Shown here in pieces: positions 1 through 64,000 of a stretch of 64,000 bases of DNA (positions are counted from its first letter, which is position 1; each line of letters begins with the position of its first letter). The stretch is taken from the NCBI RefSeq assembly GCF_002571385.2, contig NW_019217871.1, positions 186,062-250,061 of the forward strand. The letters run 5' to 3'. This DNA is from Stylophora pistillata (lineage: Eukaryota). The notes beneath the pieces are model-generated. The model ran no database searches and was not told the origin of the DNA. It saw nothing but the letters and a program-made list of their open reading frames with translations. Made by a program: the position numbers and the translations under genes.

Positions 1-465
1 CAAGATAACTTCTCACTGATACCAAGGCTGTGCTCCAACAGCACCCGGTGGCCCCTGGCGCCTTACTTTTGCTCTTGGGCTACTCGGAAATATTAGTTTT
101 TTCATGCAAAGCATATGCTGGGCACCCTGGATTTCACAGTTTCAGAGCAATGGGCTCCATTCAATTTTCCTTAGAGCACAGCCTTGGATACATTTGAATA
201 TTCTCATAAACTCTCTGCTGGATAATGTGTGGATATTGTAGGGAGAAGTTACATGTTTTAATCAGTTCTGGTTGTTAAAGGGTTAACTCCCATACCTGAT
301 CAAGAGAGAATTTCTCCTTATGTTATCAATACAATATCAAGCAGACAAGTGATGAGAATTAAGAAATATATAAATAAGGGATTATTAGTTGATCCAATAC
401 CAAATTCTCTGAACTAGCATCATGATAATTTTATGTTAGACAGTAAAGAGAATTAAGCATATTAC

Positions 466-2001
466 CTCAATCAAGTCAGTGATGAATGACACATCAGCAT
501 CTTTTTTAAGCTTAGTTGCTAAGAGCATGGCATATGCTGCCCTGAAATCAACAATAGAGAAACATGTCTTTCAAACACTGTCAGTTATTGGAAATATGAA
601 AAGCTAGTAAGTGAAAAATGAGCACCCAGTTTCTTTTCTTCCTCTCTCAAAATTCTACTATAAATTGATGGGAAAAACAACAACAACAAAAAAAAAAACA
701 GATATACAAAGTATTGAATATTCTTCTTACCCAAGGATACTGTCTTCATCTGAGTTGATAGCTGCCTTCACAGCCTTCAGCACTTCAGCTGTGTCCACTA
801 AAATCAATAAACAATGTAAAAATTAAACTTTTCTTCCAAATTACTCCAATCCTGGAATAACTTTAAAACATTTCGAAGAACTCAATTATGTAGAAAAATA
901 CATTATTTTCTCAGAAGCTTCTCAACAGGCCAGGCCCCGGTTGTTCAAAGGATGGATAACGCTATCCAGTGGATAAATCCCTATCCAGTGAATAGCGCAG
1001 TACGTTTTGGTAACACTTATCCGCTGGACAGTGATTTATCTGTTGGATAGCGCTATCCGCCCTTTGAACAACCAGAGCCAGAACTTTAAATTTTCAAGTC
1101 TGATTCAGTCCAGCTTTTTACAAGACAGACCATGGTCCAAAATTTTTTCCATGCCATAAAAAGCTATTTGGCAGAAAAAAGACTTGGCAAGTTATTTACC
1201 AACCTCAGTCAGTCCATCTGGGAAAAAAATTGTGACCTTGGTCTTCGGTGTGGCTAAAGACCAAACTCAAAACCTCAGACAGAGTTTAACTTATATATCA
1301 TCAACATCTCTATACCTTTCAGCCCCAAATAAGCTTGTGCTGACACTGCCTGATATAGTTTTATCATGTCTGTTCCTTCTTTAGCAGCATTTGATAAAGT
1401 GGCTTCCACCCCCTGTACAGCTGGGAACTGTAGTTAGAAAAGACAAAGACAGCTGTAATTTGACTTTCTACAAACACATTGCGGTTTGCATTGAGGCAAC
1501 GGGTGTTGTAATTTTGTGAGTGGAGTTATGGATGTTGTCATAGCTTATCCTAGTTTGACCCTTCGACTCCCAAGATCAGATTGTGAATTCTCCCCTCCAG
1601 CTGCTATAGATTTCCTTGTAAATTAGTTGTGAGATTTGGAGTCAGATCAAAATAGGAACTTTTTCCAGATATGTTTCAGTATTCTTGTCACTAGCTTGTT
1701 TGATAACGTGTGGATATTACAAGGAGAGGTTATATGTGGAGCACTGCAATCTCGTGATGGGTGAAAAAAAAAAAAAAGAGTAATTTGGTTATATTAACTA
1801 AGTTGAAATTGTAAATTGGCCACCATAAAGAGTTAAAAAGCTGATGTTTCAAGCGTTAGCTTTTCATCAGAGCAATTTCATTAGCCCTTCATCACACGCT
1901 CTGACAAACGGCTAACGCTCAAAATGTCAGCTTTTTAACTTGTTACGGTGGCCAATTTACAATTTCAACTTAGTTGATAAAACCTAATTACCTTGTTACC
2001 C

Positions 2002-2036
<35 letters not shown>

Positions 2037-5000
2037 TAACCCCTTTAATAAAAAAAATAGAGTTTACACTGTACATCCTGAGCCGTGTGTGCAATGAGGT
2101 AGGTTGATAAGAAACAAGAGAGCTTGATCCTTTGTCTTTATTCCCTACTTGGGACACATAACTGATAAAAAAACAATCTATACTCAAACCAAGTAGCTGA
2201 TCCCAGTTTCCTTTGTATGAAGTGGCTGGGAGTATTACTCCCCCCTGGAAGGGATGCTAGTCTTTTGCAAGGTTACCCCCCCCACCCCCTGCACATCATC
2301 AAGCTTCCCTGACAGTTTGCCAGTACCCATCTACAACCCTAGGTGGAGAGAAGCAGTAGGAGAGTAAAGTGTATTGCCCAAGAACACAAATACATGGACA
2401 GGTCTTGAACCTGGACTTATCAAACCTGGGATCTAGCAGACACCAGGGCTAATGATGATAATAATGATGATGATGATGATGATGATTATGGTAACAAGCA
2501 ACAAACACAGTACAATGTCACCAAAAATAATTGCAATATACAAGAAAGAAATTTACAAACCTTGCAATTTGCGTAAGAATTTATGGCAGATACATAGAAT
2601 ATTGAGATGACACTGCTGCTATCAATGCTGTCCTTAGCAAATTTGCAAACATCCTGTTGTATAAAGTTATAAAAGAAAAAAAATAAGTGATTATACTTTC
2701 TTCCCTAACCCTGTTGGTAACCAAATATACTATGATTTCATAAATGCTATCACATTTGTATCAGAGTCAAGATTAAAGACTTAATGTATATCAAGTAACA
2801 CTCTTACTAAAAATGAGCTTTGAGGGTCAATTTTATTGGACAAATTGTATCAAATCCAAGGGTAATCAAATATTGTTTAATTATCTCTGGTTTGAGTTGT
2901 TGGGGTTCTACAGTGGTGGCAAAAAAAAGGGAAAAAAGAAAACAAGAAAATGAACTTTTTTTCATAGATAATTTTTTTTTAATTTATTTTGATAAAAAAG
3001 TGTTACCATAACAATTCATAAACTTGATGATACATGTACCTGTGTGGGGGGAATCTCTGCCTTCATAAGTTTTAAACCTATGATGGCATAAGCTGCCGTC
3101 TTCAGATCTTTGAAAGGCATTGCATTGTAGAATGTTTGTTTAAACCTAACTTGATCTTCAACGCTCAGAACACTGGATAGAGAAACTGCACCAGCATAGA
3201 CGGCAAAGGCCAACACCACAAGAAGACAGGCACCTACAAGTCATGAAAAGAGAACTGGCTATTAGAGTCAAGTGGGTGACAAGCATTGAATTTCTCCTTA
3301 CTGTAACCTGGCTGAATCAAGTAGTAAGGTCACCAGAATATAGGAAATGATCTTCACTTAAAGGATCTCCTGATTGTTAAACATAATCTCTTTGTCAGGA
3401 TAATAGGAAATGTATAGAGGACAGTATTAATAATAATAATAATAATAATAGTAATAATTTATTTCTTATATAGCACTATTTACAATAACAGATCAATAGC
3501 GCTTTACAATTGAGATCTCTAAATATTAAAATCTCATCTAATTAAAAAATAATTACATATTACAGTTAAATTGGCTATATAGAATTCATAATTTAACCAC
3601 TATTTAAAGGTTTGCCTAAAAAGAAGTCTTAACTGAATTCTTAAAAATTTCTACAGATCGAATATTGCATAATTGCATAACCAACTAAAGAAGCTCTTGA
3701 TTGTTAAACAAATTCTCCTTGTTAGTATCATAGGAAATGTATAGAGAACAGTAGGGAGAATATGCATACTGATGTGAGGGTGAAAGCATTAAGTAATGGA
3801 GATCATAAAACGACAAAATTTCCATCTAGATGATTAAATATTGTGATACACATGTGAAATAGTCTGTGACTGGACAGCCATTAGACTCATTATATATCTT
3901 TCAGAATTTTTTTAGTTACTCCTTGAGTATCAAACTCTAAGTCTTGTTTGCAAAGTTTGAGCTATTAGCAGTCTGCACTGCACCTCAATTTCACAAGAAT
4001 TTGCAACTACATTTTCTTAAGTTTTATTTCATCAGTAAAAAATTGTCAAATACTGGAAAACTGTTGGTGGGCTAAGCTGGTTTTCAGGCAGATTTGGAGA
4101 ATTTTCTCCAGTTCCAATAAATTATTCTCCCGCTACAAAATTTCTATAGAAAAAGCAGGTGTTCTTTTTTTTTTAAACTTTTTAATACTCTGTGGTAAAA
4201 ACAAAGATAATTTTCTGAGTGCAGTAGAATGTCAATTCAAGGAACATCCCCAAAACTAGTCATATTGCCCCCTACTTAAGATTCTCGTAAGGATCAAGGT
4301 TTTTGCCCCTTGAATAAAAGTGACCCTGTATTGAAGATTCTACTGAGCTCTAATATGAGGATTCAAACAAAATTTAAAATATTCCAACCTCATGATTCCA
4401 AAGTGTTTACAATAACATGAATATAACTTAGGTAAAGAAAAAGAAACAAATTAATCCCTTGAGAACACAGTAGCAAAATATAAGAAAAATAAAATGTACA
4501 ATGACAGAAATTGATGACCCAACTCATGTTATTCTTTTGAAGAAATGAACCCCATTTCGTCCAATAATTTATTAATAAATAAAATTGAAGGAAGAGATCT
4601 ATTTTCAAACTTTTGGGCAGACTGTTATTTCTATAAGTAGATCCCTGTGAGGAACTAGACAAAACAAAGGCATACCGCATTAACAGCAGACTATTTTCGT
4701 AAAGGCAACAATGAGAATATTCTCCAAATTTTATGCCAATTACTAAAAGATCTGGCAATTTTAGAGGCCACTGCTTATAATTTAATCATACCCTTTGGAA
4801 AAAATCGATGATTTGGGGAAGAATTCTGAAAATAATCAACGTACTGAACTATAGAAATTTGTCAGGACGATTCGATTTCCGAAAGTTGGTGTAAACACGC
4901 GACCAAATAGAACGAACGATCTGTCTAAACATCCAAGATACAGCTGCATTCTTATTCACGCAGCTCCAAAAACAATAGATCTACGGTAAAACGATGATAC

Positions 5001-5059
5001 AAGAGCATTTCTGAAGAAGTTTTCTATTAAAGTGTGTTTCACGAACCTCGTGCAGCCAT
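466..5059 (-). CDS. RPN2: Ribophorin II (oligosaccharyltransferase subunit 2), 5' part; gene continues beyond window start
   Basis: Six GT-AG exons joined in frame: 5059-5047, 3233-3040, 2653-2561, 1427-1316, 797-731, 541-466 (555 nt). Translation MAARGACLLVVLAFAVYAGAVSLSSVLSVEDQVRFKQTF...DLKTAAYAIIGLKLM...DVCKF...FITDLIE has a signal peptide and matches the ribophorin II N-terminus as recalled. Confidence 0.88.
931..1081. mobile_element. MITE with terminal inverted repeats
   Basis: CAGGCCCCGGTTGTTCAAAG...CTTTGAACAACCAGAGCCAG termini; internal GGATA/TATCC palindromes; non-coding; in an RPN2 intron. Confidence 0.75.
1781..2043. mobile_element. Penelope-like inverted-repeat fragment with degenerate minimal hammerhead ribozyme cores
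   Basis: ~210-bp palindrome 1781-1990. Minus strand 1873-1840 reads GCT-CTGATGA-AAAGC-TAAC-GCTT-GAAACATCAGC. Related copies at ~41717-41850 and ~46472-46725. Confidence 0.6.
2190..2450 (-). mobile_element. tRNA-derived SINE (degenerate copy of the 11395-11641 family)
   Basis: Shares TACTCCCCCCTGGA.GGGATGCT.GTC, AGTACCCAT and TTGCC.AAGAACACAA blocks with 11395-11641. Confidence 0.65.
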
Positions 5060-5385
5060 CTTGGAGACGTGTCGTACAAAGAGAGAAAGCCTAATCACTG
5101 AAAGAAACACGTGATAGAAAGGAACTCCGTACCAGTCCCTCGCGCCTTCCTTCCCTCCTGCCATAGTCAGCTATAGACCGAATTACCACTCTCAAATTTG
5201 AACAAATTAGCGCCACAAAAATATTTTAAGAAGATTTACAGGATTAAATTTTAATTTCCAAAATTTGTTTTTTAATAAAATTCTTTTCTAAAAGGACTGT
5301 TTTGTAGCTGACGAGAAGCCTACTGCCCAGACCTCTCCGCATTCGAATTTTTCCGCCTGGCGGAAAATTTCGGGCAAAGCAAAAG
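5060..5385. promoter_or_regulatory. Bidirectional promoter RPN2/SWSAP1
   Basis: Divergent ATGs at 5059 and 5386. YY1-like AAGATGGC overlaps the RPN2 start, CACGTG at 5108-5113, palindrome TTTTCCGCC-T-GGCGGAAAA at 5349-5367. Confidence 0.65.
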
Positions 5386-7266
5386 ATGTTGTCCCGTTTA
5401 TTTCGCATCAATGCTCCTTCTTGCGGCGAATCTAAACCAGAGGGCCAAGAAAGCACATCTTCTTTACTTTTTGACGCAGATCATGCTTCTGGAATTGATA
5501 AAATTATGTTGTGTGGGCCGCCTGAGGTTGGTAAGACTTCGCTCCTGTTTGAGGTAGCACTCAGCTTTGCAGATGAAGGAAAACATGTCCTGTTCATTTG
5601 TCCCAGAAAACTCTCGAGACTTCCTTTGCTAGCTCACGGAAGAACTCAGCCTTCTAGCAGCGCTTTGAAGTACATACAGAGGGTTTATTTGGAAACGAAA
5701 GATGAATTTCTCAATCACATGGCGTCTATCCACATGTCTTCAGCTAGAGTTTTTCACTCTATTATTGTGGATAATATTGATGCCTATTTTCCCGCCCATA
5801 TCCGAAACGAAGATTTGTCGTCAATTGCCAAGATTTTTGCTCTTACTGTGGATGCTTTTCTGTTCCAAAAGTCCAAGCAAATGTAAGCTTAACTCTTTAA
5901 CTCCCATTTAGCTACCACGTATTTCCTTATAAATTAGTTTCGAGAATTTGGTGTTAGATCAAGATAACTATACCTAATAAGATTAGATATTCTCGTTACT
6001 TTTTTGCTGGATAATGTATGAATATTGTAGGGAGAAGTTACATGTTAATCACTTGTGGGAGTTAATTGTTAAGAAGCAAACAGGCAGTTTTTGTAAACTG
6101 ATCATAAAGTTGCAATGCACATTTTTTTTTACTGAAAAAAGGCCTGAATCTTTTCTCCTAAAAGTCCTGGTAACCTCATCGGCCTACAGTTACTATTTGA
6201 AATCTGAATGTTATGAGTAGAAAAAACCAGTCCACTTTCTTTCATTTCATGATATTTTTGTGGACGCCTTTAAGGTTTGAATTACCAAACTATTGATGTC
6301 TTGGTCTTCAGCGAAAACTTTGGCCAAAAAAAGACAGCTTTGCCAGAACCATGAGATCAAGAGGTCTAAGTAACCAGAATCAGGTCTGTTCTAAATTTTT
6401 ATCATGCTGTCTCTCAAGCTATGGGGGTTGTAAGGCTAGATTATGTTCTCCAACTGATAAATCACCAATCAGTTATTTTTGTTAAAACTTACCTTCAAAT
6501 AAGATGGTGGATAGCCATATATTTACATTGCAACTCTTTGCACCCTAACACAAGTCTGCATATTCTTCATACTCTTCTCTACACATTTCCTATGGTATAA
6601 CCTGTGTGCAGGTAGGTGGTTGTTTGTTATTCAGCGTGGCAAATTAATATTTGGTTGACATATTGGATGGTTGGAAGGTTTGTCACTTGTCCCAGATCTT
6701 TCTTCTGTCCAATATGGGGGCCTATTATTCGCTGCAGTGAATCTCGTGTTTAAAAACACAAACTACCACCTGCTCGCAGGGCTACCTGTGGTACTGACAA
6801 GGACATTTTGTTTAACAGTCAAGAGCTTCTTTAGTTGTTGATCATTTCCTTTATTCTCCTGACCTTAATGTTTGATTCAGTGCTGATATTGTAAGGAGAA
6901 ATTAGATGCTAGTCGCTCTCAGGGATTAGGGTTTAATTCAATTTTTGCTTCTCTAACAGTGATCAGCCCAAAGTCAAACATTCTGGCCTGCTTATGATGT
7001 CAGTCACAGTTCCTATAGATACTAACTCAGTTCCAAGACAATCGTTTTATGAACGCTGGGTACAGTTTGTCCTTCAGATCCAGGTGCAGGCTGCAAATCT
7101 CTGTGAGCTTTCAGTGCTACCCTCCAACTCAAGAGATGGCTCCTCACTGGCTAGTGTTGTTTACAAAATAACAGATCAAAGTGTTGTTGTTCAAGAGATT
7201 GAGTGTTCTTCACAATCTGCTGGTTTGTCAGCAGAAGTGAATTCTTGCACTCCATTTAAGGCATAG
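5386..7266 (+). CDS. SWSAP1: ATPase SWSAP1 (RecA/Rad51-paralogue-like, Shu complex), 267 aa
   Basis: Exons 5386-5882 (AT|GTAAGC) and 6960-7266 (CTAACAG|T) join in frame. Walker A GPPEVGKT followed by SLLFEVAL...HVLFICPRKL; Walker B IIVD. Short RecA-fold-only architecture typical of SWSAP1. Confidence 0.82.
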
Positions 7267-7477
7267 TGGTGGAGAAAAAAGGTGGGTAATATTTTCGAAG
7301 TTTGTGATTAATGTATCTAATGTAGAAAACGCCGCAACACACGTTTCCTAACAAGTAAACTTTTAATAATCAAGAGGAACATTTCTCTGCAATCACATCT
7401 GCTGGTCAACTTGAGCTGAGCGTACAAGACAACCTTTTTACTCAGATTTTTACTTTTTACAGAACAAAGATCTTAAT

Positions 7478-7650
7478 CACGTGTTTCCGGTTCCTTACTA
7501 ACCCGTTTCCGGTTCCTTATACACGTGTTTCCGGTTCCTTATACACGTGTTTCCGGTTCCTTACTAACCCGTGTCTGGTTCCTTATTCACGTGTTTCCGG
7601 TTCCTTACTAACGTGTTTCTGGTTCCTTGTTCACGTGTATCCGGTATCTT
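7478..7650. repeat. Minisatellite, ~8 units of 19-24 bp (CACGTGTTTCCGGTTCCTTA...)
   Basis: Tandem units read directly; five retain CACGTG. Confidence 0.9.
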
Positions 7651-7972
7651 AGTGTAACGCAACAACAATGAGATTATTGGCTACAGTTTCAGACAATAAA
7701 CTTTTTTGCCTCCAATGTAACAGTAGAAAATTAGGAGAATCAACCAGGGTGTGGTAACACTGCTTCCTGAAATAAAGCCCCTTCGATTCAGCAAATCGCA
7801 ACAAGACGAGAAAAACAGCTTTCTTTATTTCAATTCCGATCTCAAAATATACCATTTTTCATTTTCTATTCCAAAGAGGCTTTCGACATTGAAAGTGCGC
7901 TCATCACGCTTTAAAAGCGCGCTCATCACGTATGAAATTACTAATGAACTAGTTCACCACAAAGTTCTCCAA

Positions 7973-8105
7973 AGCTCAGTGGTACAGCATAAGAGAGCAT
8001 CGGAGCCAGGAATCCGAAGGTCTTCCGTGCGATTCCACTTAAGGACTCAGAATTTTTCTTTGTCGTATGCTAGTGTCAAAACGAAAAAAAAAAAGAACAC
8101 TTTTT
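7973..8105 (+). mobile_element. tRNA-derived SINE
   Basis: A-box-like AGCTCAGTGGTA, degenerate B-box GTGCGATTCC, then GGACTCAGAATTTTTCTTTGTC body and an A-rich tail. Confidence 0.6.
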
Positions 8106-8682
8106 ATTTCAAAGATGAAATAAACAATTTTTAAAAATCGAGTTTCAATCGCAATTTCTTGTTTAAGTTCGCTAATGGAGACTTTCTAGTTCTAAAAGTC
8201 ACACATAATGGACACAATTGTTATTTATTTTATAAAACTGCAGTGGTTTACTAGAATTTCCAGCCTTGAGAAAAGCCGTAACTGCACACGTGAAAAATTG
8301 AGGTAATTATTTACGTGTCTTTGATATCGCCAATCAGCTGCTGACACGTCACTCGCCTTTCGCGCGCCACTCGGCCAGGTTGATGAATGAATGGCAAAGC
8401 GTTCACCTTTCTTAATCCAAGGTCATCTGTCGAAATTTTCTCGAGTTATGACCGTAAACAACACTGAAAGATTCGTATCACTCACAGGCAATGAAGTTCA
8501 AAATTATCTAAGAAGCGGAAGGAAAGCAGAACACGAAAAGGAAAATCGAAAGTGACTTGGCTTTGGTAATGGGATTTCCCGCGGCCGAGAAGGAAGATCG
8601 AAAACTAAATTTTTTTCATTCACTGACAAAGTTGACTATTCTTGTCGGTAAAGGCCTAAAGTGTCACTATAAGGAACAAAAC

Positions 8683-8820
8683 AATACATGGGTGCTTGTA
8701 GAAATAGGATTTTTCATTACGTGTTCAACTTGGTATCTCACGAGCGAGCGCAACGAATGAGAGAGATATCGAGTCGAACACGAGAAGAGAAATTCCGTAT
8801 CTACGTGCGCCCATGTATTA
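8683..8820. mobile_element. Palindromic MITE-like element
   Basis: AATACATGGGTGCTTGTAGA...TCTACGTGCGCCCATGTATT imperfect terminal inverted repeats. Confidence 0.55.
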
Positions 8821-9159
8821 TTCTCCATTTAAGTCGCGTGTTTAATTAGAATTCGCGCGTAATCAAAGCCGATAGGCTCGCGGATTGCAATTTATTGCTT
8901 GAAGTGCTACAGGTGGCTGTGATCAAAATTGATTCTCACGAACCACTTGCCTATTCAGATTGTGCGCGTTGATACTTAATACTGCTTGAAATTCAAATCT
9001 ATACGTGGAATTTAATTCACAGGTTTGGTAATTACAAACTTTAGAGGATGAAAGCTTTGGATTTTAGCCAAGAATTGCCAAGAATTCAATTTTGTTTAAC
9101 AACCAGTGCAGTGCTGTTCAGATGTTGGGAATTTTACTTGATTGAAACAGCGCAGCGAC

Positions 9160-10662
9160 ATGACTCATATAACGATAAGGCTGGTGTCCCCGCCGTTTGG
9201 GAGTAGGAATATTCGAGAAATTATTAGAATCAAGACTCCGGAAAAGCTTCTACCGCTTGGGGATTCCAGTGGGAGTTTTTCTGTCGATACGGGAGGAAAG
9301 GTTGTTCATATGGCTGATTCAAATTACAAAGACAGCTGTAAGCAGGCAATGAACGGCAACTGTGAAGTTTTAAAACCTTATGATGGGTCTCCTTCAAATG
9401 TAGATGGAAACGAGAATGTTTGCGAGTACGTTCATGGTCATGTAAGATCAGAAGATTCAAAACAATTTAATTCTCTTCATGTAAACACAGAAAATTACAC
9501 AGAACTGAATGGAATGGCTGTGGAGAACAAAGAGAAGTGGACGAAATGTGCGGAAAATTTAGAGACGCATTGCGATACATGTGGATTGAGAGTTGAGCGT
9601 GAGGAGGTTGAATCAGAACTGTACATAACACGCAAAGATTTAGCGACTGTGCAAAGCCAGCTTGAAATGTTTAAACTCAGGCTTGAAGAGGAACTTGTTG
9701 AAAGATTTAAACTCGAGGAAGAGCTGAAATCTGAAGCTGAGTCCCACGAGAACGACTTGAAAATATTAAAGGAGAAAATTGATTTTCTGGAACAAAATGA
9801 AAGCGAAAAAACTTGGCGGATTGAAGAGTTAGAAAGCCAGATTGTGGTTTATAAAGAAGAGCACGAAAAAAGCTGGGAAGAGGTTGAAAGTTTGCGAAGT
9901 TTCGTTGGTAAATATCAGAATGATTTGAGTAAGGTAAGGGTTGAAGCGAACAGTGCAAGTGATCAAGCAGTTGAAGCCATCAACGAGATGGAATTGTTGA
10001 CAAAGAAAACGGAGAAAAACGAACAACAGAAAGATGAGATTAAAAAACAGATGAAATCGGAGATGGAAGGATACTGGAAAGAGGTGCGAGAATTGAGGAG
10101 TGTTTTTGAAAACTGGGAAAAGTTAGATTTCGAAAGGAAAACGCGCATTCAGACATTAGAAAACGAAGTTGCGTCTTATAAAAGCCTCGTGGATGAACTA
10201 AGAGAAAATCTGGCTGATGGAGACAACGGAGCAAGCGGGGAAAGGAGTAACGTGAAAACAGACTCTACCAAAAGTGAGCATTTGTTCAGAGTACTTTGTC
10301 AGGAATTGAACGAGGTCTTTAGGGAACATCTCAACAGCCAGGGAAAGTTTTCCGAGTTGTCGCTCGTTTTGGAAGCTACTCATAAGGAACTTGAAGAAGC
10401 GAGAAATCGAAGCCAGAGTCAAAACCAGACTCTGCAGCAGTTTAAAAGAAATTACAACGATTTACACGACGATATGACAGCGTTGAACGAAGAAAATCGT
10501 CATTTGAGGAAAAGTTTGGAGAAAAAGTGCGTGGAATTAGCAGATATTAGACGAAAGTTTCTCGCTTCAGAGACGCAAGTGTCTTGGCTCAAAGAAGCGT
10601 TAGATATTGTTGACAAAGCCAAGAAAAAATCAAGCTGTAAGCGAGTGCAATTAGCCAGTTAA
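9160..10662 (+). CDS. Uncharacterised coiled-coil protein with intronless CDS (~450-500 aa; start at ATG 9160 or 9310)
   Basis: 1.5-kb uninterrupted ORF, E/K/L-rich heptads over the C-terminal ~70%. Internal repeat EKTWRIEELESQIVVYK / ERKTRIQTLENEVASYK. AATAAA at ~10940. Confidence 0.75.
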   Translation: MTHITIRLVSPPFGSRNIREIIRIKTPEKLLPLGDSSGSFSVDTGGKVVHMADSNYKDSCKQAMNGNCEVLKPYDGSPSNVDGNENVCEYVHGHVRSEDSKQFNSLHVNTENYTELNGMAVENKEKWTKCAENLETHCDTCGLRVEREEVESELYITRKDLATVQSQLEMFKLRLEEELVERFKLEEELKSEAESHENDLKILKEKIDFLEQNESEKTWRIEELESQIVVYKEEHEKSWEEVESLRSFVGKYQNDLSKVRVEANSASDQAVEAINEMELLTKKTEKNEQQKDEIKKQMKSEMEGYWKEVRELRSVFENWEKLDFERKTRIQTLENEVASYKSLVDELRENLADGDNGASGERSNVKTDSTKSEHLFRVLCQELNEVFREHLNSQGKFSELSLVLEATHKELEEARNRSQSQNQTLQQFKRNYNDLHDDMTALNEENRHLRKSLEKKCVELADIRRKFLASETQVSWLKEALDIVDKAKKKSSCKRVQLAS

Positions 10663-11394
10663 CTTCGGTATTTTCACGCCACTGAAAAATCAAGTAGCGT
10701 TTGTTTCAACTGGATATCAAACCTCTTTTGTAAACGTTCTTCTATACAGGAAACATTATCATTGATGTACGAGATATTTTATATCTGTGGAATTTCAGAT
10801 ACTCGTAATATTTATGTATTTACATAAAACCCTCTTTCATAATTAATGTTAAAACGTACTTTTACAGAATTCCTATTACAAATTCAAACATTCTCAAATG
10901 CAAACTCTCAACTTTTGCAATGGAATACCCGTTATAGTAAATAAAGCTTATTACGTTATTTCTGCAAGATTTTCGATTCTCCTAATTAACTACATCCAAA
11001 GTATTTTCACAAACGAATTCAGCCAAGTTAAAATCCTTGGCCTTCGTTACTAATTTATCATGGCGTCGCTGGTGCTAGACCGCCAAACCACGTTACAGCC
11101 AATGAAATGTCTCTAGAAATTAGAATGCCTTTAAGACATAAAGGCAACGGTATTTTATCTTCTGAATACTGTAATATTCTCTAGATGTTATTACTGAAGT
11201 AGATGAGTTTTTTAGTAATATTTGCATTAAGGAAGAAGTTGTTTTCTCGGTTACCATACAACAACAACAACAACATCAACATTGACTTTATTTTTGAAAT
11301 TGCAGAAATAAAGGCCTTTGTAGCCCGCAGTTAGCAAAGCTATTCTAGGCGGGCTACCTAAACGATTTTCGAGGTAGAGTGTGTTTATGAGCCG

Positions 11395-11641
11395 CGTGGC
11401 CCATCAGGCCGGCGCGTAAGTCCAGTTTCCGTAGCATGAAGCGTCAAGGAGAATTTCTACTCCCCCCTGGATGGGATGCTGGTCCATCACAGGTTTTTCC
11501 CCCGGCATTAGAGTCGCTAGTACCCATTTAAACACCTGGGTGAAGAGGCACTGTTAGAGTAGTGTCTTGCCTAAGAACACAACACAATATCGCCAGTCAG
11601 GGCTCAAAGGAGTCGAGCGCACTAACCACGAGGCCACCGCG
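11395..11641 (-). mobile_element. tRNA-derived SINE with conserved central domain
   Basis: Minus-strand head CGCGGTGGCCTCGTGGTTAGTGCGCTCGACTCC (tRNA-like A box), followed by ...AGTGCCTCTTCACCCAGGTGTTTAAATGGGTACTAG. Confidence 0.75.
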
Positions 11642-12126
11642 TCTCTCTGACATCCCAGAAGGTTAATATAACTAACTAAGCCAGGCCCATTTCGGTTAGA
11701 AGGGAAACTGGGAACGAGGGAAAGAGCGGGTGAGCGAGGAATGCAGTCGCCAGGGAAGCAATTTCCATCTCATGCGACAAGTGTTTCGTTCCTTGCATAC
11801 GCGTGTAGTTTGCAGTTTTAGGTGGAAATTTAAGCGTGCTTCCCTCGGCAAAGGATGGAGTCCAACATTTCGCTGAATCCAAGCAATTTGAATTCATCGG
11901 CCAAAAACCAAATTATCATACTTATGCTATTTTCACTATAAAATTTAATTAGAACGAAAAGTTTAATCTAGGCAACGTATCTGATTTCTTTGAGCCAAAA
12001 AGACCATACTAAATACTGATGTACCTAATATTTGCTTCTTTGTGTTTTTTTGTCTTATTTTTTTCATTAAAAGTTCTTGTAAGACACAAATTTTACAATT
12101 TGCAAAACATCATCTCATCCCTTTCT

Positions 12127-12140
12127 GTTTCCAAGGCAAC
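12127..12140 (+). promoter_or_regulatory. RFX X-box-like site upstream of giant coiled-coil gene 1
   Basis: GTTTCCAAGGCAAC, one mismatch to GTTNCCATGGNAAC. Confidence 0.45.
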
Positions 12141-12266
12141 TTTCAAAGCCCCTTACCACGTGACTTCATTTACATTCAGGGCCATTTGGGATACAGAGGA
12201 AGTCTTGGCTTTTGCAAGGAAAAAACTGTTGTCTCGATAACGTGAAGGTTTTTTTTTACTTTGCAG

Positions 12267-15200
12267 ATTTATTCGAATGAAGCGCATGGTAATGAAGTAA
12301 CAAAAAAAAATCGTTTTGAATTGCTCATGGAGAGAGTCAAGATGACAAAAGATCAGTTGCTGTTTTTATCCGCGGGTGGTCTGTTTCGCTCGCAACAGAT
12401 TCAGGTAAACATTGCCTTTTAAATGTAAAAATCGTAATATATCCCCAGTTCTCGTTTAAATACCGATGATAATATCCTTAGCACGCATCTGCTAGAGCAT
12501 CAACGATCTCGTTTGAATTATTTAATACCTCAAGCGCTAAAGAAGCCCTTTTAATTCTTTGTTTCTGGGCGATTTCTATGATTGTTGTAACAAAATTAAA
12601 TTCGTCTTTGTCAAGTGCAAATCCCGCGTGATTCAATCCCTTTGTGTTAATTTGTAGCTTTATTCTGGAACAGAAATGCTTCCTCGAAGTAGAATTTTAA
12701 CGTTGAACGTATCTTTCTGTTGTGTTTATTTTATTTAACACTATATTTTATCTGGGCCAATGAGTGTTTGAAACTTTGACATAAACGCCAATATTTTTCC
12801 GACGAACAAAAACATTACAGAATAGGGTTTTGTTTCCACGATTCACCAAACTTATGCAGGAGAAAAACGAAATGAAATGTCGAAACTAGTGGAGACTGTA
12901 TCAAACGATCGTGTATTGCAAAAAAAGATAAGTGTTTTTAATTGACTTTTTTAGCCGAAGTTTATCGCTTTCGTGGACTCTGTCGAATGCTAAACTCACC
13001 TGCTACCCCGTTATATTAATCAAAACAACCTATGCATCCTCTCAAAATGACGGTATTGTTTCCTTTCGTTGTGTGAGCTTTAGAATCGTGGATTCATGCT
13101 AAAATAAAAATTCATTTTGTGCCCAATGCTCGAGGTACTTATTTGACATATGTTCTCGAGTCGCCTTTAGAAGTCTGGGCATGTCAAAGGATTACCTGAC
13201 GTTTTCAGGCATTCAATGTAATGAAAAGAAAGGAAACATTTCCAACACTTTAAAACTTATCTAGGATATTAAGATTTCTTGGTGTTACACTGAAAGCGCG
13301 ATGAGTGTTGTTTTTACAGCTGAAAGTTAAAAGCTGAAAAATATTTGCAGCCCACAGTGTACTTACAATCCGGACTGAATTAATTTACAATGCTTTAGAA
13401 AGATATGAGTGAATATTCTCTATAATTCACCATGTGTGAGTCGACGACTTTTTCAGCACTAATCGATCATAAACAAGCTACGATCTTAAGAGTGTTCGAG
13501 AAGAAAAGTTTGCCCGCGATTTTCAAACCTGTCAGTGTGCAGATGGCGCCAGAAACGTATTTTATGACTCAGGGTAAATATTAAGACTGGTTATTCTTGA
13601 TATAGAATGATATGCAAATAGAGGCTATAGCAATAACTGGCTTATTTACTTCCTTGGAGAATTTTTACTTGACATAGATCCTTATCCTACATCGCTCTGT
13701 GATTGGTCCAAAAAAGTCGCCTACCAATGAGATGCAAAACTAAAACCAACCGCGGCTTGGCCGGGCGTATTTTCCCGCCCTTTTGGCAATTTTTACTTTG
13801 AGTTCTCAGTGGCTCCTTGCAGTATATCCTTTGCTCTGATTAGTTGGTGTAATTCCGTTGGATTTGGTTTTACGACACTGATTTCTGTCGACACAACTAA
13901 TCCAGCTAAATGGTTTGTACAGAAACTGTTTCCCCTGCTCTTTTAGAATTTCATCGCCCATAAATTTTGAACCACGTCAGTAGGCCAATACCGGCCAACA
14001 TGCATTACTAAATCTGGGTAAATGTTGTTTATTGTGAAATTTGAAATCTGTCAGTTTAGTGAACAGAAGTTGTCAACTGTAGTTAAGTCGGACCTGATGC
14101 TGGGAAAATTATATGTTTACACCAAGGATAATTATCACAGACCCGTAATTTGTTGCATAATTTAAAAGCTTTGACATAGTTTGAACGGAAGGGTACATGG
14201 TTTAGCTTCAAAGTGTTGAAGGAATTACAATATTCGTAACATCTTCTAGGTGCAACTGTAAGATTCGTAATAAACTTTGGTTGATTGAGGAATTAAAGCC
14301 TCTGACAGACTTGCTAAACTACCTGGATACAACAGAAAAATTTTAAAAAAATTCTATCATTTTTTTATTAGAGCTGTTTGTAAATAAGGCGGGAAAATAA
14401 TGCATGCTGATTGGCTGTCGGAATCATAAGCAAATCCACCAGCTTCCAATGAAGGAAAGATGATTCGGTAAAAGATTTTGTACCGAACTTATTTACCTTG
14501 CGGTTGATCAGACCGGACAAAAAATGGAAATATTGAGATTTTTTTCAGTCTTGTGGCATTCCGGCTCTTGAAATTTCTTTTTGAAGGGAAGTCTACAAGT
14601 TTGCATCGTTTAAGATGTTGATTTGACAATGTAATACAAAAAAGCTTTCTCATAGAACAGGTGAGCTTTATTTTAAGCATTAAAACCGAAAGATTGTTTT
14701 ATGTCGATTTCATTTGCACAGACCAAAGTAGAAACCTGTAGGCATTCAGTATATAGCCACCTTGTAAAAAACCAATCTCGTAAAATTTCTTTCCATTTCT
14801 CACTTGGTAATTTTAAATGTAGAAACATGCAATTTGCTCAGTTTGAATTTTTTCGACTTAAATTAAAATAATGAGTTCTATCTTTAGATTAAATCCGAAT
14901 CAAACTCAATCAAGGTTCGTGTGAAAACTGATATATTCCAAAGTTACTTATCTAAGAGTTCGGGGTGAACGAGGTGATTTCGCATTTCGTAAACTCATGT
15001 AACAATATCGACCGGGCCTTCTTAACAACAGTTTTTAGCTTCCTGAAATGATAGAAATGCAATGTTTTGTTGTGTGTTTTTGATTGAGTTCCTTCGTACG
15101 ATTTCTCTCAGGCTGCGATAAAAGGTTCATCTTTTATCGTATGCGAACGTTTTCAGAATGTGCATATTATGATTAAAATCAACAGGAAGTTTTCATGTAA

Positions 15201-15833
15201 ATCTTATCAACAGCATATTGTAAATAAACTCGAGCTAATGGACTTAAAGATTATTTTAAAAAATAGGTCAATTAATTATTTTAATTTTCTCCAACTAAAG
15301 TTTTAGAAGAAGAATTTTCATGCGTTACAAGGAAATATCAGTATCGAACAATTTTAAAAGCTGTATTAGAGAACAACCAGGTCGATTATGCAAACATACC
15401 CCAAAAACATGAAAATTCTACTACAAGAAGTATTTAAACAGTTTGCACTACTTAGACAAGATATTCGTTTTATTTACGCGACAGAATAATATTTGTAATA
15501 CTGAAGTTCTTTTTTTTCTTTGCAAAGTCTTCCAATTTTTTTCTTTTTATTCAAGATATTCATGGCTTGTAAACAATACCCCTTGCGGAGAAAATCCAAG
15601 ACGCTGCCGGTTTTTTATGACAATTCAAAACATGCGGTTTCCTTTCGGAATAATTAGAGGGTTATCTTTCAGGTCTGAAACCGCAAACTTAACGACGAAT
15701 TAAAACATGAATAATTTCCGACACCTATCGGTTACAATGCTAAAATAAAATAGTTGAGATTTTCTGCAGTTGATAAGGCTTAACTGTTTTATTTAACAGA
15801 GCCATCCCGAGCGAAGAGAGATCTCGTTTCATA
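12267..15833 (+). other. Candidate 5' UTR exons/introns of giant coiled-coil gene 1
   Basis: Acceptor TTTACTTTGCAG|12267 and donor CAG|GTAAAC after 12404. Alternative donor CAG|GTGAGC after 14660, downstream of a reverse CCAAT at ~14410. Acceptor TTTTATTTAACAG|15800 lies just upstream of ATG 15834. Confidence 0.4.
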
Positions 15834-18800
15834 ATGGAAAACAGAAGAGGTAAAGAGAACTTCTTGTTAGAAATTGAAAATCTGGAGCTTAAAGCAGCTA
15901 TAGAAGGAAAGGAGAGCATTATTCGCCAACTACAAGACGAAGTAAAAATTGTGCGGGAATCAAAAGAGACACGAATGGTGACCACTGAGCGAGTTTACCG
16001 TGAAAATGAGGTTCAAGAACTTCACAGCGCGGTACAGAGTAAGGAAATCGCTGTTAAACAACTTCGGGAAGAATTGACGGACGCTCATCATAACATCGAA
16101 CAGGTGTATCAACAATACGCACGCGCGAGAGGGGAACTAGAAGCGAAGGACGCCACGATCAGCAGGTTGCATCAAGAAAATGACAGATTGCAAGAAACAC
16201 TGGAGACAACCCAAAATGAACGTCTGCAAACGCTGGATAAACTCAGCGGAGTGCAAGCGGAACTCTCCGCGCTGCGAGTGGATAAAAATTGGTTAGAAAG
16301 TCAGTTAAAGTTTCAGCAACAAACTTCATCGTCGAAAACTTCACGAAGTTCTGTTGGCGGAACGACAACTTTCAAGGGTAGGGAAGAATTAGTCTTTACA
16401 ATGGAGAGTGTTTCGAAAGACCGACAGACTTTACAAGAGTTAATCAATACGGCTTCGCATTATGAGGAAATTATACGTAGCCTGGATAGTGGCAGACGAA
16501 CTGAGGGAGTTAGCCCACGTGAATCGTATCGATTTTCTTCCTCCGCTTCTTTAAGCCCACGACGAGGCGAAGGTTCGAACATTGACGAGAATTATGTGAT
16601 GGAGCTCGGCAGCAAAATGTCTGAAGTTGAAGAACGGTTACAAAAAGCTGTCGTATCGCAAAAGTACCAGCTGCAGGCTGACAGGGAACAATTAATTCAA
16701 GAATTTAAGAATATGCAAACCCAGCTTTTGCAACATCAAAGACACCATGAAATGCAAAAGAGTGAAATTTCATCGAAGGAGACGCTTGTACAGAGGCTTA
16801 AAGCTGCAAAAGCCACTTTAGAGACCGAGGTGGAAACACTCAAAAGCGATCTGGCAGCTTGCCGAGCAGAGAGCGACAAGTATTTACAAGAACAGAGAAA
16901 ATTTCGGCAAGATTTGACATCTTCGAGAAGTAAAATCTCCAAACTTGAAGCAGAGTTGGAGAACGAGAGACGGGAAAGAGAGATGGAAAAGCAAAGATCT
17001 CAAGAATTGAGCTCACACAGTCATACAGAGAGAGAAGAGTTATCCAAACTAAAAGTTCAGTTTCGAGAGCAGTACCTGCTGAACGAGAACCACATGAGAG
17101 AGATCGCTGCCAAAGATAATCTGGTCCGGCAGCTGCGAGAGAAACTGGAAGCTAGCGCGGTTGAGTTCGATAAGTTGAAGTCAACGCGCACTGCTACACA
17201 AGTTTCACAAACGGAAGTTGGACGAGACAGGGAAATTTTGCAAGAGAAACTTCTCGCCACGGAACGAAGGTTTGCCGAGTTGGAAATTTCCTACGAAGAT
17301 TGCCGACAAAAGAACGAGAGATTACATCGTGAAATGCAGGAATACAAACAGAAGCATTTCAGAGTCGATATTGTGGATGATTCACTTGAACAAAAGAAAT
17401 TGGACCTTGAAAATGAACTTGTAATTGCGCGCAAGAAGTTGTCGAAGCTCGAAAATGCATATGAAAGTTGTCAAAAGGAGAAGCTACAGCTTCAGCAAGA
17501 GTTAATACCGGCAAATACTAAAATGACACAGCTGAAAAACTCCTTTGAGAACTGTCAACAACAGAAGGCCCAATTACAACAGGAAGTCCTTTCCTCGCAT
17601 AAGCGGCTTGGCGAGTTTGAAGCTAAAACGGAGCGATATAAACAGGAGAAGGTGGAAATTCAGCGCGATGTGAAAGCTTTAGAAAACCGATTCAACAAAG
17701 TTGAGCAGCAACTTCAACGGACTCAGAGCGAAAAGCAAAGCCTGGTGGAGAAATTAGAAGAAGCCAATAGACGGCTGGTGAATGTTTCGGATGATGGTAA
17801 GAAAAGGGTTAACCAGTGGTACGACCAGCAGAAGAAGTTTGATGATCTTAGTACAGAAGTGCAGAAGAAAGACAAGACAATGCACCAGCTTAGAGACGAA
17901 AAGGAACTACTGGAAGCTGAAATTCAGAGATTCAAGCAAGATTTTGAGACGTTGAATAAGGAGCTCGCAGCCTGTCAGCGGGAAAAAGGGAACTTGCAGA
18001 ATGATTTGGCGATAGAAAGACAGCGAAACGCCGAGTTCGAGAAAGATTGCGAACGTCTTAAACAAGAACGAGAGAAGCTTCAACACGAGTTGAATTCTAT
18101 GAAAGAAAACAACGCACAGTGGAAAGATATGTGTGAAAAGATTCAAAACGACAAGGAAAGATTACAAGAGGAAGTGTTGGCGGCTCAAAGGAACATTTCG
18201 AGGTACGAGTCGAGCCGTGATAGCGAGAAACGAACCTCACAACAGGACACCATGGTATTGAAGACCAAGATAAGCGGACTTGAAAGTGAAATTCAGGAGC
18301 TGAGAAGGAATGAAGAAAGCTTTAAAACTAAGACAATGGAGCTTCAGAGGTGTAAAGTAGAATTTAGCAAATTAGAGAGAGAGCTTGAAGACGGCGCGAG
18401 GAAGTTCGAGCGCGTCACCAGAGAGAGTGAAACGAAGGAGAGTCTTGTGCAGCAGTTGAAAAGGGAGAACACTGCGCTTAAAAAAGAGCTGGACTCAGTG
18501 CTTGAAGAATCTGGTGATCATTCCACAAGTTATGTTCCCGACACAAAAAGTTTTGAAGTTGAGTTGGAATTACTTCAAAATCAACTCGCGGACACAAATG
18601 CGCATGCGAGAGAGCTCGAGGAGGACTGTGATTCGTGGAGACAAAAAAACCTGCAGCTCCAAAAAGAGATAGTTTCCCTCGATGCGAAGAACTCCGAGTT
18701 GGAAAGAGCATGCGGAAGATTACAAGAACAAGAAAGAAGACTACATCATGAGCTTGAAGGTTGTAGAGGTACTATTAACAAGCTTGAAAAAGAGATAGTG

Positions 18801-21800
18801 TTTCATCAGGAAAATAAGAGCAAAATAGAGAGCGCTTTTGAGAATTCAGAACTGAGAAAAGACGAGTTGTCAAGAGAAATAATCGAGGCACGAAAGAAGC
18901 TCTCGGAGCTTGAAAAGCTCTACGATGCTTCAAAGAATGAGGGTGAATCAACCAGAGAAAAGGATCGGGCAAAGATTGCAAAGCTTGAGACCCAAGTAGA
19001 AAATATGTCAAAGCAAAAACAGCAAATGCAGCAATTACTAGAGGAGACCAGAGATGCAGCTCGAAGATACCAAGATGAACTGCACAAGGCACAGACTAGA
19101 CTGCAAGAGTTGAAGAGGGACTCTGAAGTATACCACAAGGATATTCACTCTAAGGAAACACAAAACAAAAAGATTCGAGTGGAAAAAGAAACTATTGAGA
19201 GGGAACTTGAGAGCGTCCAGGTTCAACTGGTCAACACTACCTCTAGTGTGGAGGCGTTTGATATGGAGAGATACGAAATAATGCAAGAGATGCGCTTGGC
19301 CAAAGACAAGGTCCAGGAGTGGGAAAATGCATACAAGATGCTGCAACAAGAACACGAGAGTCTAGAGAAGGAACTAAGGAATGCTCAGAAGATGGTGAAT
19401 GAGGTGGAAAACGAGTTCAATAAAAGCCAAAAAGATCGACAAAATGAAATCCGTACCAATCATTTGAAGGTCAGCAAGTTTGAGTCACAAGTGCAGGTGG
19501 TTCTGAAACAACGAGACTCTCTGAAGGAACAGCTCGAGGAAGTTCGCGACGAGTTGAAGAAAACCAAAGACGATTACACACATCTGCAGAAAGAATTCAT
19601 CCAGCATCAGCAGAGATGTGATGCGTATCGAAAGGAGCTCTTAGCAAAGAGTCATCAGATTGATAAGGTAGAAGGCGAGAAAAACTATTTGATGAAGAAG
19701 ATGGAACAGATGAAACTTGAACTGGGACATAACGAAGTGACAGGCCAGGCTGTGAAGCAAAAGAGAAACATATTAGAAGACGATCTGCAGTCAGCTTGAG
19801 ATAGGATAACAGAGCTTGAAAATAATTTGGGCTCACTTCGATCAGAGAATGATGAGATTCAGAAAGACCTTTACCGTGTGACCAACAAGCTGACGACTGT
19901 AGAGGACTCTTACGCCAGGGCTCAAGAAAAAGTGAAGGATCTTGAGATACAGTTGGATGCTGCTCGTAAGGTCATTAGCGATCTAGAAGAAGAGCTATCT
20001 ATTATCAAGCACAAAGCTTCCCAGCTTGAAGCAGATCACGGGTACAAATTTGGCCAAATCGACGATCTGGAGGAAAAACTAGATGCAGCTCACAGGAGTT
20101 TGTCTGAGATCGAGTCAGCGTATGAATTCAGCGAGCGTGAGAAAGAAGATCTTAAACAACAACTTACACACGCAGAGAGGAAAGTATCAGAGATGAGGCA
20201 GACAATTCAGAGAAATGAAGAAGAAAATGATGATTTGGAAAGACAACTGGATAGCACTCGACATCGAACAACGAAGCTCGAAGGTCAACTAAATCAGGCC
20301 CAGAGGCAGAAGACGCAGTACAAAGAACAGTTAGAGGACGTTAGGGCAAAGCTGTTGAAATGCAAGGATGAACTAGGAACGATACAAAGTCACCTTTACG
20401 ACTGTCAACGAAGTTTAGATGCATTACGGAAAGATGCTTCCGGAAAGGACAACACCATAACAGAATTACGAGGAAAGTGCTTTTCGCTTGAGATGACGCT
20501 TGGACAGACGAGTGAGACGCTAGAAAAATATCAAACAGAGAACGATTTACTTCTACAAAACAAGCAAGATCTCCAAGTAGAACTTCTGCAAAACCAAGAA
20601 AAGTTCCAAGAACTTGAATGCATGTACAAGCTGTGTGAACACGAAAAGCAAAGACTAGAGGAAGAAATTCACTCGTTTTACAAAAGACTCGCTGAACTTC
20701 AAGGATCCTATCAAACGTGTGAACACGACAAAATGGACTCACAACGTCAAGTCATGGTTCTGGAGCAGAAAGTGAACAAGCTAGAGGCTGCTTTAGAACA
20801 GACTCAAAGGGAGAAAGCTTCCCTAGAATATCACTCCGGAGATTTAAATGTGTCAAACAAGAAGGCCGTCGAAGAATTGTCTGTTGTCAAAGTCCGATTG
20901 GAGGAAAATCAGAAATCAGTTAGCGAGTATTCAAACCAATTGTTCGAGAAGGAAAGAGTTGTCGAGGATTGCAAAGTGAAGATAACTACACTAATATCTG
21001 AAAATGAATACTTAAACTTGGAATTGACAAAGAAGAAGGAGCAAGTATGGCAGCTAGAAAATGATCGACGAAAGCTACAAGAGAAGTGGAGAGAAACCAG
21101 TGATGAAGTTATCAGGATGAAGCCATTGTGGGAGACTGCACAGCGTAAAAAAGATCAACTTGAATCAGAACTGCAAGCAAACCGAAAGAAGGTTGCAATG
21201 TTGGAATCTGACTTAAAGAAAAACGAGGAGAGGGGGAATCAGACTGAAAAAGAACTGACTATATGCAAGAGTAAATTATCAGACCTCGAAACAGAGTTAA
21301 ACTCTATGCGAAAAAAGGTTTCCGCGATGGAGTCGCATTACGAAGAGGCAAGAAAAGAACTGGAAGAGGTGCGAGAAGAGCTAAGAGCGGCGCAAGAGAA
21401 GAACACGAGTTATTCTATTCAGCTTGATACAGTTCAAGGCGAGGAGTTAGATCTCCGGCAACAAGTTGCGGCTCTGGAGAAGAATATAGAAGAACACGAC
21501 GAAGAAATCTCAAGTCTTCGTCAGAAGAAGGAGGCTTCAGAAGAGGAGGTTTTTGCACTACGGAACAGAGTGACACAACTGGAATCAACGATTCGTGCAC
21601 TGGAGTCACAGAAGCAGAACTTGAAAGAGCAACTCACCGATTCGAGGGACAAAACCGTGGAACTTAAAGAAGAAAATGTTAAGGTTGCAAGCCAGTTGAG
21701 AGAGCAACAAGGCTTGGCGCTGTCCTTGAAAAAGGCTCTTGCAAAGAAAGAGAAAACTATCGAGGAATTGAACGGAAGAATCTCTGGACTTGTAACAGAG

Positions 21801-24800
21801 CTGGAAACACTCCGTCAAGAAGGAATGACGATAAAAGTATCCTGCGAGACTCTTCAAGGGGCACAAGAGGACCTTAGTGTAAAACTGATGGAATACGAAA
21901 GCAAAGATGAAAAGACTCAGAGCGAAATGAAAGAGCTTCGTGATTTACGGGAAGAGCTAGAGCGGGAATTGAACGTTGCTGTACAAAAGAGCTTAGAACA
22001 GTAAAGCCAGTTGAAGAGTTTGCTGCGTGAGAATGAGAGAATGAAATCGAATCTTGACGAAACTGTCAGGAAGCTTGCCAAACAGTCTGAAGATGGTTCT
22101 AGAGCGCAGAAGGATGTACAAGAATGTCAGATAGTCATCGAACTATTAACAGCTGAAAACAAAGCCATGGACTCTCAAATCGAGGAGCTAAGAGCTGTGA
22201 AAGTGGCTTTGGAAAGCGAATTGGCAAACATTCGCTTGGAATGTGAAGAAGATAAATCAAAGAACGAAACCAACGAGAAGAACATCAGAGAGGCTGATGA
22301 TGAACTCAAGCAGTGCAAAAATGAAATTTCACGACTAGAGGACTGGATATCTGACTTAGAGAAGGAGAGGAATACCTTACAAAAAGACTTGCAGATCTCT
22401 AATTCTAGATGTCTGGACTTCGAAGGTTTGATTGTGAAGTCTTCTCAGGTCGAAAGCGACCTGAGACACGAATTACAAAGCTACAATAATAAGATAATTG
22501 CTTTGGAATCGGAATGCAAGATGTCAAAGAATCAAAGAAATGAAAATAATCGTGAGAACGAATTGCTGGGAAAAAAGTATCGAGATCTTGATGAAGTCTT
22601 CAAGAAAAGCGATCGAGAAAGAAAAGAAGTGAGACAAGAGTTGATTAAAACACAAAGCAAATTGCAAGACCTGGAATACAAGTACGAGTATGAGTGCAGT
22701 GAACGAGGCTCACTGGTAAAGCAGCTGGAAGATACAAATGGTCATCTATCTGCAGCTCTCGACAAAACTCTCAATCTGGAGCAGAAAGTCGCAGAACAGA
22801 CAATTCTTTTAGATGTGGCCAACAAGGAAGTCGATGAGAAGGACGAGGTTATTCGTCAGCTGAAGGGCAGCAAGACGTTTTTGGAAGGGCAGAGAGATAG
22901 CTTAAAGCAAACTGTGGCGTCTGGAAAGGAAGAATCTGAACGTCTACAACAAGAGATTACTCGTTTCCAACGCGAAAGCCTTCAGCTACATAAGAGGACC
23001 GCTGAACTGGAATCAAATCTTTCAAAAGTAGTCGCAGAAAAAGAACGAGCTCGAGACGAAGCAAATAGATTCAAAGACGATTTATTTTCTCTTAAGAGTC
23101 AACTGGATGAGTCACAAGGGGAGAAAGAAGATCTTGAGCACCAACTCGAGGAGTACAAACAAAGCGCTTTTAACTACAAGAATGACGTGTTGACATTACA
23201 GAGGCAAGTTACGGAGCTAACTGGTCAGCGTGACGTGCTTAAGGAGACATTGGACGCAAAGGAAGGATCCATGGGGCAGTTACGAGAGTCTAAGAGAATG
23301 TATGAAGAAGAAATTGAACGATCGCAGAATGTTCTAAGGGAAAAGGAAAAGGAGAACGATTTGTTGACGACGAAGAAGAAGGAGTTGGAATCTAGTCTGA
23401 GCTCTGTGGTGCAACAGTTAGCAGAAGCAGAAAGCACAATGAAGGTAAACCAAGAAACTATCCAAAGATTAGAAGAAAAAGTGGATTCTCTGAGAGGTAA
23501 ACTGGAAGATGGGGAAAGAAAGATGACAGAACTGAAAGAGAAGGAAAATGAAGTTCAGCGAAATAATATTGTTTTGAAGTCACAGATATCAAGTTTAGAA
23601 TCTAGTTACCAGGCCTGTCAAGAGGATCGTAGCGACCTGGAGGGAGAAATCCAGTCTCTTCGGGATGAACTGGAGACAACACGAAAATCACATGACGAAG
23701 ATCATGAAGAACTCGACAAATTACGATCCGAAGCTCAGACGAGTAGAAATAAAGTGTTTACTTTGGAAACACAAATACAACGAATTGAAAGAATCAATGA
23801 CAGTCTGGAACAGCAGGTTGATACGTTCGCACCAGTGGGTAGTGACACTAACAGTGAGCTGATACGTCTCCAAAGAAGAGTCCAAGAACAAAACATTCTT
23901 CTCGAGTCTCGCAAAAGAGACTGTGCAAGCAAGGAGAAAACTATCGAAATGTTCAAGGCGGAAAACACGACCCTGAAAGTGGATGTCAAGAGTCTACAAG
24001 AGGAAAATACCGGTATCAGGACAAGTATGGAAATGCTTCAACATAGAAAGGATGCTGCGGATAAGGAACTATTCGATGCTTTGAAGAAAGGTTCAGAGTA
24101 CGAGCTTCGCCTTGACACAGCACAGGAAGAGAATGATGAGTTGAACAGAGAGCTGGTGGAAAGGCAAGAGAAAGTCTCCAGTGTGCAGGAAGAATTGTAC
24201 CGAGCTCTTAAAGATCTGGCGAACGTAAGACATGAACTGGAAGATGCGCAAACTCGAGCCACGAAAAGTAAGGATGTAGTCGGTGATTTGCAGCAGCGCC
24301 TTGAAGAGAAAGAAGCAGGTTTTGAGACGTACAAAAGCACTTCCGAGGAGAAGGATAACAAGATTGATTCGTTAAAATTGGAGGTCAACACACTAGAACA
24401 AGAGCTAAAATCCTTGACAGAGGAATTGTCTAACGAGAAAGGAAAACACCAGCATACTCAAGAGAAAATAGCTAAATTGCAGACCGAGTTAGAAGCTCAA
24501 GAAGCAACTGCGGCCAACTTGGAGGACACTGCTGCGCGTCTTCGAAAGGAAAAAGATGACTTGAGGAAGGAGACTTTATCGAATCAAGCTCTTGTTGCTG
24601 ATCTTACGGAGCGACACCAAGCCTTACAGAGAGAACATGAGGGCCAAGAACACGATATTATGTCACTGCAGCAAAAGCTGACTTATATAGAAGTAAGATA
24701 CAAGAGCATATCTGAAGATAAAGACAAACTCAAGGAAGAGTACTATGCGCTCAAACGAGATACATCTGAGATGAAAATTGCACTGGATGGTGCTCAGCGA

Positions 24801-27800
24801 GAAAAAGGCAAACTTGAAGGCGAATTGACAGTTGTTAAGCAACAGAGCATAGACCTGCAGAGTAGAGTAACTGTAATTCTTCAAGAAAAAGACAAATCAT
24901 CCGAAGAAGTCTCATCAATGAACACTTCTCTGACGACATTACAAGCCGACTACAACACGATTTTATCTCAAAAAGAAGAAAAAGACAAGGAAATAATTGA
25001 GCTCCGTGAGAAATTATCTAAGAATGTGCTTGAGCACGGTGACTGGGAAAAAACAAAGGCTGCTTTACAAGGAGAAGTCCACTCACTACAGAGAAAGGTA
25101 GACGAACTGGAACACACCGTAGCATATTTAGAACAAAAGGACAAACAGCTTCAAGAAGAGTTCATTGATTCTCACAAAAAGATAACAGCATTCGATCAAG
25201 AACTGATTGTGGCTAAGAACAAAATTAAAAGAATGGAGGCCTTTGAGGGTGTGGAGAAGGAGAAGATGAAAGTCCTCAGCGATGATCTTTTCAATGCGGA
25301 GCAGAAAGTTGCACAACTTGAAACTGCTTTGACATCAAGTCGAGAGAAAGAGTCACAGCAACAGAACGACCTCATGACTGCTTACAAGAAAGTAACTGAC
25401 TTTGAGGTCGCTTACCAGACAAGTCAGTCAGCGAAGAACCAACTCCAGCAGGATATCACCATGTACAAGAATAAATTAACAACAAGTGATCGTAAATTAC
25501 AGAGCGAGATCAAGAACAGAACACAACTTGAAAGCCAACTTCAAGAAGCAAAACTCAGGATTGAAAATCTTAAGACGGAGGCGAACAGACATCAAAGAAA
25601 ACTAACCCAACAGCAACAGGAATATGAAATCACACAGAACGATACTGAAAGTAAAACCAAGATTATTGAAAATCTTCAATCGTCCAAGAAGAGCCTCGAA
25701 AATGAAATCCACGATCTTCGACGAGATCTTACAAGTTTAAAACTGACCTCGGAAAAACTCAGCCACGAAAACAAAGAGTTACAGAATCAATTGGAAGTCA
25801 GTCAAGAGCGCCTGGTAGATGTGGAGTCTGCCGCTGAGTCGAGCACCATCGAGAACGACAGACTCAAAACGGAGATACTGTACTTGGAAACGTCTTATCA
25901 GGAAACCCAGCTGATATGCCAGATGCTACAGAAAGAAAAAGAAGGTCTAAATTCTCAACTCCTCGAGGCTGCTGCCCCAGATTTGGTGGATTTTGGATCT
26001 ACAGACGACTCTTTGAAGAAAGAGAAGGAGGATCTAGAAAGCCAGCTCTCTAAAGTTAAAAAAGAATTGCACTCATTGAAAACTGCTCATGACGACATAC
26101 TGACAACGAAAACTAAGGCGGTGGAACAACTGAATGAAGTGAGGAAAGAACTTACTGATTTACAATCGAGTTATCAAACGGTTCGGTTGGATAATAACAG
26201 AAACGTTCTAGAGCTTGAAAATGCCAAAAAGCGACTAAGCGATTTGGAGGCGTCTTATTAAGAAGTAAAACGAGCTAAGGAGACATTGCAAGAGAACTCT
26301 ACTGACACAGAGAGGAAGCTAGTCTCGCTGGAGGCAAGTTATGAATTGTGTGAGAGCCAGAAAAACGACGCTACCAGAGAATTGTCAAACATGGAAAAGA
26401 AGCTTGCCCTGTTGGAATGCTCGTATAACAGGATTCGCGAAAGGGAGACAGAGCTAGAGCAAGAAATTCTTGACTCGCACAAGAGGGTTACAGAATTAGA
26501 TTATGAACTGCAAACGAAGAAGGAGCTTCTGGGAGAGGCGCAAAACGTTGTGCGAGACATAGAAGAAAGGAATGATGTCCTGCAAGTAGAAGTCCTTGAC
26601 TCTCAAGGGAAGATCAATGAGTTGGAAGCGACTTGTGAAATGTGGAAAGAAAAGGCAAATAGCTGGGAAGAAGAGGCCAAAAAGGCAGAACGTAGAAGTA
26701 AGAATGCAGAAGAAGTTTACAAATTCGGGCAACTTGAGAAGACGGAACAAGAGAAGGAGCTCACCACTTTGAAAGACACCATCTCAACTTTGGAGCGAGA
26801 AGTTAAGGAAAGCAACAGAGAGAAAGAGGAATTACTATCACAACTGGATGATTTAAGGAACACTAGTTTCAATGAGCGAGACGACGTGAACAACCTAAAG
26901 ACAGAAATAAATGAGTTACAAAGGAAAATCTCGGACAGTAGCCGAGAGTTTGACGAACAATCGATTGCTTTAGCGGAATCTAAGAGGCAACAAGTACTCC
27001 TTGAAGACGAACTTGACAGGCTTAAGAGAGATTTATTGAACAAAGAAAGATCTAACGAGGATTATGCAAGAGAAAACAACAGGATGGAACATGAGCTGGA
27101 GGTGCTCAAGGATGAACTAGGAGAAAAGGACAGGCGATTGAAATCTTGTGAAGAAGAAAAGGAAAACGTCCGTAATGAGATGATTACAGCGCACAATTTG
27201 GTATGTACACTGCAAGATGACGATCGAGCGAGTGAAGTGCAAACGCTCGTGCTACAGCAAGAACTGGAGTTTTTGAGGAAGAAAGTTGCCGATGCGGAGC
27301 GGGAAGTACAAACTTTCAAGACAAAGAATGACGCATTGAGGCAAGATATTGTCGATGGGAGCTTTTCGAGCAGCACAGATCGAGAAGCCAGTCAACAAGA
27401 AATCCAAAGACTGAGGAATGAGCTCCAAATCAACACTGATAAATACCGTGAGCTCGAAAGGTTTTGCAAAGAAAGCGAAGACGAGAAACTCAGCCTTCAA
27501 AGAGAGCTGTTGGATACCCACAAGAAAGCATCAGAAATGGTGATGGCACATCAATATTGCCACCAAGAGAAAGAAGCATTCCAGGATGAAATAGCCAATC
27601 TAAAGAGAAGACTACAGGAACAAGGAGATGCAACAGATGGTACCAAAGACAGATCAATAATTCTTCAAGATGAACTTTTGGATTTACACCGAAAACTCTC
27701 TACCGCGGAAAGTATGTACGACCGTTCTCAGAACGACAACAAAAGACTTCGGTCAGATTTGGAAGATGCAGAGAACAAAATTAGTACTCTTGAAAATGAG

Positions 27801-30044
27801 CTCTTTCTAGTCTCGCGTCATGAGATTACACAACTTAGTGATGCCACTGTCGGCATTGAGGAGAAAACGTTTCTTGAAGAAAAGCTGCTTTCTGTCGAGA
27901 CGAAGTATACTGAGTTAGAAGTAACATACCAGCGTATTATGAAAGAGAAAAAAGAAATCTTTGATGAACAACAAGAGAAAAGTGAGGAGTTATTTCGAGT
28001 TCAGAGATTACTGGATGAAAAGACGAGAGAATTGGATTACTTGCAAGGGCAGCTGAATGATCGCAGCAATAGTACAATGTTAGAAACGAATCGTTTGCGA
28101 GATGAACTAGAGGAAGCTCTTGAGAGGCTACATAAGAGTGAATCTGAATTATCGGCTAAAACTTTCGAGTATGACCGTGCAGTTGATGAACATCAACGAA
28201 TAGTGTTTGAGAAAGAAAGCCTCATCAGCGATGTTAATGCTCAAATAAGTTCTCTTGATTTTGAAGTGTCCACCTTGAAGAGAGAGCTGGTGTACACCCG
28301 GGACGACAAGGACAGCTGGGACGAGGAAAGGAAGAATTACAGAGAAGAAGCCGTCAAATTGAGGAAAGAAAAATCACGCGCCGAAGAAGAACTTCGTCTA
28401 ATTAAAGATGATTATGAGAATATCAAGGAAATGATCTCCGTCATGAAGGCAGAAAAGGGCCATTGCGAAGAGGAGAATGGTAGACTCAAAGAGGAATTAC
28501 GAGTGGCAAATCTTGAGATTGATCGCCTGAAACGAGAGATGTCAATGAGTAAATACGAGTATGATTCCTTCGAAAGTGAAAAGAGTAGCTTTAAGGAAGA
28601 AATTACCACCCTCAAAGTTAGCAAATCTGAAATTCAAGAGGAACTTTGGCGAGTAAAACGCGAACTTGAGAAATTAGAACGGGAGGCTGGCATGAGAGTA
28701 CGAGATCTGGAGGCATGGAAAAGAGAGAAATCGACCCTACAAGACGAAATCAAGACTTTGCAAAGTGAAAAGATTAGTCTTACTGAGGAAAATAGAGAAC
28801 TGACACGAGAAATAGAAAGACTGATGGGTGAAATAGCGTCAAAATCTGAGGTAACAGAGGATGTAGGAAAAGTGAGGCGGGAAAGAGAGGAGCTGTATTA
28901 CGAATACACATTGATCAAAGAGAAATACACGAAGATTGAAGAGGAACGCAGGATCTTTCTGATCGAGAAACAAACCTTGGTCCAGGAGAAACAGAGTCTG
29001 GAATTTGATCTCAATGACTGTAGAAACAAGTTGCAAAGGTTTGAAAAATCTAACAGTAACTTAAAAGAGGAGAAACTTCGTTTGGAATACGAATTGAAAA
29101 CGGCTAAGGAGCGGCTTTTGATCGTCGAACGTGAGTTCGATTCCAGGGCAATGGAAAAACAGAAAATCTCTGAGGAAGTCAGCAGCACTCGTTTTGAAAT
29201 CAGAAAAATGGAAATTGACTTGCAAAAGGCTCTAAGAAAACTGGACGATGCAAATAACGATGTCAACGCCAAACAAGGTCGACTTGAGAGGCTGGAAGGA
29301 GAACTTGAAGATCAGCGACGAGAGTCCAAGTTACATGAGCTGGACCGAGAGCGCAAGGCCAATCAGGTTAAAAACTTGCAAGACCGGATTGACGAGCTCG
29401 AGCGCGAGATTCAGACCCTGCAAGATGACTTGATTCTAAGCCACCGAGCATACGAGCAGTGTAAGAGACAACTAGAAGACTTTGAATTGTCCGCTGACCC
29501 AACAGAAACATCCACACTTCGTGTCGATGTCATAGAAAGACCTCAGCAAACAACCACTCTGGATATCAATGTGAAACCACAAGTTACGACACTAGACATC
29601 AATGTGGAACCACAGAGGACATTTGAATACAGCTTTACACCACAAACAGATGAGTGGTACGTAACTCCGCAAACAATAATTGACCACAACTCTGCGCCAC
29701 AGACCTCAAGGACTCAATTTTACACCAGACCACATAGAACTTCGGAATACAGTTTTACCCCACAGACTACTACAAAAGAACTCGAAATAACAACACAAAC
29801 AACTACACTCGACATCGATGTCCAAGAGCGTCACGAAACGACTGAACTAGAAATTGATATTGAACAAGAAACGAAAAACGCATCAAGGGCATCATGGTCC
29901 ACAGGACGTGCGTCATCTTTTCAGGTGTTCAGGGACCAGAAGTATGGACCCGTGGAGTTCGCTCTCGATGAAGAGGAGGACGGGGAATATGAGATTGCAC
30001 AGATCGAAAGCAGGAGGGACCCAAGAAGAAGATGGAAGTATTAA
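15834..30044 (+). CDS. Giant intronless coiled-coil protein (golgin-160/GOLGA3-related modules), 4736 codons interrupted by three in-frame stops; pseudogenised allele, assembly error or recoded gene
   Basis: Track ORFs at 15834, 19827, 22011 and 26286 share one frame. The only interruptions are TGA 19797-19799, TAA 22002-22004 and TAA 26259-26261. Coiled-coil text continues through each: LQSA*DRITELEN, SLEQ*SQLKSLL, EASY*EVKRAKE. Confidence 0.8.
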
Positions 30045-30420
30045 GATCCTCGTAAAGAGAGCTACACTGGTTGATTGGGATGACTGTGACGGCAACAGTT
30101 GGAGGGACTGTGACCATTTTTACAGGTTGGACGTTTAGAGTGCCACGATGGTTGATTAGGATGACTGTGACGGCAACAACTGGGATGACTGTGATCATTC
30201 TTAGAGGCTTCGGAGAAAATGGAAGTACTAAGATTTGGATGTTCTCAGACGTTTTGAGGGTTATCACACTTTGCTTGGATAACTGTAACTGTGACGGCAA
30301 TCTTTGGGATGACTGTGGCCATTGTTAGATACTCCAGTGAAAAATTGACGTTTTATGATCCTGATTCCATTCTGTTGGGATAACTGTTACTGCAAACGTT
30401 GGGGTGACTGTAGTGCTATA
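30025..30420 (+). repeat. Degenerate tandem repeats in the 3' UTR (GGATGACTGTGACGGCAAC...), including a second copy of the terminal WKY-stop sequence
   Basis: Four related units. GAAGATGGAAGTATTAAGAT (stop 30044) recurs as GAAAATGGAAGTACTAAGAT (stop 30231), 187 bp downstream. Confidence 0.75.
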
Positions 30421-32578
30421 AACTTTACTGTACTATGGTTTGTTAGGTTGATGTGACTTCATGCCCCATGATACCATGCAAGTTGTGTAATACTTGCATT
30501 GGATACAGTGTCTTGGGAGCGCGTTTTTAAAATTTAAATTTGTTCTTTAATAGGTTAATAATACTAGGTTTTTAATACAATCAATGGTCCATTTACTTAT
30601 ATGAAAGCGTGGATGCTTTCCTCCAGAAAAATTTCAAAATCATACATTATTTGTATCAGGCAATTGATATTTGAATAGTATTGGTTAATGAAAAAAGGGT
30701 TCAATTAAGAGTCTTCATGTGCCAGAACGTACTATGTGGCAAATATAAAATTGTAAAGCTTTTATACATTGTGCATTTTCATGGAAATGATTTTTTTAAA
30801 AAGCTTGTTTTAAGTTGTAGCACTTTGTCTACAGACTGTCACTGTTTTTTATCTTAACACTACTGCTTCTAGTAGTACTGTAACTCGTTAATCGAGAGAT
30901 ATAAAGTTGAAGTTACATTTTTTCAGATGATTTAAAAGCCATTATTTAACATGAGAGTTATTTAGAGGGAATTACTCACATGACTTCAAGAGGACGCTTG
31001 CATTGCTGCGTGTTCTAAGACTTCATTGAATTATATTTTAATTCCATTAAATTTGGTTTTCTTGCGATATTTTGGATGGCTTAAGGTCACACAGGATCAT
31101 TCCTCAAGAGTATATACCCGTTAATAAATAATAACATTAAGAAAATATGTGGTCTTCATTTTTCAGTCCCGTATGAGTAATCTAGTTTTATTCAGCACCT
31201 CGTAGATCATTGTAGGCCACCTATTGAAACAAAAGTTTAGCCGTTGTTTAACGAAACTGCGTTCTAAACTATCTTCGATTTAGCTTAATCTTTTATCTAA
31301 AAATATATTTTTGCGAACAGTTTCAATAAAGCCGAAAGCTAGCAGTGGAAGGACATTTTTTTAATCAAATCAACCCTCTTATACAGAATACCCGAGGCCC
31401 ACCGCTTGCGAAAAACCTGAGTTTGGGCTAGACCTCGTGTAAAATGACCGGCCCATACAAGTTTTTCTTCACTCTTTCACTCCCAAGATCTCATAAGTAA
31501 TTGTCCTTACTGTCTGCCATACAATTTTTGTGACGTCAGTTTGGAGAATTTGGTATTGGATCAACCAATAATCCCTTAGTTGTTATTTTACTTTCTTCTC
31601 ATCACTTGTCAACTTGATATTGTATTGATATTGTAAGGAGAAATTCTGTATTGATCAGTCACAGGAGTTAATGGTCTAATGTCAACACAGTAATATTTCG
31701 GTAACATAAGGGAAAAAGCGCGATCTCTAAAAATCAAGACCACGAACTAAGAAAAAACTAATCATCAGTTGCAGATTGATAAAAGTCAAATTAACAATGG
31801 TTGCGAATTTTGAAGAGTGAAACAGAGACGAAGGTTAAACGCACGAAACTTAACCTTATTTGCCTAATTAAAGCCGGGCTCAAATTTGCATCCAAATCAA
31901 CCTGATTAAAACGGGCACAATATATTTTTATTAAACAAAAAACTTAAATGCAAGAAAATTAATTCCAAACTATTAATTTTTCTGATGAATATCATGGTCA
32001 ATGAGATATACATTTTCGTTTCAACGATTTTGAGTTATGTAAATTTTCATTCCATGAATGAAAAGAATAATTTTTTTGTACCGAGACCTGAAAAACCTCG
32101 TGACATGAATTGACGTTTTAAATTTACCAAGGAAGGCGGATTTCGTTACCGTGCACTTGTTAAATATCCTCGTTCAAAGCCACTTCCAGAAATCAAATGA
32201 AAATGAAATTTAACAACAATAATTGTAAATGTGCATAAATCTTTCACAGACACTGTTTTGTTTAGAAAATATTGCTTAAGTTTTGAGCTTTTTTTCCTGT
32301 TCATTGTAAATGGATATATTCCGCGAGCTATTTATTCAAGCTCGACTTAAATTGTTGAATCAATATAACAGGTCTAAAAGTTTAAAGAAGAGATATCAGA
32401 TTCCGTCTATCCTGCGCCAAAATTTGAACATATCATTAAAATTGATTGAGTTGGCCAAAGTCCAAATGTCCGAAATATCAAACTACGAGTTAAGTTCGAT
32501 TTTTCGTAAAATTAAATGACAAGTTTAATTCAGTCGTAAGATGCAATCAGCCAATCAGATGCCAGTTAAGGAAAACTG

Positions 32579-32592
32579 GTCTCCATAGTTAC
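32579..32592 (-). promoter_or_regulatory. RFX X-box-like site and CCAAT box upstream of giant coiled-coil gene 2
   Basis: GTAACTATGGAGAC (minus) fits the X-box consensus RTHNYYWTRRNRAC. CAATCAGCCAATCAG lies ~30 bp upstream. Confidence 0.4.
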
Positions 32593-33194
32593 AGGAAATG
32601 ACACGAACACCTGTCGTAAACTTAAAAACCAACGAATCACAAAGAGGAAGAAAGAAACGGGAAATAACAACAAATGGCTTTTTTGCATAACAGATATCAG
32701 CCGCTTTAATCCTGATTAAATGGCCTCTTACAGTATTTCACAACCAGAGAACAAGTGACATTGTGTATTCACCGAGAGAGAGATTCGAAGATTACTCAGT
32801 TCTGTTGGAAAACATTGACTGAAGCCTATCGTCGGTTAAATATCGATGGGAATCTAACTCTGCGGCGAATAACTGTCAGTATATTTCTTCGGGTAATAAT
32901 TGCAGTATCAGACTTTGCGCTGTGCATTCTACCACGCATAAAAATAAGTTACGTTCGTCAGAGAATGGAGAATGTACCTGGAGAATGTAGCAAAATGAAC
33001 TTCTTACGATAACGTGACAGACGAACCTTCATTTGAAAAGGCAGAAAGTCAGTGAAAAAAAGCACCTTCATTTTTTGAGGAATCCTCCAGTAACGTGGCT
33101 GGTTTATTTTTGCGTCACTAAAAGTCGTCGCGGCATGCTTGCCGCGACTTAAAAGCGGCATTTGACGCTGGAATATTTTCGACAAATTGACTAC

Positions 33195-36100
33195 ATGGCG
33201 AATTACGCACAAGAAAAAGAAAAAATCCACGAACAGCTCGAACTAGCCAAGGAAACACTGAACAAATTGAGGGCGCTTACTGATCCGAAAAGCGACTCGG
33301 AGAGTTTTCATAGTGTACCGAACGGTGGTGAATCATCCGCAATGAACGAACAAAATGGATGGGATGTTTGCCGAGAGCTCACCCAAGACAGCGACGAAGG
33401 AGCAAGCTCTGGAGTAGGAATGGAATCGCCAAATTTGGATCTAAGCCCACATGAAAGTACAACTTTTGTAGACGATGATAAATCACGAGTGGCGCCTGAT
33501 AGTCTGGTGAGAGTACTGGGTCTACAGGTATCGAAATTGGAGGACGATTTAAAAATATCTCTGTTGTCCTATTTTGAGCAAATGGAAGCCCAGAAAGAGG
33601 ATTTAATCTCTAGCTTTGAAATAATGCACGCGCAGCTTTTAAGGCATAATGAATCTTGTCAGCAACACCGTGACGAAGAAGCGGAGAAGGACAATTTGAT
33701 CGAGCGGCTGAAAGCTGCTAAACAAGCACTTGAACCGGATGTGGAGAAATTAAAGCGAGAAAATATGCTGCTGAAAACAACGGGAAATTCGCGCCCACGT
33801 GAAAATGGGATCCGTGGTTATCGAATAAAACCTGGTTATGTTGAACATGACGACCTCAGCGAAACGCTCATGAAAGAAAATTCCCGTTTGAGGGAAATCC
33901 TTCGTAAATACGAATCAAACGATTATGCTAGACTCGAAAGAAAAGTCGCTCTTCAGGAAAAGCTTTGCGAGTCTTATAACAAAGACATGAGCTCTAAAGA
34001 TAAAAAGCTTAAGCGCTTGGAAGCTGAAAACAAAGGTCTGCAAGAGGATGTAAAGAGCTTGCAAGAGGAAGTTTTGAGGGTGAATGCAACACGATTGAAT
34101 TCAGAGCACGATAAAACAAGATTACAGCAAGAATTACAGTTTAGCGAGGAGCAAATAAACACTTTGAGAGAAAAACTGAGTAGCTCTGAGCAAGAGAGTA
34201 GATATTTACAGCATTGTATAAGCGACGCAAATTCTCAAGCAAATGTTTCTGGCGATAACTTGTCTGAATTGGAGAAAGACATTTTGGTACTACGCGAGAA
34301 GTGCGAAAGTTATAGAGATAAGTTGAACGACAAAGAACGATTCCTTGAATCTGTGTGCAAAGAAAAACAAGGGCTTATCAAAGCGATGGAAGAGTTGAAA
34401 AGAGAACTGGCCGCTGTTCGAGGCGAGGAGCGATCACTGAAGATAGAAAACGAGAGATTACAGAAGGAAAACGCCGATAGTGAAATTGATCGTTTGAGTT
34501 CTGAAACTACGACTGAGGCCCAAGGAAGTACAATTTCTAAAATGAAGCAACATCTACACGAATTGCGGAGTAAGGTTGATGAATTGGAACAGCAAAAGAG
34601 ACAACACAATGACAGAGAAGCAGAGTTAAGTCAGGGTGTTCTCGCGAACTTAGAAAAATACACCCAAGTTGAGCAACAGTTGTATCTTGCTAAGAAAGAA
34701 CTCGCACAAATGCGCGGATTTTACGAGTCCAGCGAGGAAAAGAAGATAGATTTACAAGCAGAGGCTCAGACTTGTAAAGAAAGAATTTCAATTTTAGAAA
34801 GAAAGCTACAATCTAAGAAAATGGGCGAAGAAGACGAGCAACGAGTTAGCGATGTTGAAAAGAACGTGCAAGAACTGAACTCGGAAAATCAACGATTGAA
34901 AGAAGATTACGAAACAAGTAAGACGGAAATTGAGGAGTTGGAAGAAGCATTGCAAAGCGCACGCGAGCAGAATTCTTTGCAAAGAATGAGATTAGACGCT
35001 CATGAAACTCTCATGAAAAGGAAAGATGAAAGAATCAAAGAACTACAGAATGACCTTTTAGAGCTTCACAACCAAATGGATACCTTAACTGATGAAATCC
35101 TCAAGAAGAACCGTGAGCAGGAAGGTTTACGAATGGCGAAGATGTTGCTGGACCAAGAATTAGACCTACTGAGATCTGGAAAATTACCGGTGCGATCACT
35201 TCAGAAAGAAAGTGCTGCTAAAGATTCCTGGTCATTTCACCACACAGCGGGTCCGGCAAGTCCAGATAGCGGGTTTTCAGACATGGAGAGAGACAAAGCC
35301 ATTGACAAAATGAGAAGAGAAATTCTCATCCAAAACAAATTTCACCCTCAACAGCCCCCTTTGTTCGAGGAAAATGTGGCAACAAACGAGGACAGTAAAA
35401 CAAAAGCGGCTCTTGCACTAGAAACTCGCAGGCTAAAAGAAACCGAGAAGCGATTGGCGGACGTCATTGCTGAGAACGAAGAGCTTAAAGATCGTGATGA
35501 AGAAGCAAGGAGCATGCAACTTCAAATCGACTCGGAGCTTCGTAAGATGATGGAAGAAAACAACGACTTGAAAGAAAAGGAGAAGTTACTCACGCAAGCA
35601 TTGAAAGAAAACCACAGCATTAAATCACAGATGGAAAATTGCGTGGAACAAATTAATCCACAAATGGAGAACGATATTTTTCTTTTTGTCGACGAGCCGA
35701 TAGAAACAGCCATTTTGCAACCTGTTGTAGAAGCAAGTCTAGAGAACAGCATGGAATGTTCGGAATATGTACCTGATGGAACACTTGTGGATTTTTCCGA
35801 TGAACAAGATGGTCCTTCTATGAAACCTGTTATCGAAGGCGCTGATGTAATTCAAACCAAAGAAAGAGAGCTGGAACGTAAAGTTCGTGATTATGAAACA
35901 AGTCTGGCCAAGATGGCTAAAGAGAACGTCCGACTGTTGTCAGAATTATCAAAAACTCAAGATGACCTAAAAACTATGGAAGAAAATTGTAACTCAGCTC
36001 AGGAAAACAAAAACAATCTTCAAAAAATAATGCAAGAAGAACTCTTTGCAAAAGATGAAGAAGTTGCCAGGTTACAGAAAGAGCTGTCCACGTTATGCGA

Positions 36101-39100
36101 GGAACGAGAGGGTCTAAAATCCTCTGTAAATAGCTCCAAGGAAACAGGTCTTCACGTAGAAGAAGAGTTGTTAAGAGCTCAGACTATTATTCTGGATTTT
36201 GAAAGACAACAAGGGCTTTCACGTGAGAGAGAACAATCTCTGCAAGAACTACTTCATAAATCAGAAGAGAGCAATGCGAGTTTGCAGGTACAACTGAGTG
36301 ACGCGCAGAAACAGTGCCGACATTCCCAACAAGATGCCCAAAAGTTGCAGCAACAGATTCTTCATTTGCAACAAGGTTCTGTAGAATTGGAACAAGAGGT
36401 TAGTGATTTGCGAAAAATGCTCTCTGAGGTAACAGAGAAGAAGAGGGCTGTATCTGAACAGCTCGAGAAATGCTCCGATGCTCAGGAGAAGCTGCAAAGA
36501 GCACAAGAAATTATACTGGAACTGGAGAGACAACAGGAAATTTCACGCGACACAGAAGTATCTCTTAAAGCACATCTAAACCAGTCGGAAGAGAGCTATG
36601 CCAATTTGCAAGTTCAGGTGGGCGAGAAAGGAAGGGAGTACCAGAATATGGAACAAGAAACGGTAGTGTTACAACAAGAAATTGCCCTTCTTCAGGAAGG
36701 TTCTGCAGAACTGGAACGGGAAGTGAGTGAATTGCGAGAAAAGGTAGCAGAAGGAGAAGAGAATAAACAAAAAGCTTCTGAGAGTTCGAGAGATTTGCAA
36801 AAACAAAATGAAAACTTGCGAGAACAACTGCTTAAGGCGAACAACAGTTTAGAAACTTCAGAACAGGAAAATAGAGATGCGCTTTTAGAGCTGAAAGCAG
36901 ATATCAGAGAGAAGGAAAATCAGATTGAGCAACTTCAAGACGAGTTAAATCTCTTTGAACAACAATATAATGAAATTAGGTCGTTATCGAGCAACAATCA
37001 AACCGAGATTTCTGATCTTCGTGCGGGACTTATTGAAACCAAAGAGCAATTTTACACGGTTTCACAAGAAAAAGGAAGACTTCTCCATAGTGTGAAAGAT
37101 TTGGAGCACACCATTGCAGAACAAGACCAAATGATCCAAGCTTTGGAGTTGGAGAGGAAAGAAAATAAAAAGATCATGTATGAGAAAGAGAACAAAGTGG
37201 AAGATCTTGTTGATAAGCTTGAAGATTGTGAAAGTGAGAATAGTAAGTTAGAGGCAGAAAACCAACGTTTGAGAGAAAAGGTAGAAGAAGCCGCAGAAAC
37301 CCAACGGGAATTAGAACGATTACTGGCGGAGTGTAAAGAAGAAACGCGAGAATTTGAGCAGCAACTATCAGCAGCTCATGAAAGCATAACAGATTTGGAA
37401 ACAGCTTTCGAGAGAGGTGAAGACAAAAATGCACAAATCGGAGAAAACTTACGCGAGGCCAAAGAAAGAGTTGCAAAACTTGAAAATCAGCTGGATGAGT
37501 CGCTAAAAGAGCGTAGAGCGTTCGAACGAGATTACAGTGACGCAGAGAAGGACCTCGAAAAAGCACACGCGTCTTTGGATTCAAACAAGGAAAAGATTGC
37601 AGGTTTGGAGAAAAAATTGAGAACAGCAGAAGAGAGTATTGCAGAGCTTGAACTGGCCAGGGATAATGGATTATCAAACGAACAGTACCTACAGCAAAAG
37701 TTTGCAAATGCAAAGGAGAAAATTGACAAAACCGAAGCAGAGAACAATGACTTAAAGGAGAGACTCACAAAAATGGAGAAAAAATTCAACGATTCACTTT
37801 CCAAACAACAAGGACTTGCAGACAAGAAAGAAGAACTGGAGAAGATAAATAGTGAAATTTGTCATGAGCTTGAGTACGAAAGAGAACGACGTTTAGCTTT
37901 GAAACAAAAACTCGAAACCCGAGATAGAGACAATGAAGTTATTCAAAGAAAAGTGATTTTGTTGGAGAAGAGTAAAGCCGAGAATGAGGATATTCAGCTA
38001 AGAGACATGGAAGAAAAAACCAAGTTGCGCGAAGAATTAGCACGGACTAAAAAGCTCTTATCCGAGTTAGAAGCAACTGGAGAACATCAAGAGGAAAACA
38101 TCAACGAAATGGAAGATTCGTTAAGAGAAATGCGAGGGAAAATCGCTTCTCTTGAGCAGAAGCTGGAAGATGCTACACGAGATAATGCAGACTTACATGG
38201 TGAACTTGAAGAACTCAACCGTAAATTGAAATACGCGAAGGAAGAGAACGTAGAGTTGGAGAAACGGTTGCAGAAACAGAAAGAAATCAGTGATGAATTT
38301 AGGAATAATTTAGCAGAACGTGAGGAGAGCGCTCTGAACTCAAACTACAACCGCGACGCAGCCGAACGTGCCCTGCAGTCTGTGAAGAAGGATCTCGCGC
38401 GCAAAGACACCAAGTTGAAAATGCAGAAAGAACACATTGATGACTTGGAGAATGAGTCTGACAAAATCGGTAAGAAACTCAGGGAAACTGAGTCGTCCTA
38501 CAAGAAAGTAACTAACGAGAATGAAAGGCTTGCAAAAGAATTGGCCGACATTAAAGGCAAGCTAGCAAAGCTGGAGGCAATGTATAAAGAGAAAGCAAAC
38601 CTTCCGACGGATTCCGAAGTTGCAGTCGTAAGAGTCTCGGAATTGCAGTCAGATCCCGAGAGAGCTGATAAATTAATTCGAGACTGGTCTGACAAATTAA
38701 GCACCGCTCAAATCAAAGTAACCGACTTGGAAAACGAACTTCTAAGAGATATAAAGAAACACGAAATAAGGGTCCAGAGGACAACACCAGGAGCCAGGGA
38801 TTGGAGGAGAAGAAGCGTTGATAATTTGTCGGAGTACAGAAGGCCGAGCAGAGCACGACAGCGACCGAACAGGAGCCGAGACAGCTCCGTCGAATCACTT
38901 CGATCAACTCAGTCCATGTTCGACTTTTTCGACGAAAGTAGTGTACTAAATGACGACAGAGCACCCAGTAATTTATCAAGGGAGTCAGATAATGAAAGTA
39001 CGATTGGTATCCCTGTTGTGAATGTAATTCCCTACGACACTGTTACAGCTGAGAAGGTAAACATAAACTCTTCCAAACAAGGAAGTGCAGAGAAAGTGGA

Positions 39101-40649
39101 AGATAAGAACAGGGAAGTCTCTGGTGTTCAAATTAATAAACAAGCCAGGGAGGAAATCCCCGATACTCCAGCTACCGAGGACATTGTAGACAATATAGAG
39201 CCACATATTGATTTTACGTCACCAGTTGTCCTCCAAAATTCGCCCGGAGAGCAAACCGTGACAGCTTCACCGGAGATGACAGAAGATCTGTTCGTTATCA
39301 GTCAAGATTTACCAGATTTTCACATCGATTACGGCCACCCTGACGTCACTGAATCGCCAAGTGAAAACCACACTGTACAAGACCTCGCAGACGATCTGAT
39401 TGATGGAAATGACTTTTACATTGACTACCAACAAGCCCCAGTCAATGAGTCCCCACCAGGCAGAGCAATTTCGACACCTACGGCCAATGGTGTCCTTGAT
39501 TTTGGAATAGATGATACTTTTACCTCGCAGATCGACAATGAGCAGCCACAAGAATACCCACAACCACTTTTGATTGAACCACCTTCAGATGATCTGTTTC
39601 AGTTTGAGTCCCAGACCTCCTACACCTCAACCCTGACAAATGTAACAGACCTCACTTTACGATCACCAACCCCCCCTGTACTTTCCGAGCAAACACTGCT
39701 GGTGTCGTTTGATCCGTTAGATCTCCCAGAGTCTCAGACTCAACAAAAGAACAATCAAGAAATCCTTGATCCCTTCGAGGAGCTGATGAAAATGGGGGAA
39801 AACCAACTAAATGTCGACGGCAAAGAAACTGACATAAATGACGTTATCGACGTCACAGATGACTTTAAAAGCGAGGATGTGGACGTCACGAAGAGCGATG
39901 ACGTAGATGTTGTCGATGTTGTGGACGCCACTTACGCTAAACCAAGCAACAGCTCCTACGCCGATCACAACACGCTGGGTGACGTCATTAACTCGCCGAA
40001 AGAATCCGCCCCTGGCCCTTTCAACTTCATAGACACAAAGGTTGACTCAGGGCATGCAATCAACTTACCGATTAGAAGTGGCGATATCAATCACGTGACA
40101 GCCGCTGAGGGTAACCTCGCCAACTCTCTAGAAATAACTGAACCAGAACCAGTCCCAGTCTCTCGACCAAGAAAAATTAAAGACAAATTGAAACCTGTAC
40201 TGTTTCCACGAGGGAGCAAGAAGCAGAAAAAAGAGGCAGCAGAAACTCCTCCGTACAGTGTTATGATTATGGTAGACGATGTAATTGTTCCAGCGGCTCC
40301 AGACAAAAATTTAAGCTCTACTCGTGAGGAAAAGAAGAAGAAGAAGAAGAAGCAAAAGGCTGAGGCAATCAATATCGAGCAGGGGGAAGAGATTTTTAAA
40401 TCGCCAAGTGAAATAAGGAGAGAGTTGGAAGAGGCCAGTAAAGGAGCCCAGGTAACACAAACTACAGCTAAACAAAATGAACGAAAACAGAAGCAAAAAG
40501 TTACAGTTACTGAAAGCAAGTCTAACCAGTACTACATTGAGGAGAAAGAGAAAGAAAATGAAAGAGAAAAGAATGAAGTTGAAGATCAGGATGAGACAAT
40601 GGGAAAAGGAAGGCTTCAGAAATTAATTGCAGCTTTTGATAGGAAATAG
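33195..40649 (+). CDS. Giant intronless coiled-coil protein 2 (2484 aa), paralogue of 15834-30044, with ~620-aa disordered acidic C-terminal tail
   Basis: 7.45-kb open frame from ATG 33195. EDLISSFEIMHAQLLRH...KDNLIERLKAAKQALEPDVEKLK aligns by eye with EQLIQEFKNMQTQLLQH...KETLVQRLKAAKATLETEVETLK of gene 1. Confidence 0.88.
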   Translation: MANYAQEKEKIHEQLELAKETLNKLRALTDPKSDSESFHSVPNGGESSAMNEQNGWDVCRELTQDSDEGASSGVGMESPNLDLSPHESTTFVDDDKSRVAPDSLVRVLGLQVSKLEDDLKISLLSYFEQMEAQKEDLISSFEIMHAQLLRHNESCQQHRDEEAEKDNLIERLKAAKQALEPDVEKLKRENMLLKTTGNSRPRENGIRGYRIKPGYVEHDDLSETLMKENSRLREILRKYESNDYARLERKVALQEKLCESYNKDMSSKDKKLKRLEAENKGLQEDVKSLQEEVLRVNATRLNSEHDKTRLQQELQFSEEQINTLREKLSSSEQESRYLQHCISDANSQANVSGDNLSELEKDILVLREKCESYRDKLNDKERFLESVCKEKQGLIKAMEELKRELAAVRGEERSLKIENERLQKENADSEIDRLSSETTTEAQGSTISKMKQHLHELRSKVDELEQQKRQHNDREAELSQGVLANLEKYTQVEQQLYLAKKELAQMRGFYESSEEKKIDLQAEAQTCKERISILERKLQSKKMGEEDEQRVSDVEKNVQELNSENQRLKEDYETSKTEIEELEEALQSAREQNSLQRMRLDAHETLMKRKDERIKELQNDLLELHNQMDTLTDEILKKNREQEGLRMAKMLLDQELDLLRSGKLPVRSLQKESAAKDSWSFHHTAGPASPDSGFSDMERDKAIDKMRREILIQNKFHPQQPPLFEENVATNEDSKTKAALALETRRLKETEKRLADVIAENEELKDRDEEARSMQLQIDSELRKMMEENNDLKEKEKLLTQALKENHSIKSQMENCVEQINPQMENDIFLFVDEPIETAILQPVVEASLENSMECSEYVPDGTLVDFSDEQDGPSMKPVIEGADVIQTKERELERKVRDYETSLAKMAKENVRLLSELSKTQDDLKTMEENCNSAQENKNNLQKIMQEELFAKDEEVARLQKELSTLCEEREGLKSSVNSSKETGLHVEEELLRAQTIILDFERQQGLSREREQSLQELLHKSEESNASLQVQLSDAQKQCRHSQQDAQKLQQQILHLQQGSVELEQEVSDLRKMLSEVTEKKRAVSEQLEKCSDAQEKLQRAQEIILELERQQEISRDTEVSLKAHLNQSEESYANLQVQVGEKGREYQNMEQETVVLQQEIALLQEGSAELEREVSELREKVAEGEENKQKASESSRDLQKQNENLREQLLKANNSLETSEQENRDALLELKADIREKENQIEQLQDELNLFEQQYNEIRSLSSNNQTEISDLRAGLIETKEQFYTVSQEKGRLLHSVKDLEHTIAEQDQMIQALELERKENKKIMYEKENKVEDLVDKLEDCESENSKLEAENQRLREKVEEAAETQRELERLLAECKEETREFEQQLSAAHESITDLETAFERGEDKNAQIGENLREAKERVAKLENQLDESLKERRAFERDYSDAEKDLEKAHASLDSNKEKIAGLEKKLRTAEESIAELELARDNGLSNEQYLQQKFANAKEKIDKTEAENNDLKERLTKMEKKFNDSLSKQQGLADKKEELEKINSEICHELEYERERRLALKQKLETRDRDNEVIQRKVILLEKSKAENEDIQLRDMEEKTKLREELARTKKLLSELEATGEHQEENINEMEDSLREMRGKIASLEQKLEDATRDNADLHGELEELNRKLKYAKEENVELEKRLQKQKEISDEFRNNLAEREESALNSNYNRDAAERALQSVKKDLARKDTKLKMQKEHIDDLENESDKIGKKLRETESSYKKVTNENERLAKELADIKGKLAKLEAMYKEKANLPTDSEVAVVRVSELQSDPERADKLIRDWSDKLSTAQIKVTDLENELLRDIKKHEIRVQRTTPGARDWRRRSVDNLSEYRRPSRARQRPNRSRDSSVESLRSTQSMFDFFDESSVLNDDRAPSNLSRESDNESTIGIPVVNVIPYDTVTAEKVNINSSKQGSAEKVEDKNREVSGVQINKQAREEIPDTPATEDIVDNIEPHIDFTSPVVLQNSPGEQTVTASPEMTEDLFVISQDLPDFHIDYGHPDVTESPSENHTVQDLADDLIDGNDFYIDYQQAPVNESPPGRAISTPTANGVLDFGIDDTFTSQIDNEQPQEYPQPLLIEPPSDDLFQFESQTSYTSTLTNVTDLTLRSPTPPVLSEQTLLVSFDPLDLPESQTQQKNNQEILDPFEELMKMGENQLNVDGKETDINDVIDVTDDFKSEDVDVTKSDDVDVVDVVDATYAKPSNSSYADHNTLGDVINSPKESAPGPFNFIDTKVDSGHAINLPIRSGDINHVTAAEGNLANSLEITEPEPVPVSRPRKIKDKLKPVLFPRGSKKQKKEAAETPPYSVMIMVDDVIVPAAPDKNLSSTREEKKKKKKKQKAEAINIEQGEEIFKSPSEIRRELEEASKGAQVTQTTAKQNERKQKQKVTVTESKSNQYYIEEKEKENEREKNEVEDQDETMGKGRLQKLIAAFDRK

Positions 40650-41147
40650 AATTTAATTTTTTTAATATATCTAAAATTTGTAACAACTTAAGATAGAAAT
40701 TTTTGTCTATATGGAATGAAAGTACATTTGGCCAGCTTGCCCTAGTAGAAATTTTATATAATAATTTATGCAATATAAAATCTATCAACTGCATCAAACA
40801 ATAATTAGTATTGTTCTATTAATTGATAAATTGTAATGTTAGAATTATCCTTAAATACTTATAACCTTAACATAATTTATGAATGAAAATTATCTTTGCG
40901 AAAAAAAAAGGTCATGGCAATTTAAAATTCTATAAAAAAGAAAAATAATTGACTCTTTAGACCCAAACATCAGTGTGCATATTCTCCATACTGTTCTCTA
41001 TACATTTCTTAAAGTGATGACAAGGAGAATTTGTTTAACAATCAAGAGTTCCTTTAGCTGCTGATCATTTCCTTTATTCTCCTGACCTTAGTGTTTGATT
41101 CAACGGTGATATTGTATGGAGAAATGAGATGCTGGTCACTCTTAAGG

Positions 41148-41316
41148 CAGGGCTTGACACTAACAGTAGCCCACTAGCAATGGACTAGTAGAAATACCGT
41201 TTTGGCAAGTGGTTTTGGATTTCCACTAGCCAGTTTGGATGGTAAACAAACTGAAATTATCACAACATGTCACTGGCCACTTGGCTAGTAAGTTGAAAAG
41301 TTAGTGTCGAGCCCTG
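41148..41316. mobile_element. hAT-like MITE with 17-bp TIRs, nested in the end of a dispersed repeat
   Basis: CAGGGCTTGACACTAAC ... GTTAGTGTCGAGCCCTG (one mismatch). No clean target-site duplication seen. Confidence 0.7.
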
Positions 41317-42209
41317 TTTGGGGTTTAAGAAAAATATAAATGAAAATTTCAAAACATCACGCTGTATATAAAAGTTACTGTGTCTTTTATTAGTACCAGT
41401 TTCAAAATTTATTTTACAAGTAATTCTTGAATATTTGGAGAAATTCAACAGTCTAAGTAAGCTCTTCAAATATTCCACTCTGAGACCACATACACAGGAG
41501 AGTGATGTGAAATTCAGCTTGTGGGTTTCCAAAGAGTTTCTGTCCAAAAGAGAATACATAAATTGTACATATTTTTAGTCAACTTTACACAGCTGATACT
41601 ATTTCATTTACATCTTCAGAGTAAGATGTACTTAAAGAAAGGAATTAGATTCTGAAACTTTTAAACTCTCTCACTTTTCATTAAAGGCTAAGAACAATCT
41701 ATGATTATTAAATGAAGGGGGTAAGTTTTTGAAAGAGACTGTGGTGCTGCGTCCATGGGGGCCATTACAAGATAATTTGGTTTTATCAACAGACTTGTAA
41801 ATGTAAATTGGCCATTGAGTTTCCAAAGCTGACATTTTGAGCGTTAGCTGTTTGTCTGTCCTAAAACAAGAAACACCAGCTAAAATAATTCTAAGTCGAA
41901 AGTTACTTGTCTGTTGCGGCATGTGAAGATCTAAAGTTACTTGATCAAATACCACAAAGCATGTTGCTGTTATATATGGCTCTGCAGAAAATGTAGTGTG
42001 ATAGTCTTTTTTTACAAGATCAAGTTTGAATGAACTTTGTTAAGATAGTCTTTGATAAAAAAAAATAGGAAACTAGACAGATATGATTTAGAAATATTTA
42101 TAGCATTATATTAAGAAAATAAATACGCTGCTTGTTAGAGTTGTTGTTTGGAGTGTGTCCATTTTGGTGCTAAACATTAATATTGTGTCAGTTGGTGGCT
42201 AAGGGAATG

Positions 42210-42422
42210 TTAATCTCTTTCCTCCCTAACATCAGAATGCATATTCTCGATACTGTTCTCTATACATTTCCTAAGATGCTGACAAGGAGAATTTGTTTGA
42301 CAATCAAGAGCTTGTTTAGTGGGTGATCATTTCCTTTACTCTCATGACCTTACTGTGTGATTCAGGGGTGATATTGTAAGGAGAAATTAGATGCTCATCA
42401 CTCTTTAGGGTCAAAGGGTTAA
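42210..42422. repeat. Representative of an abundant ~200-bp dispersed repeat family
   Basis: Motifs CATATTCTC.ATACTGTTCTCTATACATTTC...ACAAGGAGAATTTGTTT..CAATCAAGAG...GGAGAAATTAGATGCT...AAAGGGTTAA. Related copies at ~205-455, 1555-1740, 3263-3790, 5890-6070, 6530-6935, 31470-31670, 40950-41147, 45180-45395, 47040-47210, 56140-56345 and 59015-59220. Confidence 0.8.
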
Positions 42423-42849
42423 GAGTTTTATTACATCTATTTTGAAATCACTGGTGGTCCATGTAATCTTATTGGCTCTAAATGGTGCGAATTATTCATG
42501 AATTGCACCATTTATTGCTTTAAATCGCATCATTTTATGCTTGACTGAGTTTTTGACACATGACGTCAAAGTCTTTCTGTTTTGCACACAAAATAAGATG
42601 TAAAAGCGTTTCCGGTTCTGCTATTTAAAAACCGGCTCAGTACTGCATCAGCAAAATATTTGAATTGACCAAGTCCTGTATTTGGGCGATTTCAAAATGG
42701 ATGTAATAAAGTGGTAATTGGTCTGAAATCATACTTGTAATTTCAAATCGAACTCGCGCTGCATGCTCGTTCAATTTTGAAATCACGCATATGATTTCAG
42801 CCCAAATTGCACTCCACTTAGTTCAATTACCGCCTCCTACCCCAACCCT

Positions 42850-43021
42850 GCTGGAGACGGGAACTCCATTTATCATCCCTATCCGAGAAGACTAGAAAGT
42901 CTAACCATTGGCAGAAATTATTACAAAGGCAGCACTCTCTTCTCAGTTAATTTAAGACCCCGAGTGTTGGTCCGGCCGGATTTGAACTCACGACCTCCCG
43001 CACAACATTCCAGCGCTCTAC
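42850..43021 (-). mobile_element. tRNA-derived SINE fragment
   Basis: Minus strand GTAGAGCGCTGG...GGGAGGTCGTGAGTTCAAATCCGGCCGGACCAACACTCGGGGTCTTAAA contains a B box. Confidence 0.7.
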
Positions 43022-43757
43022 TTAACATGAGAGGTAACAAAGATAATCCCGAAAATCTTTGAGATTAAACTTAATCATGCAGAGGGCATGTCTGAGGGAG
43101 TATATTGCCTGATAACCACCATCTGAATTCATACCAATTGATATCATGCAGAAGTAATAACTTATGCAATCAGTCAACTTACCTGCTATGTTTCCATTCA
43201 TTTCTCACTTCCTTTAGTTTACTATTCCTCATATTTTCCACAGAAAATACGTAGATGAAGGCATAATTATCCACGCACTCTTGAATCTATTTCACAAACA
43301 AATCAAATTCGTGGCACATAATTTTTCCATCAGAAAATCAGCTGTAAACACTAATCAATAGCTATGTTGATAGCTGTACCATTAGCCAGTGTACCTCCTT
43401 AACCAATCCTGTTTTCAATTCCAAGCCCTTTTTCTTTGCTTTGGTCAGTGAAACTGTAAAAGAAAGAAAGGGTTATTTGAAGAACGACGTAAAAAGCGCA
43501 AAAAAAAGTCAAACTGCCTCAGAAAGAACGTCTAGTTTAATTAAAAGAAAGATCGAAGAAGTAATTGAAAGAATAAAAATCTCCTAGATCTTCCTTTAAA
43601 ATACTCTATCTTCAAAAACCTCTTTTACAATTTAGAGGTACATGTTTTCTCGGAAAAACTACATCATTTGGCACTGTTTTTCCTCGTTACCAACATGATT
43701 ACACTTTAAGTACATCTGAGGATACATACCTGCCCTATTTCGTTTTGATTTTGGCAT

Positions 43758-43968
43758 TTTGAGTATTAAAACCTTGTAATTTTAGGGTAAACCTCTATTA
43801 CTTTTACAACTCCACGTGAATTTCTTTACTGCCAATGGGTTTACCCGCTGTGCACAATAAACAAATGTTCGTGTCTGCGTGCAATGTTTGAAACCCTAGC
43901 AGAAATGTTTTTACCCCCCAAATAGGCAATTGCACCACCACGTTCTTCCCTTTCATATCGCCGCCATT
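43758..43968. promoter_or_regulatory. Bidirectional promoter MRTO4/RPL19 with TCT/5'TOP pyrimidine tract
   Basis: 211 bp between divergent ATGs. TTCTTCCCTTTC at 43943-43954 precedes the RPL19 ATG. AAACCCTA at 43891-43898. Confidence 0.7.
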
Positions 43969-46472
43969 ATGAGGTAGGGAAGAAATTTACCTCTGAACTA
44001 TATTGACGTAGTTTGCTTCTTTAAATTGGCTCTGATTTTACATAGTGGGCTTGGATCTGAGAGAGAAGAACTTCTCTTCGCCACTGTTGGATTATTTGGG
44101 AAGAAAAGGGGTGGAACACGTAGAAATTCGATTTAGAACCAGTGCACGTGAAAATAAGTAAACTTGATATGTTCAAGTCTACATGTGTCTTGGTTTGGAA
44201 GAGTCGATCTGTTTCATTGTAATTCTGTGTACGAGAACAGTAGATTAAGTTTTTTACTCTCGTTTATTAAAATTTTTTATCATAAGGCCTAAAATGAAAC
44301 TCTTCATATTTTTATTACGAATTGATGAACAGCAATTTGTTGTCATGCAGTTTTATGTAACCGGTTTTTATCGTAGCAAATGTATGGTGATGTTACCCTG
44401 GTATTACACTCAGAGATAACAATTGTATAAATTTGAGCGTTCAATCACGGTGTTTTGAATAAGTTCTACATGCCAAGCTTAGCAACTCCATGCATCCAAC
44501 TCGGCTTAAGTTTTTGTTGAATGATTGAGTTGTATGTAGGGTTAAAAATATTTGTGGTAGAAGTGTTTTAAAAAACCCACAAGTTGCTGTAGGTTGTTGT
44601 AGGGGTAACTGCAGAATGCAGGGCCTGTGGGTTTTAGCTTAAAGAAATCCTGCAGGAATGAGATAATAAGAACTGGCACTGTATTCTGTATAGTTTTGAT
44701 ACTGTTTTCTTTTATCTTGAAGTACAAACTGCAATCCTGAAAAATGTATAATGACACATAGTTTCAGGGACACCCTGTTTAACATAGCAAACAATGCTTA
44801 GAGACCTTGTTTGATTTCCTCATCCAGCACTTTGCGACTACAAAAGCGGCTGGCAGCCAGTGTCCTAAAATGTGGAAAAAAAAAGATTTGGCTGGATCCT
44901 AATGAGACAAAGGAAATTGCCAATGCCAACTCACGTAAGTTGTGACTGCTCTGAGTTAGGTTGACTTTAAGGACTTATGAGGCTGTTTGAAGGGGCTAAT
45001 TTTTTGTCTGAGATCTTGATGTACCATTTTTTCCCTGGTTAAAATTTTTGTGAGTTCATAGAATTGTTAGTTAGCCTGGAATGTCCCAATTGAGGACTCC
45101 TGCCTGTTTATCTTAGATAAACATTAAACTTTTGACCCTTTTCATTTCAGCGATCAGTCTCAAAATCTCAGTTCCTTTATCATTTAACTCTTATGACCTA
45201 ATTTTTAATTCTCCCCTCTAGCCTCTATAAATTTCCTTTTAAATTGGTTAAGAGAATTTGGTGTTAGATCAAGGTAACAAATTCTAACTGATAGGTTTGA
45301 GTATTCTCATTAACTGTTTGCTGGATAATGGGATAATGTTTGGGTTTTATAGGGAGAAGTTATGTGTTTATCACTTCTAGGAGTAAAATGATTAACTGCA
45401 ATAAAATTTCCCATGTGACCAAAGGCTAAACTTGTTCTGTTAGTGGGTCACTCTTAATGAAGCACCTTTATGAATTGTCTCCACATCTCAAAATTTAACT
45501 TGGGGTTGATGTTGTTTCTGTTTATTTTTATTCTGTAATTTATGGGTGAAGTGTGTGGTAAGTTTTCATCAGCAGTTATTCTGTCAACCAGGCATAGGGT
45601 AAAATATATTATTTAAAAATTCTATGTTGCATGTTGTTATCATGAAGAAAATTCATTTCATTAGACAGTGATTGAAGGAATGATAAAGAACTCATTGTTA
45701 TTTGTAGGTCAGAATATCCGTAAGCTTGTCAAAGATGGTTTGATCATCAAAAAGCCACAGATCATCCACAGCCGCGCTCGTGTTCGAAAGGCAGATGAAG
45801 CCAGAAAGAAGGGTAGACACAGCGGCCATGGTAAAAGGAAAGGTACGGCAAATGCTCGTATGCCTGAAAAGACCATCTGGATGAGACGTATGCGGGTGTT
45901 GCGGAGGTTGCTTCGAAAATACAGGGAGGCAAAGAAGATTGACAACCACATGTACCATAATCTGTACATGAAGGCTAAGGGTAATGTGTTCAAAAACAAG
46001 AGTGTCTTGATGGAATACATCCACAGGAAGAAGGCTGAGAAGCAACGTGCCAAACTCCTCAGGTGAGTGTGTTGTCTTCAACCATTTTTGTGGTTAGAAA
46101 AATTTTCTCAAAGATGGATTTGGTATTGCAGGAAAGTCCTGTGCATATTAGGTGATTGTGTTGTCAAACCTTGATTATCTGGACTTGCCTGATAGTCTGG
46201 TTAATCAAGAGTCCAGATAATCAAGATTCAGGGTAGTTGAAATATGAATGTAAATGTTCTTAAATAATGTGACCAGAGAAGCAAGTCTGGATAATTGAAA
46301 AATCAGGACAACCAAGTTCTGGTTAATGAAGGTTTGACTGTATTAGATCTGGAGCCAAACTAAGGAGTTTTGTTTTTTCTCTGTGAATACAACTTTACAG
46401 TACAATGTAATCTTGCTCAGGTTACAATAATAGTAAAACTTTTTTCCAAGACTATTTGTTAAATTATAAACA

Positions 46473-46503
<31 letters not shown>

Positions 46504-47374
46504 ATTGGTGGACTGGGAGGGACTATTACAAGATAATTTGGTTCCATCAGCTGAGTTGATGATGTGACTTTACCTCCATAGAGAGGCTGTAAAGGTGATC
46601 TTTTGAGCAATAGCCCTTTGTCAGAGTCAATAATGAAGGGCTGAAGCTTGAAACATCAACTTTGTAACCTCTTTAGGGTGGCCATTTCTTAAGAACACTT
46701 CAGTTGAAAAAACCAAATCATCTTGTTTAATTATAACTGGTCATCCACTAGTTTATGTTTTGGTTCTCCCAATAACAGTTGTCTTTCTTAAGTTTGTAAT
46801 GACCTGTTTAATGAACTTAACCGTCCAATTGGCATGTTATTTCACTGTCAATTGTGTCGCACACTATTAAGCCGGCCTGGCCTCATTTTCATTGAGGATG
46901 GGTGACTAAGCGTGCGTAAAACAATTAAAGGAGTTTGTTCTGACTGATCAGTGAGTGCTTACTGACTGAATTGGTCCTGGGCTCCTCTGAAATTCATGTT
47001 CCTCATTCTACCACATTGCAAGGAAAGTGTAGGAAAAACTCCTAAGAGTGACCAGCACATAAATTCTCCTTACATTGAGTGACATGCAGACAGCTAATAA
47101 GAATCAAGGAAAGTTTCAATCTGGAGATATTGTCTTGATGAAACACTGAATTTTGTGGAACATTTAACAAAAAAATGTATGCTATTAGTTAAGAGAAGTT
47201 ACTTAAAGGGTCCAAGGATAATAAAAGTGAAATGTTTTGTCTCATCGCAGTGACCAAGCTGAGGCTCGCCGCCAGAAAAACAAGGCTGCGAAGCAAAGAC
47301 GAGAGGAACGTTTGGAGCAGAAACGCAAGGAAATGATCCAGCAAATTGCAAAAGAGGAAGAGGCAGCAAAATAA
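43969..47374 (+). CDS. RPL19: 60S ribosomal protein L19 (eL19), 196 aa
   Basis: Exons 43969-43973, 44828-44934, 45708-46062, 47251-47374 (591 nt) give [28 protein letters not shown]...[12 protein letters not shown]...DQAEARR. AATAAA at 47401. Confidence 0.97.
46858..46995 (+). ncRNA. Candidate intronic box H/ACA snoRNA (18S rRNA guide; 5' pocket SNORA70-like as recalled)
   Basis: Hairpin 46858-46916 (CGCAC/GTGCG base, CCTCA/TGAGG top), H box AAAACA 46918-46923, hairpin 46929-46986 (AGGAG/CTCCT, GACTGAT/ATTGGTC, CAGTGAG/CTTACTG), tail AAA-TTC. Pocket ATTAAGCCG is complementary to 18S CGGCUUAAU. Confidence 0.65.
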
Positions 47375-48853
47375 ATGTTAATAATCCTTCATTATGTTTG
47401 AATAAAACTTATTTTGTGAGGGCAATGTTTGGTTTGATTTTTACTTTCTTCTTGGTGAATTCCACACAACTTGAACTTAAAAAGCCACAAAAGACTAAGA
47501 AGGAACTAGAATATAATTTCTTGAAGCTTTGATTGTTAAAAAATTTCTCCTAGTCAGTACCAAAGAAAATGTAGGGAGAAGCATGTGGAGAATTTAGATA
47601 TTGATGTTAGCCTAAGGTATGGAGGTTAAATTCTCAGCTTAATCAGTCTTAGTTTAAGTTCAACTGAAGCTCTGCCTTTGAATTATAAACTCAAATGGTG
47701 CAAGACTTGTAGACTGTGTTGATAAATTCACCTTTGATGCGTAGCAATAGCAATGAATCTTACAACACTTGGCAAACACAAATACTGAAAGATGTATTTG
47801 TTAGACAAGAAGCCTTGTAATGTCCTGATGGTCTCCCATGGTTCAGACATTAAATTCAGTTTTAGTTACTAGCACTTTTTAAAGTGGTTTCTTTTCAAAA
47901 TTACTTACACACAGCAGCATTCAAATAACTCAGGACCCACTCATGTTCACACAAAAAAATGTTCAATCCACTCAACATGCAAGGCTTGGTAATTGGAATG
48001 TCGCAGGGGGTTTGTATATTTTGAAATTGGGCTTTCTTATGAGTAACCCAAAATTTGCATGGGTCATGAATTTCTATTGCATTGAAAAATATGCCCAACA
48101 GTTATTTACCACCTTGGTACAATTTAAGTCTGGTTCATGAATGCCCCCCAATACTCCAAGTAAATTGAAAAGTTCTTAACATCCTATAAAGTGCCTGGTT
48201 TAGGCTCATTTTGCTGTTGTTCAGAGTCTGGTCTTGATGCCTTGTGCATTTTATACCTTCTTAAAATATTTAATGGACCTGTGATGGTATGTGATATGTG
48301 ACTGAAGGTTAGCACCTTGCTAAGTTCCATTACTATGAACATTTGTAATGAAGGATGAAACTGAAAGTTGTTTCAACAGATATCTTAAAAATGGACCAAA
48401 TGGAAGCGTTTCCCGAAATACTAAAAAATCACCAGAGATCTAAGTTATTTTTCCCTTGAATAAGTTGCTAAAAGTTATTGCAATAGGTTTTGATAAGTGC
48501 TGGCAAAAGGGTGCAATCATCATATGCAAATTACCTGAAATATGGACCTTCTGTGGCCTGACCTCTGATAAGCGACCATTTCACATAAGCGACCATTTCA
48601 AATAAGCGACCACCTGGATTTGACAATTCGGAAGGTCGCTTATCAACTGTAGGTAAGTTTAGATCAATTCTCTGTCTGTCAGCTCATTTATGTCGAATTA
48701 AAGTCAGTTTTAAGAAGATAGTGCTTTTACTTTTGCAGAGAGAAACAGTTAAATTATCATCACCTGGATGTTGAACTACAGAGCTTACTTTTTTTCATCC
48801 AAAAGAAATCTGCCACTAAAGTTTCAACTATCTACTGTGCAGTAAAACTGCCA

Positions 48854-51727
48854 TCAACAGAAGTTTGCACAGGGCACATATTTAATGTCAAAGTTATGTT
48901 TCTGTAACACATCTTCTCTGACTGTCTCTTTCTTCCACTCATCCGATCCATCGCAACAGTCACATATTCCATCATTGATGCGAGAAGAAGGCAAGTAACG
49001 ATTTTCACCAATGCAGTAGAATCTAAAAAAGACAAAATCATCAACTTAGCGAAGAGACAGTAAAGAGTCCTGAGAAAATTGTGGAAGTTAGAATGACAAT
49101 CATAAACCTGCATATTCATGACCATCATCAAGCAGACAAGCGATGAGAATAAATTGTACAGCTTGACACTGTCATCATGATTTTGCAGCATAGTATATCC
49201 TTCAGTTTATTGAAAATCTAAATAATATCAGCAAAACAAAAACCACAATACCTTGTGCTAATATTTTTACCAGCACATCTTGCAAAAAAAGTAGTGATAT
49301 TAGAGACCTTAGGTAACTAGATGCTGGTGATTCTTAGTGGTTTGAAGGGTTTTAAAGACATCACTGAAGCTTTCACTACTCTTCAATCTCAGCTTGCAGA
49401 ACAGACAGCACTTTTTCGAATATTTTTAGGCAAGTAGAGACAATTGTCAGGGGAGAGCAGGAGGTGAGCAAGAACGACAATTTGTTTTGTCTCTTCCATA
49501 TCCCTGGTGACACTTGCATAAAAAAAAAAACTCAAAAAAAAAAAAAAAAAAATCTGCCTGGTCCACAGGCCAACCTCTGTCTGATCAATTTTGCTATTTG
49601 TCTAACTCTGGCTTGGTGTGTTCACCTGGTGTTTGGACATGCTCCGGTACCTGGTTCGTCACTACCATCGGGACAATCACAGTAATCATCATTAACAAAT
49701 GCCCAACTGATGCTCAGTTCTCCATCAAAACATGCAAAGAAGCCCAGTTGGTTAGGCTGATAACTTGATGCGTTTGAGGGTGCCACCCCTAAAACACCTA
49801 AAATGGAGAATAACAGTAATCACCTATCAGCTGTTATGATTTTTCTGAGGGAAAAACTACATCTCCCAACAACAGTGACTCAAAACAAGCTGGCGACCGC
49901 CAGAGTTCCACCGGCCACTTGATGGTATGTCGCCGGCTACTCTGGTCATAGCAGTCTGCTTGTAACAAACAATCTCGGCATTATCACAGCCGCCTACTTT
50001 TCCCGAGTTGATAGGGAAGTTGTTTTTACACAGGGCTAACCTCACGATTTTCCCTTTTCAAGATGTATTTTTTACATTTGTGTTGTAGCTTCCTGAATAA
50101 ATGTTATGTTATGTTATGTTGGCCGCCTACTTTAAAATATTTTGAAACCCCTGCAACAAAAGCAAGAGAGAGAGAAAGTCAGAGAGTACTACACCCCCTG
50201 TACTGCACGTAAAAATCACGTAATTGGGCGATTAAGTGTGCGCACATTTTGAGAACATGGCTTTAAGTTTAAATTGCATAATTTTGGTGCTTTGTACAGC
50301 TAACCACACTAAAGGAGTGGCTAAGGGTTAGGTTAGGGTTAGGGTTATACATGATGCCTGTTTAAGCCCAAAAATAATAATGTGATCTATGAATGTTACA
50401 GAAAGGCAAGCTAGGGTGAGATTTAAACTTTTCCTTTTTAAATTGGTGTCATATGAAATACTGTTTTAAATATATGTGACACCTGGATTTTTCTCCAATT
50501 TTTGCCTGAAATGGAATCAGGACTCCCCCCCCTCCCCCCCGTCCTGGCCCCACTTCAGTCATTGGTACTATGCTCCTTTAATGCTGACACTGTTCACAAT
50601 CAGCCAAACAAATGAAGTTGACCAATGTTGATTTGAGGAGCAGAGCTGACTGAAGCCATAAAATGTCAGGAGGGGGACTTGTTTATGAGGGGGTTGGGGC
50701 TGTATGCCTATTGTCTTTTCCAGCATGCAAATCAGAGATTCCACACCAGAGTTCAAAAGTTAAACACAAGTAATAAAACTGTTGTCATACTATTTTATTC
50801 TTAAAAGTCCCTTGAAAAGTGAATTAGCCTTACAAGAATCTATCAGTTTCCATTAAAGTGGTTTCTAAACTTTTTCCTCATCATAGAGGGGATTTCCTGG
50901 AACAGGAAAAAAGATCACAGATTTTTCAGGAACTCCAAAGGATCAATGAGTCATGAGCCATAAGAGGTTTTTGTTGTTTAAACAACAGGCTGAATAATAC
51001 ACACATTTTGAGTGGTTCTTACCTATGATCTAATGGAGGACAGATGCATTGGTGACATCACAATTAGCAATATTCTGCTTTGTTATTATATAACATAGAG
51101 GGTCTGTGCAGTAATTAATCACAATAATGTGGAAGAACACCTGTAACACACTCAGCTACACCTTTCCACATTTTGACGTCATCAGGATCTGACGCACTTG
51201 CATTGACATAGAATCTATTTGTCAATTTCACAGACTTTTGAACTCAGGTTTAGTGCCCTATTACGTTTGAACTTTCGTTCCTATTTTTGGAAATCACCTG
51301 CACTGTTTAGTCATGCGATAACCGGCTCCAAATTTAAGAAATCAATTAATTAAAGGAACTAATTTGTCTCCAGGAATATAAAATAGAAGTTGCCTTCTAA
51401 AACGGAAAGTTAGAAGGAAAAAATATGATATGACACATATTGGACTGACATCAAAGCGGTGACAAACCATAGATTTGGATCGTCACCTTTCTTTTTGCAG
51501 TGGGCGGATGTTTGCAAGCCACTTTCCGGCGAGCAGTTTTGCTGGGTCATCTTTCGGCTCAGCTGATCATGACTTCCAAGCTTAATGTTTTGATCATGTG
51601 TCACTCTTTCGTCGTGGGTTTTTTCAACAAGAAGTTTGTATGATCTCCAATGTGTAACAAGAAAAAGCAGTATTACAAAGCCAAAGCTGAGAAAAATGAA
51701 AGACTTCCTGGATCTCACAAATCTCAT
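48854..51727 (-). CDS. Glucosidase II beta (PRKCSH)-like N-terminal-domain protein, predicted type II membrane, ~190 aa
   Basis: Exons 51727-51487 (basic N-terminus plus hydrophobic [15 protein letters not shown]; donor AAG|GTGACG inferred), 49788-49626 ([36 protein letters not shown]) and 49022-48854 ([29 protein letters not shown]...CANFC*). Confidence 0.8.
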
Positions 51728-51900
51728 TTAACTAATATTTTGATTTACATCCTGCGGCTTCGAAAAATGAATTGTTTCTATCGTCCCCCAGGACATGGGA
51801 ACTAATGAAAAAGGAAACGTTTGACGTCATCTTCGCCCAAGTGGTCACATGACCTGGGGAAACAATTCAAGATCGGTCTAGGAAGATTCGGACAAGAGAA
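51728..51900. promoter_or_regulatory. Bidirectional promoter PRKCSH-like/RNF19 with CRE and CLEAR/M-box-like sites
   Basis: TGACGTCA 51822-51829; GGTCACATGACC 51843-51854. Candidate RNF19 5' UTR donor AAG|GTAAGT after 52338. Confidence 0.55.
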
Positions 51901-52928
51901 ACGTTTATTTTGCCGTTGTTGGTTGAGAAATCATTTTGCTTCCATAGTTGTTCGCACTACCTCGTAGAATTTCGTTATATTCTCTCAAAATTGATTCCGT
52001 GTTAGGCTTTGGTTAAGTATTTTTCAGCTCGCAAGTATTCGCTTGGAAACGGCTAGACTGTTTTGAGTTGCAAGGTTGAACATTATTCAAATTCAGTTTG
52101 GTTGTTTTAAATGGAAATGCATCGGAAGTAAAGGCTTTGCTGGGCAAGAATACATTTAAAGGGACTTTTCAATCTTTGCAATTTGAGTTTCTTTTCAGAA
52201 AGGTTAACAACAGAAACCGTTTCCTCGTATCAAATTCGCGTTCGTGGGCTAAAACTCGTTCAAGCTACAAGGCGTTAAAGTGGAATGTCTGACATGTAAT
52301 TTTGAGATTTGACGCAGGAGATCATGTAACCAGGAAAGGTAAGTGAGATTATTCGTCGTGAGTTTTCTTTATTCGAGTTATCATGTAGCTTTTCCTTTTC
52401 ATGGGATAATTCTTCCGTGATAAGTCGACGCAGTTTTTAATTTTGTCATATTTCTAAAAAAGATGTTCAATTTGTTTTGGTTATACTGCCGTCGCTAACG
52501 GAAGATTCTGGGGACTTAAGAAACGAGAAGGAAAAGAGCTGTTGTATTTTCCTCGTAATTTTATTTTTTTTTTTTTAGCAGATTATTGGATACCAGGGTA
52601 AGATAGTATTAAGGCCTATCAATTGTTTCCGCAGAGATGAGAAAGCGTTTCATGTTATTCAGTAATATCACGGACGTATTGGAAGGGAAAATTACCTACT
52701 AAGCTAAATTCGTCTCAAAACGCGTAATGGCCTGTAATATTGTGCCACTTTCGTCGTCGGCACTATATTTTTATAATGTGGAAGTGCTTTAAGTGTATAA
52801 ATTTAAGCTCATGCCCTGAATTAGGGAGAAATCGTACGAATGTACAATACGTGACAGATTGGATTCAATGAAGTTGTGTTGATAATTGTGTTTTTGTTAA
52901 GTTCGAACGGGGGGATTTAATTAAATTC

Positions 52929-55900
52929 ATGGCGAAAGACAGTGGGACTGATGTGGAAAGGAGCAGAGGAACTGTTATGGACGAGCCGTCTTCGAAACAA
53001 AATCGAAATGACGATCGAAGATTTCCACTCAGACGGTTGTTTGGACGATCCAAGACATACAAAGGGGAGAACACAACGGATAAATTCACCCGTAAAAACA
53101 GCACGGAGTCACTGGCTATTTGCCCAGTTTGTTATGCGATGAGAGCGAAATCTCTGTTCCCCGAAATATCAACTTGTGAACATCGATCGTGTTTTGAGTG
53201 CTTGCGGCAGTACATGACAATCGAAATAAATGAATCGCGAGTGAATTTAACTTGTCCTGAATGTTCGGAACGATTTCATCCAAATGATATTAAACTGATT
53301 TTAAATGATGATGTCCTTATGGCGAAATACGACGAGTTTACTCTTCGGAGAACATTAGTTGCCGATCCTGATTGTCGCTGGTGCCCAGCTCCAGATTGCG
53401 GCTTTGCAGTCATAGCATCAGGATGTGCAAGCTGTCCGAAACTGCAGTGTGAAAGACCTGGATGTAACACTGAGTTCTGTTATCACTGCAAGCAAATATG
53501 GCATCCTAATTTGACTTGTGATTCAGCACGACTTCGGCGAGCTACTCACATCAAATCCATTTCTGGATCTGAAGGACGAAGGTCAAGTGGTTCGGATGAC
53601 ATGAAACCATGTCCGAGATGTGGAGCTTTTATTATCAAGATGGATGATGGTTCTTGCAATCATATGACTTGTGCAGTGTGTGGAGCAGAGTTTTGTTGGT
53701 TGTGCATGAAAGAAATTTCAGATCTCCATTACTTGAGGTATGCACTTTAAAATTTCATTTTTACAATTTTATGTATCTGTTTCAGTATTGCTATTGCCTA
53801 CTCTTAGTTAAAGGAGCATTGTCCCTCCTGTAACAGATCCTACTTTTCCTTAGCCAGCTACCTAAATGTTTTGGTTTTTCTATGCCAAGGTTTAAAGTTA
53901 TGTGACTATGTGGCACCGTCATGTCATTCCGTTGTGCATCGTGTCATTCTGTGCAAGAGGTTGTCTAGAAAGATGTGCCATGGTGGTGATGTAAAAACAC
54001 CTTCAATAGCCTAAGGATTTGTGGGAGTCGAACTTGAAAGTCATTCTTGTAGTTGTTTGTGTGGGAGATGTGGGGCTTATTTAGCATCATGGAGTGGGGG
54101 TTAAGAAGTTCATGGGCCCGCCTGGGCTGGATCTCGGTGTAATTATGCCTTGGTGGGCTGGATCTCGGTGTAATTATGCCTTGGTGGGCTGGATCTTGGT
54201 GTAATTATGCCTTGGAGTATCACGTACTTATTGACTGAGTAGAAGGTCTGGATGGGAAAAATATTAACCTGAGTTTGACATTGAGACCAAGTGCAGTGCA
54301 GCCTGTGTGTTGTGACCAAGAGCCCAATATTTTCCTAACTGAACTTGGTCATTAAACATTACATTACAACTTCACGACGGTTTAAGCGTGTACCCACATT
54401 TTTGTGGGTCGATTAAGTATTCATATATGCAGTCTATTGTTTTTCTAATTGAAAATTCATTATTCACGGCACGAACAATTTCCAAAAATGTAGCTAGCTT
54501 GCACGATTGTAAGCACTTTGATGTTAGGTGTGATATATTTCTTTTGTTTCGAGTTTCATGCTCGAACTATGTTTTGACACACTATTGTTTTGTTAAAATT
54601 AACTTTATAATTAAAAGTGGAAAGCCGGAACTTTTATTAAAGATGATGATGCCATAGCCATTGCGTCAAACGGCACTGCTTAGCAAAAAAATATCGAAGG
54701 CTTTGGGTTTCCAATTGAGTTCTCCAGGTCTGGTTTGAAAACTGCAAATTTTTAAACATCTTTCCTCTGTAAACTAATAAAAATGTTTCGCTACTGAAGA
54801 ACAATGCTAAGATCTTAACCATTTGACTTTTGCTGCAGCACCTTTTAAAAGTTATACCAACCGTTCATCAAAGAAACGGTGGCAACTTGTTAACATTGAA
54901 TAAAACGTTAGTTCCCACTTAAAAAAAACCCTCTCTCTTTTTTACTTTGGAAAGCTTACCGAAGTTTCCAATGTTGCTAAAGAAATCTCATATACAAGAA
55001 GTAAACTGATTGGTGTTTGCGAATCGGAACATAGGAAAAGCCCTTCTGTTGACATTTGTGGTCCCGAGTGAAAATTTGCTAAGCAGCCGCATGCAACATG
55101 CTTATCTACAAACTCGCTGACATTTTTAACTCAGCTTCGTTTCTTTGCTTTCGAAAGTTTACTGCATTCTTTTCGGAAAATGCAAAATGCCAAAATTGGA
55201 CTTCACTCAGTCCTATGCAAAACTAGACTACTGCAAAGTGTGAATCTGACTTGTTAATCATGAATATGGTTACAGATGGAATTGGACAACAAAAATCCTG
55301 TTACAAATCAATCAAAACCGACATGTACACAAAATTTGGGAGCCAAACTAGCAATCCATCATACCTTTCCATGTAAAACAACAATTAACTTTGCAAAATG
55401 CACGAGAAGAGCTCACTCATGATGGATACTGCCTAGTTACACAGGCGGGTTGTTTAAATTTCTTATTATAAGCATGACATGTACACTGTCCAACTCATGC
55501 TCAAATTGGTTTCCAGAATTTTGTTTTCATTGTGATCAAATCTGGTAATAATCTTTGACAAAAATGAAAATTTATTTTCTCACTTTAGCCCTTCTGGTTG
55601 TACCTTTTGGGGTAAAAAGCCTTGGAGTCGTAAGAAGAAAATCCTCTGGCAAATGGGAACACTTATAGGTGCACCTCTTGGAATAGCTCTTGCTGCAGGG
55701 GTGGTACTTCCTGCCATGGTGATTGGTATTCCTGTGTATGTTGGCCGACAGGTAAGAGCCTCCCTTTGACTGTCACAATCCCTGATGGATGTTTGTCTTC
55801 CACTTTGTTTAGTTCTGTGTAAATGTGTACACAACCCACCTCTCTCACAGAAAGACTTCTGATCATGAGAGTCTTCTTGACTAAAATTGAAGTGGGAAAT

Positions 55901-57990
55901 AATTTTGTTTTGCACAGGAATTCTTGTAGTAGGTTGATGAAAAATGATATGAATTAGAACTGACACCTTGACAAGGCAGGAACAAGCCAGAAAAAAGGAT
56001 GATAAACTTGCATACTATATTTATTCAAGAGCCTTTTGGTACTTATCCAAATTGTTTTAACAGCTTAAGTGTAAGTGTAAACTTCATAATTTTTTCATCT
56101 CAGAAGATTCTTAAAGTAGACCTTAGTGACAGGTGCATTCTTCCTTAAGTCCCAGAACTGATTTATAGGTAACTTCTCCCTATAAGATCCATACATTATC
56201 CAGCAAACAGGTAATGCGAATACTCAAACTTATCAGGTAGAAGTTACCTTGATCTAACACCAAATTCTTGTAACTTATTTACAAGGAGATGTGTAGTAGC
56301 TAGAAGGGAGAATTAACCATTTTAATCATAACTTGGGGGTTGAAAGGTGAAACTGTTCTATACAGGTACATGACAAGTATGACAAGCCATATCAATCGAG
56401 AAGGAAGCGGAACTTGGCCATCTCTGGGGCAGTCACCCTCTCTGTCCTTGCATCACCCATCCTAGCTGCTCTAACTGTGGGTGTTGGGGTGCCAATTGCT
56501 CTTGGGTATATCTATGGTGTAGTGCCAGTTTCTCTCTGCCGCAGTGGAGGTTGTGCCACAGTGACCAATATTCGGAATGGTAAGGGAGTGAACCTTGATT
56601 TCGATGAAGATGGAGACCAAGGGACAGCCAGTGTAGCTGGGGTGTTTGGTACATCGCAATCTAGCAGCAGAAGCAGCATGAGAGTTGGTGAAAAGGGGTC
56701 TTCAACCGGGGTGGTTACAGTCGTGGCCACTGTCAACAACAGAGGAACAGGTAATCAAGTGCAAATTGTCAGATAACAGTGTTTGATGACTTAAAATAAT
56801 CCTTTGACCTTCTGTAGCACAATCTCAAGTGATCTACAAAGAGACTTCATCTTGAGACAAATGAGGATACCCAAACCTTTCATTCCCATCCAATACCTAA
56901 ATATCAATTTTCCACACTGAATATGAAATCAATCTTTGCAGTAATGAACTCTACTTTTAAGCAGTATTGAAAATAAGGCCTGAAAAAAATTCAGGCCTTT
57001 ACTATCCTGTCTGCTAATAACTTATGTTCCAACCATAGGACTGAGAATTTGGTGTGAATTCAATCAAAAACCCTCCATTTATTAATATTTTTGTTCTTCT
57101 CGGCACTGTTCTGCTTGAAAATGTATGGATATTATTAGGAGAAATGACTTTCTTGTCTCTCCTGAGAGTGGAAGGGTCAAGTCCCACTTTTGAGTTCACG
57201 GGCCCATTTCTTGAGTCCCGGAAACTTACAGGCCCGAAGCCATGTTTTAAAATCGAAATTTAATGGATAGGAAAGCAGGTTCTGGTACCCAAACCAGTCC
57301 TTTTTGTTTCTTTAGCTGATGGTTTTATTGTATTGTTTTCAAAACTTTTGAATTCCCCATCTTGAATGATAACAGAACAGCTTTAGGGGCCTGTTAAGTT
57401 ACTGGAACTTTTGAGAAACAGATCCCTGTTAAGTTGAATTGACAAGAGGGGTAAATTAAGAAAAGAACTAGATACCAAGGGAGTTAAATCATTTGAGAGT
57501 AATTTACTGAATTTTTAAATGTCTTTCAAGGGAATGCTCTTAGGGTGAGGGTTACAATGGGTCACAGTTGTGGGAACAGTGTGCTTTTTATTTATCACTG
57601 TGCCATCCTTGCTCCCTTGCCCATGCTGACATAGTATCATCTCTCTCAGACACAGAAAGCGGTAAGCAACCCAGTATTAGCATGAGTCAGGACTGTTCCA
57701 GCTTAGACAGCAGCACTATTGGCCCCAGAGGTGTTGGTGACGGTGACAGCCATGCCTCCCTCATCCCAGGTCCTAGAAGCTGCACTGTGAGCATTGCCAG
57801 CAGCTTTGACAATTTTAACATCAATTCATGCGAAGGAATAGGAACGTCTTCATCTATCACAGAGGCTATGGTAGTGGAAGCTGATGTTGTGGATCGAACA
57901 TCTGTTACGAATATTTCTCATCAAGGAAGCACGGTTGATAAGGACAGTTTATCTGTCCTGGAAAGTGTCGGTAGCAATGAAGACGATTAA
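52929..57990 (+). CDS. RNF19: RBR E3 ubiquitin ligase RNF19A/B (Dorfin) family, 565 aa
   Basis: Exons 52929-53737, 55589-55751, 56366-56750, 57650-57990 join in frame. RING1-IBR-RING2 ([62 protein letters not shown]) followed by two hydrophobic segments. Confidence 0.95.
54123..54215. repeat. 31-bp tandem repeat x3
   Basis: TGGGCTGGATCTCGGTGTAATTATGCCTTGG three times, one substitution. Confidence 0.95.
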
Positions 57991-60760
57991 TTTCTGGTAC
58001 CATGTGAGTTTAGAAAACAGTTTTTATGTCTAATTTATTTTTTGTTTATTAATTAATAGGTAAAGATATTCTCCAAGCTCAGTAGGATTCTAATAGAAAA
58101 ATAAATCTAAAATCAAAATTGCAATATTTTTTCATTTTAAGTGTTAGTTTTTCTCTGTCTTTTTTTTTTTTTTTTTGATACTTTTTTGTACATAACACTC
58201 CCCAAATCTTGCAAAGTGAACTCCTTCAATTTTTCAGTAGGAGTGTTAAGAGACCTTTAGCAAACCAGGATGGTGATGGCCATAAGGACATGGTAAAACA
58301 AAAGATCTAATGAGGAGAACAATAGCTGGTCATGTGTGTTTTAAAACTTTGTACATTTGTTAGCTATCCTCTGCAAAACAACAACATGAAATCAAACTAT
58401 TTAGCTTCCATTTGGAACTCAATGCTGCTTGCAATGAAGTTCAGGTGTGGTGCCAGCCATTTGCAAAATTCTAACTAAAAATATAAATTCACATTTTAAT
58501 CAATGTCTTCCCAAGAACGTTTGTCCTCACTGCTTAAGGTCTCTAATATTACTACTTTGCAAGACAAGCTGGTTAAAAAAAAGTAGCATACAATACTGTG
58601 TTTTTTGTTAGTCTGATTTGGTTTTTCAGGAAAATGAAACCTTTACAGAAAATCCAAGAATGTATTATATTGCAAAATCATGATGATGGTCTCAAGCAGT
58701 ACAATATCCACACTAGTTTTTTTAATTATCTGCAACTTTGTGTACAGTTTCCTTTTCCCCTTTCATATTCTTTTCTTTTCCTCCCAGAAGAATGTTTTTT
58801 AATTTCTTGCTTTGTACATAGTGTTTGTTCACCCTTAACAAACATTGTAAGCACTAATGTTCATTAATTTCTGCTAAGGATTGACTTTCTGACTTGTGCT
58901 CAGTTGTTCTTCTTGAGTATACAAATAAAATAAAAAAGTTTAAGTTTAGGTACTGTCGCAATTTTTAGCACGTAGGTGAATTGTTGTTCATTCAAAAAGG
59001 GTCTTAATTGATTCCTAATCCTTTGACCTCTAAGAGTGATGAGCATCTAATTTCTCCTTACAATATCACCCGTGAATCACTCATGAAAGTCATGAGAATT
59101 AAGGAAATGATCACCAACTAAAAAACCTCTCGATCATTGAACAAATTCTCCTTGTCAGCACCTTAGGAAATGAATAGAGAACAGTATGGAGAATATACAT
59201 ACTGAGGTTAGGGTGTAAACTATTGACGGTTTTAGTTGTCTGGGTAGATTCAGCAGATGTACTGTAGTATCTTTTTTTCATGTTTTCAGTAACAAATTAC
59301 TAGTATTTTGATCACCACATGTAAATTTGGGTCTAGATTGACTCTTAAAATTTCTATGGGGAGTGTAGCGTGGTTTGAAGTGAGGGTACAATGATCACAA
59401 CAAAATTCTTTCTAGAGGAAATAGATAGGAAGGCAGTAAAGCAAGTTAATATTTGAACTTTGGTAAATAGTGCATTGGTTGGGTTTCTTGGCCCAAAGTG
59501 GTTTAACAAGGTGGTTGAATAAGAAGGAATGGCAAATGGAGATATCTAAGGTGAACATGATGCTAAGATTCTTCTTTGAAAAGCATAGAGCAACACTAAA
59601 CCTATGTAGCTTTTGATCTTGTTATCAGTTTTGTTTATTGCCATAACCAAAATACGTTATTATTCACAAGAAAATGTGTTAGAATTGTGATACTCTTTTT
59701 TTGTGTGGTATGTGGGAGATATCAGCCTGACTGCAAGCAATCCCTCCTTTTTCAACAAAGGCATTTGTGACCAAAGAAAAATAAGTGGAATAAAACACCA
59801 ATCGTAGCAGACTGCGTGGAACTTTTCCATGCAGGAAAGACTCTGCTAAAAAGTAGGGACTGCTTGTAGTCTAGATATCAGCCACTTCAAATGACTTTTG
59901 TTTACTTGTAATTATTAATATTTCAGTCTTTCATTATATTGAGATACATGTAAATATAATACACTTTCATTTGTTTGTAAATATGATACACTTTCATTTG
60001 TTTGTAAATAAATTAAATGTAGCTATCTTCAAATTGATGTAAGAAATATTAATCACAATTTTAAGGTAAATAAATATCAATTTTTATCCACTGGTTGTGG
60101 TGAATGCTTTATTATGATTTGCATTATACATTAACTGTTTTTTTTTTTTATTTCTAGTTTTTTCGGCATGGCCAAAGATGCAGTAATTCAAAGTAGTTAG
60201 CAAATAATCAGAAAAATAATTTTGTTTTTAGAAAGTTGTTTTTCGTCTAGTCGCGAGTATGGGATACCGAAAAATTTCTGATTTCCCTATGATTTATAGT
60301 CTATATTATTCTATATTACTTTGCCACGCCCAAAACTTACATCTTTCTTATTTGTTACAATTTTGTTTTTGTGAAGCAGATTCCATGTCGCCAAGGGTCT
60401 GCATAGTAATAGATCACAAGTACTGTAAAAACCCGCAGACAAGCCGCACCTTTTTTGCCAAAAATCGTCGCTAGAAATTAGCGGTGCGGCTTATCTGCAG
60501 GAACATATGAAAAAGGTGTCGTGAATGTTGTGATTTTCTATTCCGAACTAATGCCTGGTTACTAAGCTTTTGAATGTTCCGCCCATGTTCTTGTTGTAAT
60601 GCAAGAACCTATGGAAAAACTGTTGCGTGACGAAATTCCTGTCAACAAACACCGGAAAAAGATCAATCGTATGTCAAAGTTGGTAGAAACGATGTTCATT
60701 TTATTAAAGTGCTAAAATTGTGGGTAAGACTGAAGTATTTTCCGTTGCAATGTTAATAAT

Positions 60761-61128
60761 AGGGAATTTAAGCAAACCACGACCGCTACGGCTACGAGAA
60801 CGGGGAAACACAATAGATCTAATTGGCAGAACAATAGCCCAGCACGTGCGTTTTAAAACTTTGTACATTTCTTAGCCGTCCTTTGCAAAACAACAACGTG
60901 AAATCACCAAAATTTGCGTCGTCTGCGAAGCGAAACCGCGGCGGCAAATTATTTTAATTTACATTTGGAACTCAACGCTACTTTTATGCGTTATGTTGAG
61001 TTTGAGGTCTGGCGCCCTATGAGACGGTAAACACATGCAGCCATTTTCGAAATTCTAACTAAAAGTAGAAACTCATTTTTTAATCGACGTCTTCCGTGGC
61101 GTTGCCGTCCTGACTGCTTAAAGTCCCT
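60761..61128. mobile_element. MITE with TIRs; degenerate copy at ~58250-58545 in the RNF19 3' region
   Basis: AGGGAATTTAAGCA...TGCTTAAAGTCCCT termini. Internal TTTTAAAACTTTGTACATTT and CATTTGGAACTCAA blocks are shared with the 58.3-kb copy. Confidence 0.75.
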
Positions 61129-61253
61129 AATATCTGATCGGCTGCTGTTCATGTCTTTTCTACAGGCTGTGTATGGAGTACTGAGCGGTTTAGAGGGTCT
61201 TGATACGTTTAAAGACTTGATGACACACACCACAATGAAGCCATGGTATAACC

Positions 61254-61815
61254 NNNNNNNNNNNNNNNNNNNNNNNNNNNNNNNNNNNNNNNNNNNNNNN
61301 NNNNNNNNNNNNNNNNNNNNNNNNNNNNNNNNNNNNNNNNNNNNNNNNNNNNNNNNNNNNNNNNNNNNNNNNNNNNNNNNNNNNNNNNNNNNNNNNNNNN
61401 NNNNNNNNNNNNNNNNNNNNNNNNNNNNNNNNNNNNNNNNNNNNNNNNNNNNNNNNNNNNNNNNNNNNNNNNNNNNNNNNNNNNNNNNNNNNNNNNNNNN
61501 NNNNNNNNNNNNNNNNNNNNNNNNNNNNNNNNNNNNNNNNNNNNNNNNNNNNNNNNNNNNNNNNNNNNNNNNNNNNNNNNNNNNNNNNNNNNNNNNNNNN
61601 NNNNNNNNNNNNNNNNNNNNNNNNNNNNNNNNNNNNNNNNNNNNNNNNNNNNNNNNNNNNNNNNNNNNNNNNNNNNNNNNNNNNNNNNNNNNNNNNNNNN
61701 NNNNNNNNNNNNNNNNNNNNNNNNNNNNNNNNNNNNNNNNNNNNNNNNNNNNNNNNNNNNNNNNNNNNNNNNNNNNNNNNNNNNNNNNNNNNNNNNNNNN
61801 NNNNNNNNNNNNNNN
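61254..61815. other. Assembly gap (562 N)
   Basis: Run of N. Confidence 1.
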
Positions 61816-62120
61816 TTAAGTTTGTGTTTTTAATTTTAACTTTGTACGCTTTTCATTTTTAGTTTGAATGCGTTTCATTTTAACTTTGCGTGCTATTTTT
61901 AAAGTTTACTTGCCTGTCCTAAAATTTGTACACATTTTGCTAAGTTTGTACGCATTTTGTTAAGTTTGCATGTCCATTATTAAGTTTGTACGCATTTTGT
62001 TAAGTTTGCATGTCCTTTATTAAGTTTGTTAGCGCTTTTTACAGTTTGCGTGCATTTTATTAAGTTTGCTGGCTTTCTGTTAAGTTTGTCCGTAAATTAT
62101 TAAGTTTGCATGTGTTTTGT
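61816..62120. repeat. Degenerate ~21-bp tandem repeat (TTAAGTTTG.A.GCATTTTG) abutting the gap
   Basis: TAAGTTTG recurs at ~21-bp spacing. Confidence 0.8.
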
Positions 62121-62451
62121 GTAAATAACGTACGTAATTTGTCCATGCCACGGTATAGACGTCTAAATATGATAAGAACATCAGTGACACAGGGCGTATG
62201 TTTTACCACATTTTGACCTCATCTGTGATCTATTAGTGAAAATATGCACAGCAACATGGAATCTATGGGTTTAATGTAGGGCATGCAGAATAGCCAATCA
62301 AATTGCAGTATTGCTAATCATGCTTGTAGATTTCTACAAAGTGCTGTTGTCCTTCTCAAACAAAAGATGTCTTCCTCAGTTGTCACACAAACACTCGACT
62401 TAAGTATATCATTTGACGTGACTTGTATTCATTGAGCTGGAAAACTGAGCG

Positions 62452-62632
62452 ACCCTAAAACCAGGAACGATGGAACGACGGAACGATGGAACGATGGAAC
62501 GATGGAACGACGGAATAACGGAACGCCGGAATGACGGAATATGACCCCAAATCCTAAAACCAGGAACGACGGAATGCCGGAATGACGGAATGACGGAATA
62601 TGACCCCAAATCCTAAAACCCGGAACGGATGG
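62452..62632. repeat. 8-bp minisatellite (GGAACGAY/GGAATGAC) with higher-order unit ATATGACCCCAAATCCTAAAACC
   Basis: Read directly; explains the repetitive minus-strand ORFs at 62409-62662. Confidence 0.85.
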
Positions 62633-64000
62633 ACATGTTGCACGAAGTGTGTACAAAGACATTCAAGCACTTGGCTCATTCATCCCCAAGACGATAACGC
62701 ACGTGACTAAAACTAAGTGTTGATTTTTTTTCCTTTACTAAGTGTTATGAATAATTATGAGCCATTATACATGAAAGGTAGCTGCGTTGTAAACCTGTTT
62801 ATTTATCTTTTGTTGTGCTAAATATGCCATGAGTTTTAGTCGCGGCATAAGAAGTTGCACAGCATGTGAAAACGAACTTGACCTACCACATTGCAATAAA
62901 CAACTGGAACATATGTTTCGTGGTCACGTCTGCATGTTTTTCATGAAACATATGCTTGTAAGCGTGAGAAAATCACGGGAACCTCAAAATATAACGACGT
63001 TCAGCCACAGGTCCAAACTTAGACTAGCGTAAGAGTAAGCCCTAGTTTCGAGCCCTTTAATAAGAGCTTTTCTTCGTCCACGAATACATTTTAGACCTCG
63101 AGTAACACTAGCTGAAGAGAGGTTACATGGGGTCATCGCGTGGGAATTTCTCGTGGCGTTAAAAGACAAAAGGAAGTTAGCAGAAGGAAGCCGTCCAGAA
63201 GAATTTCAAGAATTCCTTTTTCACAAGGTGTCCAAAACACCACCATCCTCCTATGAAATGCATGGCTCACGGATCAGCGAAAGAACTAGACTTTGCGAAC
63301 ACAAAGAGGCTATGTTACCAATTCGTTTAGTGGATTTCTTCTTTTCCTCAGCAAATTGCAAATCTTCAACTCTCAGACGTTTTTAAAATTGGCTTTCCAA
63401 GGGAAATGTAATTCTTTGTCTTTTGACGCCACGATAACTTCCCACACGCGTGACCCTGCAAACCTTTCTTTACTTTAATAGGGCCTACAGCACGAGCGAC
63501 CTTAGACAAATTTTCTTGTCATCACCATCGGCATAGGGGCAACTATCAGCCGATAGTTCCTCGACAGAAACACTCTATTGTTTAACTAGGTATTTCAGTG
63601 TAGCGCGAAATTCTGTGATCTCGTCTTATAAGATCACTGACAAAAGGAAGATAGATAAATTCAGTAATAACATACTGTATACATAAAGGAAAAACGTGAA
63701 GCAACTGATAGTGCACACACAAATCGACTCAAAAGGCACACGGATAACTCAACAGTGGAGGATCGTAAACGTAGTATTTTAGATATAAATTAAAGTGCAG
63801 TGTTTATGTGGCAGTTTCGCTTTCGCATTACGGAAATTCCGAGATCTCGTCTGATAACATCAATCACAAAAGGAAGAGAGAGAAATCTGGTATTTACACA
63901 CTGTATACACGTTTTTCGAGGTGTGCGGTGTGCGATCTGCCAAGTGCTTGAATGTACAAACTTTCGTGCAACATGTCCTGCTACTACATCCGTTCCAGGT

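What the first reader, a model, noticed from the sequence alone, without database searches (positions are those of the whole stretch)
9160..40649. Tandem array of three intronless coiled-coil genes, two of them giant paralogues apparently built by amplifying a golgin-160 (GOLGA3)-like module
Seen: same-strand CDSs of 1.5, 14.2 and 7.5 kb without introns, amid intron-rich housekeeping genes. Both giants share and internally repeat a module of form Q...E...(R/K)D..SK(D/E)..I..LK.....L..(D/E)V..L..E, e.g. QEQNILLESRKRDCASKEKTIEMFKAENTTLKVDVKSLQEE and LQEKLCESYNKDMSSKDKKLKRLEAENKGLQEDVKSLQEE. Recalled and unverified: this module and the N-terminal KDATISRLHQENDRLQETLETTQNERLQTLDKLSGVQAELSALRVDKNWLESQL resemble segments of multi-exon vertebrate GOLGA3. 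Inference: a retrocopy-derived, lineage-specific family of very long tethers or filaments. At ~0.15 nm per residue, gene 1 could span ~0.7 micrometre.
Basis: partly seen in the sequence, partly recalled or inferred. Interest (0 to 1): 0.75.

Follow-up and report, generated by a model that had tools for sequence, protein, structure and literature searches.

The report
Giant coral coiled-coil genes, not GOLGA3
Two neighbouring, very long rod-protein genes of the coral Stylophora pistillata are real and conserved in corals and sea anemones, but nothing ties them to golgin-160, and the larger one carries three premature stops in this reference genome.

Summary
Three same-strand coiled-coil ORFs exist: g0 (9160-10662), g1 (15834-30044) and g2 (33195-40649). 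The finding needs four corrections.

- **g1 is broken here.** It has three in-frame stops. Two are sense codons in 3 of 3 conspecific RNA runs. All three are sense codons in intact 4,720-4,726-aa orthologues of other corals.
- **g1 is not intronless.** A 5'UTR exon is spliced over a 3.4-kb intron.
It occurs once in g1 and once in g2. With a 122-column N-terminal head domain, it is all that specifically links them. g0 is unrelated.
- **g1's rod has closer relatives elsewhere.** It is collinear with six giant ORFs on another contig.

An exhaustive HMMER search and two word searches returned no protein named GOLGA3; every named hit was cnidarian. A paper states golgin-160 is vertebrate-only.

g2 is GenBank PFX28182.1 (hypothetical protein), with orthologues in Oculina, Porites and Nematostella.

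Best reading: hexacoral-specific giant rod or scaffold proteins of unknown cell biology. Retrocopy origin is unsupported.

The parts
9160..10662 (+). g0: a 500-aa coiled-coil ORF, unrelated to g1 and g2.
   Evidence: ORF. BLASTP against g1 and g2 gave nothing at E 1e-3. tblastn against the window and the C10 loci found only itself. Pfam gave only sub-threshold ATG14 and CCDC93 coiled-coil hits. The PDB search gave nothing. Expression and conservation were not tested.
12266..12404 (+). g1 non-coding 5' exon. Its 3' end is exact; its 5' end is the limit of alignment.
   Evidence: cDNA contigs L001, L002 and L003 of related corals align to 12266-12395 and then jump to about 15796. The window has CAG|GTAAAC at 12404/12405.
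12405..15799 (+). g1 5'UTR intron, 3,395 nt, GT..AG.
   Evidence: This is inferred from relatives' spliced contigs plus canonical splice sites in the window. It was not shown with this species' own reads.
15834..30044 (+). g1 coding frame: 4,736 codons in one exon. In this assembly it is broken by stops at 19797-19799 (TGA), 22002-22004 (TAA) and 26259-26261 (TAA).
   Evidence: Frame and stops. RNA contigs are collinear over 19650-25640, with no joints or indels, and read ACA and GAA at the first two stops; DNA run X1 keeps the stops. Orthologues L001, L002 and L005 have intact 4,720-4,726-aa ORFs with S, E and E at the three sites.
16485..16850 (+). g1 head domain (aa 218-339), shared with g2.
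   Evidence: BLASTP 34% identity, E 2e-11. hhalign 98.2%, E 6.1e-14, 122 columns. In this genome it is found only in g1 and g2.
18975..29189 (+). g1 rod region (aa 1048-4452), collinear with six giant ORFs on contig C10 of the same genome.
   Evidence: 288-964 bits and 23-29% identity over 2,049-3,528 aligned columns. aa 1177-3388 (nt 19362-25997) keeps one heptad register apart from short low-scoring gaps. Basic residues show a 14.0-residue period.
   Evidence: An HMM of the module built from g2 orthologues scores 41.3 bits here. The next best hit is 16.9 bits at the collinear place of paralogue C10_291k. The reversed-decoy maximum is 7.1 bits.
29490..30041 (+). g1 C-terminal non-coiled tail: PQ.TTLDI(D/N)V-type short repeats and a conserved end, ...SSFQV(F/Y)RD.KY.PV.FAL.EEE.GEYEIAQIES...RRRWKY.
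   Evidence: Alignment with L001, L002 and L005. It is unique in this genome. It has no hydrophobic anchor.
33195..40649 (+). g2: a 2,484-aa ORF, equal to GenBank PFX28182.1 (hypothetical protein AWC38_SpisGene7080, Stylophora pistillata).
   Evidence: ORF. 2432 of 2484 residues are identical to P0052, with one 52-aa gap. 33 relatives were found, 29 of them 2,416-2,850 aa long.
33387..33761 (+). g2 head domain (aa 65-189), homologous to the g1 head.
33912..34070 (+). g2 copy of the module (aa 240-292), highly conserved in 33 of 33 aligned relatives.
36054..36656 (+). g2 internal tandem duplication (aa 954-1046 and 1066-1154, 42-45% identical).
   Evidence: It is the only internal hit in g2 at E below 1e-6.
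38682..40646 (+). g2 C-terminal acidic, proline-containing, non-heptad region of about 650 aa. It ends in a conserved ...G(K/R).R..(K/R)LIAAF... motif (nt 40605-40646).
   Evidence: No heptad register from aa 1807 onward. 46 prolines in 654 aa. The end motif is conserved in 6 of 6 orthologues inspected, including Nematostella. Pfam gave nothing.

Best explanation
The window comes from the Stylophora pistillata reference genome. It holds two conserved, hexacoral-restricted genes for very long coiled-coil proteins, plus a third unrelated 500-aa coiled-coil ORF (g0).

**g1 (4,736 codons)**
- It has a non-coding first exon, a 3.4-kb intron, and then the whole coding sequence in one 14.2-kb exon.
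- The protein has an N-terminal head, a rod of about 4,200 residues (about 0.62 micrometre if continuous), and a conserved non-helical tail.
- The rod belongs to a family with at least six more giant single-ORF genes on another contig. It was built by old internal duplications phased on 28 residues.
- The reference allele is a null or decaying allele with three nonsense substitutions. Other colonies' transcripts and other coral genera have the intact frame under purifying selection.

**g2 (2,484 aa, GenBank PFX28182.1)**
- It shares with g1 only the head domain and one module of about 50 residues.
- Its coiled coil is segmented, and it ends in a long acidic disordered tail with a conserved LIAAF motif.
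- It is conserved from corals to Nematostella.

**Mechanism (inferred, not shown)**
- Both proteins act as parallel coiled-coil dimers that serve as structural rods or scaffolds.
- g1's register, unbroken over about 2,200 residues, and its 14-residue basic periodicity favour side-by-side staggered packing into filaments or bundles, as in myosin or paramyosin rods.
- g2's broken coil and disordered tail favour a flexible linker.
- The shared head would dock both proteins to the same partner or to each other.

Neither gene is a GOLGA3 derivative or a recent retrocopy.
For: **Species and g2 identity:** (2432 of 2484 residues identical to P0052; PFX28182.1).

**g1 expression and collinearity**
- 3 of 3 RNA runs give contigs collinear with 19650-25640.
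- Spliced full-length cDNA contigs of relatives exist.

**g1 stops are derived and polymorphic**
-.
- At 22 nonsynonymous differences, the window allele is derived at 9, the other allele at 5, and 8 are ambiguous.
- The window reads T where others read another base far more often than the reverse: 12 against 4 (X1) and 18 against 4 (X15).

**Purifying selection between species:** Ka/Ks is 0.08 (window vs L001), 0.13 and 0.15.

**Links between g1 and g2:** head homology and module homology.

**g1 rod**
- Rod family.
- Internal repeats: 10 seed motifs against 0.6 expected and 0 in the reversed sequence. 26 hits of at least 15 bits against a decoy maximum of 5.8. 33 chunk hits.
- Register and charge period.

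**g2 conservation**
- 33 relatives, the named ones being Stylophora, Oculina, Porites and Nematostella.
- g1-like and g2-like proteins of two distant species report the same longest-contig lengths, 438,474 and 173,885. This suggests the neighbourhood is conserved.

**No membrane anchor:**
Against: - Function rests on sequence features only. No localisation, cell-type or interaction data were available.
- The repeat HMM was trained on the sequences it then scored. Only the reversed decoys guard against circularity.
- The register and periodicity analyses are my own simple scripts.
- RNA libraries can contain DNA. Transcription in this species is therefore supported rather than proven, and the 5'UTR splice is shown only in relatives.
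- Stop 3 was not checked in conspecifics. The zygosity of the stops in the reference colony is unknown.
- X1 may be the very sample the assembly came from.
- Five relatives' ORFs (P0001-P0005) end within a few codons of the window's first stop. I cannot explain this.
Confidence: 0.7

Rival explanations
1. One reading: g1 and g2 are lineage-specific retrocopies of a golgin-160 (GOLGA3)-like gene, enlarged by amplifying a GOLGA3-like module.
For: - Each coding sequence lies in a single exon.
- The module and head are shared between the two genes.
- g1's rod is internally repetitive.
Against: - No GOLGA3-like protein appeared in the exhaustive phmmer search (22 hits; 10 of 22 looked up, all unnamed ENA or Logan; the other 12 are at most 148 aa). 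None appeared in the word searches either.
- Golgin-160 is stated to be vertebrate-only (PMC5896932, passage).
- The module is single-copy in each gene.
- g1 has a spliced 5'UTR intron.
- No parent gene with the head exists in this genome.
- The genes are conserved across Hexacorallia.
- More distant relatives' N-terminal ORFs stop early with junk tails, as if they had introns. That fits stepwise intron loss better than one retroposition.
Confidence: 0.03
2. g2, and perhaps g1, are golgins in the working sense: Golgi-anchored vesicle tethers. NCBI's name for the Nematostella orthologue, 'golgin subfamily B member 1' (giantin), hints at this.
For: - The name given to XP_032225115.2.
- The size, and a segmented coiled coil with a disordered end.
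- A conserved extreme C-terminal motif that could be a targeting signal.
Against: - There is no C-terminal transmembrane segment in g2 or in 5 of 5 orthologues inspected. The maximum 19-residue hydropathy is 1.09 or less, and never near the end.
- No GRIP, GRAB, GM130 or Golgin_A5 Pfam family appears at E 0.01 or better.
- The NCBI name is automatic.
Confidence: 0.12
3. g1 is simply a dead gene (a unitary pseudogene) in Stylophora pistillata, so the 14.2-kb frame has no present function in this species.
For: - There are three nonsense codons in the assembly, and two of them are also in DNA run X1.
- The window allele has an excess of derived nonsynonymous changes and of changes to T.
Against: - There are no frameshifts in 14.2 kb.
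- 3 of 3 RNA runs from two studies carry sense codons at stops 1 and 2.
- Variants private to those runs are about half synonymous: 9 synonymous to 8 nonsynonymous by my count.
- Orthologues are under strong constraint.
Confidence: 0.07
4. The three stops are assembly or base-calling errors, and the reference colony's gene is intact.
For: The window differs from DNA run X1 at 22 places in 5,991 bases. Several window-private letters give odd residues (W, C, L) at conserved positions.
Against: X1's contig (mean word depth 25.9) carries the same letters as the window at 19797, 19798 and 22002. X1 may, however, be the data behind the assembly.
Confidence: 0.08

Closest known systems
Giant coiled-coil ORFs on contig C10 of the same genome.
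   Same: g1's rod (aa 1048-4452) is collinear with six ORFs of 2,362-3,662 aa, at 288-964 bits. The closest of them has a weak copy of the module at the matching place. The coding sequences lie in giant open frames.
   Different: The C10 ORFs lack g1's head and tail. Only one has a weak 60-aa match to the head's second half. g2 does not hit them at E 1e-10.
Giantin (GOLGB1), the name NCBI gives the Nematostella orthologue of g2.
   Same: A very long, segmented coiled-coil protein of similar size.
   Different: There is no C-terminal membrane anchor. The name is automatic, and no specific sequence link was tested or seen.
Golgin-160 (GOLGA3).
   Same: A non-coiled N-terminal head followed by a long coiled coil (general architecture, recalled).
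   Different: It is reported only from vertebrates (PMC5896932). It was not found by any search here. As I recall, it is about 1,500 aa and multi-exon.
Myosin II and paramyosin rods.
   Same: Long heptad runs with few register breaks, and a charge periodicity on a 14/28-residue grid. The 28-residue repeat of myosin rods is recalled knowledge.
   Different: There is no motor domain. No Myosin_tail Pfam hit appears at E 0.01 or better. The dominant period here is 14 residues, not 28 or 28/3. Assembly is untested.
Rootletin and C-Nap1 (CROCC, CEP250).
   Same: Fibre-forming long coiled coils without membrane anchors (recalled).
   Different: There is no Rootletin Pfam hit. None of the named search hits was a non-cnidarian protein. 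g1 is more than twice as long.

Membership tests
Golgin-160 (GOLGA3) | Detectable sequence similarity of the N-terminal segment to GOLGA3. | tested here: not met
   phmmer of g1 aa 1-422 against 1.84 billion representatives gave 22 hits at E 0.001 or better. The longest are 1,320 aa (a coral protein) and 1,062 aa (a repeat protein). 10 of the 22 were looked up and all come from ENA or Logan without names. The remaining 12 are at most 148 aa. No GOLGA3 sequence was available from a tool for a direct comparison.
Golgin-160 (GOLGA3) | Similarity of the repeated 'module' to GOLGA3. | tested here: inconclusive
   A word search with g2 aa 70-420 (length window 1,366-4,345 aa) gave 33 hits at E 1 or better, and the 4 named ones are all cnidarian. 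Only the 8,000 candidates sharing most words were scored, so a weak relative could have been missed.
Golgin-160 (GOLGA3) | Taxonomic range. | tested here: not met
   PMC5896932 introduction: 'Found only in vertebrates' (passage read). The genes here are cnidarian.
Golgin-160 (GOLGA3) | ARF1-dependent Golgi binding by the head, and dynein recruitment. | not testable with these tools
   These are functional properties described in PMC5896932 and PMC6611411 (passages).
Processed retrogene | No introns in the whole transcription unit. | tested here: not met
   g1 has a spliced 5'UTR intron, 12405-15799. g2's UTRs were not examined.
Processed retrogene | An intron-bearing parent gene in the genome. 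| tested here: not met
   A six-frame search of the whole 398-Mb assembly with g1 aa 1-422 found only g1 and g2 (2 matches among 86 scored candidates).
Processed retrogene | A poly(A) remnant and target-site duplications. | not tested
   These are not expected to survive at this age, and I did not look for them.
Giantin (GOLGB1) | A C-terminal transmembrane tail anchor. | tested here: not met
   The maximum 19-residue Kyte-Doolittle mean is 1.04 in g2, at aa 828. The C-termini of 6 of 6 sequences inspected are hydrophilic.
GRIP, GRAB, GM130 and golgin-84 type golgins | The family's Pfam targeting domain. | tested here: not met
   None of these is listed at E 0.01 or better in 6 of 6 pieces scanned. 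C-terminal pieces rescanned at E 10 or better also gave none.
Hexacoral giant coiled-coil rod family (contig C10 paralogues) | Collinear similarity over thousands of residues, well above generic coiled-coil scores. | tested here: met
   For g1: 288-964 bits against six ORFs, compared with 37 bits for the best rod-to-rod match of g1 against g2. For g2 this is not met at E 1e-10.
Filament-forming rods of the myosin or paramyosin kind (works like, not membership) | A regular charge periodicity on an unbroken heptad frame. | tested here: inconclusive
   In g1 aa 1048-3765, basic residues give a power of 40.4 at period 14.0 (a random sequence gives about 1). One register holds over aa 1177-3388. 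These are my own scripts. Assembly itself is untested.

The most novel reading that the evidence does not exclude
g1 and its six C10 paralogues form a hexacoral-specific cytoskeletal filament system. The rods would be up to about 0.6 micrometre long, with more than 2,000 residues in one heptad register and a 14-residue basic stripe. They would pack side by side like myosin or paramyosin rods. The g1/g2 head domain would couple that system to the g2 scaffold. The reference colony would tolerate a null g1 allele because paralogues back it up.
Probability: 0.15. Interest if true: 0.7.

Novelty: new member of a known kind. Interest (0 to 1): 0.4.

Why it matters
- These are among the longest predicted coiled-coil proteins in animals. 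They are conserved across reef corals and sea anemones, yet they are annotated only as hypothetical, or with a borrowed golgin name.
- Knowing that they are a cnidarian family of their own, and not GOLGA3 copies, stops a wrong annotation from spreading.
- It also points to testable cell biology in Nematostella: where the rods sit, whether they form filaments, and what the shared head binds.
- The three nonsense codons in the reference allele are a caution for anyone who uses the S. pistillata reference to model this gene.

Tried and rejected
**Searches that gave nothing useful**
- Pfam on all pieces and on the tails gave only generic coiled-coil families.
- PF24161, shown as precomputed on relatives, turned out to be the CCDC39 coiled-coil family, and its true gene lies on another contig.
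- PDB sequence searches of the g1 head, the g2 head and g0 gave nothing meaningful.
- The ESM Atlas, queried with the stored homologue P0009, gave only generic coiled-coil clusters.
- A word search with g1 piece 2 found nothing. This says little, because the length window excludes full-length relatives.
- A CC1-box (dynein adaptor) reading of the N-terminal 'AAVEG' was rejected by eye, because the residues are not conserved in A1 and A2. The motif itself is recalled.
- A mini-intron explanation for the stops was rejected. RNA contigs show no letters left out, and candidate GT..AG stretches are 10-15 nt.

**Analyses with problems**
- My first self-BLAST returned no internal hits. This was an artefact of BLAST discarding contained matches. 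replace it.
- The Ka/Ks rows involving L004 are invalid, because my alignment step mis-registered the codons. They are not used.

**Paper searches that found nothing**
- Gene and accession identifiers: 0 papers each.
- intronless + coiled-coil + Nematostella + giant: 0 papers.
- 'golgin subfamily B member' + coral gave 5 papers. I saw only the listing and did not follow them.
- Supplements were not asked for. Cell-atlas supplements for S. pistillata or Nematostella may hold cell-type expression for these genes.

Full report
**What is in the sequence**

- The window has three long open frames on the + strand:
  - g0: 9160-10662, 500 aa from the first ATG.
  - g1: 15834-30044, 4,736 codons.
  - g2: 33195-40649, 2,484 aa.
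- All three are rich in E, L, K, Q and S, and their coding strand is purine-rich.
- Pfam gives only generic coiled-coil families such as CENP-F_leu_zip, ATG16, Tropomyosin and Rod_CreS. No golgin targeting domain appears.
- Hydrophobic residues follow a heptad rhythm far above shuffled controls. The 4,200-residue g1 rod holds only 5 prolines.

**The g1 frame is not open in this assembly**

- It is cut by TGA at 19797, TAA at 22002 and TAA at 26259, all in frame and with no frameshift. An earlier first-stage note (s1-771610) says the same.
- I laid contigs of three RNA runs (two studies) and one DNA run on 19650-25640.
  - RNA contigs of 1.9-8.1 kb lie collinear with the genome, with no joints and no inserted or missing letters.
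  - All three RNA runs read A and C at 19797/19798 (ACA, Thr) and G at 22002 (GAA, Glu).
  - DNA run X1 keeps the window's letters. X1 differs from the window at 22 other places and may be the reference sample.
- Metagenome contigs of related corals carry uninterrupted ORFs of 4,720, 4,726 and 4,720 aa (L001, L002, L005). A fourth (L004) has an open stretch of 4,676 aa. They are 74% identical to g1 and read S/G, E and E at the three sites.
- Ka/Ks is 0.08 between the window and L001, and 0.13-0.15 among the relatives. The L004 rows of that call are invalid.
- Of the 40 differences listed out of 70, 23 change the protein.
- Polarised with the outgroups, the window allele is derived at 9 nonsynonymous sites, the other allele at 5, and 8 are ambiguous.
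- The window reads T where others read another base 12 times against 4 the other way (X1), and 18 against 4 (X15). That is the direction expected if a T-poor coding strand drifts without selection.
- I conclude that the reference carries a null, probably decaying, allele of a gene that is intact and constrained elsewhere. Its zygosity is unknown.

**Gene structure**

- L001, L002 and L003 are spliced cDNAs. About 120-130 nt of each aligns to window 12266-12395, and the next base aligns to about 15796.
- The window has CAG|GTAAAC at 12404/12405 and TTTAACAG|AG at 15799/15800.
- So g1 has a non-coding first exon and a 3,395-nt intron. Only its coding sequence is intronless.
- L004 and L006 align to the intron just upstream of the big exon, so they are genomic. 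L004's frame is unbroken.
- More distant relatives' N-terminal ORFs end at about 370-430, 790-825 or 1,320 aa, with unrelated tails.
- One point is unexplained. Five such ORFs (P0001-P0005) end within a few codons of the window's first stop.

**How g1 and g2 are related**

- BLASTP finds one specific match: g1 aa 226-337 with g2 aa 83-187, at 34% identity and E 2e-11. The rod regions reach only 37 bits.
- Profiles built from orthologues confirm a shared head domain (98.2%, E 6.1e-14, 122 columns).
- A six-frame search of the whole 398-Mb assembly finds the head only in g1 and g2.
  - g2 aa 246-292 and g1 aa 2678-2724 give each other their best local score (109). The maximum of 100 shuffles is 86, and the reversed sequence gives 76.
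  - The profiles match at 97.0%, E 9.3e-11, with a reversed control of 0.1%.
  - It is present once per gene. The strict motif occurs twice in g1 and once in g2. No other place in g1 beats the reversed control.
- g0 matches neither gene.

**What g1's rod is made of, and its real relatives**

- The rod carries a directional motif, roughly LQxEL...K(L/V)xxLExxYExCxxEK.
  - There are 10 seed matches, against 0.6 expected and none in the reversed sequence.
  - After three rounds of a small HMM, there are 26 matches of at least 15 bits in g1 and 3 in g2. The reversed-decoy maximum is 5.8 bits. This model was trained on the same sequences it scored.
  - Neighbouring copies sit 28, 56 or 84 residues apart.
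- Chunk-against-rest BLAST gives 33 internal matches in g1. In g2 it gives only one tandem duplication, aa 954-1046 and 1066-1154.
  - That search found twelve matches.
  - Six giant ORFs on contig C10 (2,362-3,662 aa) are collinear with g1 aa 1048-4452. Scores are 288-964 bits at 23-29% identity.
  - The closest paralogue has a weak copy of the module exactly at the collinear place: 16.9 bits, against a decoy maximum of 7.1.
  - g2 and g0 do not hit these ORFs at E 1e-10.
- So g1 is a member of a giant rod family, while g2 shares only the head and the module.

**The GOLGA3 idea**

It gave 22 hits.
- I looked up 10 of them. All come from unnamed ENA or Logan assemblies. The other 12 are at most 148 aa.
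- The same region in the word search, with a length window of 727-2,312 aa, gave 6 coral proteins.
- g2 aa 70-420, with a window of 1,366-4,345 aa and E up to 1, gave 33 proteins. The four named ones are Stylophora, Oculina, Porites and Nematostella.
- PMC5896932 says golgin-160 is 'found only in vertebrates' (passage). PMC6611411 describes its roles (passages).
- No tool supplied a GOLGA3 sequence, so a direct alignment was not possible. The module test is therefore weaker than the head test.

**Identity and spread**

- g2 equals GenBank PFX28182.1 (hypothetical protein AWC38_SpisGene7080, Stylophora pistillata), apart from a 52-aa gap. The window is therefore from that reference genome.
- The gap is a predicted in-frame GT..AG 'intron' (33507-33662) that removes part of the conserved head. 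The RefSeq models of Oculina and Nematostella keep that part.
- The Nematostella orthologue, XP_032225115.2, is named 'golgin subfamily B member 1'. Neither it nor g2 has a hydrophobic tail anchor.
- g1-like and g2-like proteins of two distant species report identical longest-contig lengths. This suggests the neighbourhood is old.
- No paper in the library mentions these identifiers.

**Physical features and likely working**

- In g1, aa 1177-3388 keeps one heptad register apart from short low-scoring gaps.
- In aa 1048-3765, basic residues show a sharp 14.0-residue period, with power 40.4 against about 1 for a random sequence. Paralogue C10_291k shows it too, and g2 does not.
- The g1 tail has short PQ.TTLDI(D/N)V-type repeats and a conserved end. 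It is unique in the genome.
- g2's coil changes register often and has breaks. Its last 650 residues or so are acidic and proline-bearing, and it ends in a conserved LIAAF motif.
- From these features I infer, but have not shown, two things.
  - g1-type proteins are stiff rods that could pack laterally.
  - g2 is a more flexible scaffold, and the shared head links the two to a common partner.

**Limits**

- Supplements were not consulted.
- g0's expression and conservation, g2's UTR structure and the neighbouring genes were not examined.

Noticed in passing
window 33507-33662: The GenBank model of g2 (PFX28182.1) removes 156 nt (52 aa) as an in-frame GT..AG intron inside the conserved head domain. 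The Porites evermanni model does much the same. The RefSeq models of Oculina and Nematostella keep the stretch, so this is probably a gene-finder artefact.
   Followed up: partly
window 19780-19800; proteins P0001-P0005 (alignment A1): Five relatives' ORFs of 1,318-1,347 aa end within a few codons upstream of the window's first stop. Two end at once and three run into unrelated, T-rich-looking tails. Other relatives (L001-L005) read straight through. The cause could be an intron, an insertion or a coincidence. It is unexplained.
   Followed up: partly
window 19650-25640: The reference allele reads T on the coding strand where other samples read A, G or C much more often than the reverse (12 against 4 for X1, 18 against 4 for X15). 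All three stops begin with such a T.
   Followed up: partly
window 12340-12360; L001 about 610-630: The g1 5'UTR exon holds a short upstream ATG (ATGACAAAAGA.CAGTTG) that is conserved between the window and the three cDNA contigs of relatives.
   Followed up: no
window 19362-25997 (g1 aa 1177-3388): About 2,200 residues lie in a single heptad register, with a 14-residue periodicity of basic residues. This is unusually regular for so long a coiled coil.
   Followed up: partly
window 40605-40646: The extreme C-terminus of g2 (...GKGRLQKLIAAFDRK) is conserved from Stylophora to Nematostella. It matches no Pfam family.
   Followed up: partly
G000 contig C10, about 59.8-67.3 kb and 295-402 kb: A cluster of six giant open frames (2,362-3,662 aa), plus a 474-aa fragment, is related to g1's rod. 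They lie on both strands within about 350 kb.
   Followed up: partly
protein P0049 (1,374 aa, unnamed ENA contig): This coiled-coil protein is built of repeats of about 90 residues. It weakly matches the second half of the g1 head and has a Ser/Thr-rich tail. Its origin is unknown.
   Followed up: no
window 61254-61815: A run of 562 N (an assembly gap or masked stretch). I left it alone.
   Followed up: no

What the first reader, a model, noticed from the sequence alone, without database searches (positions are those of the whole stretch)
15834..30044. One 4736-codon reading frame punctuated by three in-frame stop codons and no frameshifts
Seen: four same-frame segments of 1321, 734, 1418 and 1260 aa separated only by single stops (TGA 19797, TAA 22002, TAA 26259). 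Coiled-coil sequence continues straight through, no ATG follows immediately, and no plausible intron removes the stops. Each stop is one substitution from a fitting codon (CGA; GAA/CAA/AAA). Option a: a very recently inactivated allele or duplicate, favoured because E/Q/K codons mutate easily to stops and none has the UGA-CUAG readthrough context. Option b: consensus errors. Option c: programmed readthrough or editing giving a nested ladder of 1321/2056/3475/4736-aa rods sharing one N-terminus, a tunable molecular ruler. Option c would be a new system.
Basis: partly seen in the sequence, partly recalled or inferred. Interest (0 to 1): 0.8.

Follow-up and report, generated by a model that had tools for sequence, protein, structure and literature searches.

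The report
Giant coral coiled-coil gene, three nonsense mutations
An intron-less 4,736-codon coiled-coil gene of a coral-like animal carries three in-frame stops that are private single G-to-T changes, where every relative examined has a normal codon, so it is most likely a recently broken gene or null allele and not a recoding system.

Summary
Window 15834-30044 (+) is one frame of 4,736 codons with stops only at 19797 (TGA), 22002 (TAA) and 26259 (TAA). It ends at TAA 30042.

The gene is the syntenic orthologue of a giant coiled-coil gene of anthozoans (stony-coral-type contigs). Relatives at 52-90% protein identity align without gaps across each stop site that they cover, and each has a sense codon there:
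- Site 1: GGA, GGG, GGT, GCT or ACT.
- Site 2: GAA in all five loci that reach it.
- Site 3: GAA in three loci, AAA in one.

Each stop is therefore a derived first-position substitution, G>T where the ancestral codon is clear. The terminal TAA and the C-terminus (...RRRWKY*) are conserved, so TAA terminates in this lineage.

The stop contexts (UGA-G, UAA-A, UAA-G) are not leaky ones. No downstream RNA structure or Rfam element was found.

The window lineage shows no faster protein change downstream of the stops, and three stops correspond to only about 0.4% neutral divergence. The lesions are therefore very young. They are either real (a young pseudogene or null allele, favoured) or base errors; reads are needed to tell which.

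Side finding: relatives have four introns here, and the window has none.

The parts
15834..30044 (+). Whole reading frame of the giant coiled-coil gene (4,736 codons plus terminal stop). It is intron-less in this genome.
   Evidence: It is colinear from end to end with the exons of relatives L001/L007, L003, L004 and L005.
15834..19796 (+). Segment 1 (1321 aa), including the conserved start region and an N-terminal motif (aa 226-337) shared with the downstream paralogue.
   Evidence: 62-73% protein identity to P0001-P0005. Against L006: 90.6% nt identity, dN 0.044, dS 0.379, omega 0.117. Motif.
19797..19799 (+). Premature stop 1, TGA. Relatives have GGA (L006), GGG (L004), GGT (L005), GCT (L001/L002) and ACT (L003).
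19800..22001 (+). Segment 2 (734 aa).
   Evidence: 65-76% identity to relatives, with no gaps. More distant homologues P0009, P0011, P0020 and P0108 match segments 2 and 3 in colinear order on either side of site 2.
22002..22004 (+). Premature stop 2, TAA. All five related loci that reach this site have GAA (Glu).
22005..26258 (+). Segment 3 (1418 aa).
26259..26261 (+). Premature stop 3, TAA. Relatives have GAA (L001, L002, L004) or AAA (L003).
26262..30041 (+). Segment 4 (1260 aa): coiled coil followed by a T/Q/P-rich non-coiled tail ending ...RRRWKY.
   Evidence: The tail (aa 1035-1260) is 55% identical to the last exon of L007.
30042..30044 (+). Genuine terminator, TAA, at the same position as the TAA of the relative L007.
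19779..19780 (+). Position of intron 1 of the relatives (phase 1, about 620 nt in L001). The window and L006 have no intron here.
23444..23445 (+). Position of intron 2 of the relatives (phase 0, about 480 nt). Absent in the window.
29038..29039 (+). Position of intron 3 of the relative L007 (phase 2, about 200 nt). Absent in the window.
29366..29367 (+). Position of intron 4 of the relative L007 (phase 0, about 130 nt). Absent in the window.
33162..40649 (+). Intact 2,495-codon open frame of a neighbouring coiled-coil gene on the same strand. It is a distant tandem paralogue, sharing only the N-terminal motif, and ends in TAG.
9142..10662 (+). Upstream 506-codon coiled-coil open frame, which serves as a synteny marker. 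The same ORF lies upstream of the orthologue in L001.
   Evidence: 62% identity to L001:1729-3195.

Best explanation
This is the orthologous, intron-less copy of a giant (about 4,700 aa) anthozoan coiled-coil protein gene. It has very recently acquired three independent nonsense substitutions: GGA>TGA, GAA>TAA, and GAA (or AAA)>TAA. It is a young unitary pseudogene or a null or truncating allele carried by the sequenced individual. Ordinary translation would stop at codon 1322 and give at most a 1,321-aa N-terminal rod. Segments 2-4 still look perfectly coding only because too little time has passed for further decay. Shown: the lesions are derived and private to the window, and the gene was long constrained before them. 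Inferred: that the lesions are real in the DNA, sit on one haplotype and are not rescued.
For: (1) Every related locus that covers a stop site has a sense codon there, in ungapped alignment. That makes 6, 5 and 4 loci for sites 1, 2 and 3. L001 and L002 carry the same protein.
(2) The closest relative, L006, has GGA at site 1 (90.6% nt identity).
(3) The gene is at the ancestral locus. The upstream ORF is syntenic with L001, and the upstream non-coding flanks align with L006.
(4) Constraint was long-standing. Omega is 0.117 between the window and L006 over segment 1, and 0.03-0.15 among relatives in all blocks where dS is not saturated.
(5) The window shows no acceleration downstream of the stops. 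The ratio of window-unique to L001-unique amino-acid changes is 2.1, 1.9, 2.6, 1.7 and 1.8 in blocks A-E. The stops are therefore young relative to the branch.
(6) In this E/K/Q-rich frame 4.7-6.0% of random substitutions create a stop. Three stops then need only about 50-64 neutral substitutions, or about 0.4% divergence.
(7) Three nonsense lesions and no frameshift is not unusual. The probability is 0.05-0.42 for frameshift-indel:substitution ratios of 0.08-0.02, and 0.02-0.04 at a ratio of 0.12 (the ratios are assumed).
(8) The terminal TAA and the C-terminus are conserved, so TAA is a true terminator here.
Against: No reads, second haplotype or conspecific sequence could be reached, so the stops are not verified as real DNA variants. 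The window's own ORF is not on record in the collections. All three changes are G>T at codon position 1. The probability is about 0.01 for that type and about 0.07 for any single type (a post-hoc test). This hints at a common cause, which could be an artefact or one mutational process. No excess of private amino-acid changes is detectable in segment 1 against L006 (36 vs 36 polarised nonsynonymous changes). That is expected for very recent inactivation, but equally for no inactivation at all.
Confidence: 0.62

Rival explanations
1. The three stops are not in the germline genome. They are base-call or consensus errors, or low-frequency or somatic variants fixed by the assembler, and the gene is intact and makes the 4,736-aa protein.
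For: The rest of the frame is flawless, with no indel in 14.2 kb, and shows no sign of relaxed constraint. All three changes are the same type, G>T. From general knowledge, G>T is the oxidative-damage type of artefact.
Against: Random substitution errors dense enough to give 3 stops imply about 50-60 errors in the ORF. However, window-private changes in segment 1 are no more numerous than those of L006, and the G>T share of window-lineage changes (4.7%) is like that of relatives (2.6-3.9%). The neighbouring 2,495-codon frame of similar composition has no stop. From general knowledge, long-read consensus errors are mostly indels, and none is seen here.
Confidence: 0.27
2. Lineage-specific recoding. 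The stops would be read through, or edited at the RNA level (A-to-I turning UGA or UAA into UGG), so that full-length or nested products of 1321, 2056, 3475 and 4736 aa are made.
For: Downstream segments remain open and look constrained. The stops fall on exposed heptad positions e, e and b. From general knowledge, an intron-less mRNA would escape NMD that depends on exon-junction complexes.
Against: The stops are not conserved in any relative, including the closest. Known readthrough stops and their UGA-CUAG context are conserved across orthologues (PMC4132726). The contexts here are UGA-GAU, UAA-AGC and UAA-GAA. The 120 nt after each stop fold no better than shuffles (z -0.23, +1.01, +0.24). 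No Rfam family, SECIS included, matches in 64 kb. The same gene uses TAA as its conserved terminator. Three successive readthroughs at ordinary efficiency would yield a negligible amount of full-length product (inference).
Confidence: 0.04
3. The stops are removed by splicing of short in-frame introns, or they are sense codons in a variant nuclear genetic code.
For: GT...AG pairs in a multiple of three can be drawn around stops 1 and 2: 15 nt at stop 1, and 18 or 39 nt at stop 2 (read directly from the sequence).
Against: The residues such mini-introns would remove are aligned, conserved coding positions in all relatives. The real introns of this gene in relatives are about 130-620 nt with GTA/GTT donors and T-rich acceptors. 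On the variant code: the neighbouring 2,495-codon frame and all the relatives' exons lack in-frame stops, and TAA, TAG and TAA terminate the three large ORFs in the window.
Confidence: 0.01

Closest known systems
Young unitary pseudogene or segregating nonsense (loss-of-function) allele
   Same: The lesions are private, derived single-base nonsense changes in a gene that is intact and constrained in related species. It sits at the ancestral locus, and the rest of the frame has not yet decayed.
   Different: There are three nonsense lesions and no frameshift across 14.2 kb, and all three are G>T. Whether they are fixed, heterozygous or real at all is unknown.
Programmed stop-codon readthrough genes of animals (e.g. 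OPRL1, OPRK1, AQP4 and MAPK10 with UGA-CUAG, PMC4132726; abundant readthrough in insects, PMC5100048)
   Same: An open, coding-looking frame continues in phase after a stop codon.
   Different: In those genes the stop and its 3' context are conserved among orthologues, and one stop is usually passed into a C-terminal extension. Here the stops are absent from all relatives, the contexts are strong terminators, and there are three internal stops in a 4.7-k codon rod.
Stop-codon reassignment (ciliate, Condylostoma and Blastocrithidia nuclear codes)
   Same: In-frame TAA and TGA lie inside a conserved coding frame.
   Different: Reassigned codons occur throughout the genes of such organisms. Here there are only 3 in 4,736 codons and none in the neighbouring 2,495-codon gene. 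The relatives are anthozoans, and TAA is the conserved terminator of this very gene.
Processed (retrotransposed) pseudogene
   Same: All four introns seen in relatives are precisely absent, and stops are present.
   Different: The copy lies at the syntenic locus, and no poly(A) remnant follows it. The sister lineage L006 shares the intron-less state at the one intron site it covers, with omega 0.12. The intron-less gene was therefore a working gene for a long time, not a dead retrocopy.
Giant animal coiled-coil rod proteins (golgin-, CENP-F- and rootletin-like proteins)
   Same: Thousands of residues of heptad-repeat rod. There are weak matches to generic coiled-coil Pfam families such as CENP-F_leu_zip, ATG16, Tropomyosin and Crescentin rod.
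   Different: No match identifies a family. Three generic coiled-coil models pass their cut-offs in segments 2 and 3, and all other matches fall below theirs. Named homologues are only 'hypothetical protein' from Desmophyllum pertusum and Actinostola. The function is unknown.

Membership tests
Programmed stop-codon readthrough | [quoted passage not shown] | tested here: not met
   Every related locus that covers a site has a sense codon there. The similar ORF lengths of relatives (1318-1347 aa) come from an intron six codons upstream of site 1, not from a conserved stop.
Programmed stop-codon readthrough | Leaky stop context (UGA-CUAG, UAG-CARYYA, UGA-C) | tested here: not met
   The contexts are TGA-GATAGG, TAA-AGCCAG and TAA-GAAGTA. 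The motif definition is from PMC4132726.
Programmed stop-codon readthrough | Stimulatory RNA structure or a known element 3' of the stop | tested here: not met
   Fold z-scores of the 120 nt after each stop are -0.23, +1.01 and +0.24. Rfam gave no match at gathering thresholds in the window.
Programmed stop-codon readthrough | Translation demonstrated beyond the stop | not testable with these tools
   This needs ribosome profiling, mass spectrometry or a reporter assay.
Variant nuclear genetic code | The codon recurs in-frame in many genes and is not used as a terminator | tested here: not met
   The neighbouring 2,495-codon frame has no in-frame stop. The conserved C-terminus of this gene ends in TAA in both the window and L007.
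Selenoprotein (UGA = Sec) | A SECIS element, and Cys or Sec at the aligned position in homologues | tested here: not met
   No Rfam SECIS match. Homologues have Gly, Ala or Thr at site 1.
Unitary pseudogene / nonsense null allele | Orthologues are intact and constrained, and the lesion is derived in one lineage | tested here: met
Unitary pseudogene / nonsense null allele | Relaxed constraint after the lesion | tested here: inconclusive
   No acceleration is seen downstream of the stops and there is no excess of private changes. But only about 0.4% extra divergence is expected, which is below what these comparisons can detect (dS to the nearest relative is 0.38).
Unitary pseudogene / nonsense null allele | The lesion is present in the organism's DNA (reads, haplotypes, population) | not testable with these tools
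   No reads are available, and the window's ORF is not on record in the collections.
Processed retropseudogene | Absence of the parental introns | tested here: met
   Four introns of relatives are absent in the window.
Processed retropseudogene | Insertion at a new locus with a poly(A) tail | tested here: not met
   The upstream ORF and flanks are syntenic. No A-run of 8 or more lies in the 3.1 kb after the stop.

The most novel reading that the evidence does not exclude
The three young stops are real and fixed, yet the gene still gives longer products. That would happen either through low-level readthrough or through A-to-I editing of UGA or UAA to UGG in an intron-less mRNA that escapes exon-junction-dependent NMD. 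The result would be a newly arisen ladder of 1321-, 2056-, 3475- and 4736-aa rods. A milder version is that a 1,321-aa truncated rod is a new functional isoform.
Probability: 0.04. Interest if true: 0.7.

Novelty: new member of a known kind. Interest (0 to 1): 0.15.

Why it matters
The main value is for annotation. The locus should be flagged as a probable pseudogene or null allele, or as a place to check base calls, in an uncharacterised giant anthozoan coiled-coil gene. It should not be treated as a recoding candidate.

There is also a methodological lesson. Prokaryote-style ORF calls on relatives gave products of nearly the same length (1318-1347 aa) as segment 1. This looked like a conserved stop, but it is caused by reading into an intron six codons upstream of the stop site.

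The presence of four introns in one coral clade, against none in another at a syntenic 14-kb gene, is a tidy case for studies of intron loss or gain.

Tried and rejected
**Searches that gave little**
- The word search with segment 3 returned only two distant hits and missed the known orthologues, because coiled-coil words saturated the candidate list.
- The word search on the C-terminal tail (region 1040-1260 of segment 4) found nothing. In relatives the tail is a separate short exon outside the length filter.
- The big representative search with segment 2 gave no full-length conspecific protein. It did yield P0029, which led to the closest relative, L006.
- An exact look-up of the window's 1,321-aa ORF found nothing on record.
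- The rest of the gene in the L006 species could not be reached.

**Ideas rejected**
- Conserved stop 1: rejected, because the matching ORF lengths are an intron read-in artefact.
- Excess of G>T changes in the window as a sign of damage or error: not seen.
- L006 being a pseudogene too: its five 1-nt indels all lie in the last 800 nt of the contig, after 3.6 kb of clean frame. They are more likely contig-end errors.
- Pfam gave only generic coiled-coil matches.

- The window's frame was never submitted read through its stops. The four pieces were searched apart, and X was used at the stops in the one script that needed continuity.
- The relatives' spliced models were compared exon by exon (blocks A-E).
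- The N run at 61254-61815 was left alone.
- The contig is not human. Its relatives are anthozoan.
Full report
**1.

Window 15834-30044 (+) is a single frame of 4,736 sense-or-stop codons (14,211 nt, a multiple of three).
- It is interrupted only by TGA at 19797, TAA at 22002 and TAA at 26259, and it ends at TAA 30042.
- The pieces are 1321, 734, 1418 and 1260 aa.
- The other five frames of the same stretch carry 152-385 stops.
- All pieces are E/K/Q/L-rich coiled coil. Pfam gives only generic coiled-coil matches such as CENP-F_leu_zip, ATG16, Tropomyosin and Crescentin rod. Three of these models pass their cut-offs in segments 2 and 3, and no match identifies a family.
- With each stop counted as one residue (X), the best heptad register is unchanged across each stop. 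The stops sit on positions e, e and b.

**2. What the gene is**

A word search with segment 1 found five products of 1318-1347 aa at 62-73% identity and full coverage, plus a sixth, shorter hit. At first sight this looked like a conserved stop. Fetching their contigs showed otherwise.

In those relatives (L001/L002/L007, L003, L004, L005) a GT...AG intron begins six codons before the position of stop 1. The prokaryote-style ORF caller simply ran into it. Beyond the intron the same frame content continues.

Relatives are colinear with the window from the start codon to the last residue. Blocks A-E show 52-76% protein identity. The C-terminus (...IAQIESRR..RRRWKY*) and the terminal TAA are conserved.

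The relatives come from long-read metagenome assemblies and from a TARA_..._METAG scaffold. My reading is that this is a Tara Pacific coral sample, which is an inference from the record name. More distant homologues carry NCBI names from the stony coral Desmophyllum pertusum and the sea anemone Actinostola, always 'hypothetical protein'. The window is therefore anthozoan, not human, and the protein is an uncharacterised giant rod.

Four more distant homologues (P0009, P0011, P0020, P0108) match segments 2 and 3 in colinear order on either side of site 2, with only a few residues unaligned at the junction.

**3. The locus is the ancestral one**

The 506-codon ORF upstream (window 9142-10662) is also upstream of the orthologue in L001. 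The non-coding flanks align with the closest relative, L006. No poly(A) remnant follows the gene.

**4. The three sites in relatives**

Alignments are ungapped around each site.

| Site | Window | Relatives |
|---|---|---|
| 1 (19797) | TGA | GGA (L006), GGG (L004), GGT (L005), GCT (L001/L002), ACT (L003) |
| 2 (22002) | TAA | GAA in all five loci that reach it |
| 3 (26259) | TAA | GAA (L001, L002, L004), AAA (L003) |

Each stop is thus a derived, private, single-base change at the first codon position. It is G>T in every case where the ancestral state is clear.

**5. Other recoding signals are absent**

- The contexts are UGA-GAU, UAA-AGC and UAA-GAA. The efficient animal readthrough motif is UGA-CUAG, conserved with its stop across orthologues (PMC4132726).
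- The 120 nt after each stop fold no better than shuffles (z -0.23, +1.01, +0.24).
- Rfam finds nothing in the window, SECIS included.
- The neighbouring 2,495-codon coiled-coil frame has no internal stop. The three large ORFs in the window end in TAA, TAA and TAG. A variant code is therefore not in play.
- Mini-introns that could be drawn around stops 1 and 2 would delete residues that are conserved coding positions in every relative.

**6. How old are the lesions?**

Against L006 (90.6% nt identity over the shared coding part), segment 1 gives dN 0.044, dS 0.379 and omega 0.117. The intron-less gene was therefore a working gene long after the two lineages split.

Using three-taxon counts, the ratio of window-unique to L001-unique amino-acid changes is as follows:

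| Block | Region | Ratio |
|---|---|---|
| A | before stop 1 | 2.1 |
| B | segment 2 | 1.9 |
| C | segment 3, first part | 2.6 |
| D | segment 3, second part | 1.7 |
| E | segment 4 | 1.8 |

There is no acceleration behind the stops.

In this frame 4.7-6.0% of random substitutions create a stop, and 22% of G>T changes do. Three stops therefore correspond to only about 50-64 neutral substitutions, or about 0.4% divergence. That is far below what comparisons with relatives at dS 0.38 or more can detect.

Three nonsense lesions with no frameshift has probability 0.05-0.42 for assumed frameshift-indel:substitution ratios of 0.08-0.02, and 0.02-0.04 at a ratio of 0.12. This is not anomalous.

**7. 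Real mutation or error?**

This cannot be settled without reads.

Against error:
- There is no indel in 14.2 kb.
- Polarised window-private nonsynonymous changes in segment 1 equal those of L006 (36 vs 36).
- The G>T share of window-lineage changes (4.7%) resembles that of relatives (2.6-3.9%).

For a common cause:
- All three lesions are G>T. The probability is about 0.01 for this type and about 0.07 for any one type. This is a post-hoc test.

I weight the explanations as follows:
- A real young pseudogene or null allele: 0.62.
- Artefact, or a variant not in the germline: 0.27.
- Recoding: about 0.04.
- Splicing or a variant code: about 0.01.

**8. Mechanistic reading**

Standard translation ends at codon 1322. 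The gene has no introns, so a transcript would not be marked by exon-junction complexes downstream of the stops. From general knowledge, it might therefore escape that route of NMD. If so, a 1,321-aa N-terminal rod could still be made. This is an inference and was not tested.

The neighbouring paralogue shares only a ~110-aa N-terminal motif (34% identity). Redundancy with it is speculative.

**9. Limits and rules**

- All three word searches and the single large search were used.
- The window's frame was searched as four separate pieces, never through a stop.
- The N run at 61254-61815 was not touched.
- No step needed referral.

**Verdict**

This is a recently nonsense-mutated, or possibly mis-called, copy of a giant anthozoan coiled-coil gene, not a recoding system.

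Noticed in passing
window 19779/80, 23444/45, 29038/39, 29366/67; L001, L003, L004, L005, L007: Relatives L001/L007 carry four GT-AG introns of about 130-620 nt at these positions. L003 and L004 show the first two introns. L005 shows intron 1, and its scaffold ends just past the intron 2 donor. The window has none, and its closest relative L006 also lacks intron 1. The junctions in the window keep the ...AG|GT... signature. Without an outgroup it is not clear whether one clade lost all four (for example through cDNA-mediated conversion) or the other gained them.
   Followed up: partly
window 33162-40649 (+) and 9142-10662 (+): The broken gene is flanked on the same strand by two more large coiled-coil open frames, of 2,495 and 506 codons, both intact. 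The downstream one shares a ~110-aa N-terminal motif with segment 1 (34% identity) and looks like an old tandem paralogue.
   Followed up: partly
L006:9738-10465 (last 800 nt of contig ctg66450 of ERZ25067899): The closest relative's copy has five single-base indels, only two of them in A-runs. All are crowded at the contig end, after 3.6 kb of clean frame. They are probably contig-end consensus errors, but a second broken copy in the sister species is not excluded.
   Followed up: partly
window 19797, 22002, 26259: All three nonsense changes are G>T at codon position 1. C>T at CAA, CAG or CGA would be the commonest route to a stop (expected share 0.38, against 0.21 for G>T). The test is post hoc: p is about 0.01 for this type and about 0.07 for any one type.
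   Followed up: yes
P0001-P0005 vs L001:13957-13990: Prokaryote-style ORF calls on eukaryotic contigs gave products of nearly the same length as segment 1, because they read a few codons into an intron. This is a trap when ORF length is used as evidence for a conserved stop.
   Followed up: yes
window 45668-46066 (+), 52929-53750 (+): These are ordinary nuclear genes: a ribosomal protein L19e exon (Pfam 1.7e-38) and a RING-IBR (RBR-type E3 ligase) open frame (IBR 1.9e-23).
   Followed up: no
window 61254-61815; 61828-62627; 7472-7645: There is an N run of 562 bases, which was left alone. Short tandem arrays follow it (periods 20-60, and 8/16/24 GGAACGAT-type), and a 22/66-nt array lies at 7472-7645.
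   Followed up: no
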